The notes: generated by a model not told the origin, from the letters alone. A stretch of 64,000 bases of DNA from Desulfurivibrionaceae bacterium (GCA_030145275.1 JAQYVV010000006.1:8000-71999), one strand, 5' to 3'; positions 1-64,000 are shown, numbered from the stretch's first letter. Numbers and translations: made by a program.

Positions 1-4
1 GAAA

Positions 5-1549
5 TTGGGAGTTCATGAAGACGAAATAGTCGCAGTAATCGATCCCCAAGGGGTCATTTTCATCTCCAACAAACAGGAATGGCTCCTAAAAATTTTCAGC
101 GAAATCAACCTCACTAACAAAAGTCTCATCTCCGAGTCCAGGCAGTTTGGTTCAGGCCCCTGGGAGTGGACCAAACTGCGGGAAATTTCCCCGCAAACAT
201 ACACCGCCACTGAGGGTACCACCTACATCGGCCACAAAACCGATCTTGAAGCTTACCAAGGTTGGACAGTCCTTCTTTTGAGAAACCAAGACCTACTACG
301 CAAGGCCCTTGCCGGGCCATTTGTCAGAGTAAGCGGCCTTGTCATTCTGCTCTTTTGTTTAATAATTGGCGTAACCGTTCTGTTCTTGTACAAAAGGGCA
401 AGTTCTGAAATTATGCATCGCAAAACAGCTGAAAAAGCATTAACAGAAAGTGAAGAGAGATATAGGTCTCTCTATAACAAAACCCCGGCGATGCTCCACT
501 CCATCGACAAAGAAGGCAGACTACTCAGTGTCAGCGACTATTGGCTTAAAGCTCTTGGCTACAACCTGGATGAAGTCATAGATAAAAAATTAACCAAGTT
601 CTATACGGAAAATTCACGTAAGCATGCGGAAGAAATTGTGATCCCCAACTTTTTCAAGAAAGGGTCCTGCTCGAACATCCCATACCAGTTTATCAAAAAA
701 AATGGTGAGCTTATTAACGTCTTACTCTCGGCAATTAGTGAAAAAAACTCCCAAGGTGAAATTGTCCGTTCTCTGGCAATCTCTGTTGACGTAACCGAAA
801 GAACCAAGACAGAAGAGGCCCTGCGCCAGGCCAAAGAAGAGTTGAGCCAATATTCAAGAGAACTAGAAGACCAGGTGCAAGAAAGGACAAAAGAGATCAG
901 TAAGGCGCAGGCACAGCTCCGCAGACTGTCTGCCTCCATCATGGAAAACCAAGAGAAAGAAAGGGCAGCGATTGCCCGTGAACTACACGATGAACTTGGC
1001 CAGGTCCTCACCGCCTTGCGTCTTGAAACCGTGGCCCTAAGGGATCAAGTGGGCAGCATCGCACCCCCTTTAAGTGAACGCAGCGATCGCATGTGCAAGC
1101 TGATTGACAATACCATCGATGAGGTCCGAGGCATGGCCTTTAGACTGCGCCCAGGTGTTCTGGATGACCTAGGCCTTGTTGATGCCTTGGAGGTGTACAC
1201 TGGTGATTTCGAACGGCGCACCGGTATCAGCTGCTTTTTTGAGAGCAATACGATTCCTGCAATAAGTGATGCCATAGCCACGACGGCATATCGTATTACC
1301 CAAGAGGCCTTGACCAACGTGGCCCGACACGCAAATGCCAGCAATGTCGAGATCGCCATAAAAAAAGAGGGCACTAAACTTATTCTCTCAATTATTGATG
1401 AGGGGGAAGGCTTCGATGCAAATCTTTATGAACCTGAGGGCCTCGGCTTGGCAGGTATGCGCGAACGTGCCTCTCTGGCTGGAGGAACACTCAAGATTAT
1501 CTCTTCTCCAGGCACAGGAACGAGCATTAAATTTGAGGTCGATCTCTAA
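5..1549 (+). CDS. Sensor histidine kinase, HisKA_3 (NarX/LiaS-like) type; 5' end probably cut by the window edge
   Basis: The frame is open to position 2. It has a TM segment (VSGLVILLFCLIIGVTVLFLY), a PAS-like region, an H-box ELHDELGQVLTAL typical of HisKA_3, and a C-terminal HATPase_c domain (IIDEGEGF, GLGLAGMRERA). Confidence 0.85.
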   Translation: MGVHEDEIVAVIDPQGVIFISNKQEWLLKIFSEINLTNKSLISESRQFGSGPWEWTKLREISPQTYTATEGTTYIGHKTDLEAYQGWTVLLLRNQDLLRKALAGPFVRVSGLVILLFCLIIGVTVLFLYKRASSEIMHRKTAEKALTESEERYRSLYNKTPAMLHSIDKEGRLLSVSDYWLKALGYNLDEVIDKKLTKFYTENSRKHAEEIVIPNFFKKGSCSNIPYQFIKKNGELINVLLSAISEKNSQGEIVRSLAISVDVTERTKTEEALRQAKEELSQYSRELEDQVQERTKEISKAQAQLRRLSASIMENQEKERAAIARELHDELGQVLTALRLETVALRDQVGSIAPPLSERSDRMCKLIDNTIDEVRGMAFRLRPGVLDDLGLVDALEVYTGDFERRTGISCFFESNTIPAISDAIATTAYRITQEALTNVARHANASNVEIAIKKEGTKLILSIIDEGEGFDANLYEPEGLGLAGMRERASLAGGTLKIISSPGTGTSIKFEVDL

Positions 1550-1700
1550 CGGCAGTTGACGGACTACGTCTGCGCTTATCTAACGGCTAAAAAAATGCTC
1601 CCGTAAATAGCATAAACTTGAACCGTCAAATGTCTGAGTTGGCAAATAAAATAACGTATATATTCGACTTGTCTGAAAAGTTTAAACAACCAGCCAATCC

Positions 1701-1807
1701 GTAAATATTTGGCATCGCTTTTCAGGGAGGTGAGCAGGCTGGCGTAGCGTAGTTGGCTACGTGAGACAGCCTGATCGCCTTCCTGGGAAGTGATGCCGAA
1801 TATTTAC
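1701..1807. repeat. Palindromic intergenic repeat, type A (termini GTAAATATTTGGCA...TGCCGAATATTTAC)
   Basis: The two ~41-nt arms are reverse complements apart from 7 mismatches. The core GATCAGGCTG-type module is shared with other copies in the window. Confidence 0.85.
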
Positions 1808-1840
1808 AAAATAACGACGAAGGGCCAAGGCATAAATATC

Positions 1841-2479
1841 ATGATAAAAATACTTCTCGCAGATGACCATAATCTTGTTCGTGAAGGTTTACGCCGTATC
1901 ATTGAAGAGAGTGAAGGCATTGAAGTTGTCGCAGAGGCTGAAAACGGCAGGGACGCACTTCAACTGATAAAAGAACATAAGCTGGATGTCGCCGTCATAG
2001 ATCTTTCCATGCCGGGGATTGACGGACTTGAGGTGATAAACATTCTCCGCGAGACAAATCCTGAGCTACCGGTAATCGTACTGACCATGCATGAAGAAGA
2101 GCAATACGTGGTTCGTGCCATTGAGGCCGGAGCAATGGGATACCTGACCAAGAGATCCGCCGCTGAACAACTGGTCAGCGCTATAAAAAAAGTACACGGC
2201 GGCTCTCGCTACCTCACTCCTGAAGCGGCAGAACTTCTTGCCTTGAGGCTTGCAACAGGTACAAGGGGGCAATCCCCTCTAGACAGCCTCTCCACAAGAG
2301 AGCTGCAAGTTTTGCGGCGCTTGGCAATGGGCAGAACAAACAGGGAGATTGCAGAATCATACTGCATCAGCATTAAGACAGTTGACACCTATCGCCTTAG
2401 AATCTTGAAAAAACTAAATTTGCGCAACAATGCGGATTTGTCCAGATTCGCTTTACAAAATAAGTTGATAGAAGGGTAA
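1841..2479 (+). CDS. NarL/FixJ-family response regulator (REC + LuxR-type HTH)
   Basis: MIKILLADDH start and the acceptor context VAVIDLSMPGIDG. The C-terminal region LSTRELQVLRRLAMGRTNREIAE...SIKTVDTYR is a LuxR HTH. The upstream 17 codons of the ORF lie in the repeat element, so the start was moved to 1841. Confidence 0.9.
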   Translation: MIKILLADDHNLVREGLRRIIEESEGIEVVAEAENGRDALQLIKEHKLDVAVIDLSMPGIDGLEVINILRETNPELPVIVLTMHEEEQYVVRAIEAGAMGYLTKRSAAEQLVSAIKKVHGGSRYLTPEAAELLALRLATGTRGQSPLDSLSTRELQVLRRLAMGRTNREIAESYCISIKTVDTYRLRILKKLNLRNNADLSRFALQNKLIEG

Positions 2480-2488
2480 GTGGGTGGA

Positions 2489-2530
2489 GATGCAAGATGA
2501 AAGATGAAAGATGAAAGATGAAAGATGAAA
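2489..2530 (+). repeat. Heptamer tandem array GATGCAA (GATGAAA)x5
   Basis: Six head-to-tail 7-nt units begin 9 nt after the response-regulator stop codon. Confidence 0.9.
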
Positions 2531-2562
2531 AGAGTAAACTAGAATTTAATACCTGCAACCGT

Positions 2563-2973
2563 CTATTCGAGAGATAAAAACCTTTTTGCTTTTTTGCATT
2601 TGTCTTGGACGGAGACTTTCAAATCAGTCTCTGAGGCCAAGATCAGAAGATCGTCCAGGTCAGTAGTCAGTAAAGTTCTATAGCCATCTGCATCAAATTT
2701 TCCCTGCCCAGCCTTTTTGTATTTTTGCGCTTCCTCTGCTTCTCTACGCTTCAACTCTGCGACAACCGCGATACCTTCCTGATCTTCCAGATAAACTGCG
2801 GCCCACAGCATGTGAGCCGAAGAGGGGTTGATCTTTTGGTCACTCTGCCAGAAATGGTATGGAAGATTCAGGACACCCATTTTCTTAATCAAAGAGATAT
2901 CAAGCCTCTTGCGTAAATCAACCATATCTGGCTCTCTTCCCTTTTGTAATGATTCAACAAATAAAGAAAACAT
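2563..2973 (-). CDS. Hypothetical protein (136 aa)
   Basis: Clean ORF with no motif I recognise. Confidence 0.45.
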   Translation of the reverse strand: MFSLFVESLQKGREPDMVDLRKRLDISLIKKMGVLNLPYHFWQSDQKINPSSAHMLWAAVYLEDQEGIAVVAELKRREAEEAQKYKKAGQGKFDADGYRTLLTTDLDDLLILASETDLKVSVQDKCKKAKRFLSLE

Positions 2974-3240
2974 CGGCTAAACCTGTACCTTTTATTCTCC
3001 GATTCTTGAAATTATAGAAGTGCGTTTTTGAAAGAAACATCGGCTCTTGTAGCTTTAGAAATTTGAACGAAAGGCGCTGGATTTGTTGCAATGCTAACTA
3101 TCAATAATGTTTCTAAAGATACTTTCCTTGAATTATCGCCACCTCAAGGTGGAGCAAACAGCAAAATTAGATGCTTTGCAAGCATTGAATGCGGTCGATG
3201 GACCCCAGCAGCATTTCAAATCTTTTTTTACAGAAGGCGA

Positions 3241-3275
3241 AAATATAAAAAGGGGGAAAGACACCTCTTTCCCCC
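3241..3275 (-). terminator. Rho-independent terminator downstream of the giant gene
   Basis: On the minus strand, the hairpin GGGGGAAAGA-GGTG-TCTTTCCCCC is followed by TTTTTATATTT. It lies ~120 nt after the stop at 3394. Confidence 0.65.
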
Positions 3276-3393
3276 AAAATAAGATTACTATCTATTTGTA
3301 AAACAATAAGGCTATTACGGTGCCACATATTCAGAGGCACCCTCAGCAACTTAGTTTACCTATCCGGTCCTGCAAGGCTGGCAGATTAATTCG

Positions 3394-4980
3394 CTAAGGA
3401 ACATACTCGTCGGCACCCATGTCGTAATCGTCAACGTCATCACCTAATCCACCCACATCATAAGGACGTGCATCTCCTTCTATATCGTCAGCCGGAGCAG
3501 AGGTGGCAGAGGCGCTATCGATACAGGGTGAAACGTTGGTGCAACCAGCTGGATTATCGGCCCCGTTACAGATCCGAAAATCCCCTGCAGTGGTGGGGCT
3601 GCCAGACCCAGCCTGCTGAAAATCAACAAACTCAGGGTTGGCGTCAATGTTGCCGGTGCCTGCATAACCACCTTCCACATCGGAATAGGTAACTGTCGGA
3701 GTACCACTAATATTCGGGCCGGTACCACCAGCAGTATTCCCCCAGATAACACTGTTGATAATGGTGCCAATACCATACAGGCCACCACCCCTATTCGCGG
3801 AATAATTGCCGCTGATGGTAGTGTTGTAAACGTTCAGCGTTCCAGCGCCGCAATATATACCACCGCCGTCATTAGCTTCGATAATATTACCGCTGACAAT
3901 ACAGTTGGTCAGGGTAACAGTACCTCCCAAATTCCTGATAGCGCCGCCATATGCCCCCGCCTTGTTTCCTTGGATTAAGCTACTGTTTACTTCGGCGCTT
4001 CCATTCTGGATGTATAAGGCGCCGCCATTCTTAACAGTAGCAGCTATATTGTCGTTGATGGTACTATTAGTAATAACCAAGGACGTGCCAGCATCAGCAC
4101 TGTAGACAGCGCCACCGTGCTGAGTTGAAGTGTTGCTGCTTACACTAACATTCGTCAACGCTGCCACAACCGTGCCTCTCAATCTGATAGCTCCACCATA
4201 AGTCCCACCATTGGAGTCAATGCTTGTGTCACTGATAGTTAACGTAGAGCCAGCATCTGCGTACACGGCACCACCGCTACCGGCAGTGTTACCGTTGATG
4301 CTGCTACCACCGCTAATAGTGGCGGCGGTGTTGTCGTCAAGGAAGATACCGCCGCCACTGTAAGCGGTGTTGCTTACAGTGTTGTTGTCGATGTTACTGT
4401 CGGTAATGGTAACAGTGCTCGAGGCACCGCTCAAATAGATGCCACCGCCATCTCTGGTTGTAGTGTTGCTGCTTACGCTGCTACTGGTAATGGCCAGTTT
4501 TGAGTTGTCGCAACGAATACCAGCACCATATTGCGCAGTATTGCCTATTACGTTTATATTAAGCAAGGTGGTGGCAGTAGTGGTCGACGCATTTAACAGG
4601 TAAATGCCACCACCAGATCCAGTGGGCTGGTTGCCCTGGATGATACAGTTCTTGATAAGTGGTGCAGAGAGGCTGTCAACCAAGATACCACGGGTGTTAC
4701 TGTTAGTGATGACAGACCCCTGATTATCAATAGTGAATCCATCCAGTACTGCACTATGTGCACCACTGCTGATATCAACCACCTGGCCATTAGTTCCGTC
4801 GCCTTGAATGGTTGTGGTTGCAGCACCATAGACTGACTGAACGGTGACACTTTTAGTCGTTGGGAAAACTATCCTTTCACTATAAGTGCCGTTGCTGACC
4901 AAGACACATTGACCATCGGCGGCTGCGTTGATACCGGCCTGAATGGTGGCTGCCTCACTGGGCACCTCGACGGCGTCAAC
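3394..4980 (-). other. Parallel beta-helix region 2 of the giant protein
   Basis: The same GGG(I/A)Y / GGA(V/I)Y periodicity as region 1. The C-terminus is DIEGDARPYDVGGLGDDVDDYDMGADEYVP. Coordinates are approximate. Confidence 0.7.
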
Positions 4981-7900
4981 CACGGTTAAGGTTTGCTCTA
5001 CAATGGCATTTCCGTTAGCATCAGCAGTACCGTCATTGGCGTAGAACAGGTATGCAACACCACCATCGGCCACATAAGGAACAAGGGTAGAAATAGTGTA
5101 GAGTTTGCCATCGGTGTAGTCACTATCACCACCATCCACAACGGTCAGGTCTATCTTTTCACCGCCGTCAAGGTAATCGCCGTCATCATTTTTGTCCACC
5201 CACAGCTGAATAGTCACAGGAGCAGTATTGAGTAATTGGGTATACTGGACCCGGAAAGTGTAAAGCCCGCCACAGGGCCCAGATTCTTCTTCAACACCAT
5301 CGATGGTATAACCGCTCTCTCCGGTCCAATCCAGATCTGGCGGAGGACTGGCTGCAAAAATTCCTACGGTGGAGTCAGAGGTTGGGTCACCGGTGGCCGC
5401 ATCTGTACCATCTCCAGCCCTAAAGCTGTAGTTAAGATTGTTGTCACCCGCAGAGTTAAGATTGATGGCAACCTTATAGAGTTTGCCGTCAGTGTAGTCG
5501 CTGTCGCCACCATCCACTGCGCTTAGGTCTACCTTTTCACCGACGTCAAGGTAGTCGCTGTCATCATTTTTATCCAGCCAGAGCTGGATGGAAGCAGGTG
5601 CCTCATTGTCTGCGTCGGTATACTTGATGCGGAAGTCAAAGAGGCTGCCATCCTCGTCATTATTAGGATCAACACCGTCTGAGACATAATTCAGCAATCC
5701 AGTCCAATCCAAGGTCGGAACATGGTTGGCAATGGTCACACTACTGGTTGTGGTTGTTACCGGATCACCGATGGCCGCGACGCCGTTGGCGGCGTAGAAG
5801 CGGTAGTTAAGGGTATTGTCTCCTGCCTTGAAAAAATTCACAGTCCTGGTGTAGATTTTACCATCAGTACAGTCGGTATCAGCACTACTAATCTCGGTCA
5901 TGGTGAGGGTTTCACCACTATCAAGATAATCACCGTCGTCGTTTCTATCCAGCCACACCTGAATGGAGGTGGGCGGCGTGTTATGGGCATCAGTATAGGA
6001 AACCTGGAAGACGAAATCACTGCTGATAAAGCCACTGTCCGGATGGGCTCCGTCCGTTACATAATCACCACTACCAAGCCATGCCAGTTGCGGCACACTG
6101 CTGAGAACAACGGTGTTGTCGGTAACGGGTTCGCCTGTGGCGAGATCATAAGTGTCGGCAGCATAAAAACGATAGTTGAGCACATCGTCACCAGCGTAAA
6201 CTAGGTTTAAAGACTTGCTGTAGAGTTTACCGTCGGTATAGGTGATGTCCCCGCCATCAACTGCACTCATGGTATACTTTTCACCAGCTTCATAGCTGCC
6301 ATTGTCGTTTTCATCCACCCAGAGCTGGATGGCAACAGGTGCATCGTTATCAGCATCAACGTATGTAGTCCGGAATTCGAAACTGGCTCCACTCACCCCC
6401 TGATCGGGGTCAACGCCATCAGCAGCATAATTTGTCTCGCCAGTCCACTCAAGACTCGGGATATTGTTAAACACAGTCCCGACCTCATAGGCCCCCATGT
6501 CAATACCAGCGCCATTGGGACGGATGTTGTTTTCAATATCCGAGGCAGGTGCACCGGTGGCGGTCCCTGCATCCACGGCTGCCGAGTGATTTGGCAGATG
6601 GTAATCGCCCTCGGAAGTGGGGGCATACGAAAAGTCAAGGGGATCAACAAAATATGGGTCAATATTAATATTATTGTTACCGCTGTAACCGTCCTCACCA
6701 ATGTCGGAATAACTGGCAGTGACAGTACCGTTTATCTGCGAACTGCTACCGTTGCCCCAAATGATGGAGTTTGTTAGCGTTACCGTGGCTGTAGCGTCAA
6801 AGGCGACCTCCACTGCACTGCCAGAGTTGCTAGTGTTACCGCTGATGGTGCAATTCAAAATATCAGCAGCCAGAACAACATCCTCCCCGCTGAAATGAAA
6901 CCCACCACCGTTATAATCTCCCTTGTTGCCGCTTACCACACTGTTAACGAATGATGCAGTTGTGTTGCCGTCAACATAGGCACCGCCGCCATACTGGGAA
7001 CTATTTCCGGTAAAGAAAGATCTCTCAATAGTCGCGGTGCCGCCAGAGAGCAGTAGACCGCCACCTTTGGCAAAAAAAGCGCTAGAATTATCACGAATAG
7101 AGGAATCGATAAGGGTGAAGGTATTACCTGCCCCATTGACAACAGCTACGCCGCCGCCGCCTGTTCTACCATCGTTATCATTGAAGGTGGAACCGCTTAT
7201 GGTCATCGAGTCCAGAGCGACCAAACGTATAGCCCCCCCTGCAGAAGTACTTGAAGTATTACTGCTAAACGTGCTGTCGGAGATGCTGCCGGTAAGAAGA
7301 GTGGCCCCAGCACTTTCTAAATACACGCCGCCGCCATTCTGGGCACTGTTGCCACTGATGGTGCTATCGTCGATACTCACGATTACAGTACCGCCTGTGG
7401 CATTGCAATAGATTCCGCCGCCATAGGCGAAGTTGGTTCCGGAGTTGCCGCTGATGGTAGAACTGGAAACGGCCAGCGATGCATCAGCACTGGTTGCCAT
7501 AAAGATTCCGCCGCCACGATTGCCGCTGTGGTTATTACTGATGGTGGAGCCGGAAATATCCGCCGAACTGCCGCTGTCCAGATAGATGCCGGCACCATGT
7601 GATCCAGCGGTGTTACTGCTGATAGTCGTGGCACTAATAGTCACAGTGGACGAAGCCCCAATGACGTAGATACCACCGCCGCCACTATTGCCGATGTTAT
7701 TAGTTATAATAGAATTGATAATGGCAGGCGAAGAATCACTGATGTAGAGACCGCCCCCTTTGCCAAAATTTATTTGATTGCCGTTCTGCACAGTTACGCC
7801 GTTAAGTACTGTATCAGCGCCATTTTTAATCGTAACCGTTGAACCGGAGGCATTACCATCAATAATGCTGGAAGCAGCGCCGTTTTCAGAGATAATGGTC

Positions 7901-10900
7901 AGGTCCTTGTTGTCAATGGTGATTTTCTCCGTGCAGGTTCCGTCTGCAAGCAGGAGGGTATCACCATTCGCAGCATTGTTGATCGCTGTCTGCAGTGAGG
8001 TGTAGTCATAGTCTCCGGTGCCGTCACAAGACACCTTGATAGTATTAACGAAAAGGGTAACGATGTTGTCATTAGCCGCTATACCGCCGGCATCCACGCT
8101 GCCGTCAGAAGCAAAGAAACGATAGTTGATCACGCCGTCCCCCGCAATAAGCAAGGTTGTTGTCGCAACATACATTTTACCATCAGAGTAATCGGTATCC
8201 GAAGCATCAACGACGGTCAGGTCGATCTTTTCATCGCTGTCGTCGTAATCATCATCATCATTCCTGTCCACCCAAAGCTGTATTGCAGTAGGTGTGGTAT
8301 TGTCGGCGTCACTGTATTGCACCTGGAAGCTGAAACTGCTGTTATCAAGCCCGCTATCCGGATCGACACCGTCGGTGACATAATTGCTTACCCCGGTCCA
8401 GGTTAGTAGCGGCGCTGTGTTGCTGCTAGTCACGTTTACTGATCTGTCAGTGGTGGGCGTGCCTGTGGCTTCAAGCGCATCGCGTAAGGCGTAGAAGCGG
8501 TAGTTAAGCGAACCATCACCCGCATAGGCGAGGGCCAGCGTCTTGGAATATAATTTGCTGTCTGTTAAGGTGGTGTCGCCACTATCAACCTCGGTCATCT
8601 CATACTTTTCACCAGGCTCATAACTGCCGCTGTCATCAACATCCACCCATACCTGAATATTGCTTGGCAAGAGATTGTCGGCATGGCTGTAATCTATCTG
8701 GAAAACAAAAGAAGATCCGGAGGCTCCACTGTTGGGACTGACACCATCGGCGCTGTACCCTGCCTCACCACTCCAAGCCAGAACCGGAACATCCGGGTTC
8801 AGGGTAATCGTGGCGCCAGTAACCGGACTGCCGGTCGCTGTGCCATTTCTGTCCATGGCATGGAAGCGATATGAGAGAGTGCCGTCTCCGACACTGTTGA
8901 GCGCCATGATCCTGGTATACAACTTGCCATCTGATGAGTCGTGATCGCTGTCGTCAACATCAAACATGGTGAATTTTTCGTTCTCTGCATAACTGCCGCT
9001 GTCATCAACATCCACCCATACCTGGATAACAGTGGGGCGGTCACGATTGGCGTCAGTATATTCTACCCGGAAGGCAAAATAATTGCCGGACTGAGCGCTA
9101 TCAGGGCTGACACCATCGGTGGTGTAGCCTGCTTCGCCGGTCCAGGCCAGGGTCGGCGCTTCCTGGGCTATAGGATTGGAGCTTCGGGGATAGATATAGC
9201 CCCCACCAGTCGCATTACCATGGCAGTCTGAACACAGATTATCGGAAGTGTTGGAATCCCAGAATGTGCCGGTGCTGTCTGGCAAGTAAATTGGTTGGCT
9301 GGGCTCGACTACATCCCTGGTAGTTACATAACTGACTGAGGGAGATCCTACTACCATATCGGTGTAGAAAATTTTCATCCCCGGCTCCTTGCCAGTCAGC
9401 TTGCCGTCCCTGATCATGGAGAGTTGAGTTGATCCATGGACGTTGTGGCAGTTGATACAGGTGATAGTATTTTTCCCTGTGGTGCTGCGCCAATCGGATC
9501 TAAACCTGTATTGCATGCCAAGATGGTACTCGTGAGCATTGACAGGAGCAGGGTCAGGGCCTGTTGGATTCCAGTCTAAATCGTCCCGGAAGGTGGTACC
9601 GTATTCCGTAGATTTAGTCAGGTATTTATCCGGCAGATGGCAACCGTTACTGGAAAAACAGAGCCGATGCTCGTCTTGATTGGGCGTAACTCCAGTAAGT
9701 GGTACCACCATGGGATTAAGATCGTCCACCAGATTAAGACGATACCCCAGTCGGTACTCGTCCGAGTCGCAGTCACGATCATTTTGATCAATATCATTAG
9801 CAGGATCAGCATCAGTACAATCAAAGGACCGTGCCACGCCGTCGATATGTGCGGCGGAGTAGTCATGGCAATCATCGCACCCCTTGCCGGCACCCTGGAC
9901 CACGCCTCCGCTGGCGGGATAGGTGTCAGCACTATCCAGACCATGACCGGTCTTGTAATAGCCCCAGCCGGTACCGACGCCGTAGGTATAGTCACCGTCT
10001 TCGTCGCCGATGACATTGGGGGCACTGATAGCGCTGGCTACTGACGGAGCCTCATCATGACAGGTGGCACACCATTTATCTTTACCGGCCTGCAGCGTAA
10101 CACTGTCTGACTCGTAAATAGCGGTGTCCCAGTTATTTTTTGCGCCCACCACAGCGTCACTGACGCCGTCGTATGTACCGCCTTGACTATGGCAGGTATC
10201 GCAGACCGTGGTCAACAGCAGACTGGAAGCCCCATCCGCAAAGTCTGGGAAATTAGCTGTATCATGGCAGGTATCACAACCCACATTGGGGCCTTTTAAG
10301 TCATCACTGTCATTTTCTGTATGGGTTGAATGGCTCCAAAATGAGCCTGCGCCACCAGTGGCACCACCGTAGCCTGGATCATGGCCATGGCAGGGCTCAC
10401 AGCCCGGCCCCTGGGAATCAATACCATGGGCAAAGCCCTGAGTATGGGCATGGCAGCTAATGCAGTCGATGCTGGTCACGGCCCCGGCATTGGTATGATT
10501 CTGGTCCGGACCGCTCCCGTCATTACGAAAATGGTCGGTCATGGTATGGCAAACTTCACAGATGCCGTCGTAGATTGCATCGCCATCAGCAAAAGAATTG
10601 TCCCCCTGCCTGTCGGAGAACTTGACCGTGGCATCATCTGTGCCATCATCCGGCGTGTTATTCCAGTCAACCAATCGCTTGATGTATTGACCGTAGATGA
10701 CACCAAAGTTAGTGGGAGGACTGATATAGGTGTACATAGAGCGAACATCCCCAGCCACGGTCATGGTCGTGGCGTCGATAGCTGTAACCGCAAAGGCGTT
10801 ACCCGTTTTTCTCAGGTTGGGTAAGAGGATGGGCCGCCTGGCCGCTGTAGTCTTTTCGGTTATGGAATCTATGTCCCAGCCACTCTTAAAAGCCCCGCCG

Positions 10901-11331
10901 GAGTACGTCAGCACACTAATATCATTGCCAGACTCATAGGCGTAGGCATCTATCTGCCCAGAGAACAGTATGAGTTCAGCGCCTTCAGTGCGAATCCGGG
11001 CCTTCTGGTATTGATAGTGCGGATCATGGCAGTCTATACACTGCTTGCTCCAAGTGCCATACTTGGCGCTGGTATTCTCGCTGGTGTGACCGAGAACTAT
11101 GGGCGCACTGGTGTTACTATATGGGCTGGTGGCAGCATTGTGACAATTTACCGTGCAGAAGTTATTGATATTACTGCCGGTAAGTAGAGGTGAATCAGCC
11201 AGCGAAGTATCATGACAACTGGAGCAGGAGATATTATGACCTGCGTCATGGGGCGCATCAAGCCCGGCAAAAACCGGGGCCATTAAAAAAAGAGAGACCC
11301 ACGTGAAGCAAATAACTTTTAAGAGAAGCAT
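3394..11331 (-). CDS. Giant secreted multihaem cytochrome c fused to seven Ig-like modules and two parallel beta-helix regions (2645 aa)
   Basis: Signal peptide MLLLKVICFTWVSLFLMAPVFA. The first ~720 aa hold 11 CXXCH motifs plus CTVNCH and CFSSNGCH. There are seven ~120-aa modules. Two Gly/Ser/Thr/Asn-rich regions are full of GGG(I/L/V)Y and GGA(I/V) turns, as in PMP-type right-handed beta-helices. These regions end in IDMGAYE and YDMGADEY. Confidence 0.9.
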   Translation of the reverse strand: MLLLKVICFTWVSLFLMAPVFAGLDAPHDAGHNISCSSCHDTSLADSPLLTGSNINNFCTVNCHNAATSPYSNTSAPIVLGHTSENTSAKYGTWSKQCIDCHDPHYQYQKARIRTEGAELILFSGQIDAYAYESGNDISVLTYSGGAFKSGWDIDSITEKTTAARRPILLPNLRKTGNAFAVTAIDATTMTVAGDVRSMYTYISPPTNFGVIYGQYIKRLVDWNNTPDDGTDDATVKFSDRQGDNSFADGDAIYDGICEVCHTMTDHFRNDGSGPDQNHTNAGAVTSIDCISCHAHTQGFAHGIDSQGPGCEPCHGHDPGYGGATGGAGSFWSHSTHTENDSDDLKGPNVGCDTCHDTANFPDFADGASSLLLTTVCDTCHSQGGTYDGVSDAVVGAKNNWDTAIYESDSVTLQAGKDKWCATCHDEAPSVASAISAPNVIGDEDGDYTYGVGTGWGYYKTGHGLDSADTYPASGGVVQGAGKGCDDCHDYSAAHIDGVARSFDCTDADPANDIDQNDRDCDSDEYRLGYRLNLVDDLNPMVVPLTGVTPNQDEHRLCFSSNGCHLPDKYLTKSTEYGTTFRDDLDWNPTGPDPAPVNAHEYHLGMQYRFRSDWRSTTGKNTITCINCHNVHGSTQLSMIRDGKLTGKEPGMKIFYTDMVVGSPSVSYVTTRDVVEPSQPIYLPDSTGTFWDSNTSDNLCSDCHGNATGGGYIYPRSSNPIAQEAPTLAWTGEAGYTTDGVSPDSAQSGNYFAFRVEYTDANRDRPTVIQVWVDVDDSGSYAENEKFTMFDVDDSDHDSSDGKLYTRIMALNSVGDGTLSYRFHAMDRNGTATGSPVTGATITLNPDVPVLAWSGEAGYSADGVSPNSGASGSSFVFQIDYSHADNLLPSNIQVWVDVDDSGSYEPGEKYEMTEVDSGDTTLTDSKLYSKTLALAYAGDGSLNYRFYALRDALEATGTPTTDRSVNVTSSNTAPLLTWTGVSNYVTDGVDPDSGLDNSSFSFQVQYSDADNTTPTAIQLWVDRNDDDDYDDSDEKIDLTVVDASDTDYSDGKMYVATTTLLIAGDGVINYRFFASDGSVDAGGIAANDNIVTLFVNTIKVSCDGTGDYDYTSLQTAINNAANGDTLLLADGTCTEKITIDNKDLTIISENGAASSIIDGNASGSTVTIKNGADTVLNGVTVQNGNQINFGKGGGLYISDSSPAIINSIITNNIGNSGGGGIYVIGASSTVTISATTISSNTAGSHGAGIYLDSGSSADISGSTISNNHSGNRGGGIFMATSADASLAVSSSTISGNSGTNFAYGGGIYCNATGGTVIVSIDDSTISGNSAQNGGGVYLESAGATLLTGSISDSTFSSNTSSTSAGGAIRLVALDSMTISGSTFNDNDGRTGGGGVAVVNGAGNTFTLIDSSIRDNSSAFFAKGGGLLLSGGTATIERSFFTGNSSQYGGGAYVDGNTTASFVNSVVSGNKGDYNGGGFHFSGEDVVLAADILNCTISGNTSNSGSAVEVAFDATATVTLTNSIIWGNGSSSQINGTVTASYSDIGEDGYSGNNNINIDPYFVDPLDFSYAPTSEGDYHLPNHSAAVDAGTATGAPASDIENNIRPNGAGIDMGAYEVGTVFNNIPSLEWTGETNYAADGVDPDQGVSGASFEFRTTYVDADNDAPVAIQLWVDENDNGSYEAGEKYTMSAVDGGDITYTDGKLYSKSLNLVYAGDDVLNYRFYAADTYDLATGEPVTDNTVVLSSVPQLAWLGSGDYVTDGAHPDSGFISSDFVFQVSYTDAHNTPPTSIQVWLDRNDDGDYLDSGETLTMTEISSADTDCTDGKIYTRTVNFFKAGDNTLNYRFYAANGVAAIGDPVTTTTSSVTIANHVPTLDWTGLLNYVSDGVDPNNDEDGSLFDFRIKYTDADNEAPASIQLWLDKNDDSDYLDVGEKVDLSAVDGGDSDYTDGKLYKVAINLNSAGDNNLNYSFRAGDGTDAATGDPTSDSTVGIFAASPPPDLDWTGESGYTIDGVEEESGPCGGLYTFRVQYTQLLNTAPVTIQLWVDKNDDGDYLDGGEKIDLTVVDGGDSDYTDGKLYTISTLVPYVADGGVAYLFYANDGTADANGNAIVEQTLTVVDAVEVPSEAATIQAGINAAADGQCVLVSNGTYSERIVFPTTKSVTVQSVYGAATTTIQGDGTNGQVVDISSGAHSAVLDGFTIDNQGSVITNSNTRGILVDSLSAPLIKNCIIQGNQPTGSGGGIYLLNASTTTATTLLNINVIGNTAQYGAGIRCDNSKLAITSSSVSSNTTTRDGGGIYLSGASSTVTITDSNIDNNTVSNTAYSGGGIFLDDNTAATISGGSSINGNTAGSGGAVYADAGSTLTISDTSIDSNGGTYGGAIRLRGTVVAALTNVSVSSNTSTQHGGAVYSADAGTSLVITNSTINDNIAATVKNGGALYIQNGSAEVNSSLIQGNKAGAYGGAIRNLGGTVTLTNCIVSGNIIEANDGGGIYCGAGTLNVYNTTISGNYSANRGGGLYGIGTIINSVIWGNTAGGTGPNISGTPTVTYSDVEGGYAGTGNIDANPEFVDFQQAGSGSPTTAGDFRICNGADNPAGCTNVSPCIDSASATSAPADDIEGDARPYDVGGLGDDVDDYDMGADEYVP
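4990..6458 (-). repeat. Four tandem ~120-aa modules (in-gene repeat set 2)
   Basis: The modules start LEWTGETNYAADG, LAWLGSGDYVTDG, LDWTGLLNYVSDG and LDWTGESGYTIDG, with the same internal signature as set 1. Coordinates are approximate. Confidence 0.8.
6480..8050 (-). other. Parallel beta-helix region 1 of the giant protein
   Basis: ~20-residue periodic turns of the form ..S.I..N.A...GGGIY.. It ends with the NIRPNGAGIDMGAYEVG motif. Coordinates are approximate. Confidence 0.7.
8060..9153 (-). repeat. Three tandem ~120-aa modules (in-gene repeat set 1)
   Basis: The modules start LAWTGEAGYTTDG, LAWSGEAGYSADG and LTWTGVSNYVTDG. Each contains Y(T/S)DADN..P..IQ(V/L)WVD..D(D/S)G.Y and ends in L.YRF.A. 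Coordinates are approximate. Confidence 0.8.
9154..11331 (-). other. Haem-rich N-terminal region of the giant protein
   Basis: All CXXCH motifs of the protein fall here: CSSCH, CIDCH, CEVCH, CISCH, CEPCH, CDTCH x2, CATCH, CDDCH, CINCH, CSDCH. Confidence 0.85.
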
Positions 11332-11818
11332 ATAACCTATTTCCTGTTCCTTTGAGAAAAACTCATATTATTCCAACCGATTACCAGCAGGTGCAATACG
11401 GTCAAATTTCTAGATGATAACGATGCAACAGCCTTTACGTATGCTCGATGAACTCGCTTGCTTCATTCAGAGAGCCTAATTTCATAAGCGAATCATCGGT
11501 GTGGTGGATAAGACGCATGAGCATAACTACCATCAATAATGACGTAGCGATAGTTGACAGAGGCCAGATCCGTGCTATTTATGGGAGATCTACGGCGCCT
11601 CGGCAAATTATACTGCTGCCTCTGCCCAAGGCCTGCACTCGGCGACCCAGACAATCCATGCGTAGCATGGATAAGCGGGCCGAGCTTATGGCAATCTTAC
11701 ACTAGGGAACTCCAGGAAACACACGGAGCACTCTGAATCAATCATATTGATGATACCACTAAAATTTCGAATTTCTCACAACTTTTTAAGAAAACAACTA
11801 ATAGCTTACATGGTTTTT

Positions 11819-14188
11819 TCATGGAATAGTGACTTTCAGTGTGTAACAGGTATCACAATCATCTTGGTCCGCCCAACTGTCCCAATAAAGCTCGTGAATA
11901 CTGTAATCAGGGGCATATATTTTCAACCAAATCTCATAAGTCCCGGCACTGTAGGTGTGTTGAACTGATCCGGTAGGCGACGTGAACGAGTCTGATCCTG
12001 AGGGCCAATAGACATAAACCTTACCATACGGATCGCCATTGACCGACACCGTGACAGTGCTGCCGCTAATCGATACATCTGGATACCAGGCAGGCGGCGG
12101 TGGTGGTGGCGCACTTGGCGTGAACGAAATCGTAGTCTTTTCGCCGGTCAAACCATTGGCGCCAGTCACACTGACCACGGCCTGATAGGTTCCTGCCGCA
12201 CCGTATTCATAGGATACGGAGGAAGAGGTCCCAAAATCCTGCTCCGTATAGACGACAGAGCCGGAAGCTGCGAGACCATCATAAAATTCCCAGGTATAGG
12301 TGTACGGCGACACACAGGCACTTGCGGGGAAACAGGATGGGGAGCCGGTGATTATGGAAATGCCGTAATCGCCTTGATCTGTTAAGTCATAGCTGAAACC
12401 TGCAGGAGTTAATGAGGCGCCCCCCCAGTTGAAGGATGCGCCAAAACCATATACACCGTGGCAGGAAATATTGGAGCACCTGCCAGCGCCGCCATTGAAG
12501 GTGTAGTCGAGGGTTGAGTCATAGGGTATGCTGTTCTTCAAAAAGGTAGGAGAAGCCACAACATCATACACACCGTTGATGTGTTTGGTCGCATCGGTAA
12601 TAGTAACACCGTCTGTGGTCGTGGCATAATGGCATATCTCACAGTCAAACCCAATGCTCTCATGTCTTTCGTGCGTATTCGATTTGCTGCCGCCAACAAA
12701 ATTACCATATGCCGGCGGGTAGCCATGACAGTTGTTACAGTTGTTCCCATCCCCCTGCGGATCAGGTGAAGAACCGTCCCACTTGGGAGAGGTGTTTATT
12801 CCCACTTCAGGGGAAACAAATCCTGTTGAAATTGAGGTGCCGTCACTGTGACAATAGGTGTTGGCACAGACAATCCCGCCACCTGTAGTAACTGTCGTAT
12901 TGTTGACCCCCTGGTATGTATAACCGTTGGCAAGGGTCTGGCCGTCATAGGATGTATCCGTCCCGTCGCTCATGCCGCTGACCGCTACCCCGGAAAAACC
13001 GATCTGGATAGCAGCATCGCCCTCCTGGTTACTGGCAGTCATGGTGGTTGACATGCCCCCGTAATGACAGATGTGGCAAGGATATCCCATGCCGCTCGGG
13101 GTGGCATGCAAGGTGTGCTGGCCGCTGCTGGCCGAAGCAGTTGCATCCGGGGGAGGATAGCGAGCCTCCTCCGGTACATTGCCTGACCCCACCAGACCAC
13201 TGGGGCCATTAGGGCTATCCTGGCTGGGAGGCAAGCCGTGACAGTCTGTACAACTGGGCCGAAAGCCATCGGCATGATTATGACAGAACAAGCACTGCTC
13301 CTCACTCTCCAGGTTGACGTTAGCCTCGTCAAGCAGGGCAATATTGGCATGGTTTGGGTCTGGAGCGGCTGCGGCGCCGGCATTACGGAAGTGATCGGTT
13401 TGGGTATGACAAATTTCACAGACATTACTGCCGTCCCCGGCGGTAAAGCCATAGGTGCCGTTCTTATCCATGAACTTCAGGGCTTTTTCGTAGCTGCCGT
13501 CGCCATCAGTATCAACGAACTTCCTGATGTACTGACCATAGATGACGCCAAAGTTAGTGGGCGGGCTAATGTAGGTGTACATGGCCCTGACATCGCCGGC
13601 CACGGTCATGGTAGTAGCGTCGATAGCTGTAACTGCAAAGGCGTTGCCAGTTTTCTTCAGATTGGGCAGGAGGATGGGCCGCCTGGCCGCTGTGGTCTTT
13701 TCGGTTATGGAATCTATGTTCCAGCCGCTCTTAAAAGTCCCGCCGGAATACGTCAGCGCACTGGTGTTGTCATCGGCGTCATAAACATAAGCATCAACCT
13801 GACCGCTGAAGAGGAACAGTTCAACACTCTCGGTGCTGGCCCAATATTTCTGATTTTGATAGTGCGGATCATGGCAGTCCAGGCACTGTTTGGTCCAAGG
13901 GCCAAACTGGGTGCTGGTATAGGCGCTAGTATGCCCGAGGACCATGGGAGCACTGGTGTTGCTGTAAGATTCAACATTGGCGGCATTATGACAATTTACC
14001 GTACAGAAATTGTTGATATTGCTGCCGATAAGCAAAGGGGAATCCGACAGCGAAGTATCATGACAACTGGAACAAGAGATTTTATGGCCTGCGTCGTGGG
14101 GCGCATCAAGGCCGGCAAAGACCAGATCCGCAGAGAAAAGAGATACACAGATGACACAAAAAATTTTTAGAAAAAGAGCATAGCCCAT
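11819..14188 (-). CDS. Secreted multihaem cytochrome c with C-terminal PKD/Ig-like domains (789 aa); N-terminal paralogue of the giant protein
   Basis: It has a signal peptide and 8 CXXCH motifs, plus CTVNCH, CANTYCH and CSNISCH. The CX4CH...CXXCH pattern resembles the Geobacter-type domain. The first ~270 aa are ~80% identical to the giant protein. A PKD-like region is present (YTYTWEFYDG...YQAVVSVTGANGLTGEKTTISF). Confidence 0.9.
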   Translation of the reverse strand: MGYALFLKIFCVICVSLFSADLVFAGLDAPHDAGHKISCSSCHDTSLSDSPLLIGSNINNFCTVNCHNAANVESYSNTSAPMVLGHTSAYTSTQFGPWTKQCLDCHDPHYQNQKYWASTESVELFLFSGQVDAYVYDADDNTSALTYSGGTFKSGWNIDSITEKTTAARRPILLPNLKKTGNAFAVTAIDATTMTVAGDVRAMYTYISPPTNFGVIYGQYIRKFVDTDGDGSYEKALKFMDKNGTYGFTAGDGSNVCEICHTQTDHFRNAGAAAAPDPNHANIALLDEANVNLESEEQCLFCHNHADGFRPSCTDCHGLPPSQDSPNGPSGLVGSGNVPEEARYPPPDATASASSGQHTLHATPSGMGYPCHICHYGGMSTTMTASNQEGDAAIQIGFSGVAVSGMSDGTDTSYDGQTLANGYTYQGVNNTTVTTGGGIVCANTYCHSDGTSISTGFVSPEVGINTSPKWDGSSPDPQGDGNNCNNCHGYPPAYGNFVGGSKSNTHERHESIGFDCEICHYATTTDGVTITDATKHINGVYDVVASPTFLKNSIPYDSTLDYTFNGGAGRCSNISCHGVYGFGASFNWGGASLTPAGFSYDLTDQGDYGISIITGSPSCFPASACVSPYTYTWEFYDGLAASGSVVYTEQDFGTSSSVSYEYGAAGTYQAVVSVTGANGLTGEKTTISFTPSAPPPPPPAWYPDVSISGSTVTVSVNGDPYGKVYVYWPSGSDSFTSPTGSVQHTYSAGTYEIWLKIYAPDYSIHELYWDSWADQDDCDTCYTLKVTIP

Positions 14189-14372
14189 ATTCAGTCCCCT
14201 TGATAAAAACTCGCTATCATTATAACCGGATCCCGGCAGGTTAACTCAAATCAACGATCCATATTATCATTGTACAAATGGCCCCACGATACCCAAACAG
14301 AGAAGAAAGAAGCTTCCTTAAGTTTGAGCTTCTAAGAGTTCCCAAATGGGGTACTGCGGGAACTTTACTGGT

Positions 14373-16952
14373 CTACTTAACCTTGCGCAGCTTTGCCGGT
14401 CCAGAAAGATCGACAATTACCCCATTAGCAACCCCATCGGCATCGCCCAAACCACCGTCGGTGAGTTCCAGAACAGCTGACAAGCGATCACGACTGATCT
14501 GAGTCAAACCGCTATAATCAAGCCACCCATTAAACGGATCATAATGGACCCAGCTGCTGCCAGATGGAATAGCCCGCCCCTCCTCGGCAAAATAGAAAGA
14601 CACGGATACGGAGGCGCCAGGAGAAGCAACCTCAATTTTGTTAGCCAGCAAGCCAAGTGAGAACTTAATAGATTTACCAGGGGGCTCCAGTAAATTTTCC
14701 GGGGCAACGGCCTTGACCGCCAGTAAACTTGCCACCTCGGATACCACACTTAAGCAAGCTCTATTCCCCCCTTCTGCCGTATCAACACAGAAGAGTTCAT
14801 CCTGCTCGCGATCGGCAATGCCGTCAGCATTTACATCATCAATGCCCATTTCTCCATCTACCGGCTCCTCAAGCCCCTGGAGACCGGTTTGAAAAGTAAA
14901 GACATCAGACCATTCCGACTGACTACCCAGGGTAGACCAGAACTTTGCCCGCCAGTAGTAGGTGGTTTCAGGGTCAAGAAGTAGTTCCGCTAACGGTAGT
15001 TCGGTCAAATTCTCGCCAGAACCATTCACCGCCAGGAGGAGATGGCTAAATTCAGGATCAGGGCTAACCTGCCAACTCGTGAACCAGTGCTCAGCGCAGC
15101 CTGCCGGATCAACATAGACTCCCGCACTCAACTGTGCTGTTACAGAGATATCCTCGGAATAATTTTCAGGAGAGAGCGGCAGTGGCCAATCCGGCCAAGA
15201 GAGACACTCAAAGCTATCTCCCAGGCCAATGATGGCTGGCATACTCCAGCTACTGATATTTCCGGCCTGATCAATGGAACTTACCCTCCAGTACCAAATA
15301 CCGTCAGCAAACAAATTGCCTAAGTCATACCAGCCGTCGGTGATGATCGTACTCGTCGTAAGGCCATTAAAATCTGGATTATCTGCCACTTCCACCCTAA
15401 AGGCAACGGCGTCCGCCGCTGTCCAACTTATGATGCTTGTACCGGGCAGAAACCCAAAATCGACAACGGGAGTGAGGGGCGGTTTGGTATCGAGAATGAC
15501 CTCGGCTGCGATTTCGATAGTGTTACCACCAGCATCCTGCAAGTTCCCCAGAACCGTCTTCACTCCATCACCAGTAGTAAGCAGCCAGGCCAAATCAGCA
15601 CCAAAAGGCTTCCATTCGCCAAATGGTTCTCCAGCATTGGCAAAACGCATGATCTCGGCTTCAGGAGAGATGATGGAGAGCAGCACATCTGCGCCACTGG
15701 TGTAGGTAGCGCCATTATTAATTTGCAGAGAGCCACTGAGCTGATTCTTCACTGCCACCGTGCAGAAGTCCGGTTCTGATAGCAGCCCCAGGGCATTGGT
15801 TACCGTCAGTTGAAAAACAAGCTCCTCACCAAGAGGCGCCACTTCCGGAGCCTCGAAAATCGGCCTAACAGAATCAGGATCATCCAAATTCACTAATGGG
15901 CCACCCACCTGGGTCCAGGTAAAAGAGAGCAGCTCACCTTCCGGATCACTGGAACTGCTGCCATCCAAGCTTACCATGGCATGCTCGGTAACCAGAAGGT
16001 CCTCGCCGGCATGGGCCTCTGGAGGCTTATTGTCCCAGTTCATCTCCCCGGAAGCATCGGCAAGTCCTAACACCCTCACCCCACGCCAGAAGGGAGAACC
16101 GATCAAAAGCCGCAAATCTGCAGTTACTGCAAGAGCCTGGGCAGGAAGTTCTGCTCCGTTTTCCTCGCGAATCGAGCCAAGATACTCTCCACTGCTGCTA
16201 TAGCAGAACACCCCACCTCGGGCAGGATCACTGATATAGACATTGCCCCCGGGGGCGACGCTGATACCACGAGGCCGGATTAACTGCCCTTCGCCCAGGC
16301 CGTAACTAGCGAAACTCCTAAGAAACACCCCTGAAAGTGTACACACCGAAACTCTCACCCCGTGAATCATACCGCCGTCATTCCCCACAATGGGAGGCTG
16401 TTCAAGGATATAGAGTTCATCACCGGCAATAGCAATGGATTCAGGGAGGTTCGGACTATCATCAATGGTAAAAAGCAGGCTGCCGCCTGGTTCATAAACC
16501 TTTATAGCGTGAGCCAACTGATCAACAACGTAGATATTGCCGCTCTGACTATCAACAGCGAGACTCACCGGACGTTTGAACTCACCGGCTCCGCTGCCTA
16601 AATAACCAAGCTCAACTCCAGACGCAGCATCAATAATAGTTACGGAGAGATCCTTAGCTGAACTGACGAAAAGACGGTCTCTGTCACTGGCAACTGCTAA
16701 AGGAGAGGAGACAGGGAACATATTGCGCAAAACACCCTGCAGAGAGTAGCTCGCCACCAGATCACGGTCCGAGTCAACCGCATAGATCACTCCCCTGGCA
16801 ACGGAGAGGTGTTCAACGGTGGAGAGTTTGGAAGTAATGGAGGGAAGCGGTACATATTCAATGTAGGCCATGGCCATAATGGGAAAAGAAAGTAGAACAA
16901 TAAATAACACAAGCGCTAAATAACCTTTTATTTTGACCATAACCATCCCCAT
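14373..16952 (-). CDS. Secreted NHL-repeat beta-propeller protein with PKD-like and two Fn3/Ig-like modules (859 aa)
   Basis: Signal/TM segment LALVLFIVLLSFPIMAMA. NHL-like blades repeat (...IYVVDQLAHAIKVY, GNVYISDPARGGVFCY). A PKD-like segment reads SLDGSSSSDPEGELLSFTWTQVGGP. Two modules carry the ...YYWR(V/A)...S.WS signature. There is a DDVNADGIAD Ca-loop-like motif and a C-terminal DGGLGDADGVANGVIVDLSGP motif. Confidence 0.85.
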   Translation of the reverse strand: MGMVMVKIKGYLALVLFIVLLSFPIMAMAYIEYVPLPSITSKLSTVEHLSVARGVIYAVDSDRDLVASYSLQGVLRNMFPVSSPLAVASDRDRLFVSSAKDLSVTIIDAASGVELGYLGSGAGEFKRPVSLAVDSQSGNIYVVDQLAHAIKVYEPGGSLLFTIDDSPNLPESIAIAGDELYILEQPPIVGNDGGMIHGVRVSVCTLSGVFLRSFASYGLGEGQLIRPRGISVAPGGNVYISDPARGGVFCYSSSGEYLGSIREENGAELPAQALAVTADLRLLIGSPFWRGVRVLGLADASGEMNWDNKPPEAHAGEDLLVTEHAMVSLDGSSSSDPEGELLSFTWTQVGGPLVNLDDPDSVRPIFEAPEVAPLGEELVFQLTVTNALGLLSEPDFCTVAVKNQLSGSLQINNGATYTSGADVLLSIISPEAEIMRFANAGEPFGEWKPFGADLAWLLTTGDGVKTVLGNLQDAGGNTIEIAAEVILDTKPPLTPVVDFGFLPGTSIISWTAADAVAFRVEVADNPDFNGLTTSTIITDGWYDLGNLFADGIWYWRVSSIDQAGNISSWSMPAIIGLGDSFECLSWPDWPLPLSPENYSEDISVTAQLSAGVYVDPAGCAEHWFTSWQVSPDPEFSHLLLAVNGSGENLTELPLAELLLDPETTYYWRAKFWSTLGSQSEWSDVFTFQTGLQGLEEPVDGEMGIDDVNADGIADREQDELFCVDTAEGGNRACLSVVSEVASLLAVKAVAPENLLEPPGKSIKFSLGLLANKIEVASPGASVSVSFYFAEEGRAIPSGSSWVHYDPFNGWLDYSGLTQISRDRLSAVLELTDGGLGDADGVANGVIVDLSGPAKLRKVK

Positions 16953-16958
16953 CCTCCG

Positions 16959-18110
16959 TTAAACACCATCTTTGTTACTATGACAGACAAAACAGCCGTT
17001 GCCAGCACCAGCCCCTGTGGTCCCAGCTGAAATTAAGGTGTAATCCCAACGCAGCATATCAGAAAAGGGGCTGCCATGGGCTCGATGACAGGAGAGACAG
17101 AGTACCGTATCCGTCCCCGGAGTTACAGTCCCAGAAGCTGTGCTTCCGGTAATGCTCACCCGGCCCACCGGAACATCTAGGTCATAGCTGGTATAGGCGG
17201 CATACTCACCACTGTTGGGTAAGAGAATATCGGTGGGGTGCCTAATCCATGGTGAAGAAGGCCCGCCAATATCAGCACTGGCATGAAAAAGACCGTGACA
17301 TTCAGCACAGAGCTGGCTGATGCTCTCGATATCCGCCCAGTCCTGGGTACTACGATCAGCATAGACTATGCCCTTATACTCGTTATGATCTGTTGGACCG
17401 GTGGTCGCCTGCCAGTCCGCATCCTCAGCCCCATGTACCTTATTGAGAAAACGGTAACTGGTAGCCACCGTGGCCCCCTGAGACGCCTCATCCAATGAAC
17501 CGAACTTCAAAACCGAATCGTCACCGTGATGAGTAGCGTGCATGGCCTGGGTCTGGCTGATCTTCTCCCGATCGCCATGACAACCATTAGTACCGGCGCA
17601 CATAACCTGCGGAGCCGTCCCAGAGTAAGCGGGCTGGTACTTTGCAGTAGAGGGATCATAGTCGGCAACATAGCCTGGCGGTGTGTTCTGCAGGTCACTG
17701 TCCTGAGCGACAATGTCATTACCAAATCCGTGGATATTATGACCGTAGCTATCATCAACAAAAACGTGATGGTAGTTCCCTGCGGCCAAATCCGTGCCAA
17801 CATGGGCAATCTGCGGGGCATCGGCTATAATATTATCACCGCCATCCACGGCCTGCGCATGGCAGCCTAGACAGTCAAGACGCAGCATAGAGGAACGGGC
17901 TGAGCTATGACAATCGTTACACTCAGCGGCCCCAGCAACATTAGGGGTGGAATCAATTTTCATGGAAGCACCGTTCTGGCTGTCATGCATGGTGTGGCAG
18001 CTGGAACACTGGCCACTCTGGATTTTAGTCCATCCAATCGCAGGGAGAAAGAAGGATAAAAAGAGGCAAAGCAAAAGGGTGAAGAGAGGCTGCCAGCAGG
18101 CAAACCGCAT
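16959..18110 (-). CDS. Secreted multihaem cytochrome c (6 CXXCH)
   Basis: Motifs CSSCH, CNDCH, CLGCH, CAECH, CLSCH and CFVCH, plus CAGTNGCH. The start was moved to MRFACWQPLFTLLLCLFLSFFLPAIG so that the protein begins with its signal peptide. The ORF itself is open up to 18284. Confidence 0.85.
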   Translation of the reverse strand: MRFACWQPLFTLLLCLFLSFFLPAIGWTKIQSGQCSSCHTMHDSQNGASMKIDSTPNVAGAAECNDCHSSARSSMLRLDCLGCHAQAVDGGDNIIADAPQIAHVGTDLAAGNYHHVFVDDSYGHNIHGFGNDIVAQDSDLQNTPPGYVADYDPSTAKYQPAYSGTAPQVMCAGTNGCHGDREKISQTQAMHATHHGDDSVLKFGSLDEASQGATVATSYRFLNKVHGAEDADWQATTGPTDHNEYKGIVYADRSTQDWADIESISQLCAECHGLFHASADIGGPSSPWIRHPTDILLPNSGEYAAYTSYDLDVPVGRVSITGSTASGTVTPGTDTVLCLSCHRAHGSPFSDMLRWDYTLISAGTTGAGAGNGCFVCHSNKDGV

Positions 18111-18412
18111 GGTCTGCCGACACGCAGCCTTTTGGGATAAACACTCCACAACTAAACGGTCAGGCCTGCCCATCCAGTTGTGATCTCTCAGGTATAACGG
18201 ATACTCTCCCACAATAAACTCCCCTTGTTTATAAATATATCCCCAAAAAGAGTTTTTCCCTCTTTCAGCAGCCACAAAACACATATCACCTAACCTCGGG
18301 AACTCTGTAACTTTGCACCAAGCAACGACAAACTAAACAATCAGCCCAACAAACATTTCACGCTTTACTTAATAACTGTTTAACTTAATCCTTAAAGACT
18401 ACTACAATGTGA

Positions 18413-18428
18413 TGCATCAATAGTGCCA
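18413..18428 (-). promoter_or_regulatory. Candidate sigma-54 (-24/-12) promoter for the cytochrome gene set
   Basis: The minus strand reads TGGCAC-TATTG-ATGCA, against the consensus TGGCAC-N5-TTGCW. GG and GC have the correct spacing. It lies ~300 nt upstream of the start at 18110. Confidence 0.45.
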
Positions 18429-18984
18429 AGTACAAATAAAATCCTGCACAGCTACGTTGTGATCAGGGGCAAAGTGCCCCAAGAGAACATCAAGACCGGG
18501 GTTCTACCTATAAAAAAACTCCATCTTAATCCCCCCGTGTGTAAGAATTCTGACGGCCCAAAAGGAACCAAGAGACTATTCTATTTACAAAATCGTAACC
18601 GGAAACTCAGCCATGGCTCCAATTATGCGCAGCAGAATGAGAACAGCCCAGATAACACCAAGATACCGCTCGAATTACATAAACGCAACCAAATAGTCCA
18701 TCGGTAATTCCAATTACACCTGGTAGTGGTTTTTTTGACACAAAAGCGAAGAGGGAAGCTGACTCAAAAAGTGGCAGTGAGGGCGTAAGAAAACGAGGAA
18801 AAGGCTTCAGCAATGAGAATCGCAATGCCGATGCCTTCGGGATTGCGGATAATCATCATAGGATTGACGACAAGCACCCAGACGTGTCCATCCAGCAGCG
18901 GGCCGCCGCTATTCCAACGGATTAATGGGGGCAGCGACCTGGATAACAGGTTGACTGTTGGTCAAACGATACCGGGAAATAATG

Positions 18985-19016
18985 CCAGGTTTCAGTCACA
19001 GTAGACTGAAACCTGG
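18985..19016. other. Strong isolated hairpin (13-bp perfect stem)
   Basis: CCAGGTTTCAGTC-acagta-GACTGAAACCTGG, inside a 1.26-kb stretch with no credible ORF and with no U-tract on either side. Confidence 0.5.
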
Positions 19017-19546
19017 CCGGACTCCCGACGATACAACCTTTGCCCCTGGGCGGCAGATTGTATAAATGGAGAATTAAAGGCGTTTAACGACAGCAGGCCA
19101 AGTCAAGCCTATCCCCAGTCATGATGGGCCTGCAACTCCTGATCTTTGGGAGATAAAAAAAGAAACTTGCCCGGCCTATGGTGCAGTAGTGAATGATCTG
19201 CTGACAGCGCAAGGTGCGCGGTAAAAGCACTGAACCGAGGAATGTTGCAATGTTTCTCTCCGGGCATTGCGCAACAGCACCATCAAGCCCCTTGGCATGA
19301 CTGACTATAACCTGTAGGCAATACTGTTGATCGGGCTAAAGAAGAAACTACCAAGGGGACAGGAGACTGCAAAAGCAGCATTTAAGAAAGTTTTGTTTTG
19401 ATTCTTTTTGGCAGCAGTTGACCTTCTTTTTCATGTCTGAGATCCCCCAAATAAGCGATTACTTACCATCATCTCAGATCCAGATTTATTCCTAGAACAA
19501 AAGAGGTCAGTTTTGGAGAAGAAGTGATACACTATAACTTCCTCCG

Positions 19547-20320
19547 CTACTTTCTCGGCTTTAGGGTTGGCGCACCTGTCAACATGTATTGCAGCCACTT
19601 AAATCCAAAACGAAGTAAGGCCTCATCATCTTTTTCCATCTCTCTGACCTCGGATTTACTCAATTTAAAAGCGTTAAATAGTTGATGCTCTTGGGCATAG
19701 ACCCGGAAGGCATCAAGATTGTAGCACACCATAAATGCCATGCGCTGCCTTGGACCAGCCGCCCCTTCATCCCCCCAGGGGTTCTTGGAAAAGATAGTAT
19801 CCATTTCAGCCCAGAGATCATCCATCATATTGTAATAAAGCAGGTGCTGGTCTTGGAGCCACTCTTTCACGGTCCATTGCCGCTCTTCCCCATGGCCTTT
19901 GCAGTACGGATGGTCTGTCATAAAATAAAATTCATCACGCTGCCCCGACGAGGCGCTGCGATCCACCGCCCTCTCCAAGGGATAGGTGCGGCAGGCAGAA
20001 GGCCGGTCCTCATAGACTCGACAGCCGATTTTATCCAAAAAAGGACAGGTATGTTCCTGATTATCCAGCATCCTCAGAATAACTGCGGGGAAATAGGGAT
20101 TTGCTCCCTGGGCCACTCCAGCATATTTATCAAGAAACTCCTCCGAGGTGATGCCAAGCTTTTGTTTAAGCCTGATTATGTCATACGGGTAGAGGAAAAG
20201 TTCTAGTTTTCTGCAACAATGGGTAAAACAAGTTACACCAGAATGGCAGGCAAACTTAAATGTACTGTTTCCCAGGGGCACCATACCATCTGGAAACTCT
20301 TTTTTTTCTCCAGTGCTCAT
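19547..20320 (-). CDS. YkgJ-family (CxxCxxCC-type) cysteine-cluster protein
   Basis: N-terminal cluster FACHSGVTCFTHCCRKLELFLYPYDI, with further conserved Cys/His residues (HTCPFLD..GCRVYEDRPSACRTYP). Confidence 0.65.
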   Translation of the reverse strand: MSTGEKKEFPDGMVPLGNSTFKFACHSGVTCFTHCCRKLELFLYPYDIIRLKQKLGITSEEFLDKYAGVAQGANPYFPAVILRMLDNQEHTCPFLDKIGCRVYEDRPSACRTYPLERAVDRSASSGQRDEFYFMTDHPYCKGHGEERQWTVKEWLQDQHLLYYNMMDDLWAEMDTIFSKNPWGDEGAAGPRQRMAFMVCYNLDAFRVYAQEHQLFNAFKLSKSEVREMEKDDEALLRFGFKWLQYMLTGAPTLKPRK

Positions 20321-20341
20321 TGTATCTTCACTCCTTTATTG

Positions 20342-20450
20342 GTAAATATTCGGCAACACTCCAGCTACGCCCGACCTGGCCGACTCACGTAGAACTACTA
20401 CGCTTCGCCAGCCAGATCGAACACATCTGAAGCGTTGTCAAACATTTACA
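20342..20450. repeat. Palindromic intergenic repeat, type A
   Basis: GTAAATATTCGGCAACAC...GTTGTCAAACATTTAC. It shares the CACGTAGAACTACTACGCTTCGCC core with the copies at 21498 and 34149. Confidence 0.85.
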
Positions 20451-20465
20451 GAATAGTGGTTTTTA

Positions 20466-21476
20466 TTAGTTTTGGGCAGCAAGCCGAATATTTACCTTTA
20501 TTGAATCGGAAAGCATCCCCACGGCGAGGGCGTAATAGGTTGATCGGTTCCATTTCATTAGGACCCTGAAATTATCATATATCAAAAAATATCGGTTTTC
20601 AGATTTATCCGGATGAATGAGAGATGCGCTCACCTGTGCGGCAGGAAGGGAAGCTCCTTTTGCTGTGCGCACTCCAAGTCCCTGCCAATAAGACAAATCT
20701 TTTTGGGTGGAAAGCCCAATCAAACTGGGGTCCAATCCCGAGGGGACAAGGACCTCCCTGCCCCATTTCCAGCCAGGTTGCCATCCAGAGACAGAGAGAT
20801 AGTTGGCTCCGGAGGCAAAAAGATCGCCACCCTGTTGCCATATTTCTATCTTCCCGTCAGGTTCAAAGTCGACTCCATATTTCCGAAAAACAGAGGGTAG
20901 AAACTGAAGATACCCCATCGCCCCGGCCCATGACCCTTCCATCTGCGACATGGAAACTTTTCCATCATCCAGTAGGTGCAAGGCATCAAGCAGTTCTTTT
21001 TTAAAAAAGGCACTGCGCCTTGGATCATAGGACAACGTTGCAAGTGCTTCTATTATTGGAAAGCCGCCGGTTACCCTGCCAAAGTCAGTCTCTATGCCCC
21101 ATAAAGCAACGAGTACGTGAGGTGGAACTCCGTACTTCCGGGCCACCTTTTCCAAAAGGGGATAATTTTTATTAAGCTCATTGCGCCCTTTTTTAACCCG
21201 AATAGAAGATATTGTCCGAGATAAATATTGGCTGAGGTTTAGTTTAAATTCAGGCTGGTTTCTATCAAGTTTTATGACCAGTTCATTATAGCTAACTCGA
21301 GAAAAGGCGTTTTCCAAAGTCCCAGAGGATATACCCGCAGTAATGGCCTCCCCCTTAAACTGCTGTACCCAGGAATCAAAACCAGCCCCTTCAGATTCCG
21401 TGGCCTGACAGATCGCGGCAACAGCAAAGAACAATACAAAAACAATGATTCCCTGGATAGATACTCTATGACTCAT
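20466..21476 (-). CDS. mltB: Lytic murein transglycosylase (MltB family)
   Basis: Signal peptide, then LVALWGIETDFG and GAMGYLQFLPSVF motifs. The start was moved to MSHRVSIQG because the first 13 ORF codons lie in a repeat terminus. Confidence 0.8.
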   Translation of the reverse strand: MSHRVSIQGIIVFVLFFAVAAICQATESEGAGFDSWVQQFKGEAITAGISSGTLENAFSRVSYNELVIKLDRNQPEFKLNLSQYLSRTISSIRVKKGRNELNKNYPLLEKVARKYGVPPHVLVALWGIETDFGRVTGGFPIIEALATLSYDPRRSAFFKKELLDALHLLDDGKVSMSQMEGSWAGAMGYLQFLPSVFRKYGVDFEPDGKIEIWQQGGDLFASGANYLSVSGWQPGWKWGREVLVPSGLDPSLIGLSTQKDLSYWQGLGVRTAKGASLPAAQVSASLIHPDKSENRYFLIYDNFRVLMKWNRSTYYALAVGMLSDSIKVNIRLAAQN

Positions 21477-21497
21477 GCTATACTGTAATCCCTTAAG

Positions 21498-21722
21498 GTA
21501 AATGTTCGGCAACACTCCATGACGGAGTCTACACTACGTTTCGCTTACCTACGCCCGCCCAACGGAAGTGCCCTTGGGGTGCGATCAGGCTGACTCACGT
21601 AGAACTACTACGCTTCGCCAACCTGATCGAACACATCTGAAGCGTCGGAGTCTTCGCTTACCTGTCAAACATTTACATTTTATTGGTTATTGTTGTTTTC
21701 CAGTGTTAGCCGAATATTTACC
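21498..21722. repeat. Composite type A repeat (nested modules plus TTATTGTTGTTTTCCAGTGTTAGCCGAATATTTAC tail)
   Basis: It is homologous in inverse orientation to 34149-34315, and its tail is also present at 24078-24122. Confidence 0.85.
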
Positions 21723-21920
21723 CTTTAAGATAGAAATATTGGTAAATGTTGCTACTCTACCGTATTCCCCCCTTTTTTTCCAGCAAAGACAGCCCCCCCC
21801 TGGGCAACTATCTGCCTCAACAACATCCTCAAGCCCCCAGCAGATCAAAAAAAAAGGGTGCCTTATAAAAGACACCCTTATCCCAGAGCCTATCTCGCCC
21901 TTATGTAAATATAATCATAG

Positions 21921-22095
21921 TTGCTATTCAGGTAGGGCCCCAAAACGGGCATAACCACCAAATTGTAACTGTTTAGATGTGCCCCAGGTGTGTGTGAACA
22001 GGCCTTTCAGCAGATAGCGAACAAAGTGAGACTTCGATACATCGGTATGCTGGAAGTCCTGTTCGCGCGCAGATGGGGTGCAGCTGAACAGTTAC
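21921..22095. repeat. Palindromic intergenic repeat, type B (GTAACTGTTTAGATGTGCCCC...GCAGCTGAACAGTTAC)
   Basis: It shares CAGGTAGGGCCC-AAAACGGGCATAACCAC and the GAACAGGCCTTTCAG hairpin module with 30537-30726 and 52632-52780. Confidence 0.85.
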
Positions 22096-22110
22096 ATATA
22101 ATCATCGTAA

Positions 22111-23418
22111 CTATTCTACTGTACAATCGCCCCCTTCACAGCTAAGATCACCAACAAGAAAGCGGGACTTGAATCCGGCCTTTTTCAAAACAGTGTGGGC
22201 CATTTCCGCCCGAGCTCCGGTTGTGCAATGGACAAGCATTTCCTTGTCTTTCGGCAGCTCTGCCATACGTGCTTCAAGATTGTCTAAGGGTATGGTGATA
22301 ACATTTGAGAAAGTACCTCCTACTGTTTCCTCTGCCCCCCTGACATCAAGAACAACTTGGGTGGCACTTCCCTCTTCGGCGACTACCAGAAATTCTTCCG
22401 AACTAACTTCACCTTTGCCAAGTTTTCTGACCCATTCAATCTCAGTAGCAGGTTCGCCGGAGACTAATTTCCCGCCCCTTGCCTGGTATCCCTGCAAACC
22501 TCCATCAATAAGGGAAACACCCTTTATTCCCGCTTGCGCCAACTCCTTGCGCGCACCTTTGGCGTTGTCACCATAGATGACAACAGGAGCCTTCGAATCA
22601 AAATCATCCAGATAATCCTCCAACTCATCATACGGGATATTCACGGTTCTGGCTATATGGCCTGCCGCTGACTCTTTTTCAGAGCGGAGATCCACCAAAA
22701 TAATATTACCCTTCTGGATAAACGCGTCACTGGCAACTACTGACTGTCCTGCCTTTTTCCAACCTGGAACACCTTGGAGATATATTTTAACATTTGTGTA
22801 ACCTAATTTCTTCGCCAGACCGGCGGATTTTGAGCTCATGCCTCAGGTAGGGCCTCCACAATGAAAAACCAAGAGGGTATCTTTATCAGCCGGGAGTAAT
22901 TCTGCTCCTTTTGCAACCATTGCCCCCACTGGGATAGAAACCGACGAAGGAACATGGCCTGCAGCAAATCGACCAGCAGGCCTTGAATCTACCAGAAAGA
23001 AACCTCCCTTCTCAGGCCCGAGAGCAACTAGGCCAATCATCTCTTCAGACTGTATTTCGGTTACACCGGCAGGCAGCTTGGCAAGTTTTGGCTTCACAAC
23101 AGTGGCAAATTTATCAGCGCCTCGTACTTCAAAGTGAACGATGGCAGCTTCACCTTTCTTAGCATGGTCCATGCCTTTGGTGTCATCATCGAATTTAACC
23201 ATCACCAGGTCTTTACCAACGACCATAGAAATACTTTTGGCCTTGTTCGATACACCCGCCACTTTGCCTTTATAGACGTTTGCGTCCTTTTTCTCAACTG
23301 CAGAAGTTGGAGCAGCAGCGCTTTGCGTGCCACTGCCTGTATTACCGACACACCCCCCTGCCAGGAATCCCGCAAAGACGAGAAACGCAACAAGTCTTAA
23401 TACTTTAATTTTCTTCAT
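22111..23418 (-). CDS. Lipoprotein with three rhodanese domains; the in-frame UGA at 22843-22845 is read as selenocysteine (candidate selenoprotein)
   Basis: ORFs 22843-23418 and 22111-22839 are in the same frame and are separated only by TGA-GGC. The junction ...LLVFHCGGPT-U-GMSSKSAGLAKKLGYTNV... is the active-site loop and helix of a single rhodanese fold. The lipobox is FLAGGC. The third domain has a normal HCTTGARA active site. Confidence 0.6.
22800..22842 (-). promoter_or_regulatory. Candidate bacterial SECIS hairpin
   Basis: The mRNA reads UGA GGC AUG AGC UCA AAA UCC GCC GGU CUG GCG. The stem CGCC/GGCG closes a GGUCU loop that starts 21 nt after the UGA. This resembles the GCA-GGUC-UGC apex of E. 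coli fdhF, which starts 18 nt after its UGA. Confidence 0.45.
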
Positions 23419-23440
23419 AACTACCTCCCTTTTCTTTTTA

Positions 23441-23827
23441 TTAATTATACCAACTAAGTACTTTATGAATACCAGCTATAAGCTCTGCTGCTTCTACCGG
23501 TTTACTTATCATCAAAGCACATCTATCACGAAATTCTTGATTTATGATTTCCTCGTCTCCATATCTGACCAAAGCAACAATTGGTATACCCTCCCCTATT
23601 TGTAGTAGTGTTTCTGCCATATTTTCGCAGCAACCATCAGGAGAATTTGTATCTACAAGCAACATGCTGACCGGATTATGATCCTTGGCGGATTCAGATA
23701 TTTTCGCCATGACCAAGGAACAGTCGTCAACTGTACTTATGGAAAAATTTTCGCTTTTCAGGGTCAAAGACAATATTCGCTGCAGTCCTATTTCACGCTC
23801 AGCTACAAGTATATGTTTTCGATTCAT
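23441..23827 (-). CDS. Single-domain response regulator (REC only)
   Basis: ILVAEREIGLQ...SMLLVDTNSPDG...ISKP. The acceptor Asp and the Lys are conserved. Confidence 0.8.
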   Translation of the reverse strand: MNRKHILVAEREIGLQRILSLTLKSENFSISTVDDCSLVMAKISESAKDHNPVSMLLVDTNSPDGCCENMAETLLQIGEGIPIVALVRYGDEEIINQEFRDRCALMISKPVEAAELIAGIHKVLSWYN

Positions 23828-23909
23828 TAATTTAATCGTTCATTAATAATTTCAGATACAGCCTGACAAAAAGTATCCTGATCTTAGACGTTGCCGTACC
23901 CTTGACTAT

Positions 23910-23925
23910 AGCAAACTGCATGCCA
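23910..23925 (-). promoter_or_regulatory. Sigma-54 (-24/-12) promoter for the REC-rhodanese operon
   Basis: The minus strand reads TGGCAT-GCAGT-TTGCT, near-perfect against TGGCAC-N5-TTGCW. The GC of the -12 box is ~85 nt upstream of the ATG at 23827. Confidence 0.6.
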
Positions 23926-24006
23926 AAACCAATAATCAAACACAAGACATTGATATATAAAGGTTTTATCAAGATATCCAAGAAAAATGATTGCTCAGCA
24001 TTAATG

Positions 24007-24018
24007 CAAATTAATTTG
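24007..24018. promoter_or_regulatory. Perfect 12-bp palindrome CAAATTAATTTG (possible enhancer/IHF-type site)
   Basis: It lies ~90 nt upstream of the -24 box; the function is a guess. Confidence 0.2.
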
Positions 24019-24077
24019 ACACAGTAAGTCCTTATATGGTTTAACTCCTACATGTAGCCTGTCTTCTGGCCATAATA

Positions 24078-24122
24078 ATTTTGTTGATTATTGTTGTTTT
24101 CCAGTGTTAGTCGAATATTTAC
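24078..24122. repeat. Partial type A repeat (tail module only)
   Basis: AATTTTGTTGATTATTGTTGTTTTCCAGTGTTAGTCGAATATTTAC matches the tail of 21498-21722. Confidence 0.8.
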
Positions 24123-24363
24123 CGGTAATCAGTAGTGCCACCCTTGCACTACGATCAGCAATATGACGCCGCTTTGCTGCTATCTGATCATTATAAACAT
24201 TTTCATTTTTGACCAATTGGCAGTTTAGTACCTTAGAAATCATTTCGAAGTCTGCGCTTATCTCGTGTTTTTTATACCCCCCCAGGTAAGCGTTAGACTC
24301 CGAGGGGGTACTGAACTGAGTGGCAATAAATGAAGAAAGTAGATTCATTTGAGCGTGTTGCAT
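24088..24363 (-). CDS. Hypothetical protein (91 aa), doubtful
   Basis: Its last ~11 codons (..GKYSTNTGKQQ) are encoded by the repeat, and it has no recognisable motif. Confidence 0.25.
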   Translation of the reverse strand: MQHAQMNLLSSFIATQFSTPSESNAYLGGYKKHEISADFEMISKVLNCQLVKNENVYNDQIAAKRRHIADRSARVALLITGKYSTNTGKQQ

Positions 24364-24426
24364 CTACTGTTAAGGTACTTATTTCCGGTTTATCCGGATT
24401 GGGATCATGGTGTCTTTTTGAAGCAC

Positions 24427-24457
24427 GCAAATAAACTTGACAAAGCAAATAAACTTG
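24427..24457 (+). repeat. Direct repeat GCAAATAAACTTG x2 (18-nt period)
   Basis: There are two identical 13-mers. The second ends 22 nt before the kinase ATG, so it may be an operator. Confidence 0.5.
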
Positions 24458-24479
24458 CACCCGTTGCCCCTCTTAATAT

Positions 24480-26435
24480 ATGAAATTACGAACCATCATA
24501 TTCTGGACCATCTTTTCCATAGGGATTACCCCCCTCCTCACCTTGGTGGCGATTAATCTTAAAGGGCATATGGAAAGGCATGAAGAGGTCGAACATCAAA
24601 GGCTCTTGGCTCAGTCAAAGCTTATCCAGGGAACATTATTAAACAGCATCAAATATCTTGACGCAGACCCGATTGACTTTATTCCTGAGTATGCAGATTA
24701 TATCTGGATTGACCGAAAAGGCACATATAGACATCTCCCCTCCGCCTTTCTTTTCCCAGAGCTACAAATACAGACCAACAAAAAGAAAAAAACAGCTACC
24801 CATGCTTTTCGTGACTTTCCTGGACTGCAAAATGAGATGCCAACTAATAAGCCCTTTTTATTGAACGTCAGGGGGAGGACCTTTTCGTGGCTCCCTCTTT
24901 CTGATAGCCATAGCAAGAAGACTATTTTCTGGGTTGGCAAAGAAATTGACACCTCTGCATCTCAGAAGTGGCGGCAATCACTGATTGAAAATATTTTTGT
25001 TATTGTTGTGTCAACAATGCTGCTCGTTTTTTTTATTGCTAAATTTATATCCTCAAAGGTTGACCGGTGGCAAAAAGAGCTGATTCAAGGACTAATTACC
25101 GTGCTCAACAAGGAAGAAAAAGTGACCTTTGTCTGGAATGACACCCAGGAAATGAAAGACTTGGGAAACGACCTCACCTCTCTTTGCAGTCAATACATAG
25201 AAAGCAGAAAGACCAGTCGCACCTCGGAAATGGAACTAAAAGAAAGTGAAAACAGATTCAGAAAACTGACGGCTTCGGCTCAAGATGCCATCATTATGAT
25301 GGACAACAATGGTAACACCGCTTTCTGGAACAAAGCGGCTGAAACAACATTCGGCTACAGCAGTGAACAGGCAATTGGCCAGCCGATCCACTCGCTTCTG
25401 GACCTTCGGAGGCACAATTCACCCGACGCGCACAACAGTTTCCCGCAAGATGAAAGCAAAAAAAAACAGGCCCCAGTTAGACATGAAACCCTTGAACTGA
25501 CAGCCCGTAAACAGGATGGGAACGACATAAGTATTGAACTCTCGTTATCTGCTGCCCAAATAAATGAGCAGTGGCATGCCATCTGGATAGCTCGCGACAT
25601 CTCAGAAAGGAAAAAAGCTGAAAAAGAGGCAAAACTGCGGCAACAGCAACTTCTCCAAGCAGACAAAATGCACTCATTGGGTCTCCTGGTCTCCGGCATG
25701 GCCCATGAAATTAACAACCCGAACAGCATTACGATTCTTAACTCCTCCATGCTAGCCAACGCCTGGAAAAGTATAACACCAGTCCTTGAAGATTATTACC
25801 AAGAAAATGGCGACTTTATCGTGGCAGGTCTTGAGTATAGTGAGATGAGGGAACAGATCCCCATGCTGCTTGATGAACTTGAAGATAGTGGAAAAAGGGT
25901 CAAAAACATTGTCAAGGACCTGAAAGACTACGCCCGCCAGGAGTCTTCTATGATATCGAAAGATATTGACCTGAACAAGGTGGTAGACAAAGCTATCCGA
26001 CTCACAAACAATCAGATAAAAAAAGCCACATCTAACTTTCACTTTCATCCGGCATCTCACCTCCCCCTGCTCAAGGGGAACCAGCAAAGATTTGAACAGG
26101 TTGTCATTAACCTTATCCAAAATGCCTGTGAAGCACTACAGGAAAGCAGCGCCCAAATAAAGATCAGCACCTCCTACAACCTCACAGACAGAACCACACA
26201 GCTATGTGTCGAAGACCAAGGACACGGGATTGCCAAGGAGGATCTGCAACATGTTATCGACCCTTTCTTTACCACAAAAAGAGATTTTGGCGGAACCGGT
26301 CTCGGTCTTTCAGTTTCAGCAGGCATCATAAAAAGATACAAAGGAAGCATTGATTTTACCTCCGAAGCCGGCAAAGGGACCAAGGTCACCGTATCCTTCC
26401 CCTCAGCTGAACAAACAACGCTAAAACCTCAGTAA
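24480..26435 (+). CDS. Membrane sensor histidine kinase with PAS domain (NtrB-like partner)
   Basis: It has two TM segments and a PAS domain (FRKLTASAQDAIIMMDNNGNTAFWN). The H-box is GMAHEINNPN and HATPase_c is marked by GTGLGLSV. Confidence 0.85.
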   Translation: MKLRTIIFWTIFSIGITPLLTLVAINLKGHMERHEEVEHQRLLAQSKLIQGTLLNSIKYLDADPIDFIPEYADYIWIDRKGTYRHLPSAFLFPELQIQTNKKKKTATHAFRDFPGLQNEMPTNKPFLLNVRGRTFSWLPLSDSHSKKTIFWVGKEIDTSASQKWRQSLIENIFVIVVSTMLLVFFIAKFISSKVDRWQKELIQGLITVLNKEEKVTFVWNDTQEMKDLGNDLTSLCSQYIESRKTSRTSEMELKESENRFRKLTASAQDAIIMMDNNGNTAFWNKAAETTFGYSSEQAIGQPIHSLLDLRRHNSPDAHNSFPQDESKKKQAPVRHETLELTARKQDGNDISIELSLSAAQINEQWHAIWIARDISERKKAEKEAKLRQQQLLQADKMHSLGLLVSGMAHEINNPNSITILNSSMLANAWKSITPVLEDYYQENGDFIVAGLEYSEMREQIPMLLDELEDSGKRVKNIVKDLKDYARQESSMISKDIDLNKVVDKAIRLTNNQIKKATSNFHFHPASHLPLLKGNQQRFEQVVINLIQNACEALQESSAQIKISTSYNLTDRTTQLCVEDQGHGIAKEDLQHVIDPFFTTKRDFGGTGLGLSVSAGIIKRYKGSIDFTSEAGKGTKVTVSFPSAEQTTLKPQ

Positions 26436-26454
26436 CTATATTATATAAGCCCAT

Positions 26455-27879
26455 ATGACCCCCACAAAAACTTTGTCCCCATATCTCCCGGTTCTTCTGG
26501 TCGATGACGAGAAACCATGGCTGAACAGCCTTAGCCTGAAACTGCGTGCCACAGGTATCAACAACGTCACCTGCTGCTCCGACAGCAGGCAGGTCTTGAA
26601 TCTTCTGGCAAAACAGCAATTCACCGCAATGGTCCTCGATCTCATCATGCCCCATGTGCAAGGCGACACTCTCCTGCCGGAGATTACCCGCCTCTACCCT
26701 GACATGCCGGTGATTATTATCACAGGCCTTGACCAGGTTGACACAGCTGTAAACTGCATACAGCAAGGTGCTTTTGATTATCAGGTCAAAGGGAATGAAA
26801 ACCAAAAGCTTATTGAGGTCATAAAGCGGGCCATTGAACTCAGCCAGCTGCGCAGAGAAAATGAGCTTTTAAAGGATCGTTTTCTCTCTGATAAAATCGA
26901 TAACCCCTCAGTTTTTAAAGCGATTGTCACCGGCAATAAATCTATGCGCTCCCTGTTCCAGTACATGGAGGCCATTGCCCACACAAATGAACCAGTCCTT
27001 ATCACCGGTGAAACTGGGGCCGGCAAAGAACTTTTTGCCCAAGCATTACACGATCTTTCCCAGAGATCAGGAAAATTTGTCCCGGTCAATATAGCTGGTT
27101 TTGATAAAGACATGTTATCAGACAGTCTTTTCGGGCATAAAAAAGGTGCCTTTACCGGTGCAGAAACATCCAGGGACGGCCTGTTGCTTAAGTCCTCGGG
27201 AGGCACCATTTTCCTGGATGAGATAGGAGACCTTGACCAGACATCCCAAGTCAAACTGCTGCGGCTTATCCAGGAAAAAGAGTATTTTCCACTTGGCTCA
27301 GACATAGCAAAGAAAACGGATGCCCGGATGATTTTTGCAACCTTGCGCGACATACAAACACTGCAAAACGCAGAGACATTCCGCCCTGACCTCTTCTACC
27401 GCTTACGGGCCCATCATATTCACATACCGCCGTTGCGTGAGCGCCTGGATGACTTGCCTATACTCCTCGATTACTTCCTTAAAATCGCAGCTGCCCAACA
27501 AGGAAAGAAAGTGCCTAGCTATCCTAAAGAACTGCTCCTTGTCCTGGAGAATTATGCATATCCAGGCAATGTCAGAGAGCTAAAAAACATGATCTTTGAC
27601 GCAGTGAGTAAACATAGCAGCAAAACACTTTCAATGGATGCATTCAGATCTTACCTTAAGGATATCCCTGTCATTCGAGAAACAAGCCCTAAGCTAAGCG
27701 AGGATGATGCAATATTTTCCCATCTGGCCACACTTCCTTCTTTAAAAAATTCAACCCAGCTTCTTGTCCAAGAGGCCCTTCAGCGCGCCAAAGGCAACCA
27801 ATCGATCGCAGCGGAAATGCTTGGCATTACAAGGCAGGCTCTGAACTGGCGTATCAAAAAAGAAGAAAAGAAAATATAG
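26455..27879 (+). CDS. Sigma-54-dependent response regulator (NtrC family)
   Basis: REC domain (VLLVDDE..MVLDLIMP), AAA+ domain with GETGAGKELFAQALH and GAFTGA, and a C-terminal Fis-type HTH (AAEMLGITRQALNWRIKK). Confidence 0.9.
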   Translation: MTPTKTLSPYLPVLLVDDEKPWLNSLSLKLRATGINNVTCCSDSRQVLNLLAKQQFTAMVLDLIMPHVQGDTLLPEITRLYPDMPVIIITGLDQVDTAVNCIQQGAFDYQVKGNENQKLIEVIKRAIELSQLRRENELLKDRFLSDKIDNPSVFKAIVTGNKSMRSLFQYMEAIAHTNEPVLITGETGAGKELFAQALHDLSQRSGKFVPVNIAGFDKDMLSDSLFGHKKGAFTGAETSRDGLLLKSSGGTIFLDEIGDLDQTSQVKLLRLIQEKEYFPLGSDIAKKTDARMIFATLRDIQTLQNAETFRPDLFYRLRAHHIHIPPLRERLDDLPILLDYFLKIAAAQQGKKVPSYPKELLLVLENYAYPGNVRELKNMIFDAVSKHSSKTLSMDAFRSYLKDIPVIRETSPKLSEDDAIFSHLATLPSLKNSTQLLVQEALQRAKGNQSIAAEMLGITRQALNWRIKKEEKKI

Positions 27880-27880
27880 G

Positions 27881-29377
27881 ATGGATTTTAAGCAAGCCCA
27901 AGACATATGGCATGATTGGCAGAATAAGAAAATGCCCACGGGTGAACTTCACCTTGCCTCTGACATCGCAGCCTCTTTTATTTCGTCATTTCAGCAGAGA
28001 GAGCCAGAAGATTTGCGTCTTATTGACCTCCTCTGCGAAATGGCCATGGCCAAGCAGGCAAAGATCGCCAAACATGCCTCAGCCACCCTCTTCAGTGAAA
28101 TAATTGAAATTCTCTGCGATGATTTCTCCAAAGAGGGGGTTGCAACCTGCGCCCATGTCCTTCTCCGGATACTTGACTCGATTCGAAAGCAACCGGAAGG
28201 AAGGGAACTTGATTCCCTCCTGAGAAAAAAAGGACTTAATACAACAGCGCAGCTTCTGGAGCGTTTTGAGGCAATACGAGAAAAAACTCGTATTCCAGAG
28301 GGGCAGCTAAGAAAGACCCAAAAAATCATTATACTTTCAAGAGTAACCGCAGGGGCTGATATTTCCATAACCGGCATTATCATCCAAAGGCTCCGAAAGA
28401 GTTTTCCCCAAGCAGAATTTATCCTAATCGGCCCTGAACATCTTCCACATATGTTCGGTCAGGCTAAAAGATGCCGTTCTATCCCCTTTATTTACAAAAA
28501 TAACGGCAGCCTCCTTGAAAAAATGACCACCTGGCCGGCTCTTTTGGCCATCGTCACTAAGGAAAGTCACGATTTTTACCCAGGTGAGGTGCTCCTATTT
28601 GACCCCGACACACGACTTTCCCAACTAGGCCTTTTACCGCTGCTAGATGACGAGCACACGTGGTACTTCCCCTCTAGAACGATAGGCCTTACAGATGGCC
28701 GCCAGAAAAGCCTCTCCGAACTGAGCAACCAATGGCTGAACGAGATACTTGGAGAGAACAAACCGCCTCTAGCATATCCGTTACTCTCTGTTCTCGAAGA
28801 GCAGTACTCTGCAATTCGCAACAGCTTAAAAAATGAGCACACCTTCATCATTACAATCAATTTTGGAGTCGGCAACGATCCAAGAAAAAAAATCGGGGCT
28901 CATTTTGAATTGACTCTCTTGCATGAGCTCCTCAAAACACCTCAAACAGTAATTATTCTGGACAACGGCTGCGGGGATGAAGAACACAAAAGGACAGAGC
29001 ATCATCTGCAGGTATTAAAACAGTTTGGCTTCAATACTCAGACAATCACAAAGGGAGAAAATATCGAGAAAATATCGTTGCATCATGGTATTATCTCGCA
29101 CCAAGGTCCCTTATGTGACTTAGGAAAATGGATCAAGATATCAGACTGTTTTATCGGCTATGACTCCTGCGGTCAGCATATTGCCAACGCCGCAGGGACA
29201 CCATCGGTAATTACCTTTGCCGGGGCCCCCTCAGCACGATTTGTGGCACGCTGGTCTCCGAACAACAAGACAGGCTCTACCTTCCCCATCTACAGACATA
29301 GTAAACTTGGCAAAAGAGAACTTGACACCCTGCTCAAAAATGTAGTAGAGGCGGTGGCTAAGGTTAGAAAAAACTGA
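27881..29377 (+). CDS. Glycosyltransferase family 9 (heptosyltransferase)-like protein with an unassigned N-terminal region
   Basis: The C-terminal CFIGYDSCGQHIANAAGTPSVITFAG resembles the GT9 motif (..GNDSGPMHLAAALG.P.V.LFG). It starts 1 nt after the regulator's stop codon. Confidence 0.55.
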   Translation: MDFKQAQDIWHDWQNKKMPTGELHLASDIAASFISSFQQREPEDLRLIDLLCEMAMAKQAKIAKHASATLFSEIIEILCDDFSKEGVATCAHVLLRILDSIRKQPEGRELDSLLRKKGLNTTAQLLERFEAIREKTRIPEGQLRKTQKIIILSRVTAGADISITGIIIQRLRKSFPQAEFILIGPEHLPHMFGQAKRCRSIPFIYKNNGSLLEKMTTWPALLAIVTKESHDFYPGEVLLFDPDTRLSQLGLLPLLDDEHTWYFPSRTIGLTDGRQKSLSELSNQWLNEILGENKPPLAYPLLSVLEEQYSAIRNSLKNEHTFIITINFGVGNDPRKKIGAHFELTLLHELLKTPQTVIILDNGCGDEEHKRTEHHLQVLKQFGFNTQTITKGENIEKISLHHGIISHQGPLCDLGKWIKISDCFIGYDSCGQHIANAAGTPSVITFAGAPSARFVARWSPNNKTGSTFPIYRHSKLGKRELDTLLKNVVEAVAKVRKN

Positions 29378-29428
29378 AGGAGAGTAAATTTTCGGGTTGA
29401 AGCTGAAAACTACTAAAACCACCTAATT

Positions 29429-29536
29429 GTAAATGTTTGACAGCGCTTCACAGGGAGGTGATCAGGTCGATCAGCTATACAATCGGTATGCTGGTTGGCC
29501 TGATCACCTTTCTGTGGAGTGCTGCCGAATATTTAC
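29429..29536. repeat. Palindromic intergenic repeat, type A
   Basis: GTAAATGTTTGACAGCGCTTCACAGGGAGGTGATCAGG...CCTGATCACCTTTCTGTGGAGTGCTGCCGAATATTTAC. Confidence 0.85.
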
Positions 29537-29549
29537 GAAGGAGAAGCAT

Positions 29550-30533
29550 TTGAACACACCTGATTACAACAAGCTGCGCAACGCCATAGCCCAATTTGAC
29601 TCGGCCCGCATCCTTGTCATTGGCGATATCATTCTTGATCATTTTATCTGGGGATCCGTGGCAAGAATTTCACCGGAGGCACCAGTTCCGGTCGTTAATG
29701 TCACCCATGAGAACCTTTTGCTTGGCGGTTCGGCCAATGTCCTTCATAATATCTACGCCTTGAACGGCCAGGCGACCATCTGCGGCATAATCGGCCAGGA
29801 CCAGATGGGTGAGCATATCATCAAACTGCTTGAAGACCTCGGTTCTTCAACAGAAGGAACTATCCGCTCTCCAGACCGGCCAACAACCATTAAAACCAGA
29901 ATTATTGCAAGGCATCAGCAGGTTGTTCGTTTTGACCGTGAGGCAACTGAGTGCATTGATGACGCCATTCTAAAAAATGTTTTGGACTTTTTCGGGGCTA
30001 ATCTTGGTGAATTTGATGCCGTTATTGTTTCGGATTATGCCAAGGGCATTGTCTGTGATGCTCTCATGACCTCACTACAAGAAGAATTAGTAAAACATCC
30101 TCATATTCCTTTGGTGGTAGACCCAAAACCTGGATCACAAAGACGTCTGAAAGGGGCCACTCTGATAACCCCAAATCATCATGAAGCTGAACAGATGTCA
30201 GGCATCAAAATAGTTGATGACAACAGCCTACAGATTGCCGGAAGCAAACTTCTCGAGGAGCTGGAGAGCAAAGCCGTTCTCATTACTCGCGGCGAGGCTG
30301 GCATGGCCCTTTTTGAAAAAAATAAACCAATGGTTACCATTCCGACCATGGCCAAAGAGGTCTTCGATGTTACAGGCGCTGGAGATACCGTCATAGCCAC
30401 CCTTTCACTAGGCCTTGCTGCGGGCCTCTCATTTGTCGAGGCAGCAACTCTGGCAAACGTTGCAGCTGGAATTGTAGTTGGAAAGGTGGGAACCGCCACC
30501 GCAAATATTGAAGAGATACTAGGAGCATTTTAA
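29550..30533 (+). CDS. hldA: D-glycero-beta-D-manno-heptose-7-phosphate kinase (RfaE domain I only, PfkB fold)
   Basis: ARILVIGDIILDHFIWGSV.RISPEAPVPVV, ITPNHHEAE, and DVTGAGDTVIA. A TTG start at 29550 follows AGGAG at a 6-nt spacing. The longer ORF start lies inside the repeat. Confidence 0.8.
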   Translation: MNTPDYNKLRNAIAQFDSARILVIGDIILDHFIWGSVARISPEAPVPVVNVTHENLLLGGSANVLHNIYALNGQATICGIIGQDQMGEHIIKLLEDLGSSTEGTIRSPDRPTTIKTRIIARHQQVVRFDREATECIDDAILKNVLDFFGANLGEFDAVIVSDYAKGIVCDALMTSLQEELVKHPHIPLVVDPKPGSQRRLKGATLITPNHHEAEQMSGIKIVDDNSLQIAGSKLLEELESKAVLITRGEAGMALFEKNKPMVTIPTMAKEVFDVTGAGDTVIATLSLGLAAGLSFVEAATLANVAAGIVVGKVGTATANIEEILGAF

Positions 30534-30536
30534 CTT

Positions 30537-30726
30537 CAGGTAGGGCCCAAAAACGGGCATAACCACAGAATTGTAACTGTTTAGATGTGCCCCACTCCGG
30601 GTGTGTGTGAACAGGCCTTTCAGCTATACATCGGTATGCTGGAAGGCCTGTTCGCACCCCAAGGGTACTTCCGTTGGGCGCGCGCAGGTAGCGCAGACTC
30701 CGGATGGGGAGCAGCTGAATAGTTAC
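30537..30726. repeat. Palindromic intergenic repeat, type B
   Basis: It is the reverse-complement homologue of 52632-52780 and shares its 5' flank module with 21921-22095. Confidence 0.85.
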
Positions 30727-30737
30727 GGAGCATTAGC

Positions 30738-31622
30738 ATGAAGCGTCCACTCAGTATGACCTCATTTGGCCGGGGAGAACAAGGAAATGAACAGGAAAAA
30801 TGGGTTGTAGAACTTCGCTCAGTCAACCACCGTTTTTGTGACATAAAAGTTAAAATGCCACGGGAATATGCACCTCTGGAAGAAAAAATCAAAAAAGTTA
30901 TTGCTGCCTCCATAGGCCGAGGTCACGTGGATGTCTATGTCACAATCACAGGTACCAATACCGGCAACAGCCGCCTGGCAGTCAATCTCCCCCTGGCAAA
31001 AGAGTACTATGCCTCTCTAGTGAAACTGCAAGAGGCCTTAGGCTTGGACGCCCCACCAACCCTTGAGATGATGGCCGCCAATCGTGACCTAATTACCACA
31101 ACAGAGGAATCAGCTGATCTGGACCAGGCCTGGGAAATACTCCAAAAAGCTTTATCTGAGGCCTTGAAAAACAGTCAAAAAATGAGAGAAGATGAAGGTG
31201 AGGCCCTCAAAATTGACTTGCTTGAACGCCTTGATGGTCTTGAAAAGACGGTTAAAGAGATTGATGAAATTGTCCCAGAACTTCTGAAGCAAAAAGAAGC
31301 GACATTACAGGACCGGCTTAAAAAACTACTTGCCAATGTCGATCTTGACCCGCTCAGATTAGCCCAGGAAGTTGCAATTATTGCCGACAAATCAGATATT
31401 ACGGAAGAACTGGTGCGAATCAAAAGTCATACTGAGCAATTCAGAAATTTCCTGGAACAGGATGAACCGGTGGGTAGACAACTCGACTTTCTGCTGCAGG
31501 AATTTCTTAGGGAAATAAATACAACAGCGTCAAAGATTAATGATCCAAAGGCGACCCATAAAACCGTTTTCCTTAAAAATGAAGTTGAAAAGATGAAAGA
31601 ACAAGTTCAAAATATTGAATAA
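30738..31622 (+). CDS. yicC: YicC-family stress-induced protein
   Basis: SMTSFGRGE, VELRSVNHRF, and C-terminal EIVRIKSH...REINT.ASK. Confidence 0.85.
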   Translation: MKRPLSMTSFGRGEQGNEQEKWVVELRSVNHRFCDIKVKMPREYAPLEEKIKKVIAASIGRGHVDVYVTITGTNTGNSRLAVNLPLAKEYYASLVKLQEALGLDAPPTLEMMAANRDLITTTEESADLDQAWEILQKALSEALKNSQKMREDEGEALKIDLLERLDGLEKTVKEIDEIVPELLKQKEATLQDRLKKLLANVDLDPLRLAQEVAIIADKSDITEELVRIKSHTEQFRNFLEQDEPVGRQLDFLLQEFLREINTTASKINDPKATHKTVFLKNEVEKMKEQVQNIE

Positions 31623-31628
31623 AAAAAA

Positions 31629-31781
31629 GTTGAAAGGTAAAAGTTAAAAGTTGAAAGGTATAGTCTTGCTTTATCACTTTATTGATGATACCCCCAAGCT
31701 CTCTTCTTCATCAACCCCGGCATGCCATTAACTTGGGGCCAGTGTCTTTCAACTTTCATCTTGCATCTTTCATCTTGCATT
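31629..31781. repeat. Element bounded by inverted heptamer arrays
   Basis: The left array is GTTGAAA GGTAAAA GTTAAAA GTTGAAA GGTA. The right array is TTTCAAC TTTCATC TTGCATC TTTCATC TTGCATT, the reverse complement of GWTGMAA. A ~85-bp core lies between them. Confidence 0.8.
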
Positions 31782-31832
31782 CAAGTACAAAGAATGAGAC
31801 TAATACCAAATTATTTTTTCGGGATCTGAAAT

Positions 31833-32105
31833 ATGGACAATAGACTTATTAACGTTGGTTTCGGTAATTCGGTGGTTGCAGGCAGGGTTTTAGCAGTTGT
31901 CAACCCAAAGTCCTCTCCAATGAAAACTCTGCGGGATCAGGCAAAGAGAAACAATCAATTGATTGATGTTACAGAAGGCAGGCGCACTAGGTCCATCGTT
32001 GTCATGGACACAAATCATGTCCTCTTGTCGGCAATCCAGCCAGATACCCTCTCCCAGAGGTTTCAGCCCGCTACTATTCACGACCTGGAGGATACACCTA
32101 AGTGA
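31833..32105 (+). CDS. remA: RemA/DUF370-family regulator
   Basis: [30 protein letters not shown]...[31 protein letters not shown]. It sits in the conserved yicC-remA-gmk position. Confidence 0.8.
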
Positions 32106-32710
32106 AAGGCAATTTATTTATCATTTCCGCCCCATCAGGAACTGGCAAGACCACCATTTTAAAAGAGATAATCGGCCATATTCCACGCATCTCTTTTTCC
32201 GTTTCTCACACGACCCGACCGGCTAGAGAGGGTGAAAAGGACAAGGTTGATTATTTTTTCGTCAGCAAGGAATCCTTTATTGAGAGCAGAGACCACAACG
32301 ATTTCTTAGAATGGGCCGAAGTCCACGGCAATTTCTATGGCACCAGCAAGCAAACGGTTATGGAGCAACTGGAGCAAGGCAACGATATAGTCCTAGATAT
32401 TGACGTACAGGGGGCCCGGCAATTACGCAGCAGCTCACTTGAGGCCATATTTATTTTCATTACCCCTCCCTCTTGGCAGGAACTGAAAAAAAGGCTAACA
32501 GGTCGAGGCACCGACGACCAGACAACCATTGATCTTCGTCTTAAGAATGCCCGCCTGGAAATGAAGGATGCGGAGCTGTATGATTATGTGATTATTAACG
32601 ATGATATTTCCACAGCCGTTGATGTCTTGCGAGCCATTATTATTGAAAAAAGGTGCAAAAACCGCAGGGCTCCTAACGGCACCCCTCTCACTTTAGCAGA
32701 TCTGACCTAA
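32102..32710 (+). CDS. gmk: Guanylate kinase
   Basis: P-loop [11 protein letters not shown], and [16 protein letters not shown]. Confidence 0.9.
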
Positions 32711-33516
32711 TGGTAAAAAAAGCCAAAGCATATTCCCGACCTGGACAAAATAAACCGCGCAGTTCCCCTAAACATAGCCCAGAGAAAGAGCAAAACGCTT
32801 CAACCTGGATATGGGGGATCCACCCCATCCTGGAACTACTAAAGGTAAATCCTATAAAGATTCTAGAAATTACTATTCTGGAAGGTAAATCAGGAGAAAA
32901 ACTGAAACAAATTTCAGCGCTTGCAAAACAGAACAGGATTACCGTTCATTTTAGCAAAACCCTTATAAATGAGAGCCAGGCCCATCAAGGCGTGGAGGCA
33001 AAGACAAAACCGGTATCCTTCCTCTCCCTACACGAGCTTTTACTAAAGACAAAATCTTCTCAACCTCTCTTTCTGGCCCTGGATAGTATTCAAGACCCCC
33101 ATAATTTAGGCGCAATCATCAGGTCTGCTTCTGCTGCAGGCGTTCATGGCATAATCATACCCAAAGACCGTTCTGCCCCAATAACTGGAACTGTTGCAAA
33201 AACAGCCGCAGGGGCAATGGCCCTGGTTAATTTCTGCCAAGTGACCAATCTATCTGACACCTTGCAACAGCTTAAAGAAAAGAATTTCTGGATATACGGA
33301 GCAGACGGAAACGCCGACCAGACCGTGCATTCCTGTGACTTTCAGGGGGCGATCTGCATGGTTATAGGAGGAGAGGGAAAAGGAATACGGCCGCTGGTCA
33401 AAAAGAACTGTGATTTTTTGGTCTCAATACCCATGCACAGCTCCCTTGACTCCCTGAACGCCTCCGTTGCCGCTGGAGTGATTCTCTTTGAGGTCGTGCG
33501 TCAAAGGAGCAAGTGA
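32710..33516 (+). CDS. rlmB: 23S rRNA (guanosine-2'-O)-methyltransferase, SpoU/TrmH family (RlmB-like)
   Basis: LDSIQDPHNLGAIIRSA, VIGGEGKGIRPLV, and SLNASVAAGVILFE. Confidence 0.85.
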   Translation: MVKKAKAYSRPGQNKPRSSPKHSPEKEQNASTWIWGIHPILELLKVNPIKILEITILEGKSGEKLKQISALAKQNRITVHFSKTLINESQAHQGVEAKTKPVSFLSLHELLLKTKSSQPLFLALDSIQDPHNLGAIIRSASAAGVHGIIIPKDRSAPITGTVAKTAAGAMALVNFCQVTNLSDTLQQLKEKNFWIYGADGNADQTVHSCDFQGAICMVIGGEGKGIRPLVKKNCDFLVSIPMHSSLDSLNASVAAGVILFEVVRQRSK

Positions 33517-33584
33517 TCAACCCCCGTGATATACAGGGGGTATAATCGCGTGTCTCGACCACGCACATCAGGGTGCCCCTGAAA

Positions 33585-33637
33585 CGTTTACGGACTCGGG
33601 GTTATGCAATCTTGGGTGTACTTAATTGATCTCTAAC
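33585..33637. repeat. Third repeat type (CGTTTACGG...TTGGGTGTACTTAATTGATCTCTAAC), copy 1
   Basis: A ~52-nt match, including a 28-nt identical core, to the reverse complement of 42472-42523. Confidence 0.8.
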
Positions 33638-33666
33638 GATAAAAACAATGAGTTAACAATCAGCCC

Positions 33667-34131
33667 TTAAATTTCAGGACGATATTTAAGCTGCACACCT
33701 TTTATAAAATTACGTAAAATTTGATTTTGGCAGTCACGATAGTGTTTATGGCTTGGTTTACGAAAAAACGCACTTAATTCGTGTTTACTCAGGTGCAAAT
33801 CAACCAGGGCCAAAATCTCCAATACATCTTCGGCCTTCAGGTTTAGGGCGATTTTTAATTTCTTAAAAATAATGTTGTTAGTTAAATGCTTCTCTGGCTC
33901 AGGCTGGGGACCTTCTTTTTTGCCTCGCTTAGCGTTAATCAAACCATTCAGAAAAATCGCCAGTTGAGTATCACCACATTCCTGATAGGCAGGATCATCA
34001 TCCTTTTTTAACCAATCGCTGATTTGCTCCCGCGTTACCAGGCAATCAGCCAAACCAAATATAGCAATCATTTTAGAATCGCCAAAATTGAAGGCGTAGC
34101 GGATACGGCGCAAAATATCGTTATTTGTCAT
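33667..34131 (-). CDS. DUF1456 (YehS-like) protein
   Basis: It starts MTNNDILRRIRYAFNF and has a duplicated ~70-aa module. Confidence 0.7.
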   Translation of the reverse strand: MTNNDILRRIRYAFNFGDSKMIAIFGLADCLVTREQISDWLKKDDDPAYQECGDTQLAIFLNGLINAKRGKKEGPQPEPEKHLTNNIIFKKLKIALNLKAEDVLEILALVDLHLSKHELSAFFRKPSHKHYRDCQNQILRNFIKGVQLKYRPEI

Positions 34132-34148
34132 AATTATGTCTTACTCTA

Positions 34149-34315
34149 GTAAATATTCGACTAACACGTGAAAACAACAACCAACGAAATGTAAATGTTT
34201 GACAGGTAAGCGAAGACTCCGACGCTTCAGATGTGTTCGATCAGGTTGGCGAAGCGTAGTAGTTCTACGTGAGTCAGCCTGATCGGGCGCAGCTGAAGGG
34301 TTGCCGAATATTTAC
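34149..34315. repeat. Composite type A repeat (inverse orientation of 21498-21722)
   Basis: GTAAATATTCGACTAACACGTGAAAACAACAA... followed by a nested GTAAATGTTTGACA...TTGCCGAATATTTAC unit. Confidence 0.85.
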
Positions 34316-34320
34316 CCGCT

Positions 34321-35541
34321 CTAGCTGCGGAGTTTAGCCTTGAGAAGGTCTCCCAGGGTGCCGAGGGAACCGGTTGCCTGGGCTTTTTTCTCTTTCTTGT
34401 AACTATCGTAATCCTTTCCTGAGGTATCTTCCCTTTCCTGGGCTTCCATTTTCTTTCCTTTCAGGTGAGGACAGAGGTTTTTGGTGGGCGACAGAGATAT
34501 TCTTTTTTCTTCCAGGTTGATCTTATCAATTTTCACCTCAAGTTCCTGGCCAAGCTCCACAGCTTCCTTCGGGTGGCTAATTTTTCTTCCTTCGGCCATG
34601 GTACTGATATGCAGAAGCCCATCAACTCCCTCTTCTAAACTTACAAAGGCACCGAAGGTTAAAAGCCGCACAACTTTACCCTTTTGAACTGAACCTTCAG
34701 GATATTTCTCAGCAACATTTTTCCACGGATCGGGCTGGGCATTCTTCAGGCTGAAGGAAAAACGCTGCTGCTCCCAATCCAGTTTCAGAATCTGCACTTC
34801 AACCCGCTGACCGACACTAAGGCGCTCGTTGATATCTTCAACCCGCCCCCAGCAAATTTCAGAGATTGGTAACAGTCCCTCAATACCCTCATCAATCCGC
34901 ACAAAGGCACCAAACTTCTGCAGAGATGTAACTGTTCCCTGAACAATCGCACCTTCCTCCAGAGTATCTCGCAGCGCTTCAATTTTTTCTTGTAATTCTT
35001 CTTCCTGGATGGCCCGATGGGAAACAATAATATTACGGCCAGCCTCCTTGTATTCGATAATCTTAAATTGGATCTGCCTGCCGACAAACTCTTCCGATTC
35101 AACCCTTTGTAAACCAGCTTGAGAAAAAGGGCAAAAACTGCGGATAGAACCGGCAATTTTAACCTCATAACCGCCCTTCACCTCTTTTCCGACCACGCCC
35201 TCAATGGGAATACCAGCATGGTGAGCTTGTTCAAGGTGGGCCTGGGCCTCGGCCCCAGCCCCTAGTTTTGTGGTAAATTTCATGCCATCTTTTGTGGCTG
35301 ACAGAAAATAGACGGAGACATTATCCCCCTCCTGCACTGCAAGGTTGCCCTCTGCATCCCGTATTTCACTGGTGGCAAAATACCCCTCACTCTTGCCGCT
35401 CAAGTTCAGGAAGGTCCACTCCCGCCCTATTCTGATAACTGGGACAATAACCTTTTTGCCAGGCTCATATCGAACCGGTTCGGCATAACTTTCTTCAAGA
35501 AGATCGGCAAAACTCTGTCCATTAGTCGTATCCATTATCAC
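34321..35541 (-). CDS. S1 RNA-binding-domain protein (four S1 repeats, RpsA-like)
   Basis: Repeated G..V.G.V.....GAFV... units and a Lys-rich C-terminal tail. Confidence 0.75.
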   Translation of the reverse strand: MIMDTTNGQSFADLLEESYAEPVRYEPGKKVIVPVIRIGREWTFLNLSGKSEGYFATSEIRDAEGNLAVQEGDNVSVYFLSATKDGMKFTTKLGAGAEAQAHLEQAHHAGIPIEGVVGKEVKGGYEVKIAGSIRSFCPFSQAGLQRVESEEFVGRQIQFKIIEYKEAGRNIIVSHRAIQEEELQEKIEALRDTLEEGAIVQGTVTSLQKFGAFVRIDEGIEGLLPISEICWGRVEDINERLSVGQRVEVQILKLDWEQQRFSFSLKNAQPDPWKNVAEKYPEGSVQKGKVVRLLTFGAFVSLEEGVDGLLHISTMAEGRKISHPKEAVELGQELEVKIDKINLEEKRISLSPTKNLCPHLKGKKMEAQEREDTSGKDYDSYKKEKKAQATGSLGTLGDLLKAKLRS

Positions 35542-35570
35542 TCATTCCTTTTTTTTTATTAACTTTCCTC

Positions 35571-35630
35571 GTAATTATTCAGATGTGCCCCAGGTAAGCG
35601 CCCGCCGGTGGGGTGCAGCTGAATAGTTAC
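35571..35630. repeat. Minimal type B repeat
   Basis: GTAATTATTCAGATGTGCCCC-aggtaagcgcccgccggt-GGGGTGCAGCTGAATAGTTAC. Confidence 0.8.
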
Positions 35631-35632
35631 GT

Positions 35633-36139
35633 TTATTCAAACATTTCACCGACTTCAACCCTCTCCACGTCCATAGTTGAGGTCTCAAGAATACAGAACC
35701 CCGGCTGACTGTCTTTTCCCAACAGGTGTCCCGGGTTAATCAATACAGTATTTCCTATCTTTTCCACCTTGTACTTGTGATTATGACCACAACAGACCGC
35801 ATCAAAAAAACCCTGACTGGCAATCCCCCTCGCCATTTCCGGATAATGGGTAAAGGCAAATTTCTTCCCGCCTGCCTCAACGGCACCTAAGGTACCGTGG
35901 TGGGTGATCGTAGGATATTTAGTGCCGCATTGCTGGGAAATAAGATGCTGGTCTCCCACATTATTACCATACACAAAATGAATCGCGCCACTGAACTTAG
36001 CCAATTCCGGCAGCATAAAGGGTGAAATCAGATCACCGCAATGAATTAGCATATGCGCACCATAGGCATTACAATATGTAACAGCAGCCCGCAAATTAAG
36101 AACCTGATCATGGGTATCTGATAAAATAGCTATTCTCAT
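35633..36139 (-). CDS. YfcE/MJ0936-family metallophosphoesterase
   Basis: MRIAILSDTHD, HCGDLIS, and CGHNHKY. The start was moved to the Met preceded by AAGGA. Confidence 0.8.
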   Translation of the reverse strand: MRIAILSDTHDQVLNLRAAVTYCNAYGAHMLIHCGDLISPFMLPELAKFSGAIHFVYGNNVGDQHLISQQCGTKYPTITHHGTLGAVEAGGKKFAFTHYPEMARGIASQGFFDAVCCGHNHKYKVEKIGNTVLINPGHLLGKDSQPGFCILETSTMDVERVEVGEMFE

Positions 36140-36222
36140 TGTTAATTCCTTTGCACCAATCTTTTCTCTAAGGTCTTGTAAGGAAAGAACCGCTAGCCGC
36201 ACCGTTCAACCCCCGCTGTCAC

Positions 36223-36243
36223 TTTCAACTTTCAACTTTCAAC
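36223..36243 (-). repeat. Heptamer array (GTTGAAA)x3 in the sense of lolA
   Basis: The plus strand reads TTTCAAC x3, beginning 12 nt after the lolA stop. Confidence 0.8.
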
Positions 36244-36255
36244 TTCTACCAAGCA

Positions 36256-36954
36256 TCACTGCTCAATAATTTCTGTCCCCTCTGGAGGCCTAAAAGAAAA
36301 AAGTTCCTCAGAAATTTGCGGATTAAGTTTAACATTGCTGAAAAGCATATCAGTCGTACTGCCGAATGTATCAACGATCAATAGTCTGTTAATTAAAAAT
36401 TTCTCATCGGTCCAAAGCAAAATATAATCGATCTGAGGATGTTCTTTTTTTGGGGCTACACGGAGAACTATCTCACTATTGTTTGTGTTCAAATCTTCTT
36501 CCCCAGGTGCTTCTATTGTAAAATCCCGGAGTAGATTACCTCTTCCTGCAAAAAAGGAGTAGGTAACATCTGATTCTAAGTACTGCTTGGCGGGAGCAAC
36601 CAGCATCTGTTTTTCCTGGGCAAAGTACATGGTTATGCTCTGACCATCACAGACAATAACCTGCTTGTCCGGAATTTCGTAATCCCAACGCATGCGCCCT
36701 GGTTTTAATAAAAGCATTGAACCTCGCCCCTCTTTCTCCCTCCTGCTCATTTGGGAGGACGTTAGCTGGACAAAATCAGCCGACATGGAAATAGTGGCAT
36801 CATACTTTTCCTGCAATCGCTGAGCTGCTTCCATTGGTGATATCTGCCCAGCAAAAAGAGATGGGATCATGCATGGGAGAAACAGAACTGACACAAAAAA
36901 GAGGAGAGAGCTCACCATGCCCCCTGTTGAATTATACTTTGGGTTTAACACCAT
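36256..36954 (-). CDS. lolA: Outer-membrane lipoprotein carrier LolA-like protein
   Basis: Signal peptide, size, and F.Q........GRG...LLKPGRMRWDY pattern. Confidence 0.65.
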   Translation of the reverse strand: MVLNPKYNSTGGMVSSLLFFVSVLFLPCMIPSLFAGQISPMEAAQRLQEKYDATISMSADFVQLTSSQMSRREKEGRGSMLLLKPGRMRWDYEIPDKQVIVCDGQSITMYFAQEKQMLVAPAKQYLESDVTYSFFAGRGNLLRDFTIEAPGEEDLNTNNSEIVLRVAPKKEHPQIDYILLWTDEKFLINRLLIVDTFGSTTDMLFSNVKLNPQISEELFSFRPPEGTEIIEQ

Positions 36955-37041
36955 AAATCCTGCCCTTTTATACCTTAGTGGTTATTTTCTCAATGTCTCA
37001 ATCTTAATATTATCGCGACAAGGCGCTTATCCGAAAACTGG

Positions 37042-37842
37042 CTAAAAGCCTTTGTCCTTTATAAGTTCAATCTTACGCCCGAAAATCCTTCTGGCTGTGC
37101 TGGTTGCCGCTTCCGTCACATCCGAAACGTAATAGAAATTCTCTCCACCTTTTTCCAGTTCGCTGGCAAACTCTGAGTTGTCTTGAAGATACTCTTTCAG
37201 ATTTTCGGCAAGTTCCTCTGAAGAATCAATTATGGTGGTGCGTTTGCCAATTCGGGGCTGAATAATTTTTTTCAGGAGCGGATAATGGGTACATCCCAAG
37301 ACTAAGGCCGTAACCTGTTTTCTTTTCAAAGGAGCCAAATAGCTGCGCACAATCATCTTGGTCTCCCGCTTGTTAACCCACCCCTCTTCTACCAAAGGTA
37401 CCAGAAGAGGACATTCCTGGGAGAAAATATGGGCATCCAGGCACAGTTCTCTGATTTTTTTAGGATAAATACCGCTATTAACAGTAGCTCGGGTGCCGAT
37501 AACCCCTATTCTTGCCTTTTCATTGACACAAATCTGCAAATTCTTGACCCTTTTAACAGCCGGCTCAATAACATCAAAAATGGGTAGATCAAAGGTCTCC
37601 CGAACGTAGTCTGATGCAACACTCGCAGCAGAATTACAAGCTATCACTATCAGTCGGGCACCTTTCTCTATCAAAAACTCAATATTCTGCCTTGAGTATC
37701 TTTCTATTGCCTCAGGGCTTTTGGAGCCATATGGGGTCCGTGCCAGATCGCCAAAATAGACCAACCGGTACTCAGGCAAAGCCTTTTCAATGGCATGTGC
37801 AACGGTCATACCACCAACCCCTGAATCAAATATTCCGATCAT
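37042..37842 (-). CDS. murI: Glutamate racemase
   Basis: IGIFDSGVGGMTV, IACNSAS, and LGCTHYPLL. Confidence 0.92.
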   Translation of the reverse strand: MIGIFDSGVGGMTVAHAIEKALPEYRLVYFGDLARTPYGSKSPEAIERYSRQNIEFLIEKGARLIVIACNSAASVASDYVRETFDLPIFDVIEPAVKRVKNLQICVNEKARIGVIGTRATVNSGIYPKKIRELCLDAHIFSQECPLLVPLVEEGWVNKRETKMIVRSYLAPLKRKQVTALVLGCTHYPLLKKIIQPRIGKRTTIIDSSEELAENLKEYLQDNSEFASELEKGGENFYYVSDVTEAATSTARRIFGRKIELIKDKGF

Positions 37843-37887
37843 TTTACTCTTTTATTTGGAATTACGAAGCAAAGAAAATGGACATTA

Positions 37888-38058
37888 GTAAGTATTCGGC
37901 ATGACTCCATCTTCGCACGATCAGGCTGTCTCACATAGCCAACTATGCTACGCCAGCCTGATCGCACGAGGTAAGCGTAGACTCCGATATGAAGCCATGC
38001 CAAACATTTACAAATTTTTCGGTTTATGTAACTTTTTTAGCTCATGCCGAATATTTAC
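37888..38058. repeat. Composite type A repeat
   Basis: GTAAGTATTCGGCATGACTCC...GATCAGGCTG...CAGCCTGATC...CATGCCAAACATTTAC plus a second CATGCCGAATATTTAC terminus. Confidence 0.85.
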
Positions 38059-38134
38059 GGGCATTAGCAGCAATTGCCTTGCAGTTCTAAGGTTTAAGGT
38101 TCATACCTGTTCCTGCTGAACCTAGAATGAAACA

Positions 38135-39073
38135 TCAGGAGGGACAATAACCAGTACGTCGATCTATAAGATAATTATTTCCGGGTACTTCCTTGGCCTT
38201 ATGTTTAACCTGAGATGCAACAGCAGACACCTCACCAAAATGTTTAAATTCACCATGGCTTGTGGGGATAACTGCAATGGATATACTCAAGAGGCCAAAT
38301 TCGGTGATTCTGCCCTGCCGATCCTTTTCTACAAAGCCGCCCCTTTTCACATCTTCAGGCTCAATAAACATATTTCGAACTGTTTCAAAATTCGAAATAA
38401 TCCGCTGGCACACTTGCTCGACCTTTTCTTCTTTGACAATAAAAACAAAATCATCGCCGCCAATATGTCCGGCAAAACTACCCTCCCGAGCTATTTCATC
38501 GATAACATTAACCATTATCCTTGCCATCATCAGAATAACTTCATCACCTTGTGAAAAGCCATAATGATCGTTATATGGTTTAAAATTATCAATATCAATA
38601 TAACCAACCGCCGCACCGTTCTGAGCATCCAGAACCGCTTGAATTCTTTTAAGAATAGAGGTATTGCCAGGCAGTTTGCTTAAAGGGTTATTATCGAACA
38701 CCCGGTTCATCCTGGCATCAGCAAGGCGTAGCCTGGTCAGCAAAAACTCCGGCACCACAGGTTTAACCATCAGATCATCAACAGGAAATAGATCCCAGTC
38801 GATACCGGTAATCATATCTTCATGGGAAACAACAAGAATGATTGGAATATTGGCTTTCTGTAGACAGGCTTTGACCACCCTGATAAGGTCATGATCGCCG
38901 TTCCCGGCAAACCCCTTTTCTAAAAGAAGAAGGTCAGGGGGATCTTCAAGGACGAAGGATACAGCGACTTGTAGGTCAGCACAGGAGATTATTTTATATT
39001 CATTTGCCTCAAGTATAACTCGACACTCTGCCCTATCCATGAGTTCATGTCCGGCAAACAGAATTCTGACCAT
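38135..39073 (-). CDS. Pseudo-receiver + GGDEF-family domain protein (GGDDF variant)
   Basis: The REC-like N-terminus has Glu where the acceptor Asp is expected (DLLLLEKG). The GGDEF domain contains DIDNFKPYNDHYGFSQGDEVI and HIGGDDFVF. Confidence 0.8.
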   Translation of the reverse strand: MVRILFAGHELMDRAECRVILEANEYKIISCADLQVAVSFVLEDPPDLLLLEKGFAGNGDHDLIRVVKACLQKANIPIILVVSHEDMITGIDWDLFPVDDLMVKPVVPEFLLTRLRLADARMNRVFDNNPLSKLPGNTSILKRIQAVLDAQNGAAVGYIDIDNFKPYNDHYGFSQGDEVILMMARIMVNVIDEIAREGSFAGHIGGDDFVFIVKEEKVEQVCQRIISNFETVRNMFIEPEDVKRGGFVEKDRQGRITEFGLLSISIAVIPTSHGEFKHFGEVSAVASQVKHKAKEVPGNNYLIDRRTGYCPS

Positions 39074-39079
39074 AGCCTA

Positions 39080-39967
39080 TTAGGCCTCCCCTGCTTCCAT
39101 GGCATTTTCAATGCCGGCATTAACTTCAAGACTGAACCCCTTAACATCCCACAGTTTTTCTTCAACTTCTTCTATTATTTCATCTAAATCAGTGGGACTT
39201 AAGTCTAAAAGTTTCCAAGCGCGCTTACTCAGTTTAGGGACTTTTGTATCGGCAGCATGACAATACCCCATGCCACGGATTAAAATATCACTAAAATGAA
39301 TGATCGCACTGCTCAACTGTTCGTCCTTGGCAGTTCTCGGGTCATGGTGGCAGGTAATCGGTTCGACCAGTTTTTTAGGAAGATTCCAGCTTTTGGTCAG
39401 CCAGCCACCAGCCTCGGCGTGATCTATGCCAAGAATTTCCAATTCCGCCTGGCGCATGGAAATTCCCTTTTCTGCTACAAGTGCATTTATTTGTGCATAT
39501 TCTTTAGGTAATTCCATTTTGATGGCAACTTTGCCAATATCGTGGATCAGACCAGCCGTGCTGATCTCCTCAGGATCATCAACACCTAGTCTTTTTGCGA
39601 TAACACTACAGGCAACAGCACAGCCGAGAGAGTGCTCCCAAAGCTCAACATCCTGGTCTTCCATAACCTCAAAAATGGAAGCACTTATAATCAGACTTTT
39701 CACAACATTAAAGCCCAAGAGAATAATGGCACTGCTTAGGGAACTGATCCTTTGCGGAAAGCCGTAAAAAGCAGAATTCACAAGTTTTAGAAGTTTTGCA
39801 GCGAGAATGTGATCCTTGCTGATCACCTTACCCATCCGCTCAGTGGTCGTCTCAGGGTCGTCGGCCATGTTGGTCAATTTTTCAACGATTCCGGGCAAGG
39901 TAGGTAGACTTTTACAGTTTCTAAGCGCAGTACGAAACTCCGCCTTTTTGTCACGTTCCATCATCAA
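39080..39967 (-). CDS. HDOD-domain signalling protein
   Basis: LPTLPGIVEKLTNMADDPETT...ISKDHILAAKLLKLVNSAFYGF...AIILLG, followed by HDIGK. Confidence 0.8.
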   Translation of the reverse strand: MMMERDKKAEFRTALRNCKSLPTLPGIVEKLTNMADDPETTTERMGKVISKDHILAAKLLKLVNSAFYGFPQRISSLSSAIILLGFNVVKSLIISASIFEVMEDQDVELWEHSLGCAVACSVIAKRLGVDDPEEISTAGLIHDIGKVAIKMELPKEYAQINALVAEKGISMRQAELEILGIDHAEAGGWLTKSWNLPKKLVEPITCHHDPRTAKDEQLSSAIIHFSDILIRGMGYCHAADTKVPKLSKRAWKLLDLSPTDLDEIIEEVEEKLWDVKGFSLEVNAGIENAMEAGEA

Positions 39968-40296
39968 CTCCGTGAAGCAATCAATCTTTGCATCAAACGT
40001 TTTTTCATATACATCAATGGTTTTATATCCGTCACCAGAGTGAATCTGTCTTCCATATCCTGTAATTCTTCCTTCAGGGATTTTTCGCCTGCAATTTCTA
40101 CGGGGTGACCTTCAACCGTGATATTAGAAATATCCATACGGAGAAGCCTATCAATTAGACTTGCGGTTAAGGCTGTCCCCTTACCGCACAGGACTCTGCC
40201 TCCCTCAATTTCAATATCTTTGCCAAGAATCATACCCTCTTTAGCCTGGGCACTCAATATCTGCTGCATTGAATAAATCCTCCAAATATCATCCAT
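39964..40296 (-). CDS. Hypothetical small protein, 4-nt overlap with the HDOD gene
   Basis: The ORF is translationally coupled to the HDOD gene. The pattern GMILGKDIEIEGGRVLCGKGTALTASLIDRL resembles N-terminal modules of HD-GYP-type proteins, but the resemblance is weak. Confidence 0.45.
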   Translation of the reverse strand: MDDIWRIYSMQQILSAQAKEGMILGKDIEIEGGRVLCGKGTALTASLIDRLLRMDISNITVEGHPVEIAGEKSLKEELQDMEDRFTLVTDIKPLMYMKKRLMQRLIASRS

Positions 40297-40477
40297 GAAA
40301 GAAGCGACATAAACTCTTTCGAAGAAAGATCTACTCTATCATAAAAACATACTTAATCCCTCCTTTTTTCACAACCATGGGCCACAAAACTTCATTGACA
40401 CAAAGTAGATTCGTTATTAGTTTTAAATGGTTTTAAGGAAAGAGTCTTAACGTAGAATATAGGTAAGGAGTAGAAGA

Positions 40478-40780
40478 ATGCCAATTTATGAGTATGAATG
40501 TGATAGTTGCAAAGAAGTCCAAGAAATCTGTCAAAGTATGTCAGAGGAACCCAAAAAAACCTGCCCGAAATGTTCTGGGTCACTGCGAAAACTTATCTCG
40601 ATGAGTTCTTTTCAACTCAAGGGAGGCGGTTGGTATTCTGACGGATATAGCAGCAATAGCAATGCTTCATCAAAATCTGAGAAAAGCGCCCCTGCCTGTA
40701 GTAGTGCATCAAAAGCAAAACCCGCTACTAAGGAAACAAGCTGCCCGAAAGCAAATGGAGCCTCCTGCGCCTGCGCCTGA
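40478..40780 (+). CDS. FmdB-family zinc-ribbon protein
   Basis: MPIYEYECDSC...CPKCSG, a CxxC...CxxC ribbon. Confidence 0.85.
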   Translation: MPIYEYECDSCKEVQEICQSMSEEPKKTCPKCSGSLRKLISMSSFQLKGGGWYSDGYSSNSNASSKSEKSAPACSSASKAKPATKETSCPKANGASCACA

Positions 40781-40802
40781 TCCACCACATTTTCCACATC
40801 TC

Positions 40803-40838
40803 AAAAAAAAATAGAGGCCAACTGGCCTCTATTTTTTT
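40803..40838. terminator. Bidirectional rho-independent terminator (fmdB / queA)
   Basis: A9-TAGAGGCC-aact-GGCCTCTA-T7 between convergent genes. Confidence 0.85.
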
Positions 40839-40859
40839 GCATGCCTTGAGCTAGGTATA

Positions 40860-41954
40860 TCACTTTGTCAGGACCATGGCATCACCATAGCTGTAAAAAC
40901 GATACCCCTTTTTTAATGCCTCCTGGTATGCCTTCATAACTCTATCTTTTCCAGCAAAAGCGCTGACCATAAACAGGAGAGATGACTTAGGGAGATGAAA
41001 GTTGGTAACGAGATTGTCAACAACTTGAAAAGTATATCCCGGATAAATATACAGATCACAGGGACCCTGGGTTTCACGAATTCCGCCCTTTCCATCCGCT
41101 GAATACTCAAGAGCCCTTGTGGTTGTCGTCCCAACCGCCCACACTCGTCCTTTGGCGCTCCTTGCCCTGTTAACTGCTGCCACTGCATCTTTTGAAACCG
41201 TTATATATTCAGCATGAATTTTATGCTGCCTGATATCATCAACACGGACGGGTGAAAAAGTGCCATAACCGACGTGTAAAGTTATCCTTGCAACCTTTAC
41301 CCCTTTTTTTTGAATATCTGCCAGCAACGCCTCCGTAAAATGTAACCCGGCTGTCGGCGCCGCGATAGCGCCGCTTCTATTAGCATAAACGGTCTGATAG
41401 CGATCACGATCATCCGATCCAGCCTTAGAATCTCTTCGTATATAAGGGGGCAAAGGAACATTGCCATATTGTGACAACACCTGGTCAAGTTCGCCGTTCC
41501 AGGAGAGCCGTACAGAAACGGTAGCATCCGGGGCAATCTCAATAACTTCCCCCTGCAGATTTGGACCAAAAAAAAGTCTCGCCCCAGGCTTGGGCCGCTT
41601 TGAACTTTTCAAAAGTCCCTGAATTGTTGCCTCCGACTCCCAAGCAGTAGTATCACCTTTCCCCTTCCCCCTTTGTATACATCCAGACTCCGGATAGTGC
41701 AGGAGCATAAATTCAATCTTGCCTCCAGTCTCCTTTTGCCCAAGAAGTCGGGCCGGAAAAACTCGGGTATCATTAACAACCAGCACATCATTTGGCTTTA
41801 ACAGGTCAACAAGGGATGAAAAAAGGCCATGGGAAACATCACCAGACACAGTATCCAGGTGCAAGAGACGGGATTCATCCCGCTTTTCTGCCGGTTTTTG
41901 AGCAATACTGCTTTCCGGCAGTTCAAAATCGTATGAGGAGAGAGTATAAGACAA
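40860..41954 (-). CDS. queA: S-adenosylmethionine:tRNA ribosyltransferase-isomerase
   Basis: YDFELPESSIAQKPAEKRDESRLL, and APTAGLHFT. Confidence 0.92.
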   Translation of the reverse strand: MSYTLSSYDFELPESSIAQKPAEKRDESRLLHLDTVSGDVSHGLFSSLVDLLKPNDVLVVNDTRVFPARLLGQKETGGKIEFMLLHYPESGCIQRGKGKGDTTAWESEATIQGLLKSSKRPKPGARLFFGPNLQGEVIEIAPDATVSVRLSWNGELDQVLSQYGNVPLPPYIRRDSKAGSDDRDRYQTVYANRSGAIAAPTAGLHFTEALLADIQKKGVKVARITLHVGYGTFSPVRVDDIRQHKIHAEYITVSKDAVAAVNRARSAKGRVWAVGTTTTRALEYSADGKGGIRETQGPCDLYIYPGYTFQVVDNLVTNFHLPKSSLLFMVSAFAGKDRVMKAYQEALKKGYRFYSYGDAMVLTK

Positions 41955-42000
41955 GATGAATGCTTTAGTAATAAAGGGTTAAGAAAAAAAGATATAAGTA

Positions 42001-42198
42001 TCAGAACATACTTGTTCGTTGAGTCAGATAACAGAGCCAAAGCCCCAAAGCCACCGCGACAAAACCACTGATCCGTAATGCCCGGGGAGGCAGAGCCGTT
42101 ACTTGCCGCAGCCATTTCTGCATTGCTTCTGGAAAAGCGGCATACGGTAATCCCTCAAAAATCAGAACAAGTCCTACCAGGGAAACAAATAATTCCAT
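42001..42198 (-). CDS. DUF2065-family small membrane protein
   Basis: LVGLVLIFEGLPYAAFPEAMQKWL. Confidence 0.65.
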   Translation of the reverse strand: MELFVSLVGLVLIFEGLPYAAFPEAMQKWLRQVTALPPRALRISGFVAVALGLWLCYLTQRTSMF

Positions 42199-42471
42199 AT
42201 ATGTACTCCGCCCTTTAAATTTTCAAGTTAGCCAACCAAGCTACCGACTTTGCTTCCCCTTGACAATGAGTTTTTTACAATGTGCGAAACAACTTGGCAA
42301 AAACAAAACATCAAACCTAATCTCTTTGGGAAAACTGCAAAGAAACAGATCCCAACTGAATCAGTGGATGAACATATCCCATAATAATATTATTTCAGAT
42401 AAAACACCCCATCGATGAACCCGGTGTCCACTTTTTCTCCCAACCAATCGCATTTGAGTATTACTGAAAAG

Positions 42472-42523
42472 GTTAGAGATCAATTAAGTACACCCAATAT
42501 TGCGCCCCCCTAACCCGTAAACG
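42472..42523. repeat. Third repeat type, copy 2 (inverted)
   Basis: GTTAGAGATCAATTAAGTACACCCAA...CCGTAAACG, the reverse complement of 33585-33637. Confidence 0.8.
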
Positions 42524-42757
42524 CTCCATGAACACCATAAAAATTTACCATGAGTGGCGAACCTATCAGAACCACAAGATTTCTGCCTATAATTATTACC
42601 TTTTTTCTTGCGCTCATACTTGAGGTGTGGTATCAAAATTCGTATTCAGGATCATATAAATTATCATCCGGGATATTGTCCTTTGGCAGAGTCTAACGTT
42701 GAAAAGTTCATAAGGTTTAAAAAAAATAAATTGAAAAAAATCACATCTAGGAGACAA

Positions 42758-43699
42758 ATGATGCCTGAAAGAAAATCAACTCATCGCAACATTATGGGGA
42801 TAAAAATACTTCTTCTTGCGGCAATTTCTCTAGCTGCTTGGGGCTGTGTCCAGACGCAACCGACAGCAACAAAAGAAATGCCATCCCCCTCACAGGAAAA
42901 CCAGGCAACTGTCATAGTCCCTATGGAACAACAAGCAGCTCCTGTAGCCCCAGTATCAAAATCACTTCAGAATACGGACTGTGCAAAATGTCATGACGGT
43001 GAACCAGCAGACATTGAAACAAGCGGCGCACGTCATAAAACAGAGATAGGATGCCAAGATTGTCATCTTGATCATCCCCTCGTTGGCACTGAAATCATTC
43101 CACAGTGCGCTATGTGCCACGATGCAGGAGACAAGGAACATTTTAATCTTGGCGCCAGCGCCGTCTGCCTTGAATGCCACAGCAATCCTCACGCTCCACT
43201 GAAGATTGCAATGTCTGACACCCCTGAAACTTCTCAAGTATGTTTCACCTGCCACGAAGATAAAAACAAAGAATTTCAAGCATTTCCAAGCCTTCACTCG
43301 GAGCAGAATTGTACCTTATGTCATCCTAGCGAGCATAAAGTCATAGACAAGTGCTTTGAATGTCACGCCAAAGACGAATATCACGGTGGCAACGGCGCCT
43401 TTATGGTCTACGAAGATTGTATTGATTGCCATAAACCACACAGCCCATTAGATATTACCTATTCAGCTGACACACCATCCATTGTCTGCGGTACTTGCCA
43501 TGGTGATCTTTTAGAATCTCTTAGCGCCAATAAATCCAAACACAATTCTCTTCTTTGTGTTGACTGCCATCTAGACAGGCACCCAACTGTACCGAACTGT
43601 AGCGATTGTCACGATGCACCGCATGCCGCTTCCATGTTAACTTCCTTTAACGAAGATTGTCTTAAGTGTCACAATAATCCGCACGACCTGATCTATTAA
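42758..43699 (+). CDS. Dodecahaem cytochrome c (3 x tetrahaem modules), probable lipoprotein
   Basis: There are 12 CXXCH motifs in three units, each ending C..CH..PH.(P)L. The start was moved to the ATG after TAGGAGA. The signal reads ILLLAAISLAAWGC. Confidence 0.85.
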   Translation: MMPERKSTHRNIMGIKILLLAAISLAAWGCVQTQPTATKEMPSPSQENQATVIVPMEQQAAPVAPVSKSLQNTDCAKCHDGEPADIETSGARHKTEIGCQDCHLDHPLVGTEIIPQCAMCHDAGDKEHFNLGASAVCLECHSNPHAPLKIAMSDTPETSQVCFTCHEDKNKEFQAFPSLHSEQNCTLCHPSEHKVIDKCFECHAKDEYHGGNGAFMVYEDCIDCHKPHSPLDITYSADTPSIVCGTCHGDLLESLSANKSKHNSLLCVDCHLDRHPTVPNCSDCHDAPHAASMLTSFNEDCLKCHNNPHDLIY

Positions 43700-43727
43700 T
43701 TCAGTTAAGCAGAGACTTGTGCAACAT

Positions 43728-43768
43728 AAGCGACTCATAGATTTATTTTCATGAATCATGAGTCGCTT
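43728..43768 (+). other. Intercistronic hairpin (11-bp perfect stem, 19-nt loop)
   Basis: AAGCGACTCAT...ATGAGTCGCTT between the two cytochrome genes. It is followed by TAATATTA and not by a clean U-tract. Confidence 0.4.
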
Positions 43769-43866
43769 TAATATTATAGAAAACACCTTGTTCTTCTCCA
43801 GTGCAAAAAACAGTTCATAAACGTACTGAAGAGGGAAAAAAGAACCTGAGAATAGGAGATTAAAAA

Positions 43867-45024
43867 ATGAAAAGAAGCAAGTTACTTGTCCATTATGGTC
43901 TTTCCAGTCTTCTTTGCTTTATGGCGGGCCTTATTTTGTTCAGTATGCCGGCACAAGCAGGAACAGATGGAGTACCCCTGACCAAAAAAATAACCGCTGT
44001 CCCGGAAAGACCAGGGATTTTTGATCAAAATATTCAACCACTCACTCTCCAGCAATGCTCCCAATGTCACATTGGGGTTTTCACGCTTCTTAAAGAACAA
44101 GGCACACGCCATCAACTTGACTGTGTATTCTGCCACGAAGCTTATCATACATTTGCACCGGGTAAGGTTGAATACCAGGATTCCATCCCTAAATGCACAA
44201 CATGCCACGGTTTACCCCACGGAACTACCGCAGAGGTATCAACTTGTAGCAATTGTCATTCAAATGCGCATAGCCCATTAAATATCCCTGCGGTTACCGC
44301 AGATCAGTGTATTATGTGCCACAGCGGGCCTCCACAGGAGCTGCAAGATTTCCCAAGCCTTCATTCCGATGTCGCTTGTACCGATTGCCATACAACTCAT
44401 GGTCTAATCCCAAGCTGCTACGATTGCCACAGTGAGACTGGCGGAGAACCATACCATCTTACTGATGTCGAGTCGGCTACATGTGTCACCTGCCACCCCG
44501 TACATAATCCGCTAAAACTACAATACGCAGATGACACCCCACAAAATCAATGTGCTCCATGTCACAAAAATGAATCACATGAACGCGTTCTAAAAGTTGT
44601 CCAAACTGCAAATTCAAAGCATAATACAGAAGTAACCTGTGCAAGTTGTCATACCGAACATGCACAAATTCCTTCATGTTTCGACTGCCATGACACAGAG
44701 GGACATCGTGCCGGCCTAGCGGATGCAGATTGTCTGCGTTGTCATACCGACCCACATGACCCACTTAATCTGACCTTCAGCAAAGCGGAGCCTCAAAAGA
44801 GTTGCGCTGGATGCCATGGTGAAGTGTATGACACTCTGCTGAAAAGTGACACCCGCCATACTCAGCTAACATGTACTCTGTGCCATCCGTCGCATGGTGA
44901 AATTCCAGAGTGCCAAAAATGTCACGGAGTTCCACATGGAGAAGTAATGCTGAAACAATTTCCTGGAGGTTGTGGTAGCTGCCATGGTATTGCCCATGAG
45001 GTTGAAGGTAGAATGAAGGATTAA
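43867..45024 (+). CDS. Hexadecahaem cytochrome c (4 x tetrahaem modules), secreted
   Basis: There are 16 CXXCH motifs in 385 aa. The signal peptide reads ...LILFSMPAQA. Confidence 0.88.
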   Translation: MKRSKLLVHYGLSSLLCFMAGLILFSMPAQAGTDGVPLTKKITAVPERPGIFDQNIQPLTLQQCSQCHIGVFTLLKEQGTRHQLDCVFCHEAYHTFAPGKVEYQDSIPKCTTCHGLPHGTTAEVSTCSNCHSNAHSPLNIPAVTADQCIMCHSGPPQELQDFPSLHSDVACTDCHTTHGLIPSCYDCHSETGGEPYHLTDVESATCVTCHPVHNPLKLQYADDTPQNQCAPCHKNESHERVLKVVQTANSKHNTEVTCASCHTEHAQIPSCFDCHDTEGHRAGLADADCLRCHTDPHDPLNLTFSKAEPQKSCAGCHGEVYDTLLKSDTRHTQLTCTLCHPSHGEIPECQKCHGVPHGEVMLKQFPGGCGSCHGIAHEVEGRMKD

Positions 45025-45045
45025 ACTACACCTGCTGTATTTGTT

Positions 45046-45092
45046 AAAAAGGTTATTGAGACTGCCATTGCGGTCTCAATAACCTTTTTTTA
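45046..45092 (+). terminator. Rho-independent terminator after the cytochrome pair
   Basis: GGTTATTGAGAC-tgccattgcg-GTCTCAATAACC followed by TTTTTTTA. Confidence 0.85.
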
Positions 45093-45161
45093 TTTCTACC
45101 TATCCTTAGGCACTTGATACACGCCTAAACAGCAAAATATACTATTCTACTCTCATTATTA

Positions 45162-46853
45162 ATGACACATCCTTCCCCCAATATGCATTTACCTCACCTG
45201 CTTGACGACTGCCAGGAAGCTTTTCTTTTTTGCGAACCAGACGGCAGGGTTGTATACTTCAATAAATCTTACGAACTTTTTATAAAAAACAATTTCAACT
45301 CTTCCTTAAAAAAAGAAGAGATCATATATGACCTGCTGCCCAAGCGCCTGCAACCGGGACTTAAAAAGTTACACGCCAAAACATTGCGGGGAGAGTTACA
45401 ATCTGTTGAATTATCCCACCCGCATCCTTCCGGGAAACTCGCATATTTTGAGTTATCCGTATCGCCTGTCTATTCCAACAAAAAAATTGAGGGTGTATTT
45501 GAAATTATAAAAGAAATAACTCCACGAAAAGATAAGCAAAACGAACTCGAACACAATTTCAATCGTTTAGAGAAGCAGATATCTGAGGAAGAGGCCTACT
45601 ATCTAGACACCAATATCGTTCTCGCCAAAGAGATCGCTGAGCGCAATTTGGTGGAAGAAAAGTTAAAAGAAAACGAAGAACGCCTTGCTCAAATCATTCA
45701 CGGTAACTCAATCCCTACCTTTGTTATAGACCAAAACCACACCATCACCCATTGGAATAAGGCCTGCGAACGATTAACCGGGCTTCCTGGCACTGACATG
45801 ATAGGTACCAAAAACCAGTGGAAGCCATTTTACCTTCATAAACGACCAACCCTTGCTGATTTGGTTTTAGATCGTGCCAACACAAAGGGATTTAAACATT
45901 TTTATAGAGGGAAATTCAGAAAATCATCGCTGCTGAGCGAAGCTTATGAGGCCGAAGATTATTTTGATTTCCGTGAAGTAGGTAAATGGCTTTTCTTTGC
46001 GGCAGCTCCCTTAAAAAACACCTCAGGTGAAATAATTGGAGCCATTGAGACACTACAGGACATTACAGACCGGAAAGGAATGGAGCAGGAGATTCGGGAT
46101 TATCACAAAATCCTGCAAACTCGCATTGAAGAACGTACCGAACAGTTAAAAATAACCTACGACCAACTTCTTCATGCTGAAAAATTAAGCGCCGCAGGAA
46201 AACTCGCAGCTTCCATTGCCCATGAATTTGGTAATCCCATTATCGGCATCAGGAATTTTCTTAAGGCACTACTGAAATCGTCTTCAATTGATAAAAATGA
46301 CCTTGAGGTTATAGAACTTGCTGTTCATGAGTGCCAGAGGGTCAAAGATCTCATTAGCAACCTACAGGACTTCAACAGACCCACCAGCGGTACAATTGCT
46401 CCAATGCACCTTCATAAAGCAATTGACGACATGCTCTTGTTTTGCAAAAAGAACATGAAGGAAAGACATATACAGGTTATTAAAAAATATGCGGGAAAAT
46501 TACCACGCATTCATGCTATATCAGACCAAATAAAACAGGTAATTCTAAATTGCCTAAATAACGCCGCTGAATCAATCAAAGAAGAACATGGCACCGTTAC
46601 CATACAGACAGAAGTTGATAACAATAAAATTTTACTCCACATCAGTGACACAGGTAAAGGAATAAAGGATTCTGACATTGACTCTATATTTGAGCCTTTT
46701 TTCTCTACAAAAGCAGCAGTAGAAGGAACAGGCTTAGGACTTTCCGTGAGCTACGGCATTATCAAAAGACATTGCGGAGATATTGAAGTGACTGAAACGT
46801 CTGAAAAAGGAACAACTTTTACCATTAGCCTGCCTATAAAGGCACCCGAATAA
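45162..46853 (+). CDS. Cytoplasmic PAS-domain sensor histidine kinase
   Basis: Two PAS-like regions, H-box SIAHEFGNP, and HATPase_c with GTGLGLSVSYGI. I see no TM segment. Confidence 0.85.
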   Translation: MTHPSPNMHLPHLLDDCQEAFLFCEPDGRVVYFNKSYELFIKNNFNSSLKKEEIIYDLLPKRLQPGLKKLHAKTLRGELQSVELSHPHPSGKLAYFELSVSPVYSNKKIEGVFEIIKEITPRKDKQNELEHNFNRLEKQISEEEAYYLDTNIVLAKEIAERNLVEEKLKENEERLAQIIHGNSIPTFVIDQNHTITHWNKACERLTGLPGTDMIGTKNQWKPFYLHKRPTLADLVLDRANTKGFKHFYRGKFRKSSLLSEAYEAEDYFDFREVGKWLFFAAAPLKNTSGEIIGAIETLQDITDRKGMEQEIRDYHKILQTRIEERTEQLKITYDQLLHAEKLSAAGKLAASIAHEFGNPIIGIRNFLKALLKSSSIDKNDLEVIELAVHECQRVKDLISNLQDFNRPTSGTIAPMHLHKAIDDMLLFCKKNMKERHIQVIKKYAGKLPRIHAISDQIKQVILNCLNNAAESIKEEHGTVTIQTEVDNNKILLHISDTGKGIKDSDIDSIFEPFFSTKAAVEGTGLGLSVSYGIIKRHCGDIEVTETSEKGTTFTISLPIKAPE

Positions 46854-46863
46854 GATTATTACT

Positions 46864-46879
46864 GTAGCTGAATAGTTAC
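46864..46879. repeat. Solo type B terminus (GTAGCTGAATAGTTAC)
   Basis: It matches the right terminus of the type B copies and lies between convergent kinase genes. Confidence 0.5.
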
Positions 46880-46882
46880 CAT

Positions 46883-48328
46883 TCACAGTTCAATTCTAAA
46901 AACAGTCCCCTCACCTTTCTCACTCGTAACCATAATAGTACCATTGTGATTCTCTATAATATTTTTCACTATAGCCAATCCCAGACCAGTCCCCCTGGTT
47001 TTATCCGTAAAAAAGGGATTAAATATCTGCTCTTGGACCTCAGCATCCATTCCTTCCCCGGTATCGCATATTTCTATCAATAGCGAAGCTTTACTGCGTC
47101 GAGGTAGTTTCCTGGTAGAGACCAAAAGAACACCACCATCTGGCATGGCATGAACAGCATTTACGAAAATGTTTAAGAATGCCCGATACAACTGTTCCTG
47201 ATCAATAAGGAGTGGCTTCAAACCATCTTGCATACCATCTTCAAATTTAATATTTTGCTTTTTTAACTCTGGCTCCATAAAGGTGATCACCCTTCGAAGT
47301 AGGTCATTAACTGAGGTTTTCTCAAATTTTGGTTTTTGTGGGCGAGCAAAGTCTAAAAATTCAGAGACAATCCCATTTAACCTGCCAGTTTCATCAATAA
47401 TTATCTTGGCAAGATATTCATTTCCCGGCGCAAGTTTCCTAAGGCGTCTTGCCAAAAGCTCAGCGGTACTGCGTACAATCCCCAATGGATTTTTTATTTC
47501 ATGGGAAACAGAGGCAACCATTTTCCCCAACCCTGCCAATCTCTCGGCATGATTTAATTTTTCTTCTAATTTTCTTCGTTCTGCAGCTCTAGCCTCTATA
47601 ATCTTATCGGCCCGCGCCACAATCAAGCCCAAGACAACAAAAAGGGCTGACATTATGATAACTGCGGTTCCAATTATCACCCCTTGCAAACGAATAAGTG
47701 CCGTAAATTCTTGGGACAGATCTTGTACAATCTCAAAAACTCCCATGATGGGCCCGGTGCTTTGCCCAGGACCTTTTTCCTGGCGAAAAGGAATAAAAGT
47801 TCTCAGTTCACAAAATATAGGATCCGTAGTCGGCATCAAACTTAGTATAGAGCCGGAAAAGTTTAAATTAGAATTATTCTCACCCTTTAAGGCCTTTTGA
47901 TACTCGCTGCGACCAAGACCTTTTTTACCGATGAGATCAGAGATCGTGCTGTAGGAAACAATCCCCTCATCCCGGTCAAAAATAGTAACTGACTGTACAT
48001 GCATACCGTGGGTTGTGTTTCTAACAATTGTATCAAGTCGTTCAAACTGATCGGGGTTACTTATGGCAATTTTCCCATATCGTCGTAACGCCGGGATAAC
48101 AAATTGTAAAAAGACCTGGTGATTGAGATTATTGGCCAGGACCCGAGCATATCCCTCACTCTGTTCGATGAGCATTTGCTTTGTGTGATTTGAAATGATC
48201 CATACCAGAATTATAGTCGAAAGCAAAAAAACGATAAGGCCGGTAAAAGAAAAAAACTTGACCAGCCTGAAAGGTTTCAAGGTTGAAAGATCTCGGGCAA
48301 TAACCGATTTTTTTTCGGCATCAGTCAT
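46883..48328 (-). CDS. Membrane sensor histidine kinase
   Basis: Two TM segments, H-box SVSHEIKNPL, and HATPase_c with GTGLGLAIV. The start was set at ATGACTGA, which overlaps the upstream stop by 8 nt. Confidence 0.8.
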   Translation of the reverse strand: MTDAEKKSVIARDLSTLKPFRLVKFFSFTGLIVFLLSTIILVWIISNHTKQMLIEQSEGYARVLANNLNHQVFLQFVIPALRRYGKIAISNPDQFERLDTIVRNTTHGMHVQSVTIFDRDEGIVSYSTISDLIGKKGLGRSEYQKALKGENNSNLNFSGSILSLMPTTDPIFCELRTFIPFRQEKGPGQSTGPIMGVFEIVQDLSQEFTALIRLQGVIIGTAVIIMSALFVVLGLIVARADKIIEARAAERRKLEEKLNHAERLAGLGKMVASVSHEIKNPLGIVRSTAELLARRLRKLAPGNEYLAKIIIDETGRLNGIVSEFLDFARPQKPKFEKTSVNDLLRRVITFMEPELKKQNIKFEDGMQDGLKPLLIDQEQLYRAFLNIFVNAVHAMPDGGVLLVSTRKLPRRSKASLLIEICDTGEGMDAEVQEQIFNPFFTDKTRGTGLGLAIVKNIIENHNGTIMVTSEKGEGTVFRIEL

Positions 48329-50057
48329 TACAAACTCCACATCGCTTGCACTTGGTAGGCCCTGCAATCCCACATCCTTTTGATGATTCACTTTTTAGTG
48401 ACATTTGATACTCTTTCCAAAGATAGCTTTTCTTAATGCCATGATCAATTATTTCCCAGGGGAAGACCTCATCCCTTTCTCTGTCCCTCATGGCATAAAA
48501 ACCTGGATCTATATTCTCTTCAACCAAAACTTGCCGCCAATTCCTTTCCTGTCTGGATATTTCCAGCAAGGCCCTACCAACTTTTCGGTCACCTCGCGCC
48601 ATGACTGCTTGGAAAAAAGCCTTCTCGGGATTATCAACGGTGATTCTGAGGTTTGCAATTCCAGCCAATTTCTTGCGTATATATTTTATTTTACCCTTCA
48701 ACTCCTTAACCGGCCTAAAACTACAGTACTGGAAAGGAGTCCAAGCCTTTGGCACAAATGAATTAATACTTAAGAAAATATCACTTAAATGCCCCCGCGC
48801 ACGACCAATCTCTGTTACCCTTTCATGAATCTCCCGGATCAACCGAACCATTTCGGCCAAATCCTCTTCATTTTCAGTGGGAAGACCTATCATATAATAT
48901 AGTTTTAGATTTTTCACCCCAGCCCTGACTAAAGATTCGGCAGCACTAAATATATCTTTTTCGGTAATATTCTTACTGATTACCCGCCGCAAACGTTCAG
49001 AGCCACCATCCGGCGCGATGGCTGCACTTTTCAAAGCACTTCGTTCAAGTAGCTGCAAAAGTTGGGGATTGATCATATCTGCCCTAAGGGAGGAAAAAGA
49101 GAGGGCACAGGACTCTTTAAGGAGATATTTGGTAATGTTCTCAAGGTCAGCCGGGTTGACCATCTCCATACCAAGAAGCCCAACCCTACTCGCCCCTTCT
49201 GGTCGCAGATCAATGGCCTTAATAATGGAATCAGAGCTCCAGAGACGAGGAGGACGATAGACAAAACCGGCGGCACAAAACCGGCACCCTCGGCTGCAGC
49301 CGCGGCCAAGCTCAGTAAGAAAAATATTAGAAAACTCGGTATTTGGAGTCAGTATGGCTGAATGACCAGCCTCTGGTTGTTCTTCCGTACGTATTTTTTT
49401 AATTTTTTCAGGAAAACCATTGAGAACAGAAAAGGAATGAAATGTACCGTCATCGTTATAACTGGGTTCGTAATATGCGGGGACATAACATCCTGGTACC
49501 TTTTGGGCTATATCCTCAAGAAGGGAACCTTTTGCCAATTGAGCATGCTTATCAAGTAGTATAGTCAGAATCTCAGGCAAAACAGATTCAGCCTCACCCA
49601 AGACAAAAAAATCGAAAAATGGCGCAAGTGGTTCAGGGTTAATAAAGGTTGCAACCCCTCCAGCAATTATCAATGGATTGGTAGATTGTATTTTTTTGTC
49701 GTTGGGACGATCCTGAGCCAAGGGTTCAAGACCTGCCATATCTAGGATCGAGATCAGGTTTGGGAAATCAAGTTCAAAGCTGATAGAAAAAAGGATGACC
49801 GGAAAATCGGCCAAGGGACGATTGGATTCTATTGATAACGGTTTGGAATCAATGGGAAGAAAAACACGTTCACAGACAATTTCATCATAACTGTTTAGAA
49901 TTTTGTAGATTAGCTGGAAACCAAGATTTGACATCCCCAACTGATATGAGTTTGGAAAGACCAAAGCAACAGGCAGTTTGTCCTTCCATTTTTTCTTTAT
50001 ACTGCCCGTCTCTTCTAATTGGGTATTTTTATCCCCCCCTCTAACATATTTCTTCAT
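48321..50057 (-). CDS. Radical SAM protein with an N-terminal B12-binding-like domain
   Basis: The Cx3Cx2C cluster is in TELGRGCSRGCRFCAAG. The Rossmann-like N-terminus reads VALVFPNSYQLGMSNLGFQ. Confidence 0.8.
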   Translation of the reverse strand: MKKYVRGGDKNTQLEETGSIKKKWKDKLPVALVFPNSYQLGMSNLGFQLIYKILNSYDEIVCERVFLPIDSKPLSIESNRPLADFPVILFSISFELDFPNLISILDMAGLEPLAQDRPNDKKIQSTNPLIIAGGVATFINPEPLAPFFDFFVLGEAESVLPEILTILLDKHAQLAKGSLLEDIAQKVPGCYVPAYYEPSYNDDGTFHSFSVLNGFPEKIKKIRTEEQPEAGHSAILTPNTEFSNIFLTELGRGCSRGCRFCAAGFVYRPPRLWSSDSIIKAIDLRPEGASRVGLLGMEMVNPADLENITKYLLKESCALSFSSLRADMINPQLLQLLERSALKSAAIAPDGGSERLRRVISKNITEKDIFSAAESLVRAGVKNLKLYYMIGLPTENEEDLAEMVRLIREIHERVTEIGRARGHLSDIFLSINSFVPKAWTPFQYCSFRPVKELKGKIKYIRKKLAGIANLRITVDNPEKAFFQAVMARGDRKVGRALLEISRQERNWRQVLVEENIDPGFYAMRDRERDEVFPWEIIDHGIKKSYLWKEYQMSLKSESSKGCGIAGPTKCKRCGVCND

Positions 50058-50084
50058 CTTAGACGAGAATCTCTTACGACGCCA

Positions 50085-51314
50085 TCAGTTTTCGTTTCTG
50101 CGGATAAAGGTAGGGCGATCCAATTCGTCTTCGTCAAAGATATTATTTGTCTGAGGAAACGGGCTTCTGATGGGAGGCCGCCGGTGACTTGGCGGATTAT
50201 TGGCAGTAAAACCAACTCCTTCAGCCTTCTCGTCCTCGCTTATCATTTCACTCGGCGAGGTTTGTGCCGGTGCCATCCGTGTCTTTTCAATGTTTTCCGG
50301 TTTCATCACCAAGGTTTTAACCTTGGACGGAAGCTGCTCCATCTCGTCTTCAGAATTAATCCCGGTGGCAACAACCGTCACCCTCATCGTCTCGCCAAGA
50401 GACTCATCAAACATTACACCTAAGATAATATTGGCGTCGTCATGCACTTCCTCATAAATCCTGGTGGTTGCTTCTGTCACTTCTGCCATGGTCAGAGAAT
50501 CCTCTCTGGCAGAAATGTTAACGAGTACCCCCTTGGCACCATCTATACTAATGTCCTGTAAAAGAGGGCTGGCAATGGCATTATTGACAGCCTCGGAGGC
50601 ACGGTTTTCACCAACTCCCTGCCCTGCCCCCATCAGTGCCGGTCCCATTTCATTCATAACCGCACGAACGTCAGCAAAATCTGGGTTAATATATCCTCTT
50701 AAATTAATAAGATCGGTAATGCCTTTTACTGCCTGAACCAGAACATTGTCGGCCATTTTCATCCCATCAATAAAGGTGGTCCCTTTCTGGGTCAATGAGA
50801 TAAGACGATCATTGGGAATAGTGATAATTGTATCAACATGTTTTTTAAGTTCCAGCCAACCTTTCTCAGCATTTTTCATCCGAGACCGCCCTTCAAAAAC
50901 AAACGGTTTGGTGACAACAGCAACTGTAAGTGCGCCAAGCTCCCGGCTTATTCTTGCAACGACGGGCGCAGCCCCAGTTCCAGTACCACCGCCAAGACCG
51001 GCAGTAACAAAAACCATGTCAGACCCCCTAAGGGTCTCTTTTATCTCTTCCAAGCTCTCTTCGGCGGAATCCCGTCCTAGATCAGGGTTTGCACCTGCCC
51101 CCAGGCCCTTAGTCTTATGGGGTCCCAACTGGATACGAATATCTGCCTTGGATGACTCCAATGCCTGAAGATCGGTATTTCCAGAAATAAAATCAACACC
51201 CACCATTTTACTTTCAACCATGGTATTGACAGCATTGCCGCCTCCACCACCAACCCCTACTACCCGGATTTTCGCCCTTGAATCTACTTCCGCAAATTCA
51301 AATGTCATATTCAT
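50085..51314 (-). CDS. ftsZ: Cell division GTPase FtsZ
   Basis: GVGGGGGNAVN, GLGGGTGTGAAPV. Confidence 0.97.
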   Translation of the reverse strand: MNMTFEFAEVDSRAKIRVVGVGGGGGNAVNTMVESKMVGVDFISGNTDLQALESSKADIRIQLGPHKTKGLGAGANPDLGRDSAEESLEEIKETLRGSDMVFVTAGLGGGTGTGAAPVVARISRELGALTVAVVTKPFVFEGRSRMKNAEKGWLELKKHVDTIITIPNDRLISLTQKGTTFIDGMKMADNVLVQAVKGITDLINLRGYINPDFADVRAVMNEMGPALMGAGQGVGENRASEAVNNAIASPLLQDISIDGAKGVLVNISAREDSLTMAEVTEATTRIYEEVHDDANIILGVMFDESLGETMRVTVVATGINSEDEMEQLPSKVKTLVMKPENIEKTRMAPAQTSPSEMISEDEKAEGVGFTANNPPSHRRPPIRSPFPQTNNIFDEDELDRPTFIRRNEN

Positions 51315-51373
51315 CTCCCTTTCTAACTGTTCAGGTTGGGTTGCAAACTACCCTCAACTCAGTAGTGTACGGT

Positions 51374-52615
51374 TTACATTATTCTACCGAAAAGCTCCTT
51401 GAAACGAGAACCAATTTGTCTAATTACGTTTTTATTCCTTCCAACAAATTGACTCGGCTTATTAGCCATTCCATAAATTACCAATCCCACGCCAGTAGCA
51501 CACTGGGGAGTAGTTACAATATCACTCACACCACCAATACCTTGTGGAATACCTATCCTCACCGGCAAATCAAAAATCTGCTCGGCAATCTCATGAATGT
51601 TTTCAAGAAGTGCCGTACCCCCGGTAATAACAACTCCAGCAGTAGCCAGACCCTTAAGTGTTGTATCATTATAGGATCTTTCATCCATCTCCTGATTAAT
51701 CAGGGTCAACATCTCTTCGACCCTCGGTTCAAGAATTTCCCCCATAACCTTCCTGGACATACGCCTTGGGGTCCTGCCTCCGACACTTGGCACATCAATG
51801 GCCTGATCTTTGTCGATCATTGAAGACAAGGCACAGCCATACTCCTCTTTCAACCTCTGCGCTTCCTGCATAGGCGTGCGCAAACCAATGGAAAGATCAT
51901 TTGTCAAATTATTTCCACCAACTCCAAGTACAAAAGTGTGGCGGATCGCCCCTTCTGAAAATATAGCAAGATCAGATGTGCCTCCGCCAATATCGATAAG
52001 AGCGACACCAAGATCCATTTCCTCAGGAGACAAAACAGCACCAGCAGAAGCAAGAGGTTCAATAACCACGCTCGCCACTTCAAGCCCTGCCAAATTGCAG
52101 CATTTTACAATATTGTGGACTGCAGAAGCGGAACCCGTAACAATGTGCACATCCGCCTCAAGCCTGACCCCGGTCATACCCTGGGGATCCTGGATGCCTG
52201 AATGATCATCCACCGTATACTCCTGCGGCAAGACGTGGATAACCTCAAGATCAGGAGGAATCGGCACAGCTCGAGCGGCCTCAACAACACGCTCAATATC
52301 CTCTGCCCGGATTTCCCTCTGATTTATGGCAATCAAACCATGACTGTTGAAACCCTTAATATGACTGCCAGCAATACCGACATAGACAACTGAAACATCA
52401 CAACCGGCCATCATCTCAGCCTCGTGAATGGCCTTAGAGATCGATTTCACCGTGTTTTCAATGTTTACGACAACACCTTTGCGCATCCCCACAGAAGGGT
52501 GCGTCCCAATTCCGACAATATCAACATTGCCATCCTTGATCTCCCCTACAACCGCGCAAATCTTGGTGGTCCCTATATCAAGACCAACTATTAACTCAGC
52601 GTCATCACGACCCAT
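51374..52615 (-). CDS. ftsA: Cell division protein FtsA
   Basis: VGLDIGTTKICAVV, DIGGGTSDLAIF. Confidence 0.95.
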   Translation of the reverse strand: MGRDDAELIVGLDIGTTKICAVVGEIKDGNVDIVGIGTHPSVGMRKGVVVNIENTVKSISKAIHEAEMMAGCDVSVVYVGIAGSHIKGFNSHGLIAINQREIRAEDIERVVEAARAVPIPPDLEVIHVLPQEYTVDDHSGIQDPQGMTGVRLEADVHIVTGSASAVHNIVKCCNLAGLEVASVVIEPLASAGAVLSPEEMDLGVALIDIGGGTSDLAIFSEGAIRHTFVLGVGGNNLTNDLSIGLRTPMQEAQRLKEEYGCALSSMIDKDQAIDVPSVGGRTPRRMSRKVMGEILEPRVEEMLTLINQEMDERSYNDTTLKGLATAGVVITGGTALLENIHEIAEQIFDLPVRIGIPQGIGGVSDIVTTPQCATGVGLVIYGMANKPSQFVGRNKNVIRQIGSRFKELFGRIM

Positions 52616-52631
52616 TAAAGCTTCCTTTTGT

Positions 52632-52780
52632 GTAACTGTTCAGCTGCACCCCATCCGGAGTCTGCGCTACCTGCGCGCGCCCAACGGAAGTACCCTTGGG
52701 GTGCGAACAGGCCTTCCAGCATACCGATGTATAGCTGAAAGGCCTGTTCACACACACCTGGGGCACATCTGAACAGTTAC
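52632..52780. repeat. Palindromic intergenic repeat, type B, between ftsQ and ftsA
   Basis: GTAACTGTTCAGCTGCACCCC...GGGGCACATCTGAACAGTTAC with an internal GAACAGGCCTT...AAGGCCTGTTC hairpin. Confidence 0.9.
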
Positions 52781-52793
52781 CCTTTTGTCGTAC

Positions 52794-53663
52794 TTAATTT
52801 GTATCATTTTTTCCAACTAAAACCCTATTATTCATATAATCCATACGGATAAAGTTTACATCAGAAAACTCTCTTTTTTTATACAACCAATATAATACTT
52901 TTGCCAACCGATAATACCTTTTTGAGCTGACCTCTTTCCCTATGTATATTGGAAACGGGCGATCAGCTAGGAACAAAATATATTCATCGTTTTCAGTTAT
53001 ATGTATCTCTGAAATATTCTGCCTGGGAAGAGAGGAACTTCCTGCCCCCGCATATCTTATAAACAGGAGTGCTTTTTCTAGAACTTCACCCCTTTCCTGC
53101 TCTGCTTTAGCACCAGAAGCAACAGGGGCATCGAGCTTTTTTTCAATTCCTGTTATTACTGGATAATCAAGATCTTCCGGCGGATTGGCCTCAGCAAAAA
53201 CCACCCCGCTTTTATCCATAAAAAAGAGGCCATTTTCCGTGTTAACTAGAGCCGCAGGAACTCTCTCCTGTATTTTTATGATAAGATCGCTGGGAAGATC
53301 CCTTTCCACAACCACTTTTTTGACCCACTTATGCTCTTCAATTTTCTGTTTGACACTAGCTGCACTCATGGCCAAAAGATTTGTCCGGATAGTAACACCC
53401 GATAACTCTAGTATCTGCTGTTTGTCTAAACGCCTCACGCCCTCTATCTTGATGGAGGTGATCTGAAAAAAATCCGACACCGCCAACAATTTATAGATCG
53501 AAAATATACCGATCCCAACAAACAAACCAACAGCAGCTCCGGTGGAGAGAAACAAAAACCTTTTTTTATCTGGCTTTGAATCTTTCTTTTGCTTTGCTGC
53601 CCAGCCGCTTTGCTGCTTCTTTTGCTTGAAGCGAGAATCTGTTATTTTTTTTTTAATCACCAA
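52794..53663 (-). CDS. ftsQ: Cell division protein FtsQ (POTRA)
   Basis: A TM segment, then the POTRA domain ITSIKIEGVRRLDKQQILELSG. Its position is between murB and ftsA. Confidence 0.85.
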   Translation of the reverse strand: MVIKKKITDSRFKQKKQQSGWAAKQKKDSKPDKKRFLFLSTGAAVGLFVGIGIFSIYKLLAVSDFFQITSIKIEGVRRLDKQQILELSGVTIRTNLLAMSAASVKQKIEEHKWVKKVVVERDLPSDLIIKIQERVPAALVNTENGLFFMDKSGVVFAEANPPEDLDYPVITGIEKKLDAPVASGAKAEQERGEVLEKALLFIRYAGAGSSSLPRQNISEIHITENDEYILFLADRPFPIYIGKEVSSKRYYRLAKVLYWLYKKREFSDVNFIRMDYMNNRVLVGKNDTN

Positions 53664-54576
53664 GTATTTTCACTTCCGGTTCAAGCCACACCCCTGCTCT
53701 CACCTGGACTTTTTCTTGAATTTTCTTTTTAAGCTCAAGAATATCTGAGGCTGTTGCCCCACCTTTGTTCACAATAAAATTTGCATGGGCATGGGATACC
53801 TCTGCCCCTCCAACGCTCATCCCTTTCAACCCTGCCTCTTCAATCAATCTGCCGGCAAAATCACCCGGCGGGTTTTTAAAAAAGGAGCCGGCACTTGCGG
53901 CCTGAGGTTGTCTTTCTTTTCGATAGGTTATTGTCTTCAGGCAATCTTGCCTTATTGCTGTACCGTTCCCTCTTGAAAGAGTGAAACGGCTGGAAAGAAT
54001 AATACCCTCCTCCCCCCCCATCCATTTTCGATACTTGATATCTTCTGCCCGCATTTGTTTCAGATTAACCTTTCCGGATTTATCCAAAAGCTGTACCTGG
54101 TCAATACATGAGCAGATCGTAGCCCCCATGGCACCGGCGTTCATCGCGATTGCCCCACCAACTGAAGCGGGTATGCCTGAGAGAAATTCCAAGCCCGTCA
54201 ACTCCCTTTCAAGGCACCAGTTAAGCAGCTTTGCAATACTGCAACCCGCTTCCACCTCAAAGACCACATCCGCCCCCTGTTTTAATCCAGCCTCAAGCTC
54301 TACACATTTCAGTGCCGCTAATTTCTCTGACATAACTATGACAACGCCAGATAGCCCGCGATCAGAGACAAGAATATTGCTGCCCCTACCTATAACATGC
54401 CAAGGAATACCTTCTTTTGCCAACCCCGCCACCAACAAGGACAAATCTTTGACATTGTTTGGCAGAACCAATGCCTGAGCGGGTCCGCCGACCCTGAGAG
54501 TTGAGAAATCTGCCAAGGGGCAATCCCATCTAATTTCCCCTGGCCATAAATTTGCTATTTTTGTTGCATTGTCCAA
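53653..54576 (-). CDS. murB: UDP-N-acetylenolpyruvoylglucosamine reductase
   Basis: FSTLRVGGPAQ, GRGSNILV, and GSFFKNP. Confidence 0.92.
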   Translation of the reverse strand: MDNATKIANLWPGEIRWDCPLADFSTLRVGGPAQALVLPNNVKDLSLLVAGLAKEGIPWHVIGRGSNILVSDRGLSGVVIVMSEKLAALKCVELEAGLKQGADVVFEVEAGCSIAKLLNWCLERELTGLEFLSGIPASVGGAIAMNAGAMGATICSCIDQVQLLDKSGKVNLKQMRAEDIKYRKWMGGEEGIILSSRFTLSRGNGTAIRQDCLKTITYRKERQPQAASAGSFFKNPPGDFAGRLIEEAGLKGMSVGGAEVSHAHANFIVNKGGATASDILELKKKIQEKVQVRAGVWLEPEVKILGD

Positions 54577-54578
54577 GG

Positions 54579-55949
54579 TTAAAGCTTTTCCAACAGTTGT
54601 TCACCTGCAGATAAGATATTACCGGCGCCGAGAGTCAAAACAACATCCCCCTCTTCCAGCATTGGCAGGAGATGCGCAGGAATCTCTTCAACCTCTGGGG
54701 CGAGGGAGACATGACGATGTCCATACTTCTTGATCCCCTCCACCAGAGCCGTAGAGCTCACACCTTCAATTTCGGCCTCTCCAGCAGAGTAGATCTCTGT
54801 GACAAACAACAGATCCCCCTCATGAAATGCGGTGCAAAACTCCCTGAACAGGCCTTGTGTTCTTGTATAACGATGGGGCTGAAAAAGGACAATAAGTCTT
54901 CTTTTGGGCCATGCCGACCGTACTGCTGCCAAGGTTGCCCTTATCTCAGTGGGATGGTGTCCGTAATCATCGACGACCAGTATGCCTTTTTTCTCTCCCT
55001 TTATTTCCATCCGCCTTTGTACACCCGAAAAAGACTCCAATGCTGAGGCTATTTTTTTAAAAGGTATATCAAGTTCCAATGCAGCAGCGATTGTTGCCAG
55101 GGAATTTTGTATATTATGGATCCCAACCAGAGGCAGGGCAATACTCCCAAGAATCTCCCGTCCTGAATAAACATCAAAATGCGAGACAAGCCCTTCTATT
55201 TTAATTTCTCTGGCGTAGATATCTGCCTGGGAGGTCATTCCATAGGTGATAACCCGCTTCTGTATTTCTGGCAGCAGGTCTATAATGTTTGGATCATCCA
55301 TACATAGGACAGCAGCACCGTAGAAGGGTATCTTCTTGATAAATTCCAGAAAAACAGCTTTTATCTCTTCAATATCCTTATAAAAATCTAGGTGTTCCAA
55401 GTCAATATTGGTGACAATCTCAATGACCGGAGAAAGATGCAGAAAGGAGCCATCACTTTCATCCGCCTCTGCAACCAGGAAATCCCCCTCACCCAGTTTT
55501 GCATTACTGCCAATACTGTTCACCTTACCACCGATTACCACTGTAGGATCTAAGCCGCCCTGGGCCATCACCCAGCCAATAAGCGAAGTTGTCGATGTTT
55601 TTCCATGACTTCCAGCAACAGCAATACCAAATTTTTTGAGCCGCATAAGTTCGGCAAGCATTTCGGCCCGGGGAATTAGAGGAATGAAATTGGCGCGAGC
55701 GGCCAGCACCTCAGGGTTATCATCTTTAACCGCCGTAGAGGTGACAACCACATCGGCCCCTTTTACCCACTCTCCATGATGACCTTTGTAAATCTCCCCC
55801 CCAAGTGAAGCCAGTTTTTTAGTTATATCAGTCTCTCTCAGGTCAGAGCCGCTTATCTTGTACCCAAGATTCAACAACAGTTCAGCAATACCGCTCATGC
55901 CGATGCCGCCAATCCCAACGAAATGAATATGTTTATTTTTTTTATACAT
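54579..55949 (-). CDS. murC: UDP-N-acetylmuramate--L-alanine ligase
   Basis: [29 protein letters not shown]. Confidence 0.95.
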
Positions 55950-55982
55950 GTTTGCTCAGGATATTAATTTATCAAAGTTTGC

Positions 55983-57131
55983 TTAGGTAAGCTGCACGCC
56001 TTTGCTCTCTTCTAAAATTTGGATGCATTCATCCACAATACGTTTTGCTGCCTCAGGTTGCGCCAAACTGCCTGAATTTGCGGCCATCTCTTGCCGCTTC
56101 TTTCTATTCACACAAAGGTCGGCTATATGCTCAGCAAGCACTGTTCGATCTAATTCCTTTTGGCTAAACATCAGAGCTGCGCCACCTTTCACCAAAAACT
56201 CAGCATTTTTCGTCTGATGATCATCGGCGGCGTATGGATAAGGGACCAAAACAGCAGGTTTCCCTAGGGCGGTGAGCTCGGCCAAGGTAGTTGCTCCAGC
56301 CCTGCAGACCAATAAATCAGCCTTATTTATAATCTCTGCCATATTGTCAAAAAAGGCTTCAGCACGAGCAACTATCCCAGCCTCTTTGTAAGCTTCCACA
56401 ACCATTTGCTGATCGGCTAAACCAGTCTGGTGGATCACTTCGAATTCAAAAGAGTGGTCTTTCTTTAAATCTGCCAAAGCTTCGGGGAGCAAACAATTTA
56501 ATTGGTGGGCGCCAAGACTGCCGCCAATGACTGCCAAAGTTATAATTTTCGTCTTACCAGCTTCAGCTACATCACCTTTTTTATATTTTCGCAGAGCCAG
56601 AAACTCTTTTCGGATGGGATTTCCGAGCAAAGAACAGTCAGCCTTGAAATATTTCTCACTTCCTGGAATAGATAAAAACACCCTATCTACATACTTGCCG
56701 AGTTTTAGATTTGCCATGCCCGGCACTGAATTTTGCTCATGGATACAGCTTGTAATGCCAAGATATTTAGCTGTCAACACAACCGGTCCGGTTACATAAC
56801 CACCTACGCCAAAAACCAAATCTGGTTTAAATCTTTTAATAATTCTCATTGACTCAAACAAAGCAAAAGGCATCGAAATGAGGGTTTTCAACTTGGAAAG
56901 CAGAGTCCCTCCCTTTAAACCTCCGCAGTTAATAATCTCTGTTTCGTACCCTTTTCCAGACAAGGCACGCTTATCCATTGTCCTGCCGGCACCAATAAAA
57001 AGAATCCGGCAGCCTGCAAAGCGGCTCTTGAATTCCTCGGCAACGGCAATAGCTGGGAAAAGATGTCCTCCTGTGCCTCCGCCAGTAACAATTATTTTCA
57101 AATTGTCTTTTTTAGGTATATTTGTTTTCAA
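55983..57131 (-). CDS. murG: Undecaprenyl-PP-MurNAc-pentapeptide GlcNAc transferase
   Basis: IIVTGGGTGGHLFPAIAVA. The start is uncertain: TTG at 57131 or at 57101. The ORF upstream of that overlaps murD in another frame. Confidence 0.88.
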   Translation of the reverse strand: MKTNIPKKDNLKIIVTGGGTGGHLFPAIAVAEEFKSRFAGCRILFIGAGRTMDKRALSGKGYETEIINCGGLKGGTLLSKLKTLISMPFALFESMRIIKRFKPDLVFGVGGYVTGPVVLTAKYLGITSCIHEQNSVPGMANLKLGKYVDRVFLSIPGSEKYFKADCSLLGNPIRKEFLALRKYKKGDVAEAGKTKIITLAVIGGSLGAHQLNCLLPEALADLKKDHSFEFEVIHQTGLADQQMVVEAYKEAGIVARAEAFFDNMAEIINKADLLVCRAGATTLAELTALGKPAVLVPYPYAADDHQTKNAEFLVKGGAALMFSQKELDRTVLAEHIADLCVNRKKRQEMAANSGSLAQPEAAKRIVDECIQILEESKGVQLT

Positions 57132-57165
57132 AATAGTCTCATTTAGGAATAAGCGCTGGCGGTTC

Positions 57166-58614
57166 TTAGCCCTCTCTCCTTGCCATCTCACCCACACAAT
57201 CTGCAAAGCATCTGCCACGTGCGGCGTAACTTTCAAACATATCAAAACTGGCACATGCTGGTGACAAGAGAACGGTATCGCCAGGTGCCGCAATTTTATG
57301 GGCTTTGCGAACTGCGCCTTGCAAAGAATCAAACAGTTCAATTTGTGTTAATCCAGAAAATGATTCAGCCATTTTATCCTTTGCTTCACCGATGAGAAAA
57401 AGCGCTTTCACCTTCCGCTTCACTTCCTTTTTCAAGGGAGAATAATCTCCACCCTTGTCTCGCCCTCCAGCAATTAGGAGAACCTCCCCCTGGATTGACT
57501 CCAATGCACTTTGTACAGCACCCACGTTGGTAGCCTTGGAATCATCAATGTAGGTTACTCCATCAATTTCATCCACAAATGTGAGCCGATGAGGCAGAGG
57601 GTTGAAACTGGCCAACCCCTTTTTAATTCCATCCAGATCGCATCCCATTGATACCGCAGCCAAAATTGCGGCACCACTGTTTTCTAAATTTGGCGATTCT
57701 CTCAGCCTGGTTGTTGATAGATCTACAAGCTCCTCCTCTCTGGAGGTATCAGCAAACACCAGTTTAACTTTTTTATCCTGCAGCACAGCGCCCTTTTGGA
57801 AAGCACCACTTCTTCCGTAAAAAAGAACACTCCTCTCCTCCCACCCGTGCCTTAAACTGGTTTTATTTTCTATATATTTCTGGGCCTCAAAATCATCCGC
57901 ATTGATGATTGAGACATCTGTTCCCTGCTGGTTTTGGAATATGCTGTATTTCGACAGGGCATATTCTTGAAAAGATTCGTACCGGTCAAGATGGTCTTGG
58001 CTAATATTTAAGAGAACAGCCACTTCCGGTTTTAAATTACCTGCGGTATCGAGCTGGAAACTGCTAATTTCCAGAATAACCGCATCCATATCTTGGGCTC
58101 CTGCCAGATAATCAGTTAACGGTGTGCCAATATTTCCGCCAACAAACACCTTTTTGCCGCAGGACCTAAATATATCCCCTAAAAGGGTGGTAACCGTTGT
58201 CTTGCCATTTGTACCAGTAACTGCAAGCATTGGAGTTTTCAAATAGTTAGAGGCAAGGCTCATTTCCCCCACCACTGGCACGCCCTTACTTCGCACTGCA
58301 ATCAACACCTCTGAGTCAAGCGGCACACCAGGACTTACCAGAACCAAATCTGCTGTATCAAAAAGTTTTCTGCTATGCCCTCCCGATTCCAGATGAACTC
58401 CTATTTTTTTTAGTTCCTGGCAACGCTCCTGATCCAACTTAGCATAAGGGGCCGCATCTGAAACCGACACTCTGGCCCCAAGCTGTAGGCAGAATTTTGC
58501 GGCTGACAAACCTGATTTACCAAGCCCCACAACAATGACATGCTCATCTACACCAATGACAACCTGCCGCAAACTAGAAACTGCGACATTTTTTGCTGGT
58601 TTTTCAAAATTCAT
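57166..58614 (-). CDS. murD: UDP-N-acetylmuramoylalanine--D-glutamate ligase
   Basis: VVGLGKSGLSAAKF, VTGTNGKTTVTTL. Confidence 0.93.
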   Translation of the reverse strand: MNFEKPAKNVAVSSLRQVVIGVDEHVIVVGLGKSGLSAAKFCLQLGARVSVSDAAPYAKLDQERCQELKKIGVHLESGGHSRKLFDTADLVLVSPGVPLDSEVLIAVRSKGVPVVGEMSLASNYLKTPMLAVTGTNGKTTVTTLLGDIFRSCGKKVFVGGNIGTPLTDYLAGAQDMDAVILEISSFQLDTAGNLKPEVAVLLNISQDHLDRYESFQEYALSKYSIFQNQQGTDVSIINADDFEAQKYIENKTSLRHGWEERSVLFYGRSGAFQKGAVLQDKKVKLVFADTSREEELVDLSTTRLRESPNLENSGAAILAAVSMGCDLDGIKKGLASFNPLPHRLTFVDEIDGVTYIDDSKATNVGAVQSALESIQGEVLLIAGGRDKGGDYSPLKKEVKRKVKALFLIGEAKDKMAESFSGLTQIELFDSLQGAVRKAHKIAAPGDTVLLSPACASFDMFESYAARGRCFADCVGEMARREG

Positions 58615-58627
58615 AACTGACCAAGCA

Positions 58628-59707
58628 TTATCTCAGTTTGAGAGTAGCAAGAGCTGACAGTCCAAGGATTATGGAGACAATCCAAAACCTGACTACTATT
58701 TTAGGTTCATGCCAGCCTTTCTTTTCATAATGGTGATGAAATGGGGCCATCAAAAATATCCTCTTGCCGCCACTTACTTTGAAAAATCCAACCTGCATAA
58801 TGACAGACAAGGCCTCCATCACAAAAATACCTCCAACCAGGGCAAGAAGTATTTCCTGTTTAATGATTATTGCCACCGTGCCAATTGAGGCGCCAAGAGC
58901 AAGAGAACCCGTATCTCCCATAAAGATCTGGGCCGGGAAGGTATTAAACCATAGAAACCCCAGGCTCGCCCCAACCATGGCCCCACAAAAAATCGCCACC
59001 TCACCTGCTCCAGCAACGTAAGGGATCTGCAGGTACGAGGAAAGAAGTGCGTGGCCTGCCAGATATGAAAAAACCAAATAAACAGCACTGCTGGTCACAG
59101 TGGGACCAGTGGCCAGTCCATCCAACCCGTCTGTCAGATTGACCGCATTCGAGGATCCGACAATAACCAGTAGAGCAAACAGAATATAGCCACTTCCCAA
59201 ATCAGGCCTGAAATCCTTAAAAAAAGGCAGGCTAAGCTGACCGCCAAGATCGGATATATTATAGATAAACACCGCAGCAATTGTGCCCCCAATAATTTGC
59301 AGACATAATTTCCAGCGCGCACTAAGTCCTTTGCTATTATTCTTTTTTATTTTCCTAAAATCGTCATAACTGCCAATTGCAGCAAACCACAAAGCAACTG
59401 CCAGCAAGATCCATACATATATGTTGACAAGGTTAACCCACAATAAGGTAGTCAGCACCATGACGCCGATAATCATCGCCCCACCCATGGTGGGAACTCC
59501 CTCTTTGCTAAAATGGCTTTCCGGCCCATCTTCTCGTATCACCTGACCTATTTTATACTGCCGCAGCCTTCGTATAAACCAGGGCGTCAGGAAAACAACG
59601 AGCAGGAAAGAGGTTACAATGGCCCCGACACACCTAAAAGTAATGTATCGAAAGACATTAAAAACCCCAAACAGGTCGTTAAGTGGAAAAAGAAAATGAT
59701 AAAACAT
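58628..59707 (-). CDS. mraY: Phospho-N-acetylmuramoyl-pentapeptide transferase
   Basis: GVPTMGG, NAVNLTDGLDGLA, and a polytopic membrane profile. Confidence 0.95.
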   Translation of the reverse strand: MFYHFLFPLNDLFGVFNVFRYITFRCVGAIVTSFLLVVFLTPWFIRRLRQYKIGQVIREDGPESHFSKEGVPTMGGAMIIGVMVLTTLLWVNLVNIYVWILLAVALWFAAIGSYDDFRKIKKNNSKGLSARWKLCLQIIGGTIAAVFIYNISDLGGQLSLPFFKDFRPDLGSGYILFALLVIVGSSNAVNLTDGLDGLATGPTVTSSAVYLVFSYLAGHALLSSYLQIPYVAGAGEVAIFCGAMVGASLGFLWFNTFPAQIFMGDTGSLALGASIGTVAIIIKQEILLALVGGIFVMEALSVIMQVGFFKVSGGKRIFLMAPFHHHYEKKGWHEPKIVVRFWIVSIILGLSALATLKLR

Positions 59708-59760
59708 TGATTAAGTTTGTCCTGTTCCGGTTAAACTTCGTTTATTTACGTTCAATAATG

Positions 59761-59912
59761 GTAACTATTCAGCTGCGCCTCATCTGCGCCCGATCAGGAC
59801 GGCCAGCATACTTATGTATAGCTGACCGGCCTGATCGAACACATCTAAGGCACATCTGAACAGTTACGCTTGGGAGTTTACCCATGTTATGCAATTCTCT
59901 CTGAATAGTTAC
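59761..59912. repeat. Type B repeat plus extra terminus, between murF and mraY
   Basis: GTAACTATTCAGCTGCGCC...GGCACATCTGAACAGTTAC, followed by ...CTCTGAATAGTTAC. Confidence 0.88.
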
Positions 59913-59966
59913 CAATAATGGTCCTAATTTCACCAACTGCAGACTCGATGTCATTTTGCCACTTCT

Positions 59967-61475
59967 TCAAAGCAGCAGGCGCTCCATAAAAGTCTCCATC
60001 CGCATACCACGTGACCCCTTAAACAAAATAAGATCTCCCTTTTGCACAAGTTGATCACTGACAAGCTGCTCCAAACTCTCTGCCAAAGCATCTCTGTCGC
60101 TAAACGAAAGCGCCTTGTCCTCAGGCATCCCGGCAAGCCTGGCAGCTTCTACCATGATTTTTGAATACTCACCTATGGCAAGCAGATAATTAAAATCATT
60201 GCCGGCCACCATCGCCCCTATTTCCTGATGAGCTTCCAAGCTATAGTCCCCCAACTCCAGCATATCACCCAATACAGCCACGACTTTAACTCCTTCCCTC
60301 ATGCCGCTTATAGTTTCGATGGCAGCCCGCATTGAAGCCGGGTTTGCATTATAGGAATCGTTGAACAACAGAATGCCCCTTGAATTTGTACATATTTCAA
60401 GACGTTTAGTGGTTGCTTCAAAATTTTCCAATCCGGAGATTATATCTGTACAGCTCACCCCAACCGCATGAGCCATGGCGGCGGCAGCCAGACAGTTGCT
60501 GACATTATGCAAACCAAGCGCCTTTATTGAGAGCTGCCCCATTTCATCGCCGATATGCAGGTTAAAAAGCATACCCCTAACACCCTGATTGACAATATTG
60601 CTTGCCCGGACAAAGGATCCCTTCTTCAGTCCGAATGTAATCTTTGTACCCTGGGCTACCTCAGAGAGAGCTGCCACCCTTTTGTCATCAAGGTTAACAA
60701 TCACTTTGGCGCCAGCAGAACAGCCCCGGAAAAGTTCCCCCTTTGCTCGCGCCACCCCTTCAATGCTACCTAGCCCAGCTATATGGGCACTATGAACATT
60801 CAAGATACATGCGACATCCGGGTTTGCAATTTCCGTCAGCCTGGCAATCTCACCTTCCCTATTCATGCCCATTTCCAAAAGAGCAAATTCATGGCAATAA
60901 TTGGCAGGAAGCAGGGACAGCGGCAGACCAATAAGATTGTTAAAATTGCCTTTTGTTTTAATGACCTCACCTTGGTGTTCCAAGATAGCTGCGGTCATCT
61001 CTTTAACCGTGGTTTTACCTGAGCTTCCAGTAATCCCTATAACTTTAATATCTTTCAGCAGCCGGCGTCTGTATTTTGCCAGTTCACCCAAGGCATACAG
61101 AGAATCGGAAACGATTATACATGGAGCGGAAATCTTTTTTTCAGGTACCTTTTCGGTAATAATACAGGCGGCCCCTTTTTTTATCGCCTCATGGACATAA
61201 TTAGCCCCATCAAAAGTTTCACCATTCAAGGCAAGAAATATATCTCCTGGTTTTATTGTCCTGGTATCAGTTGAGATTGACCCAAAAGCACCCTGACTCT
61301 CACCATACAAAAGTCGTCCATGGCATGCCTTTAACAGCTCTTCCAATGTCCAGGATGGGCTTTGCAAAACCGCACAACCCAAGCCGATTCCCCCCTCAGG
61401 AAACATTGCTACCTCCGGCATCTTGCATCTTTGAATCATTTCCGCTTCCATCACAAGTTCTTCCTGGCATCTCAC
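59967..61475 (-). CDS. murF: UDP-MurNAc-tripeptide--D-alanyl-D-alanine ligase
   Basis: IGITGSSGKTTVKEM. The GTG start overlaps the murE stop (GTGA). Confidence 0.9.
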   Translation of the reverse strand: MRCQEELVMEAEMIQRCKMPEVAMFPEGGIGLGCAVLQSPSWTLEELLKACHGRLLYGESQGAFGSISTDTRTIKPGDIFLALNGETFDGANYVHEAIKKGAACIITEKVPEKKISAPCIIVSDSLYALGELAKYRRRLLKDIKVIGITGSSGKTTVKEMTAAILEHQGEVIKTKGNFNNLIGLPLSLLPANYCHEFALLEMGMNREGEIARLTEIANPDVACILNVHSAHIAGLGSIEGVARAKGELFRGCSAGAKVIVNLDDKRVAALSEVAQGTKITFGLKKGSFVRASNIVNQGVRGMLFNLHIGDEMGQLSIKALGLHNVSNCLAAAAMAHAVGVSCTDIISGLENFEATTKRLEICTNSRGILLFNDSYNANPASMRAAIETISGMREGVKVVAVLGDMLELGDYSLEAHQEIGAMVAGNDFNYLLAIGEYSKIMVEAARLAGMPEDKALSFSDRDALAESLEQLVSDQLVQKGDLILFKGSRGMRMETFMERLLL

Positions 61476-63091
61476 GCCGCCTGTTGATACAGTCTCTCTA
61501 ATTGCTTCCTGGCCTCTATCCTGTCATCAAAAAAAACTGTGCCCTCGGCGCTTATCTGATAATTTTCATGCCCTTTGCCAGCCAAAAGGACAACGTCATC
61601 TTTTAGCGCCATGGACACAGCATATTTTATGGCCTCCCCCCTGTCAGTAATCAGGAGATATCCTTTACTACTATTTGACAATTCATCTATTTTTTCTACT
61701 CCCGATGCAACAACACCTTTTTCAATTGCAGCCATTATTTCAACAGGAGATTCTGTCCTTGAATTATCTGAGGTTAGCACAACAACATCAGCCAAATAGC
61801 CGGCAACCTCTCCCATGGTATACCTTTTTCCAGTATCCCGGTCCCCGCCACAGCCAAAAACGACTATAATTCTACCTTCGCTAAGCTGACGCATTGTTTG
61901 CAGAACGTTTTTCAAGGCATCAGGAGTATGAGCATAATCAACAAAAACAGAACATCCAGGCTTTGAACCATCCTGCTTTTTCTCTTCACAAACTGTGGCA
62001 AGCCTGACTCTTTCAAGTCTGCCAGGGACATCTTTCAGTTCTGATATTCCTTTACTTATTAAATCACTTGCTATGCCCAAGCCTAAACCAGCCCCAACCG
62101 CTGCCAAAATATTTTTCAGATTGAAATCGCCCACCAGACTGCTTTTAATGGAAATCGCCTGCCCTTGAAAAACAGCACTCGCTGCAGTTCCCATCAAACC
62201 GCATGAAAAATCTGTTACATGCAGATCATTGGATGCGGCCAAACCACAGGAAAAAATCTCAAAAGTTGACTCTGCTTTTCCATGCTCTACCTGCAACTCC
62301 TGGATCATCGTGCTGCCCCAGTCAACCTCCCCGCTCTCTTTATGATCACTTCTGCCACAAAAAATAAAGGCCTTGCCGTTTTTCTTAACATAGCTTTGAA
62401 ACAACACTTTTTTTGCTTCAAAGTAATCCCTCATTGTGCCGTGAAAATCGAGATGATCTCTGCTTAGATTTGTGAACAGTACTAGATCAAATTTTAAGCC
62501 ATATATGCGTTTCTGGACCAGCGAATGAGATGATACCTCCATGACAAGATGGGTAACACCATCTTGAACCATTTCCCTAAGCAACTTTTGCAGAATTACA
62601 GGTTCTGGAGTTGTGAACGGAGCAGGGTGCTCCTTGCCATTGAATCGATAATTGACTGTGCCGATAACCCCGGGATTGTACCCCCCGGAACGGATAATGG
62701 ATTCCAGCAGATAAGTTGTGGTTGTTTTGCCATTCGTTCCGGTTATGCCGACGAGAATTAATTCTTTGGCAGGATTGTCATAAAAGGCGGCAGCTATCTC
62801 TGACAAGACCTCTCGGCTGTCTTGCACTTCCACAAAGAGGGCATCATTTTCAAAACTGCACCCTTTTTCTCCAACAACAGCAACACAACCTTTTTTCAGG
62901 GCCTCTTGAATATAATTATGCCCATCAGTACTGCTACCTGCAATAGCTACAAATAACGCCCCAGGCACAACCTTGCGGGAATCAGTTTCTATTGCAGTTA
63001 CTTCTCTATCACCTATGTCACCTATCAAGCGGCAATTAACTTCAGCCAGTAAGGTAGAAATCTTTTTGGCCCTTTCGGTGATCTCAGGCAT
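61472..63091 (-). CDS. murE: UDP-MurNAc-L-Ala-D-Glu--2,6-diaminopimelate ligase
   Basis: VGITGTNGKTTTTYL, and TSDNSRTE (a DNPR-like motif). Confidence 0.93.
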   Translation of the reverse strand: MPEITERAKKISTLLAEVNCRLIGDIGDREVTAIETDSRKVVPGALFVAIAGSSTDGHNYIQEALKKGCVAVVGEKGCSFENDALFVEVQDSREVLSEIAAAFYDNPAKELILVGITGTNGKTTTTYLLESIIRSGGYNPGVIGTVNYRFNGKEHPAPFTTPEPVILQKLLREMVQDGVTHLVMEVSSHSLVQKRIYGLKFDLVLFTNLSRDHLDFHGTMRDYFEAKKVLFQSYVKKNGKAFIFCGRSDHKESGEVDWGSTMIQELQVEHGKAESTFEIFSCGLAASNDLHVTDFSCGLMGTAASAVFQGQAISIKSSLVGDFNLKNILAAVGAGLGLGIASDLISKGISELKDVPGRLERVRLATVCEEKKQDGSKPGCSVFVDYAHTPDALKNVLQTMRQLSEGRIIVVFGCGGDRDTGKRYTMGEVAGYLADVVVLTSDNSRTESPVEIMAAIEKGVVASGVEKIDELSNSSKGYLLITDRGEAIKYAVSMALKDDVVLLAGKGHENYQISAEGTVFFDDRIEARKQLERLYQQAA

Positions 63092-63121
63092 ATGGAACCC
63101 TCAACTTTATTTAGCCCCCCT

Positions 63122-63141
63122 CGGAGTCCATCGCTTACCTG
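63122..63141. repeat. Fragment of a type A repeat module
   Basis: CGGAGTCCATCGCTTACCTG compared with CGGAGTCTTCGCTTACCTG in 21498-21722. Confidence 0.5.
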
Positions 63142-63203
63142 AGGAGGATAAGTGCCTTTACGAAAAAACAATGGAAGAAATTGAGAAATAAATCCCTAAA
63201 GCA

Positions 63204-64000
63204 CTAATTATCAACTTTCAACTTAAGGACACAATCACTCATCTCCTTCAACGTTGTTCCAGGCGCCGGGTGCTGGGATACAACACGGCCACTTCCCTCA
63301 ACCCTTATTCTCAGGTTATAATTCTGCAACACCTGCAAGGCCTTCCTGAAACTGAGATTCAACACCGAAGGCATCTCTTGGACCTGACTATTTTTTGAGA
63401 TTTCCCTGGTATCACTCGTGGCGTACAGCCTACTCCATTTTTCGTACAGCTCCTTCTCCTGCAAGCGCATATCAGGAACTTTATCAATCTTATTGGAGAC
63501 ATATACTTTCAAGCCTTTTTTAAGGATTTGGCTTGTGGTCGATTGCAGTTTTGAATAACTGCTTAAATCTGCCAGCATACCGTCAACAACCATTATCATG
63601 GAGAGCTCCGGGTTCAAGGAAGGAACAGCACCAAGAATAACATTTTGACTTCGAGGTGTTTGCTGAATGTCGACAAGCTCTGCCTGTTCCGCAGGCAGAG
63701 CTTTATCTTGACTAAATTCAAGCCCCTGCTCTTGAGCCTCATCTTTTTCCACGATAAGAGTCTCAAATATCACCTCACTCTTTTGGGGCTCTGCTGACAA
63801 GGCATGAATCAACTTGATAAAGTTTCTGTTTGAATCTACTTTTTGCTCAATTAATCCCTGTTCAAAAGAGGCAGATATTTTCTCCCCCCGTTGCTCAAAC
63901 CAAATTTCTTTCAGTACGTGGGGAACAACTCTTTTGCCTTGGTTAATGAGTCGATTAAAAGCAACCAGGGTCTGTAATCCCGTGGCTGAGGCATTTAAAT
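63204..64000 (-). CDS. ftsI: Penicillin-binding protein (FtsI-like transpeptidase), 3' part only, with a long linker and a C-terminal PASTA-like domain
   Basis: My hand translation shows the frame is open to the window end (...ATGLQTLVAFNRLINQGKRVVPHVLKEIW...). The C-terminus VLNLSFRKALQVLQNYNLRIRVEGSGRVVSQHPAPGTTL is PASTA-like. Its position is upstream of murE. Confidence 0.8.
   Translation of the reverse strand, partial: LNASATGLQTLVAFNRLINQGKRVVPHVLKEIWFEQRGEKISASFEQGLIEQKVDSNRNFIKLIHALSAEPQKSEVIFETLIVEKDEAQEQGLEFSQDKALPAEQAELVDIQQTPRSQNVILGAVPSLNPELSMIMVVDGMLADLSSYSKLQSTTSQILKKGLKVYVSNKIDKVPDMRLQEKELYEKWSRLYATSDTREISKNSQVQEMPSVLNLSFRKALQVLQNYNLRIRVEGSGRVVSQHPAPGTTLKEMSDCVLKLKVDN

Follow-up and report, generated by a model that had tools for sequence, protein, structure and literature searches.

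Insertion sequences of the IS66 family have terminal repeats that begin GTAA(GCG) and are bordered by 8-bp direct repeats (PMC11946415). Canonical members, such as ISCro1 and ISPsko1, carry three genes (tnpA-tnpB-tnpC), and a copy that we located on an E. coli plasmid runs from GTAACCGTCTC to GCCGCTTAC between two copies of GAGGAAAT. Terminal repeats of other canonical elements begin GTAAGCGCC... (PMC12888890). Members of the ISBst12 group carry a single transposase gene, as in ISDge4, which has the terminal inverted repeats GTGACTACTCAGCA and GTAACTGCTCAGCA and an 8-bp repeat (PMC12898284).

The 64-kb stretch of DNA analysed here (the window) contains a family of intergenic repeats that share the GTAA start and 8-bp duplication with canonical IS66 elements, but differ after GTAA (their terminal repeat has GTAACTRTTCAG in place of GTAAGCG), and lack the three genes. 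With the ISBst12 group they share both the 8-bp duplication and the terminal sequence GTAACT(A/G)(T/C)TCAGC; however, ISBst12 elements are 1.5-1.6 kb long with one gene of ~490 codons, whereas the window elements are 60-224 bp long and have no transposase gene. These repeats are small non-coding hitch-hiker transposons (MITEs) with ends like those of the ISBst12 group. The family itself was not previously described, although elements of this kind are well known.

Elements and fragments in the window

Eleven elements and four fragments occupy 2.9% of the window (1850 bp), close to the ~1.7 kb estimated in an earlier note on this DNA. That note had proposed two related terminus types, and both are strongly over-represented, with 17 matches to GTAAATRTTYGRCA (0.22 expected) and 12 to GTAACTRTTYAGMTG (0.04 expected). 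Every intact terminus starts with GTAA, and the 12-14-nt termini are arranged as inverted pairs, as terminal inverted repeats of a MITE should be. Type-1 and type-2 termini differ at two positions (5 and 11), and the same two changes are found at both ends.

Family sequence was present at all 14 positions that had been listed as copies, but three of these sites (24078, 46864 and 63122) hold only fragments. Two others, 21921 and 30537, are not separate copies but the degenerate outer terminus and spacer of type-2 composites, and outer termini at 1656, 29384 and 59899 had been overlooked. When the entire window was scanned without filters, a covariance model derived from 55 relatives returned exactly 11 cores (1701, 20342, 21498-21676, 21965, 29429, 30573, 34191, 35571, 37888, 52632 and 59761), with no further cores beyond these. 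The features are as follows.

1656-1807, plus strand: E1, type-1 composite MITE, 152 bp (covariance model 89 bits on plus); degenerate outer terminus 1656-1669, spacer 1670-1700, 107-nt hairpin 1701-1807; target-site duplication AAAATAAC at 1648-1655 and 1808-1815
20342-20495, minus strand: E2, type-1 composite MITE, 154 bp (94.7 bits on minus); hairpin 20342-20449, spacer and outer terminus 20450-20495; duplication CTTTATTG at 20334-20341 and 20496-20503
21498-21721, minus strand: E3, type-1 composite MITE, 224 bp; two 17-nt modules (one itself interrupted, 21525-21551) and one 22-nt module at 21558-21579; duplication CCCTTAAG / CCTTTAAG, 7/8
21917-22095, plus strand: E4, type-2 composite MITE; degenerate outer terminus ATAGTTGCTATTCAG, spacer to 21964, hairpin 21965-22095 with an additional insert of ~24 nt at the apex; direct repeat ATATAATC(AT) at 21909-21918 and 22096-22105
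24078-24122, minus strand: solo fragment, type-1 spacer and outer terminus without hairpin
24284-24301, minus strand: solo 18-nt module GGAGTCTAACGCTTACCT in the loop of a G+C stem (CCCCCTC ... GGGGGGG)
29384-29536, plus strand: E5, type-1 composite MITE, 153 bp (94 bits on plus); outer terminus 29384-29397, hairpin 29429-29536; duplication GAAGGAGA at 29376-29383 and 29537-29544
30530-30726, plus strand: E6, type-2 composite MITE, 197 bp, with a 22-nt and a 16-nt module; duplication GGAGCATT at 30522-30529 and 30727-30734
34149-34315, plus strand: E7, type-1 composite MITE, 167 bp, one 17-nt module at 34204-34220; duplication decayed, 5/8
35571-35630, plus strand: E11, type-2 internal-deletion derivative, 60 bp, both termini retained (47.8 bits); no clear target-site duplication in its flanks
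37888-38058, minus strand: E8, type-1 composite MITE, 171 bp, one 17-nt module at 37969-37985; duplication GGACATTA / GGGCATTA, 7/8
46866-46879, minus strand: solo type-2 terminus GTAACTATTCAGCT, with a stop codon 13 nt before
52632-52780, minus strand: E9, type-2 simple form, 149 bp, hairpin only with a 16-nt and a 22-nt module; perfect duplication CCTTTTGT at 52624-52631 and 52781-52788
59761-59912, minus strand: E10, type-2 composite MITE, 152 bp (100 bits on minus); hairpin 59761-59867, spacer and outer terminus 59868-59912; duplication CAATAATG at 59753-59760 and 59913-59920
63123-63140, plus strand: solo 18-nt module GGAGTCCATCGCTTACCT in the loop of a short G+C stem (CCCCCCTC ... GAGGAGG)

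The module at 24284-24301 was absent from the earlier list.

The usual unit is ~152 bp and consists of an outer terminus, GTAA(A/C)TATTC(G/A)GC, a spacer of ~31 nt and a 107-nt imperfect hairpin that starts with a pseudo-terminus, GTAA(A/C)TGTT, and ends with an inverted terminus. This constant three-terminus layout, not one element inside another, is what had been read as nesting at 21498-21722, 34149-34315 and 37888-38058. Nesting is thus mostly a fixed composite architecture, but genuine mini-insertions of 17 and 22 nt do occur within copies, and these are without target duplications. The idea of recombining internal modules holds for GGAGTCT.CGCTTACCT and CCCAACGGAAGT.CCCTTGGGG, which alone act as truly inserted modules, whereas GATCAGGCTG..., CGTAGTAGTTCTACG and GAACAGGCCTT... 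are subfamily-specific pieces of the hairpin arms and apex. More speculatively, the 17-nt (GGAGTCTNCGCTTACCT) and 22-nt modules could belong to a class of ultra-short insertions not recognised before.

As the earlier note had described, every copy is intergenic, lying in a short gap 2-107 nt from the nearest start or stop codon. Two copies provide the final codons and stop of the upstream gene; E2, for example, supplies the last nine codons and stop of an SLT_2 transglycosylase gene. The target-site duplication of E5 duplicated the ribosome-binding site of a pfkB-like gene, whose TAA stop now lies within the degenerate outer terminus of E6.

Termini, duplications and the ISBst12 group

Among 153 terminus pairs from the window and related loci, 24 are flanked by perfect 8-bp duplications and another 10 by duplications matching at 7/8 (0.002 expected), with no excess at any other length. 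Within the window seven copies have perfect 8-bp duplications and two have 7/8. The duplicated targets are 78% A+T, compared to a background of 51%. When an element and one copy of its duplication were excised in silico, sensible gene ends were recovered, in one case the ATGA stop/start overlap of the pfkB-like gene and yicC. These footprints suggest that the window elements have transposed.

The terminal 12-13 nt of the window elements are identical to those of single-gene ISBst12-group insertion sequences, comprising one on Geobacillus plasmid pHTA426, ISDge4 and ~40 metagenomic elements. The single-gene IS66-family element of Geobacillus kaustophilus pHTA426 begins GTAACTATTCAGCCCG and ends GGGCTGAATAGATAC, with AACTCGTC on either side, and all 13 positions of GTAACTATTCAGC agree with it and with the P0148 IS. 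The ~40 metagenomic elements (1.5-1.6 kb) have ends that follow the group consensus GTAACT[AG][CT]TCAG; 12 of these ends are exactly GTAACTATTCAG, and nine elements have a perfect 8-bp duplication. A metagenomic element of 1583 bp has GTAACTATTCAGCCCC as its left inverted repeat (IRL) and ...CCTGAATAGTTAC as its right (IRR). Conservation among the ISBst12-type elements compared is limited to the first 14-16 nt, which explains why the same termini can stand on MITEs with unrelated interiors. The 107-nt hairpin and internal pseudo-terminus of the window elements are both absent from the 96 ISBst12-type loci examined, and none of the insertion sequences found was an autonomous element with a type-1 terminus (GTAAAT...CGG, GTAAATATTCGGC).

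The best explanation, to which we assign a probability of roughly 85%, is that the window elements are non-coding and that an ISBst12-group DDE transposase mobilises them in trans. They have no ORF and so no DDE_Tnp_IS66 transposase, which makes them derivatives or hitch-hikers and not ISBst12 group members proper. No transposase had been visible to the earlier reader, and tblastn likewise found no IS66/ISBst12 transposase, either across the window's 64 kb or in 115 loci (8 kb each) from element-carrying genomes; mobilisation would therefore come from elsewhere in the genome, where an ISBst12-type transposase that moves the elements is presumably encoded.

Such a transposase would recognise the terminal 12-14 bp, either GTAACT(A/G)TTCAGC or the co-varied variant GTAAAT(A/G)TT(C/T)GGC, make an 8-bp staggered cut, favouring A+T-rich targets in short intergenic gaps, and then insert the element. 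The usual mobile unit would be the IRL, the left subterminal spacer of ~31 nt and the 107-nt hairpin terminating in the IRR. The hairpin by itself may also be mobile because its 5' arm starts with a near-copy of the terminus.

Amplification has been recent, as window copies are up to 98% identical to each other (E9 and E6; E7 and E3 share 94%). The family is far from confined to the window: at least 115 loci carry it, spread over several orders and at least 49 species-level genomes, with hosts among the Desulfobulbales and the sulfur-oxidising Gammaproteobacteria (two phyla) that differ in element interiors. The earlier reader did not recognise the sequence family, and the searches agree, since there were no matches in Rfam 15 at gathering thresholds and the family was found neither in plasmid and phage sequences nor described in the literature. 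Rfam matches at E<=1 were all to long miRNA hairpins and stayed below threshold.

Strand asymmetry of the hairpin and alternative readings

The strong strand asymmetry of the hairpin is not explained by simple MITE biology. Predicted folding energies of the two strands differ by 17 kcal/mol on average, and in 86 of 88 cases the G-type terminus lies at the 5' end of the strand that folds more stably. On that strand 500 arm mismatches are G·U-compatible compared to 120 on the other, and 302 are purine·purine compared to 47. Across 55 diverse copies, 95.1% of cells are paired on the sense strand and 82.1% on the antisense strand, and G·U pairs number 342 versus 35, contrasts that are somewhat inflated because the sequences were oriented by folding energy. 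An independent orientation marker, the side that carries the spacer, agrees with this orientation. Tandem U·G/G·U pairs are kept in 41-50 of the 55 copies.

These observations raise the alternative that the elements function chiefly as structured RNAs or single-stranded DNA structures (perhaps stabilising mRNA, serving as an RNase processing site or operon-internal insulator, or providing a strand-specific transposition substrate), with the 107-nt hairpin as the selected unit and transposon ends that merely spread it. We consider this unlikely. Copies within operons would be co-transcribed, but their orientation relative to flanking co-directional genes is unbiased (25 sense, 22 antisense), there is no consistent promoter or terminator signal, and no Rfam family corresponds. 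Compensatory changes at 31 of 43 pairs, with the observed covariation reached by 0 of 500 shuffles, also favor a functional structure, but in a mobile palindrome the arms can covary even if the RNA has no function, since copies are related by descent and each subfamily goes back to one master copy.

Hairpin-forming MITEs are familiar from transcribed intergenic regions, including ERIC/IRU in enterobacteria, Correia elements in Neisseria and RUP in pneumococcus. Like the window elements, these are imperfect palindromes of ~100-150 bp with many copies in short operon-internal spacers, they fold better as RNA in one orientation through G·U pairs, and internal insertions and deletions give them size variants. 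Their sequences are unrelated to the window family, however, which matched no Rfam model, and Correia elements duplicate TA and not 8 bp. The three-terminus composite, the ISBst12/IS66 link and the occurrence in two phyla also set the window family apart. Integron attC sites resemble it in having conserved ends, a variable centre, a conserved imperfect-palindrome structure and strand-specific folding. In contrast to attC sites, the window elements have 8-bp duplications and are scattered among housekeeping genes without a cassette array, and no integrase was noticed in the window. The attC consensus, RYYYAAC/GTTRRRY, is unrelated to their ends.

The earlier note had compared the repeats to REP/BIME- or MITE-like elements. 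The MITE half of this comparison fits well, as the elements have terminal inverted repeats and 8-bp duplications and are small, non-coding and multi-copy. Spread of REP/BIME-type repeats by a RAYT (IS200/IS605-like) transposase, on the other hand, is very improbable. REP/BIME repeats are likewise intergenic, palindromic and multi-copy and join into larger modules, and the window has no transposase nearby, but 8-bp duplications characterise DDE transposases and not HUH/RAYT chemistry, and the termini are identical to the inverted repeats of ISBst12-group DDE elements. REPs are 20-40-nt units tied to a RAYT gene and make no target-site duplication, whereas the window units are 107-224 bp, and no RAYT gene was noticed among 10 ORFs of the window scanned against Pfam. 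A local duplication or assembly artefact restricted to the contig, for which only the local density of copies speaks, can be dismissed with near certainty, since flanks and duplication differ from copy to copy and the same architecture recurs across the genomes and orders counted above.

With mobilisation in trans by an ISBst12-group transposase as the preferred reading, the hairpin invites a more speculative proposal, which we put forward as a long shot: selection may have maintained the 107-nt hairpin as a single-strand structure, of RNA or single-stranded DNA, across Desulfobulbales subfamilies. The ~10-fold G·U excess, the conservation of U·G/G·U and G·A/A·G tandem motifs and the covarying arm pairs point in this direction. 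The mechanism of ISBst12/IS66-type transposition is poorly known. If the proposal is true, the hairpin would be either a strand-specific structured intermediate in this type of transposition or an operon hairpin RNA module co-opted by its hosts.

Census and layout of the repeats

Two terminus motifs had been proposed in the earlier note for about 14 scattered intergenic repeats, and both proved real, with 17 matches to one (0.22 expected) and 12 to the other (0.04 expected). The motifs form inverted pairs that bound imperfect palindromes with arms of 41-49 nt. A covariance model based on 55 relatives from outside the window was run across it without filters and recovered 11 cores and nothing besides. 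All but three of the 14 listed sites belong to these cores, while those at 24078, 46864 and 63122 are fragments; the list gains a further isolated 18-mer (24284) and three outer termini (1656, 29384 and 59899). Elements and fragments together make up 1850 bp (2.9% of the window), all of them intergenic and in short spacers with flanking genes mostly on the same strand, and elements occur at about one per six gene junctions. Copies of the same subfamily are 91-98% identical.

Alignment of the copies revealed a constant, oriented layout in which an outer 'A-type' terminus, GTAA(A/C)TATTC(G/A)GC, is followed by a spacer of ~31 nt and a hairpin of ~107 nt. The 5' arm of the hairpin opens with a 'G-type' pseudo-terminus, GTAA(A/C)TGTT(C/T), and its 3' arm closes with an inverted A-type terminus. 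Termini are therefore repeated within copies, as had been noticed, but the alignment replaces the nesting of units read from them with a fixed three-terminus layout. The two terminus types (type-1 and type-2) are distinguished at positions 5 and 11, both of which vary jointly at both ends (pairs 5-120 and 11-109).

A further motif match at 5204-5217 (GTGACTATTCAGCT) lies within a 2645-codon ORF, has no partner terminus and was taken as chance. Next to this ORF (3394-11331 (-)), at 14373-18284 (-), an NHL/PKD-repeat protein is encoded alongside an MtrC-like multihaem cytochrome with paired CXXCH motifs, and the region may be an extracellular electron-transfer locus of the Desulfobulbaceae-like host. 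Intergenic tandem heptamers, unrelated to the repeat family, were also seen at 2488-2530, 31627-31660, 31745-31780 and 36220-36245 (AGATGAA x6, AAGTTGA-like x4, TCTTTCA x5 and ACTTTCA x3.6); the pair near 31.7 kb lies in mutually inverted orientation on either side of ~90 nt downstream of yicC.

Target duplications and ISBst12-type ends

Terminus pairs from the window and related loci numbered 153; a perfect 8-bp direct repeat was found at 24 of them and a 7-of-8 match at 10 more (0.002 expected), and repeats of other lengths showed no enrichment in this set. The duplication encloses the entire composite of outer terminus, spacer and hairpin rather than the inner hairpin, and some hairpin-only copies are also flanked by one (e.g. 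52632-52780 with CCTTTTGT). Among window copies it is perfect in seven and matches at 7 of 8 positions in two. Duplicated targets are 78% A+T, compared to 51% for the background.

Two host genes now stop within an element, a pfkB-like kinase (29433-30533 / 30738) and an SLT_2 transglycosylase (20466-21478), and in silico excision of the element with one duplication copy gave back sensible gene ends. The kinase gene recovered the ATGA stop/start overlap with yicC that the insertion had abolished and ended in '...ILGALA*', and the transglycosylase, to which the element adds 8 residues, ended in '...SDSIKE*'. The kinase gene also had its ribosome-binding site, GAAGGAGA, doubled by insertion of element E5 (29384..29536 (+)).

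Insertion sequences of the IS66 family are characterised by GTAA ends together with 8-bp direct repeats (PMC11946415). Canonical IS66 on an E. coli plasmid (GTAACCGTCTC...GCCGCTTAC, flanked on both sides by GAGGAAAT) shares these two features with the window elements, whereas the ends of canonical IS66 relatives read GTAAGCGCC instead. Compared at the sequence level, the window termini are an exact match for the single-gene ISBst12 group, which includes ISDge4 (TIRs GTGACTACTCAGCA / GTAACTGCTCAGCA, 8-bp repeat; PMC12898284), and they match the ISBst12-group ends of a Geobacillus pHTA426 IS (GTAACTATTCAGCCCG...GGGCTGAATAGATAC between two copies of AACTCGTC). A metagenomic ISBst12-type IS of 1583 bp (transposase P0148; loci L123-L130) has the form GTAACTATTCAGCCCC...CCTGAATAGTTAC, and the TGA stop codon of its transposase lies within the right terminal repeat. 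Its flanks differ between assemblies of different samples, which puts the number of insertion sites at three or more, and at three of them the IS is bracketed by a separate 8-bp repeat. Scanning metagenomes with a profile of ISBst12-type transposases yielded ~40 ISs, 1.5-1.6 kb long and bounded by GTAACT[AG][CT]TCAG; 12 ends were exactly GTAACTATTCAG, and nine ISs had a perfect 8-bp duplication. Conservation among the ISs is limited to the first 14-16 nt, which fits MITE families (small non-coding transposons moved in trans) that have identical termini and unrelated interiors.

We conclude, with a probability of roughly 85%, that the repeats are a MITE family with ends of the ISBst12 group of IS66. 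MITEs are an ordinary kind of element, but this family is itself undescribed: a limited full-text literature search found no description of an IS66- or ISBst12-derived MITE, and the terminus strings returned unrelated primers only. Rfam (gathering thresholds and E<=1) gave nothing real, BLAST of three composites against a plasmid collection gave no match, and viral contigs scanned with the terminus pattern gave 0 matches. At 63639-63708 (+) the Rfam model for sar RNA scored 26.9 bits (E = 0.38), short of its gathering score of 43, and this resemblance is probably chance.

Origin, presumed partner and distribution of the MITEs

An origin of the MITE by internal deletion of an IS carrying the hairpin at its 3' end is unsupported by the ISs examined, because the transposase gene reaches into the right terminal repeat (IRR) and the hairpin is absent from all IS loci examined. 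Reading the right arm as a remnant of a transposase C-terminus gave no consistent reading frame, and attC and REP readings were rejected because the duplications and the context contradict both.

Searching by tblastn with IS66 TnpB, TnpC and an ISBst12-type transposase found none in the window or in 115 related loci; a weak match in locus L014 is a hydrogenase-maturation (Hyp-like) gene. No terminus pair 0.4-6 kb apart with a duplication occurred in the DNA examined, and a candidate autonomous copy (L100) was resolved into a composite and a separate solo end. Clustered ORFs flanking the elements were response regulators, kinases and ABC ATPases only. Given that neither the window nor the loci hold such a transposase, and that no autonomous IS was seen with the hairpin or a type-1 terminus, we can only infer mobilisation in trans, for which an expected partner would be a 1.5-1.6-kb IS bounded by GTAACTATTCAGC or GTAAATATTCGGC. 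Separately, a gut 'Bacteriophage sp.' contig (L120, MT838039) carries at 208-2881 an IS66-family element with ends GTAAATAACTCGC, reminiscent of the type-1 terminus GTAAATATTCGGC; since the 8-bp flanks form inverted, not direct, repeats, the element may in fact extend beyond these ends.

The MITE family is unusually dense in the window and widespread among sediment bacteria. A pattern scan of species-representative genomes gave at least 115 loci, the first 80 of which represent at least 49 genomes. Carriers among these 80 include many Desulfobulbales, one being the isolate Desulfosediminicola flagellatus IMCC35005 (complete genome CP050698, locus L016), sulfur-oxidising and other Gammaproteobacteria (Thiotrichales, Sedimenticola, Chromatiaceae, Methylococcaceae), and MAGs labelled Syntrophus, Desulfuromonadales and Saprospiraceae. 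In Gammaproteobacteria the copies measure 121 bp, have a 17-nt spacer and a different interior, and share termini, architecture and duplications with the Desulfobulbales form.

Strand-specific hairpin and mini-modules

Predicted folding energies of an element's two strands differ by a mean of 17 kcal/mol, and 86 of the 88 informative copies have as their stable strand the one running from outer terminus through spacer to hairpin. Arm mismatches are G·U-compatible in 500 cases on the stable strand versus 120 on the opposite one, and purine·purine in 302 versus 47. In 55 diverse copies, 95.1% of cells are paired on the sense strand versus 82.1% on the antisense strand, G·U pairs number 342 versus 35, and a tandem U·G/G·U is almost invariant. 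Compensatory changes occur at 31 of 43 pairs in these copies, and 0 of 500 shuffles reached the observed covariation, a figure that common descent of the copies can inflate. Relative to co-directional neighbours the elements show no orientation bias (25 vs 22), and they contain no consistent signal for a sigma-70-like promoter or intrinsic terminator. Selection on the single-strand structure of the hairpin, which might work as RNA in operon transcripts or as ssDNA in transposition, is therefore regarded as no more than possible.

The MITE arms also carry short modules without target duplications. A 17-nt module, GGAGTCTNCGCTTACCT, occurs 22 times in the window and loci examined, always immediately preceded by C, in either hairpin arm and either orientation, and pairs of loci with and without it (L099 vs L058, L011 vs L035) differ by exactly 17 nt. 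As GGAGTC..CGCTTACCT, this 17-18-nt module is also found outside MITEs, at 24284-24301 and 63123-63140 in the window, where both solo copies occupy the loop of a short G+C stem (CCCCCTC/GRGGRGG), and at L006:102 and L056:7223 in other loci. Its reverse complement opens AGGTAAGCG and resembles the canonical IS66 terminus GTAAGCG. A 22-nt hairpin module, CCCAACGGAAGTNCCCTTGGGG, of the form CCC(A/G)A(C/A)GGAAGTNCCCTTGGGG, shows much the same behaviour and extends to two further genomes, with flanks ...GC(G) and TGCG:

21558-21579, window: 22-nt module copy
30657-30678, window: 22-nt module copy
52680-52701, window: 22-nt module copy
L056:6843, further genome: 22-nt module copy
L087:1469, further genome: 22-nt module copy

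The mechanism of IS66-family transposition is still poorly characterised, and a natural minimal substrate of ~150 bp would define the cis requirement of the transposase as ~13 bp of terminus. The strand-specific hairpin and duplication-less mini-modules are concrete oddities open to testing. Given their density, the remodelled gene ends and the duplicated ribosome-binding sites, these MITEs are relevant to annotation and assembly of MAGs from Desulfobulbales and sulfur-oxidising Gammaproteobacteria, and they can serve to mark recent transposition as well as exchange between the two groups, which live together.

What the first reader, a model, noticed from the sequence alone, without database searches (positions are those of the whole stretch)
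1701..59866. Arm mismatches in the repeats are polarised transitions: near-perfect G-U-containing hairpins on one strand only
These are hand alignments of the two arms of several copies.
- 1701-1807: 7 mismatches. Six are transitions, and all six are G-U compatible on the plus strand.
- 20342-20450: 11 mismatches. Ten are transitions, and 9 of these are G-U compatible on the minus strand.
- 29429-29536: 7 transitions, 6 compatible on the plus strand.
- 59761-59866: 6 transitions, all compatible on the minus strand, plus 4 transversions.
Each element therefore has a U/G-rich arm and a C/A-rich arm. It folds far better as RNA (or single-stranded nucleic acid) from one strand than from the other. 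That points to selection at the single-strand level and not to a plain DNA palindrome. In 7 of the 10 copies I scored, the foldable strand is the sense strand of the flanking genes (1701, 20342, 29429, 30537, 37888, 52632, 59761). In 3 it is the antisense strand (21965, 34149, 35571).
Basis: seen in the sequence. Interest (0 to 1): 0.65.

Follow-up and report, generated by a model that had tools for sequence, protein, structure and literature searches.

The report
Strand-polarised hairpin transposon repeats (IS66-type MITE)
The repeats are about 150-base non-coding jumping elements of the IS66 transposon type, carried by sulfate-reducer-like (Desulfobulbia) bacteria, whose roughly 50-base-pair internal hairpin has been kept foldable on one strand only, which points to selection on a single-stranded RNA or DNA form of the element.

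Summary
All 11 copies in the window fold 10-34 kcal/mol better on one strand, because arm mismatches are almost all transitions that read G·U on that strand and A·C on the other.

The objects are miniature transposons (MITEs) of the IS66 type. They have GTAA termini and 8-bp target duplications, sister genomes hold empty sites, and IS66-family transposase genes carry the same 12-nt terminus.

It consists of the left terminus T1, a ~32-nt A-rich spacer, and the hairpin, whose arms end in an inner terminus copy (T2) and the right terminus (T3).

The better-folding strand is the one with T1 at the 5' end in 145 of 146 copies. This holds for two subfamilies and many Desulfobulbia genomes. The stem shows strong compensatory change (25 of 45 pairs; 0 of 500 shuffles reach this).

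So polarity is an inherited property of the element, maintained by selection on a single strand. It is not linked to host gene direction (34 sense, 22 antisense, p=0.14) or to replication direction.

RNA and single-stranded DNA cannot be told apart here. I favour RNA. This is a new family of a known kind, of moderate interest.

The parts
1656..1807 (+). Full element, terminal type A. Head (T1 GTATATATTCGAC plus spacer) at 1656-1700; hairpin at 1701-1807. Target duplication AAAATAAC at 1648-1655 and 1808-1815.
   Evidence: 8/8 duplication. (fold -77.0 on +, -53.3 on -).
20342..20495 (-). Full element, type A. Hairpin at 20342-20449; head at 20450-20495. Target duplication CTTTATTG at 20334-20341 and 20496-20503. 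It lies just upstream of the ribosome-binding site of the gene that starts at 20320.
   Evidence: Fold -31.6 on +, -65.9 on -.
21498..21721 (-). Full element, type A, with extra internal modules. Hairpin at 21498-21676; head at 21677-21721. Duplication CCCTTAAG/CCTTTAAG (7/8).
21920..22095 (+). Full element, type B. Degenerate head at 21920-21964; hairpin at 21965-22095. Antisense to the flanking genes. Flanked by an 11-nt direct repeat instead of a clean 8-bp duplication.
   Evidence: -75.2 on +, -50.1 on -..
24078..24123 (-). Solo head module (T1 GTAAATATTCGACT plus A-rich spacer) with no hairpin.
   Evidence: repeat family D7..
29384..29536 (+). Full element, type A. Head at 29384-29428; hairpin at 29429-29536. 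Target duplication GAAGGAGA at 29376-29383 and 29537-29544.
   Evidence: Fold -79.0 on +, -50.4 on -.
30530..30726 (+). Full element, type B. Degenerate head at 30530-30572; hairpin at 30573-30726. Target duplication GGAGCATT at 30522-30529 and 30727-30734. The element supplies the stop codon of the upstream pfkB-like ORF.
   Evidence: -95.2 on +, -74.0 on -..
34149..34315 (+). Full element, type A. Head at 34149-34190; hairpin at 34191-34315. Antisense to the flanking genes. Decayed duplication (5/8).
35571..35630 (+). Short 60-nt type-B hairpin with no head and no target duplication. Antisense to the flanking genes.
   Evidence: -31.2 on +, -21.1 on -..
37888..38058 (-). Full element, type A. 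Hairpin at 37888-38011; head at 38012-38058. Duplication GGACATTA/GGGCATTA (7/8).
46866..46879 (-). Isolated type-B terminus fragment (GCTGAATAGTTAC).
52632..52780 (-). Type-B element made of the hairpin only, between ftsQ and ftsA. Perfect 12-nt termini. Target duplication CCTTTTGT at 52624-52631 and 52781-52788.
   Evidence: FtsA, FtsQ..
59761..59912 (-). Full element, type B. Hairpin at 59761-59867; head at 59868-59912. Target duplication CAATAATG at 59753-59760 and 59913-59920.
   Evidence: Fold -49.8 on +, -76.1 on -.

Best explanation
Shown: what the repeats are.
The repeats are copies of a non-autonomous transposon (MITE) that is moved by IS66-family DDE transposases. The full unit is about 150 nt and has three parts:
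- a left terminus T1 (GTAAATATTCGGC, or GTAACTATTCAG in a sister subfamily);
- a ~32-nt A-rich spacer;
- a ~107-nt (60-220 nt) hairpin. Its left arm begins with an inner copy of the terminus (T2). Its right arm ends in the right terminus (T3).
Insertion duplicates 8 bp of target.

Shown: the hairpin is conserved on one strand.
The hairpin has been maintained during the diversification of the family by selection for base pairing on one strand only, the strand that reads T1 to T3. Stem segments have been replaced by different sequences that still pair. Mismatches are G·U on that strand and hardly ever A·C. The polarity is therefore inherited by every new copy and is independent of where or in which direction the copy lands.

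Inferred: which molecule is selected and why.
- The selected molecule is most likely the RNA made when the element is transcribed. On that strand it forms a helix that is often uninterrupted for 20-47 bp. Such a helix could be a substrate for double-strand-specific processing (RNase III type) or a stability module.
- The opposite-strand transcript carries an A·C mismatch every few base pairs.
- Wobble substitutions are the only changes that can do three things at once: keep the RNA helix, break the perfect DNA palindrome (which would be genetically unstable), and disable T2 as a second transposase end.
For: MITE of the IS66 type:
- Termini matching GTAAMTRTTY occur 29 times in the window against 1.0 expected.
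- Filled and empty sites in sister genomes show 8-bp duplications: GTTGGTTC, GCTTAAAC, TTCATAAG/TTCATGAG.
- The 8-mers flanking head-bearing copies are at least 7/8 identical in 65 of 89 (set 1) and 50 of 64 (set 2) copies. None of 103 controls placed 20 nt further out reaches 6/8.
- The IS66 family is defined by IRs that start GTAAGCG and by 8-bp direct repeats (PMC11946415).
- An IS66 TnpC fragment flanked by 24-bp terminal repeats beginning GTAAATATTCGGG lies at L118:313-1394.
- Its homologues are named IS66 family transposase and carry PF03050.
- Two of those genes have GTAAATATTCGGGTTAGT about 100 nt upstream.

Selection on one strand:
- Alignment A1: 45 pairs, 25 with changes on both sides (shuffles 11.3 ± 1.6, 0 of 500 reach 25), 97.7% of cells paired.
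- G·U 218 cells against A·C 10. On the opposite strand 83.7% of cells pair.
- G·U columns have both G-C and A-U neighbours, so both C/U and A/G changes are involved.
- With orientation taken from the head alone, G·U against A·C is 562:68 (type A) and 357:111 (type B).
- The head is 5' on the better-folding strand in 85 of 86 and 60 of 60 copies.

T2 is disabled in head-bearing copies:
- Headless copies that have target duplications carry a T2 identical to T3 in 7 of 9 cases. Head-bearing copies do so in 36 of 158. Fisher p=0.0012.

Helix length:
- An uninterrupted helix of at least 20 bp is present in 63 of 165 copies on the good strand and in 5 of 165 on the other.

One orthologous pair:
- The hairpin differs at 3 of 107 positions and the head at 8 of 45.
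Against: - There are no transcript data.
- The foldable strand is not significantly the sense strand of the neighbouring genes (34:22, p=0.14; type B alone 12:12). This is not what a function inside host mRNAs would predict.
- No promoter or terminator consensus was found inside the elements.
- DNA energy parameters favour the same strand in 110 of 110 copies, with a mean ddG of 8.4 kcal/mol. A single-stranded DNA form fits equally well.
- Many copies are near-identical, so independent events are far fewer than cells. Private changes within one subfamily give only 8 WC-to-G·U against 3 WC-to-A·C.
- The transposase genes that share the terminus were found in related Desulfobacterota, not in the window, and they share only the first 12-13 nt.
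- The conservation argument from orthologous copies rests on one pair. A second pair shows no difference.
Confidence: 0.6

Rival explanations
1. The selected molecule is single-stranded DNA. One particular strand of the element folds back during transposition or replication, for example a displaced strand in a copy-out step. The hairpin helps or regulates mobilisation, and G·T wobble is tolerated there.
For: - Polarity is tied to the element's own architecture and not to host transcription.
- DNA parameters favour the same strand in 110 of 110 copies.
- Selection acting on element lineages, meaning on transposition success, would explain why all new copies carry the polarity.
Against: - The 8-bp duplications and paired terminal repeats are the signature of a DDE transposase acting on duplex ends.
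- None of the papers I searched or read reports a hairpin requirement for IS66.
- In the window the elements point both ways (6 versus 5) although GC skew is negative throughout. This does not fit insertion coupled to the replication fork, as is known for IS200/IS605 (from my own knowledge).
- G·T is much weaker in DNA: ddG is halved.
Confidence: 0.2
2. The hairpin works inside host mRNAs on the sense strand. It would stabilise or process transcripts, and insertions are kept preferentially in the sense orientation.
For: - The window has 8 sense and 3 antisense copies.
- Several sense copies end a few bases before the downstream ribosome-binding site.
Against: - The independent type-B set gives 12:12, and the combined count is 34:22, p=0.14.
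- Copies with only one callable flank give 23 of 46 and 13 of 31 sense.
- Polarity follows the head, not the gene direction.
Confidence: 0.1
3. There is no selection on folding. The asymmetry is a founder accident of one master copy, or the product of strand-biased deamination, and it has simply been copied by transposition.
For: - Most copies are young and closely related: 73-78% have intact duplications, and only 16 distinct sequences occur among 24 M1 copies.
- Private changes show only a weak bias, 8:3.
Against: - Different stem variants and two terminal types carry G·U at different columns: 21 columns have G·U, while 7 have A·C, mostly as singletons.
- 25 pairs show double compensatory changes, which no shuffle reaches.
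- Both A/G and C/U changes contribute, so cytosine deamination alone does not explain the pattern.
- Both element orientations occur within a region of uniform GC skew.
Confidence: 0.07
4. The repeats are members of an already named palindromic repeat family: ERIC, Correia/NEMIS, or REP/REPIN moved by a RAYT.
For: The size (~110-150 nt), intergenic location, whole-length hairpin and high density (11 copies in 64 kb) resemble ERIC and REPINs. This was my first impression, from memory.
Against: - The host is a Desulfobulbia lineage, not an enterobacterium or a Neisseria.
- The target duplication is 8 bp, not TA or none.
- The head tetranucleotide is GTAA, not GTAG or CGTC (title of PMC3733652).
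- The termini match IS66-type transposase genes.
- No Rfam family reaches its threshold.
Confidence: 0.02

Closest known systems
IS66-family insertion sequences and MITEs derived from insertion sequences
   Same: - Termini begin GTAA. GTAAATATTCGGC compared with the family's GTAAGCGTCCGGC shares the pattern GTAA...T.CGGC.
- Target duplication is 8 bp.
- Transposase genes of the family (PF03050) carry the same 12-nt terminus in related genomes.
- The elements are short, non-coding, multicopy, and have empty sites in sister genomes.
   Different: - There is no transposase gene in the element or in the window.
- There are three terminus copies (T1, T2, T3).
- The interior is a ~50-bp hairpin under structural selection, which the IS66 elements seen here (L118, L200, L201) do not have.
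ERIC (enterobacterial repetitive intergenic consensus) elements
   Same: - They are ~127-bp intergenic MITEs that fold as long RNA hairpins, are co-transcribed with neighbouring genes and reach hundreds of copies (PMC10969869).
- Internal insertions give size classes. Effects on mRNA that depend on orientation have been reported in Yersinia (RNase E site; PMC10969869).
   Different: - Host clade is different, and I saw no sequence similarity by eye (no formal alignment was run).
- ERIC duplicates TA (from my own knowledge); this family duplicates 8 bp.
- ERIC has no known partner transposase; here there is a link to IS66.
Correia / NEMIS elements of Neisseria
   Same: High-copy MITEs, often inside operons. 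The paired terminal repeats in the transcript are cut by RNase III (PMC10969869). This is the mechanism I infer here for the foldable strand.
   Different: - In Correia only the ~26-bp terminal repeats pair; here the whole element pairs.
- Correia has a TA target, IHF sites and promoters.
- No strand polarity is reported for Correia, to my knowledge.
REPINs (paired REP sequences moved by RAYT transposases)
   Same: A ~100-nt whole-length hairpin made of two inverted repeats. Conservation of the hairpin has been argued to act on single-stranded DNA or RNA (PMC3116915, listed; not read in detail).
   Different: - REPs carry GTAG or CGTC heads and make no target duplication.
- They are moved by a single-strand (HUH) transposase.
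- Here the head is GTAA, the duplication is 8 bp, and the transposase link is to a DDE-type enzyme.

Membership tests
MITE (miniature inverted-repeat transposable element) | Short (under ~300 bp) and without a transposase gene | tested here: met
   Units are 60-224 nt. No conserved ORF: the frame opened by the ATG in T2 closes in variants M3, M4 and type B (read directly from the sequences).
MITE (miniature inverted-repeat transposable element) | Terminal inverted repeats | tested here: met
   T1 and T3 are identical for 12-13 nt.
MITE (miniature inverted-repeat transposable element) | Target-site duplication, and empty sites in related genomes | tested here: met
   Three filled/empty pairs. 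115 of 153 head-bearing copies have flanking 8-mers at least 7/8 identical, against 0 of 103 controls at 6/8 or better.
MITE (miniature inverted-repeat transposable element) | Many copies per genome | tested here: met
   11 copies plus 2 fragments in 64 kb.
MITE (miniature inverted-repeat transposable element) | A transposase with matching termini in the same genome | tested here: inconclusive
   Matching termini lie next to IS66-type tnpC in L118 (a genome from the repeat scan) and in L200/L201 (other Desulfobacterota). None is in the window. The window's own genome is not in the collections.
IS66 family (as source of the termini) | Terminal repeat starting GTAA(GCG), 20-30 bp long | tested here: met
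   The terminus is GTAAATATTCGGC or GTAACTATTCAG. The L118 derivative has a 24-bp perfect terminal repeat. Family definition from PMC11946415.
IS66 family (as source of the termini) | 8-bp direct repeat of the target | tested here: met
IS66 family (as source of the termini) | DDE_Tnp_IS66 transposase (TnpC) bounded by the same termini | tested here: met
   L118:313-1394. PF03050 homologues. GTAAATATTCGGG lies ~100 nt upstream of tnpC in L200 and L201. Only the left ends were visible in L200 and L201.
IS66 family (as source of the termini) | The element is actually mobilised by that transposase | not testable with these tools
   Needs a mobilisation assay.
ERIC | Enterobacterial/Vibrionaceae host and TA target duplication | tested here: not met
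   The host is Desulfobulbia-like. The duplication is 8 bp.
REP / REPIN-RAYT | GTAG or CGTC head, no target duplication, RAYT gene flanked by the repeats | tested here: not met
   The head is GTAA and 8-bp duplications are present. I did not search for a RAYT gene.
Any curated RNA family (Rfam 15) | Match at the family's gathering score | tested here: not met
   0 matches in the window. Only sub-threshold pre-miRNA-like hairpin matches appear at the relaxed threshold.
RNase III-processed MITE hairpins (Correia-like mode of action) | Transcript is cleaved by RNase III within the paired arms | not testable with these tools
   Only the precondition could be checked: an uninterrupted helix of at least 20 bp occurs on the good strand in 63 of 165 copies, against 5 of 165 on the other strand.

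The most novel reading that the evidence does not exclude
The hairpin is not passive cargo. It would be a functional single-stranded (RNA or DNA) component of the life cycle of an IS66-type element. For example, it could be a structured RNA that the element needs to control or direct its own transposition. Or it could be a module that the host has recruited genome-wide as an orientation-dependent RNA-processing signal. In either case, wobble pairs would be selected because they keep the helix while inactivating the inner terminus and the DNA palindrome.
Probability: 0.2. Interest if true: 0.65.

Novelty: new member of a known kind. Interest (0 to 1): 0.4.

Why it matters
- Why many bacterial MITEs are whole-length hairpins is still unsettled. 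Here the direction of the wobble pairs gives a clean, sequence-only indication that a single strand is the selected form.
- The polarity is locked to an independent marker, the head. The family therefore offers matched pairs of natural insertions, sense and antisense, for testing what such hairpins do to transcripts.
- The family ties a high-copy hairpin MITE to a named transposase family (IS66), which makes mobilisation experiments possible.
- The repeat marks a Desulfobulbia lineage sharply enough to expose mis-binned contigs in metagenome-assembled genomes.
- For annotation, these elements create false ORFs and false start codons and can change gene ends. One example is the pfkB-like stop codon at 30531-30533.

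Tried and rejected
- ERIC or another enterobacterial repeat was my first impression. I rejected it once the collection scan returned only Desulfobulbia-type MAGs and the duplication proved to be 8 bp.
- REPIN/RAYT or IS200/IS605-type single-strand transposition. Rejected because of the 8-bp duplications, the GTAA head, and both orientations occurring in a region of uniform GC skew.
- Rfam at gathering score and at relaxed threshold. Nothing beyond generic hairpin resemblance to miRNA precursors.
- Promoter and terminator consensus scan over 20000-38500. No recurrent site inside the elements, so an internal promoter in the head is not supported.
- Exact-protein look-up of FtsA to identify the source genome. 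Nothing on record.
- Comparison of the ftsQ-ftsA junction in 80 relatives. The closest is 74% identical and none carries the element there, so these are too distant to serve as an empty site.
- Search for solo T1 motifs to find the direct parent IS. The pattern was swamped by hairpin arms. The direct parent, with termini matching beyond 13 nt, was not found.
- A peptide encoded from the ATG created in T2. The frame is open in variants M1 and M2 but closed in M3, M4 and type B, so I dropped this idea.
- Counting G·U pairs from the union of both strands' MFE structures. This inflated the minor-strand count, because the weaker strand refolds into other structures. I replaced it with arm alignment oriented by the head.
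- Sense bias.

Full report
**Observation.** The window holds a repeat family whose ends match GTAAMTRTTY: 29 matches against 1.0 expected. Eleven full copies form long hairpins, and in every one a single strand folds much better, by 10 to 34 kcal/mol. Across 58 symmetric copies from the window and related genomes, 354 transitions fall on the major strand and 14 on the minor. A binomial null gives about 242 and never more than 262 in 10,000 simulations. Randomising the polarity of each mismatch lowers the mean strand difference from 21.2 to 7.0 kcal/mol.

**What the repeats are.** The window comes from a Desulfobulbia-like chromosome. It carries multihaem cytochromes, two-component systems and the ftsQ-ftsA cell-division cluster. 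The closest FtsA in the species-representative collection is 74% identical. Scans with the repeat's termini returned only Desulfobulbia/Thermodesulfobacteriota MAGs, plus two MAGs with implausible labels.

Comparing loci from sister genomes gave filled and empty sites. The inserted unit runs from GTAAATATTCGGC to GCCGAATATTTAC and is flanked by an 8-bp duplication of the target: GTTGGTTC, GCTTAAAC, TTCATAAG/TTCATGAG. It consists of:
- a left terminus T1;
- a ~32-nt A-rich spacer (T1 plus spacer is the 'head');
- the hairpin, whose left arm begins with an inner copy of the terminus (T2) and whose right arm ends in the right terminus (T3).

In the window, nine of the eleven copies have recognisable 8-bp duplications, for example AAAATAAC around 1656-1807, CTTTATTG around 20342-20495 and GAAGGAGA around 29384-29536. 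Over all head-bearing copies, 115 of 153 have flanking 8-mers at least 7/8 identical. None of 103 control pairs taken 20 nt further out reaches 6/8.

**Link to IS66.**
- The IS66 family is characterised by 20-30-bp terminal repeats that start GTAAGCG and by 8-bp direct repeats (PMC11946415; further terminal sequences in PMC12888890).
- The present termini share the pattern GTAA...T.CGGC with these.
- One locus from the repeat scan (L118:313-1394) is a 1.08-kb element with perfect 24-bp terminal repeats beginning GTAAATATTCGGG. It encodes the N-terminal part of an IS66 TnpC fused to a DruA/DUF4338 C-terminus.
- Its homologues are named IS66 family transposase and carry PF03050.
- Two such genes on long contigs have GTAAATATTCGGGTTAGT about 100 nt upstream.

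I therefore file the repeats as MITEs with IS66-type ends. The direct parent was not found: its termini should match beyond 13 nt and it should sit in the same genome.

**The hairpin is under structural selection on one strand.**
- An alignment of 33 distinct 107-112-nt copies (A1) gives a consensus hairpin of 45 pairs, 25 of which show changes on both sides with pairing kept.
- Against shuffles, 97.7% of cells pair (89.1% expected). No shuffle out of 500 reaches the observed number of covarying pairs or the observed covariation score. Sliding the partners by 1-3 columns collapses pairing to 32-51%.
- Whole stem segments differ between variants yet still pair, for example GGGAGGTGA/TCGCCTTCC against ATGCACGC/GTGTGCAGA.
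- In the same alignment, G·U cells number 218 and A·C cells 10. G·U occurs in 21 pair columns, while A·C occurs in 7, mostly as singletons. The mirror structure on the other strand would pair only 83.7% of cells.
- G·U columns have both G-C and A-U alternatives. Both C/U and A/G changes therefore contribute, which argues against a cytosine-deamination artefact.

**The polarity belongs to the element.** The rows of A1 were oriented by folding energy, so I needed an independent marker and used the position of the head. The head is 5' of the hairpin on the better-folding strand in 85 of 86 copies. A second, independent sample came from scanning for the right arm of the sister subfamily (type B, GTAACT termini). 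It yielded 83 copies, 81 distinct, from many other Desulfobulbia MAGs, and the agreement there is 60 of 60. With orientation taken from the head alone and a strand-neutral arm alignment, G·U against A·C is 562:68 for type A and 357:111 for type B. New insertions thus inherit the asymmetry.

**What the polarity is not linked to.**
- Host gene direction. Between co-directional flanking genes, the foldable strand is sense in 22 of 32 copies in the first set and 12 of 24 in the second. Combined this is 34:22, p=0.14. A stronger bias appeared only under an ORF-length threshold chosen after seeing the data and did not replicate.
- Replication direction. GC skew is negative across the whole window, yet six copies fold on + and five on -.
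- RNA specifically. DNA energy parameters favour the same strand in all 110 copies, with half the energy difference.

**A clue from T2.** In head-bearing copies, T2 usually differs from T3 by two wobble-preserving transitions (GTAAATGTTTGG against GTAAATATTCGG). Headless copies that nevertheless carry a target duplication must have transposed using T2 as their left end. In these, T2 is identical to T3 in 7 of 9 cases, against 36 of 158 head-bearing copies (Fisher p=0.0012). This fits a picture in which the inner terminus is disabled for the transposase at the duplex-DNA level while its pairing with T3 is preserved in the single strand.

**Most likely mechanism.**

Shown:
- An IS66-type MITE.
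- An inherited one-strand hairpin maintained by compensatory evolution.

Inferred:
- The selected form is the RNA.
- On the T1-to-T3 strand, the helix is uninterrupted for at least 20 bp in 63 of 165 long copies (up to 47 bp), against 5 of 165 on the other strand. Only transcripts of that strand would therefore be good substrates for a double-strand-specific nuclease, as shown for Correia elements and RNase III (PMC10969869).
- Wobble changes also break the perfect DNA palindrome, which long inverted repeats need in order to be stably maintained (established knowledge, not tested here).

Evidence on conservation after insertion is thin. One orthologous pair shows the hairpin more conserved (3 differences in 107) than the head (8 in 45), and a second pair shows no difference.

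The lack of a sense bias and the equal fit of DNA parameters keep the single-stranded-DNA rival alive. I rate the RNA reading as the most likely but not established.

**Comparison with known families.** The elements work like ERIC and Correia elements: intergenic, co-transcribed hairpin MITEs. They are not members of either family, because host, target duplication and termini all differ. They are not REPINs either: the head is GTAA, an 8-bp duplication is present, and the transposase link is to a DDE-type enzyme. No Rfam family matches. My literature searches found no description of this family.

**Verdict.** This is a new family of a known kind of element. Its notable features are three terminus copies and a hairpin polarity locked to the element's architecture. 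Interest is moderate. It is a clean natural system for asking what hairpin MITEs do, but nothing here contradicts current understanding.

Noticed in passing
window 30522-30740: The pfkB-like ORF (29433-30533) ends at a TAA (30531-30533) that lies inside the degenerate left terminus of element 30530-30726. After the downstream copy of the target duplication (GGAGCATT, 30727-30734) the sequence reads AGCATGA. Before the insertion, the pfkB stop therefore probably overlapped the yicC start (ATG at 30738). The insertion changed the protein's last residues and uncoupled the two genes.
   Followed up: partly
window 29433 and other type-A copies (e.g. 34195, L021:7664-7770): The A-to-G change at position 7 of the inner terminus creates an ATG (GTAAATGTTT). 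In two stem variants the frame stays open through the whole hairpin (about 34 codons, with a hydrophobic second half). In other variants and in type B it closes. ORF finders therefore start false or extended genes inside the element, for example the ORF 29433-30533.
   Followed up: partly
window 21909-22116: Element 21920-22095 is flanked by an 11-nt direct repeat (ATATAATCATA / ATATAATCATC) instead of an 8-bp duplication. It is followed at 22107 by another GTAACTATTC terminus. This suggests insertion next to an older terminus, or a rearrangement between copies.
   Followed up: no
window 24078-24123 and 46866-46879: A solo head module (terminus plus A-rich spacer, no hairpin) and an isolated type-B terminus fragment. 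They look like remnants of deleted copies.
   Followed up: no
L201:3400-7861 and L118:313-1394: The IS66-type elements that share the MITE terminus carry a DruA/DUF4338-like gene downstream of tnpC. The L118 copy is an internal deletion that fuses the tnpC N-terminus to the DruA-like C-terminus.
   Followed up: partly
L004, L005, L010, L012, L014, L130 (JAIWHJ01, 'Promethearchaeota') and L002, L017, L131 (DAOVYS01, 'Pseudomonadota'): MAGs labelled as an Asgard archaeon and as Pseudomonadota carry many copies of this Desulfobulbia repeat and a bacterial FtsA 69-70% identical to the window's. The bins, or their labels, are probably wrong.
   Followed up: no
window 31627-31776: An inverted repeat built from short AAGTTGAAAG-like units (arms 31627-31657 and 31746-31776, 81% complementary), between yicC and the next ORF. 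It is unrelated to the MITE family.
   Followed up: no
window 3394-14212: A 2645-aa ORF with internal repeats of about 375 nt (5099-9028). A segment about 80% identical is duplicated at a spacing of 2845 nt (10667-11364 against 13512-14212), linking this ORF to the neighbouring multihaem cytochrome/PKD-domain gene.
   Followed up: no
window 21854-21879 (- strand): A canonical intrinsic terminator (11-bp stem followed by T7) sits between two MITE copies, downstream of the rhodanese-like gene. Element 21920-22095 therefore lies inside that gene's 3' untranslated region, in the antisense orientation.
   Followed up: no

Follow-up and report, generated by a model that had tools for sequence, protein, structure and literature searches.

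Four consecutive genes in a 64-kb stretch of DNA (64,000 nucleotides, hereafter the window) from an uncultured, outer-membrane-bearing member of the Desulfobulbales probably constitute an extracellular electron-transfer module of the class that combines an OmcS-like cytochrome with a beta-propeller. What tells most about the locus is the relationship of g1 to OmcS, which the preliminary description of this DNA lacks. The comparisons below demonstrate the homology, the conserved motifs, the domain architecture and the recurrence of the gene order; where the proteins reside, that they are loaded with haem, polymerise and dock, and in which direction and with which substrate electrons flow are what we infer. 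The four open reading frames were found exactly where they had been placed on the minus strand, together with two candidate regulatory sites:

18413–18428, minus strand: sigma-54-type −24/−12 match (TGGCAC-N5-ATGCA) upstream of g1, TGGCACTATTGATGCA, one mismatch
16959–18110, minus strand: g1, OmcS-superfamily cytochrome, 383 aa, six CXXCH and an invariant CX5CH
14373–16952, minus strand: g2, secreted NHL beta-propeller with PKD/Ig modules, no haem, no lipobox
11819–14188, minus strand: g3, 789-aa multihaem cytochrome with a head, a GSu_C4xC__C2xCH region and a C-terminal PKD/beta domain
3394–11331, minus strand: g4, 2,645 aa, 11 CXXCH and one CX3CH, all within the first ~710 residues
3252–3275, minus strand: terminator-like GC hairpin with a T-run ~120 nt past the g4 stop, a consensus match only

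The hairpin downstream of g4 probably marks the end of the transcription unit, and another hairpin is present ahead of the cluster. Gaps are as short as 6 nt (g1 stop to g2 start), with 487 nt between g3 and g4; together with the preceding hairpin and the downstream terminator-like site, the short gaps would fit one transcription unit or two. The proposed sigma-54 promoter exists as a site, with one mismatch: the window holds four such matches where 2.9 are expected, and a count of four is attained in 34 of 100 shuffles, so the site at 18413–18428 is a candidate promoter that alone does not exceed chance. HisKA_3/HATPase and Response_reg/GerE domains confirm the NarL-type pair described at 5–2479. 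Rhodanese genes lie 4 kb upstream of the cluster. LolA, encoded in the window, points to a diderm host, and the FtsZ of the window groups with Desulfobulbaceae-like MAGs.

Recounting gave the 25 CXXCH motifs described previously (6, 0, 8 and 11 in g1 to g4), far above the shuffle expectation (mean of 0.02–0.035 and maximum of 1 in 1,000 residue shuffles per protein). Five non-canonical CX3–5CH candidates (one CX5CH in g1, one CX3CH and two CX4CH in g3, and one CX3CH in g4) may bring the candidate haem sites to as many as 30. Judged by eye, each protein has a hydrophobic N terminus with a plausible cleavage site (AMA/Y in g2, VFA/G in both g3 and g4, and approximately AIG/W in g1). Signal peptides had been assigned to all four proteins; this stands for g2, g3 and g4, but for g1 it depends on translation from 18110. 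The g1 reading frame extends to an upstream ATG at 18284 (441 aa), which has GAGG 9 nt ahead and is where the public annotation (P0019) starts; from there, 58 non-conserved residues precede the hydrophobic segment and the assignment fails. The choice between the two start codons is ambiguous.

Sequence comparison identifies g1 as a distant OmcS homologue. The single protein matches OmcS in the PDB (6EF8) with a phmmer E value of 4.8e-4 (g1 residues 33–374 on 7–363), and a profile of 40 family members (A1) matches it with E = 1.3e-12 (50.5 bits), ahead of every other PDB cytochrome by nine orders of magnitude (next PDB match, 5.6e-4; OmcE, a weak match at 1e-3). The invariant haem sites of the family (C35, C80, C171-x5-C177H, C268, C338 and C373) follow the OmcS haem order, sites 1–5 by alignment and site 6 by position, so that five CXXCH and the CX5CH at 171–178 have OmcS counterparts. 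Unlike OmcS, g1 uses CX5CH at site 3 and has a seventh site, C64NDCH, which is variable in the family. Both C35SSCH-TM-H42 and C338LSCHRAH are invariant and correspond to CEGCHTMHNS and CLSCHRAH of OmcS; H42, present in 40 of 40 homologues, aligns with His16 of the OmcS CEGCHTMH. Wang et al. reportedly found in 2019 that this OmcS histidine, two residues past the haem-1 CXXCH, provides a ligand to a haem in the next subunit. Pfam searches gave Paired_CXXCH_1 in g1 (6e-11) and placed Mtrc-MtrF_II-IV, the sole MtrC-domain match, at 22.3 bits, under the cut-off of 30. An AF2 model of g1 built without haems had a pLDDT of 48, and Foldseek returned nothing meaningful for it. The family comprises more than 1,584 homologues, and GTDB species representatives contain more than 516 of its loci.

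Homology to OmcS does not by itself imply a filament. Among the Geobacter OmcS paralogues, filaments are known for OmcS only, and homology-based nanowire calls have been cautioned against (bioRxiv 10.1101/2025.11.06.686851). In one alternative, which we regard as possible although clearly less probable than not, the system is extracellular and redox-active but forms no filaments: g1 would be monomeric or loosely matrix-bound, possibly like OmcT, OmcJ or GSU2501, and with g3 and g4 would make up a surface or matrix layer that stores electrons or relays them over short range. The restriction of known polymerisation to OmcS (bioRxiv 10.1101/2025.11.06.686851), the extra variable site C64 in the g1 clade and the lack of osc-type assembly genes in the window favour this alternative. 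The invariance across more than 40 diverse homologues of CxxCH-TM-H, reportedly the inter-subunit ligand motif of OmcS, argues against it, as does the filament predicted by AlphaFold modelling for DA_402 of Desulfurivibrio alkaliphilus (PMC12545173). DA_402 belongs to the same order as the host (Desulfobulbales); an extracellular location is predicted for it, and growth on Fe(III) oxide raises its expression more than 100-fold. It is OmcS-like, and six of its seven CX2–5CH motifs can be aligned with those of OmcS (PMC12545173). By that published description its motif pattern is that of g1, whereas neighbours like g2–g4 are not described (PMC12545173).

The second gene supplies the propeller. 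Domain searches bear out the NHL propeller and PKD/Ig modules proposed earlier: in g2, NHL repeats span approximately residues 40–300 (Pfam 2e-7; TRIM71/TRIM2 NHL propellers in the PDB down to 4e-16), followed by a K319L-like PKD domain (4e-10), Ig_Rha78A_N (2e-9) and a C-terminal choice-of-anchor U domain (1e-17), and PKD is found in g3 as well. At 859 aa, g2 is much larger than the propellers elsewhere (about 300–480 aa), and an orthologue of the same architecture (860 aa) comes after a g1-like gene in locus L020. Propeller genes occur in 27 of 80 g1-like loci, osc-type accessory genes in 34 and a 26-haem cytochrome in 20; many family loci have a full osc-like block, in which three exported proteins of small or medium size accompany a PPIase, 26-haem and 16-haem cytochromes and a propeller. 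Six loci (L001, L005, L009, L010, L011 and L020) repeat the combination of a g1-like gene, an enlarged propeller and a head-type or giant multihaem cytochrome; the combination is carried by a small number of MAGs from Desulfobulbia, Nitrospirota and Thermodesulfobacteriota. The presence of such cytochromes beside g1-like genes in independent lineages argues that the genes are functionally connected and not neighbours by chance.

The layout had been described as matching neither a porin–cytochrome nor a two-partner adhesin arrangement, and this holds, but the suggestion that it matches no known layout is wrong, because an OmcS-like gene beside an NHL propeller is published and widespread (osc, D. 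ferrophilus and DA_402). Clusters of cytochromes and NHL propellers without an adjacent porin are known from Desulfovibrio ferrophilus (DFE_0448–0451 and DFE_0461–0465), with a proposed role in extracellular electron uptake (PMC5815863, PMC9769857), and deletion of the cytochrome clusters left Fe(III) oxide reduction unimpaired (PMC9769857). Going by their description, these clusters resemble ours in having several multihaem cytochromes, an NHL propeller and no porin, but beta-helix or Ig-repeat fusions are not reported there. The Geobacter osc cluster (GSU2504 to GSU2493) also contains cytochromes and NHL propellers, according to the part of Shen et al. 2025 relayed in PMC13194489 and bioRxiv 10.1101/2025.11.06.686851. 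As with OscD and its NHL proteins, the OmcS-like g1 adjoins the propeller g2. Unlike osc, our 64 kb contain no PPIase chaperone, channel-like E/F/G or 26-haem cytochrome; two giant head-type cytochromes replace the accessory block, and g2, at 859 aa with PKD/Ig and choice-of-anchor domains, differs from the osc propellers. The same cytochrome–propeller pairing is seen in Uet clusters (PMC10734462) and in OmcE clusters (bioRxiv 10.1101/2025.10.22.684050). In the latter, from Desulfuromonadia, a filament-subunit gene accompanies multihaem cytochromes and beta-propellers, but always with a large outer-membrane beta-barrel and lipoprotein propellers, whereas here there is no barrel and g2 has no lipobox. 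The electron-transfer reading itself remains a good candidate, given the OmcS homology of g1, the surface-type scaffolds and a window without a porin–cytochrome partner; its novelty of layout does not survive. ANME archaea have large cytochromes fused to surface-layer domains. Like these fusions and the MtrCAB, PCC3 and OetABI conduits, the proteins studied here would carry haem chains outward on large extracellular proteins, but, unlike the conduits, they are encoded in a window without a porin or periplasmic decahaem partner. In syntrophic sulfate reducers, OmcS-like genes occur with oetABI (PMC10734462, PMC10553843).

Partner genes were sought across the window. A Pfam scan of gene-like ORFs of at least 128 aa over the 64 kb found no outer-membrane beta-barrel, PPIase, quinol dehydrogenase, T1SS/T5SS or sortase families, in agreement with the reported absence of porin, quinol dehydrogenase, T1SS/T5SS and sortase partners. 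Among the window ORFs scanned against Pfam there were no rotamase or SurA families and no MtrCAB/Pcc/OetABI-type barrel with a periplasmic multihaem partner, and no window ORF matched osc-type PPIase chaperones (OscH-like) or channel-like proteins (OscEFG-like) in phmmer searches with homologues from L030 and L082 (E ≤ 0.01). No 26-haem or ~16-haem periplasmic cytochromes of the OscI/J type adjoin the cluster. Should secretion or assembly depend on osc-type chaperone and channel genes, these would have to be located elsewhere in the genome. The window lacks TpsB/Omp85 and ABC/MFP/TolC transporter genes (Pfam), and g4 ends in a beta-helix cap with no barrel, unlike two-partner, autotransporter or T1SS adhesins. 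Tentative distant partners were found in one place:

42608–45024, plus strand: two multihaem cytochrome genes with 12 and 16 CXXCH (Pfam)

Homologues of this pair lie directly downstream of g1-like genes in L006, L019, L055 and L071 (phmmer E values of 1e-39 to 1e-65 against the 12-haem pairs of these loci), and the pair is weakly similar to the osc-type 26-haem and 16-haem cytochromes (1e-5 to 1e-15).

The two remaining proteins are paralogues: the N-terminal ~310-residue heads of g3 and g4 are 64% identical over 329 columns (BLASTP, E = 1e-131). In g3, the head accompanies GSu_C4xC__C2xCH (TIGR01904, 6e-9) and PKD (5e-5) matches, eight CXXCH, one CX3CH and two CX4CH. In g4, it begins a long series of modules:

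10372–11331, minus strand: signal peptide and shared head, aa 1–320 (BLASTP against g3)
9187–10371, minus strand: second haem-rich region, aa 321–715 (CXXCH positions; Cytochrome_C7 and Paired_CXXCH matches)
8044–9162, minus strand: beta-sandwich repeats 1–3, ~123 aa each (alignment A3, AF2, Foldseek)
6472–8034, minus strand: right-handed beta-helix 1 and choice-of-anchor Q cap (Beta_helix 2e-17; NF041518 4e-12)
4981–6468, minus strand: repeats 4–7, the same beta-sandwich module as 1–3 (alignment, AF2, Foldseek)
3397–4980, minus strand: right-handed beta-helix 2 (Beta_helix 2e-15; Chlam_PMP 5e-8)

The two long parallel beta-helices noticed at the outset are thus recovered as two blocks of Beta_helix matches (2e-27 overall) with Chlam_PMP repeats; helix 1 also has weak NosD/Chlam_PMP matches. 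Paired-CXXCH, Geobacter haem-domain and choice-of-anchor families, which had been suggested for these proteins, matched g1, g3 and g2/g4, respectively. The repeat module was modelled with seven strands (AF2 pLDDT 71) and resembles a module of 6FHJ (Foldseek E = 2e-6, TMq 0.65). Inspection of the g4 C terminus revealed no recognisable sorting signal. The head family comprises 519 representative clusters of proteins of about 160–3,900 aa (median of 13 CXXCH, up to 88), has no solved relative and almost always places the module at the N terminus. A nearly invariant Pro-His lies approximately six residues from the mature N terminus, and the final ~60 head residues align with the first three g1-family haem sites (hhalign 87%, E = 4e-6).

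Choice-of-anchor U/Q, PKD, beta-helix/PMP and beta-sandwich repeats are modules typical of surface proteins. It is accordingly improbable, in our judgement, that the system is periplasmic, with cytochromes that store or wire electrons or serve sulfur or metal redox enzymes and with the NosD-like beta-helix and the propeller as binding or maturation modules. The lack of a nearby outer-membrane export partner in the Pfam scan, the weak NosD-type matches of g4 beta-helix 1, the upstream rhodanese genes and the predicted periplasmic location of several D. ferrophilus cluster cytochromes (PMC9769857) point that way. Yet a periplasm could hardly hold a rod-like protein of 2,645 aa, an extracellular location is known or predicted for OmcS and DA_402, and the choice-of-anchor domains, PMP-type beta-helices and PKD modules, like the seven beta-sandwich spacers in tandem, are surface or extracellular hallmarks. 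We give very little credence to g4 being mainly an adhesin or biofilm-matrix protein with unrelated neighbours and an accessory haem domain (for example, for redox sensing or detoxification): non-haem scaffold makes up three quarters of g4 and the g3–g4 gap may hold a separate promoter, but the head is common to both proteins, and independent lineages repeatedly have head-type or giant cytochromes next to g1-like genes.

In the favoured extracellular electron-transfer module, Sec would export all four proteins and haems would be attached in the periplasm, with the outer membrane crossed through machinery encoded elsewhere, such as a T2SS or an osc-type channel. Outside the cell, g1, with six or seven haems, probably self-associates in an OmcS-like manner through the conserved N-terminal CxxCH-TM-H histidine. 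The g2 propeller, on its Ig/PKD stalk, may be a non-redox scaffold or morphology factor comparable to the osc and OmcE propellers. The common haem head of g3 and g4 would plug into the same partner, either g1 or a membrane conduit, and their distal parts (more haems and PKD in g3; more haems, seven beta-sandwich repeats and two beta-helices in g4) would serve contact by extending towards a mineral, a partner cell or an electrode-like surface and adhering there.

A bolder proposal, which we consider a long shot, is that proteins with this head form a class of modular 'electro-adhesins', as yet uncharacterised, which attach to OmcS-like filaments and might serve there as adaptors at the tip, at the base or at branch points. 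The Pro-His, the roughly 500 clusters without a solved relative and the alignment of the head end with g1 haem sites suggest this, and docking could donate or accept an inter-protein haem ligand. If true, exchangeable distal modules with affinity for minerals or partner cells would be joined to a conductive filament, which would bear on how cytochrome nanowires end and what holds them in place.

Four consecutive minus-strand open reading frames (ORFs) are present where the preliminary description placed them, and searches of Pfam, NCBIfam and PDB sequences recovered all of the domains that it had named:

16959-18110 (-), g1, OmcS-like cytochrome with paired-CXXCH matches
14373-16952 (-), g2, NHL propeller protein (PDB TRIM71/TRIM2 NHL domains, down to 4e-16) with a K319L-type PKD, an Ig_Rha78A module and a C-terminal choice-of-anchor U domain
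11819-14188 (-), g3, 789-aa multihaem cytochrome with GSu_C4xC__C2xCH and PKD matches
3394-11331 (-), g4, 2645-aa haem- and adhesin-like protein with two right-handed beta-helix blocks containing PMP-type repeats and a choice-of-anchor Q cap

The reported total of 25 CXXCH motifs also stands (6, 0, 8 and 11 in g1 to g4, respectively); residue shuffles of the same four proteins yield a mean of 0.02-0.035 motifs and at most one. Once non-canonical candidates are added (one CX3CH and two CX4CH in g3, one CX3CH in g4 and one CX5CH in g1), there are approximately 30 possible haem sites. Judged by eye, the N termini of all four proteins look like Sec signal peptides. For g1 this holds only with a start at 18110, because the start at 18284 adds 58 non-conserved residues; the public annotation (P0019, 441 aa) begins at this ATG, which has GAGG 9 nt upstream. 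On the basis of homologues and the position of the signal peptide, we favour the Met at 18110 as the true start. Several close homologues of g1 also have non-conserved annotated N-terminal extensions.

By sequence comparison, g1 is a homologue of OmcS, a relationship that was previously overlooked. The single sequence matches cryo-EM OmcS (6EF8) over almost its full length (E 4.8e-4), and a profile of 40 diverse g1 homologues does so at 1.3e-12; the next PDB cytochromes found with this profile (NrfB, OmcE and NrfA) score 5.6e-4 or worse. The family is invariant at C80xxCH, C268xxCH and C373xxCH, and at C338LSCHRAH, which is identical in OmcS. An additional CXXCH at C64 of g1 is missing from part of the family. 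The motif relevant to polymerisation is conserved: C35xxCH-TM-H42 is invariant in the g1 family and has CEGCHTMHNS as its counterpart in OmcS. Wang et al. (2019) reportedly found that OmcS His16, two residues past the first CXXCH, is a ligand of haem 5 in the following filament subunit.

At the position aligned with OmcS haem 3, the CXXCH of OmcS is replaced in the g1 family by a CX5CH (C171-C177-H178 in g1; approximately 17577-17600, -), with an invariant C-A-G-x-N-G-C-H-G and an unusual haem-attachment spacing. A model of g1 from the 40-sequence alignment reached a pLDDT of 48 and its Foldseek matches were noise; structure prediction commonly fails for haem-packed proteins. A 2025 Nature paper (PMC12545173) describes DA_402 of Desulfurivibrio alkaliphilus (Desulfobulbales) as having, like g1, seven CX2-5CH motifs, six of which align to OmcS; DA_402 is induced more than 100-fold in Fe(III)-oxide respiration, and a filament model of it was built.

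The g1 family comprises more than 1584 proteins in a word-index search, and more than 516 loci were matched in GTDB species representatives. Its range includes Desulfobulbia, Thermodesulfovibrionia/Nitrospirota, Desulfuromonadales and Thermodesulfobacteria, and the nearest homologues of g1 are from Desulfobulbia and Desulfobulbaceae metagenome-assembled genomes (MAGs). Family members also occur in MAGs of remote lineages: Candidatus Methanoperedens (L013), Chloroflexota (L033), Spirochaetota (L064) and Sulfurovum (L086). These occurrences, including that in an archaeal bin, reflect either horizontal transfer or binning errors. Within the window, GC3 is 0.50-0.56 for g1-g4 (G+C 0.51-0.53) compared with 0.41-0.47 for housekeeping genes, a contrast that would fit horizontal acquisition of the cluster. 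The nearest matches to the FtsZ of the window (70-73%) come from Desulfobulbaceae MAGs which, together with the nearest g1 homologues, points to an uncultured member of the Desulfobulbales as the source.

To place the cluster in context, we took the 80 best g1-like loci together with L001 and L005, called their ORFs and queried these with the window proteins and the accessory genes of two well-populated loci. Propellers and multihaem cytochromes recur beside genes of the g1 type. In 34 of the 80 loci there is a conserved block that consists of three exported proteins of small or medium size and a SurA-like protein of approximately 550 aa; 27 loci have a 300-480-aa propeller, and 20 have a 26-haem cytochrome, typically with a partner of approximately 16 haems. 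In two reports that summarize Shen et al. (2025) (PMC13194489; bioRxiv 10.1101/2025.11.06.686851), the omcS-companion (osc) cluster of Geobacter is described as encoding channel-like OscEFG, the prolyl isomerase OscH, the cytochromes OscI/J, and OscD and NHL propellers; as far as it is described there, this composition matches that of the accessory genes of g1-like loci.

The window has a rarer sub-architecture, in which a g1-like gene is accompanied by an enlarged propeller of 668-1252 aa, the stalk of which has Ig-like domains, and by giant multihaem cytochromes, of the type carrying the N-terminal module (head) common to g3 and g4 or of other types. No homologue of OscE, F, G or H was found by phmmer in the 64-kb window. 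The same arrangement occurs in L001, in L009 and L010 (Nitrospirota), in L011 (Desulfobulbia), and in L020 (Desulfobulbaceae), the 860-aa propeller protein of which has exactly the g2 architecture. In L005 (Thermodesulfobacteriota), g1-like and NHL genes and a 1733-aa cytochrome are followed by a surface protein of approximately 4000 aa. Five loci have a head-type neighbour; four of them lack OscEFGH-type genes within 10 kb, whereas L082 has both. In contrast to the osc cluster, giant cytochromes, one of them fused to beta-sandwich repeats and two beta-helices, replace the chaperone/channel block. Proteins of approximately 306-309 aa with NosD/Beta_helix matches are encoded close to cytochrome genes of the head or g1 type in L020 (5763-6692; this protein looks like a lipoprotein) and L002 (9464-10384), and recall the beta-helices fused into g4.

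The two giant cytochromes of the window are paralogous. Their first ~320 residues are 64% identical, and their DNA is 78% identical over 719 nt. This identity begins approximately 50 nt upstream of each ATG, and therefore the leader and ribosome-binding region was duplicated too. The tandem duplication covers the 5' parts of g3 and g4 (13100-14240 and 10243-11380, -); the downstream bodies are unrelated. The head (~310 residues), which begins just past the signal peptidase site with a nearly invariant Asp/x-Ala-Pro-His, has five to six haem sites and a beta-rich insertion of ~130 residues. When 1.84 billion representative proteins were searched exhaustively, 519 head clusters were retrieved, 344 of them at E<=1e-10, with the head almost always at the N terminus. 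Among the best 148 of the 519, lengths range from ~160 to 3900 aa and the median number of CXXCH motifs is 13 (up to 88); the head is therefore an entry module that stays conserved while the bodies attached to it vary widely. A word-index search with g3 returned 17 homologues, and a single-sequence genome scan found no relatives of it.

A profile search identified no specific PDB relative of the head, only generic haem-motif matches (MtrA-like 6R2Q at 2e-7, NrfA, and OmcE at 1e-4). In a profile-profile comparison, its last ~60 residues, with three haem sites, align with haem sites 1-3 of the g1 family (87% probability, E 4e-6), a suggestive but weak match. The haem region of g4 ends at approximately residue 715 and is followed by three, then four, copies of a ~123-residue repeat, with a ~520-residue beta-helix after each run. 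In its model (pLDDT 71) the repeat is a seven-stranded beta-sandwich, and the best structural match is a module from a multi-modular xanthanase (6FHJ, E 2e-6, TMq 0.65). No C-terminal sorting signal is recognizable in g4.

We scanned the other gene-like ORFs of the window (128 aa or more) against Pfam. In agreement with the preliminary description, these ORFs include no outer-membrane barrel, quinol dehydrogenase, T1SS/T5SS or sortase gene, and a NarL-type pair (HisKA_3 kinase and NarL/GerE regulator) lies downstream of, and convergent with, g4; the scan also found no PPIase gene. On the opposite side, far upstream of g1, are housekeeping genes, LolA (which identifies the organism as diderm), the dcw cell-division cluster and, at 42.6-45.0 kb, two further multihaem cytochromes with a GC3 of 0.36-0.38:

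42608-43699 (+), multihaem cytochrome, 12 CXXCH
43867-45024 (+), multihaem cytochrome, 16 CXXCH
45162-46853, PAS histidine kinase, after the two cytochromes

An internal Met is the probable start of the first cytochrome, which may carry a lipoprotein-type signal. Both match (E 1e-39 to 1e-65) the 12-haem pairs that lie immediately downstream of g1-like genes in L006, L019, L055 and L071; in L006 the pair is followed by ResB/CcsA-type maturation genes. The two cytochromes may be periplasmic partners of the cluster, displaced by 25 kb.

The sigma-54 match proposed as a promoter upstream of g1 (18413-18428) has one mismatch, and such sites occur at chance frequency (4 found, 2.9 expected). The cluster is flanked on the g1 side by a strong minus-strand hairpin (19017-18984, 14-bp stem), within 1.1 kb that holds no convincing ORF (18430-19540), and on the other side by a terminator-like hairpin with a T-run (3275-3252). 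No Rfam family matched anywhere in the window. Upstream are genes for a CxxCxxCC protein and an SLT_2 transglycosylase and, at 22111-27879, two rhodanese-domain genes, a stand-alone receiver, and a divergent PAS histidine kinase and sigma-54 activator. Another one-mismatch sigma-54 site lies upstream of the receiver gene (23910-23925, -), and the activator could regulate sigma-54 promoters nearby. Directly after the activator gene is a 498-aa ORF without a Pfam match (27881-29377, +), which we evaluated as a possible hidden porin or OscF-like protein and rejected, because it has a cytoplasmic appearance, no signal peptide and no similarity by phmmer.

The earlier view that the layout has no known match is refuted by cytochrome-plus-NHL-propeller clusters without a porin in D. 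ferrophilus (PMC5815863) and by reported OmcS-like/propeller clusters; companion propellers beside OmcS-like genes have been reported as widespread, and OmcS-like cytochromes are core extracellular components of syntrophic sulfate reducers (PMC10553843). What appears undescribed in the searchable literature is the combination of an OmcS-like gene, a stalked propeller and head-type giant cytochromes.

In the best-supported interpretation, g1-g4 form a module for extracellular electron transfer, in the class that combines an OmcS-like cytochrome with a propeller; g2, g3 and g4 bear surface-type scaffolds. We hypothesize that machinery encoded elsewhere carries the proteins across the outer membrane, where g1 would self-associate and g2 would act as a scaffold, its analogues being OscD and, in OmcE clusters, the propeller lipoproteins (bioRxiv 10.1101/2025.10.22.684050). 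The common head of g3 and g4 could dock to a common partner, and their distal modules could provide contact and adhesion. That the head family consists of adaptors docking onto OmcS-like filaments and coupling them to interchangeable adhesive or redox bodies seems improbable to us. Among Geobacter OmcS paralogues, wire formation is known only for OmcS (bioRxiv 10.1101/2025.11.06.686851), and deletion of analogous clusters in D. ferrophilus left Fe(III) oxide reduction intact (PMC9769857). Electrons might flow in Fe/Mn oxide reduction, uptake from minerals or interspecies transfer, among which sequence does not discriminate.

At present, the locus is a well-founded annotation lead rather than a new principle. 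In sediments, Desulfobulbales and related bacteria couple the cycling of sulfur, iron and carbon, and it is only partly clear how, in the absence of classical porin-cytochrome conduits, they make electrical contact with solids or partners. The locus connects a widespread OmcS-like cytochrome with specific, recurrent partners other than the Geobacter osc machinery, namely a propeller on a stalk and giant cytochromes of the head type that bear adhesin scaffolds. If these interact, they would be candidates for anchoring, capping or surface-targeting of cytochrome filaments, and the head module would provide a sequence signature with which to find such systems in metagenomes.
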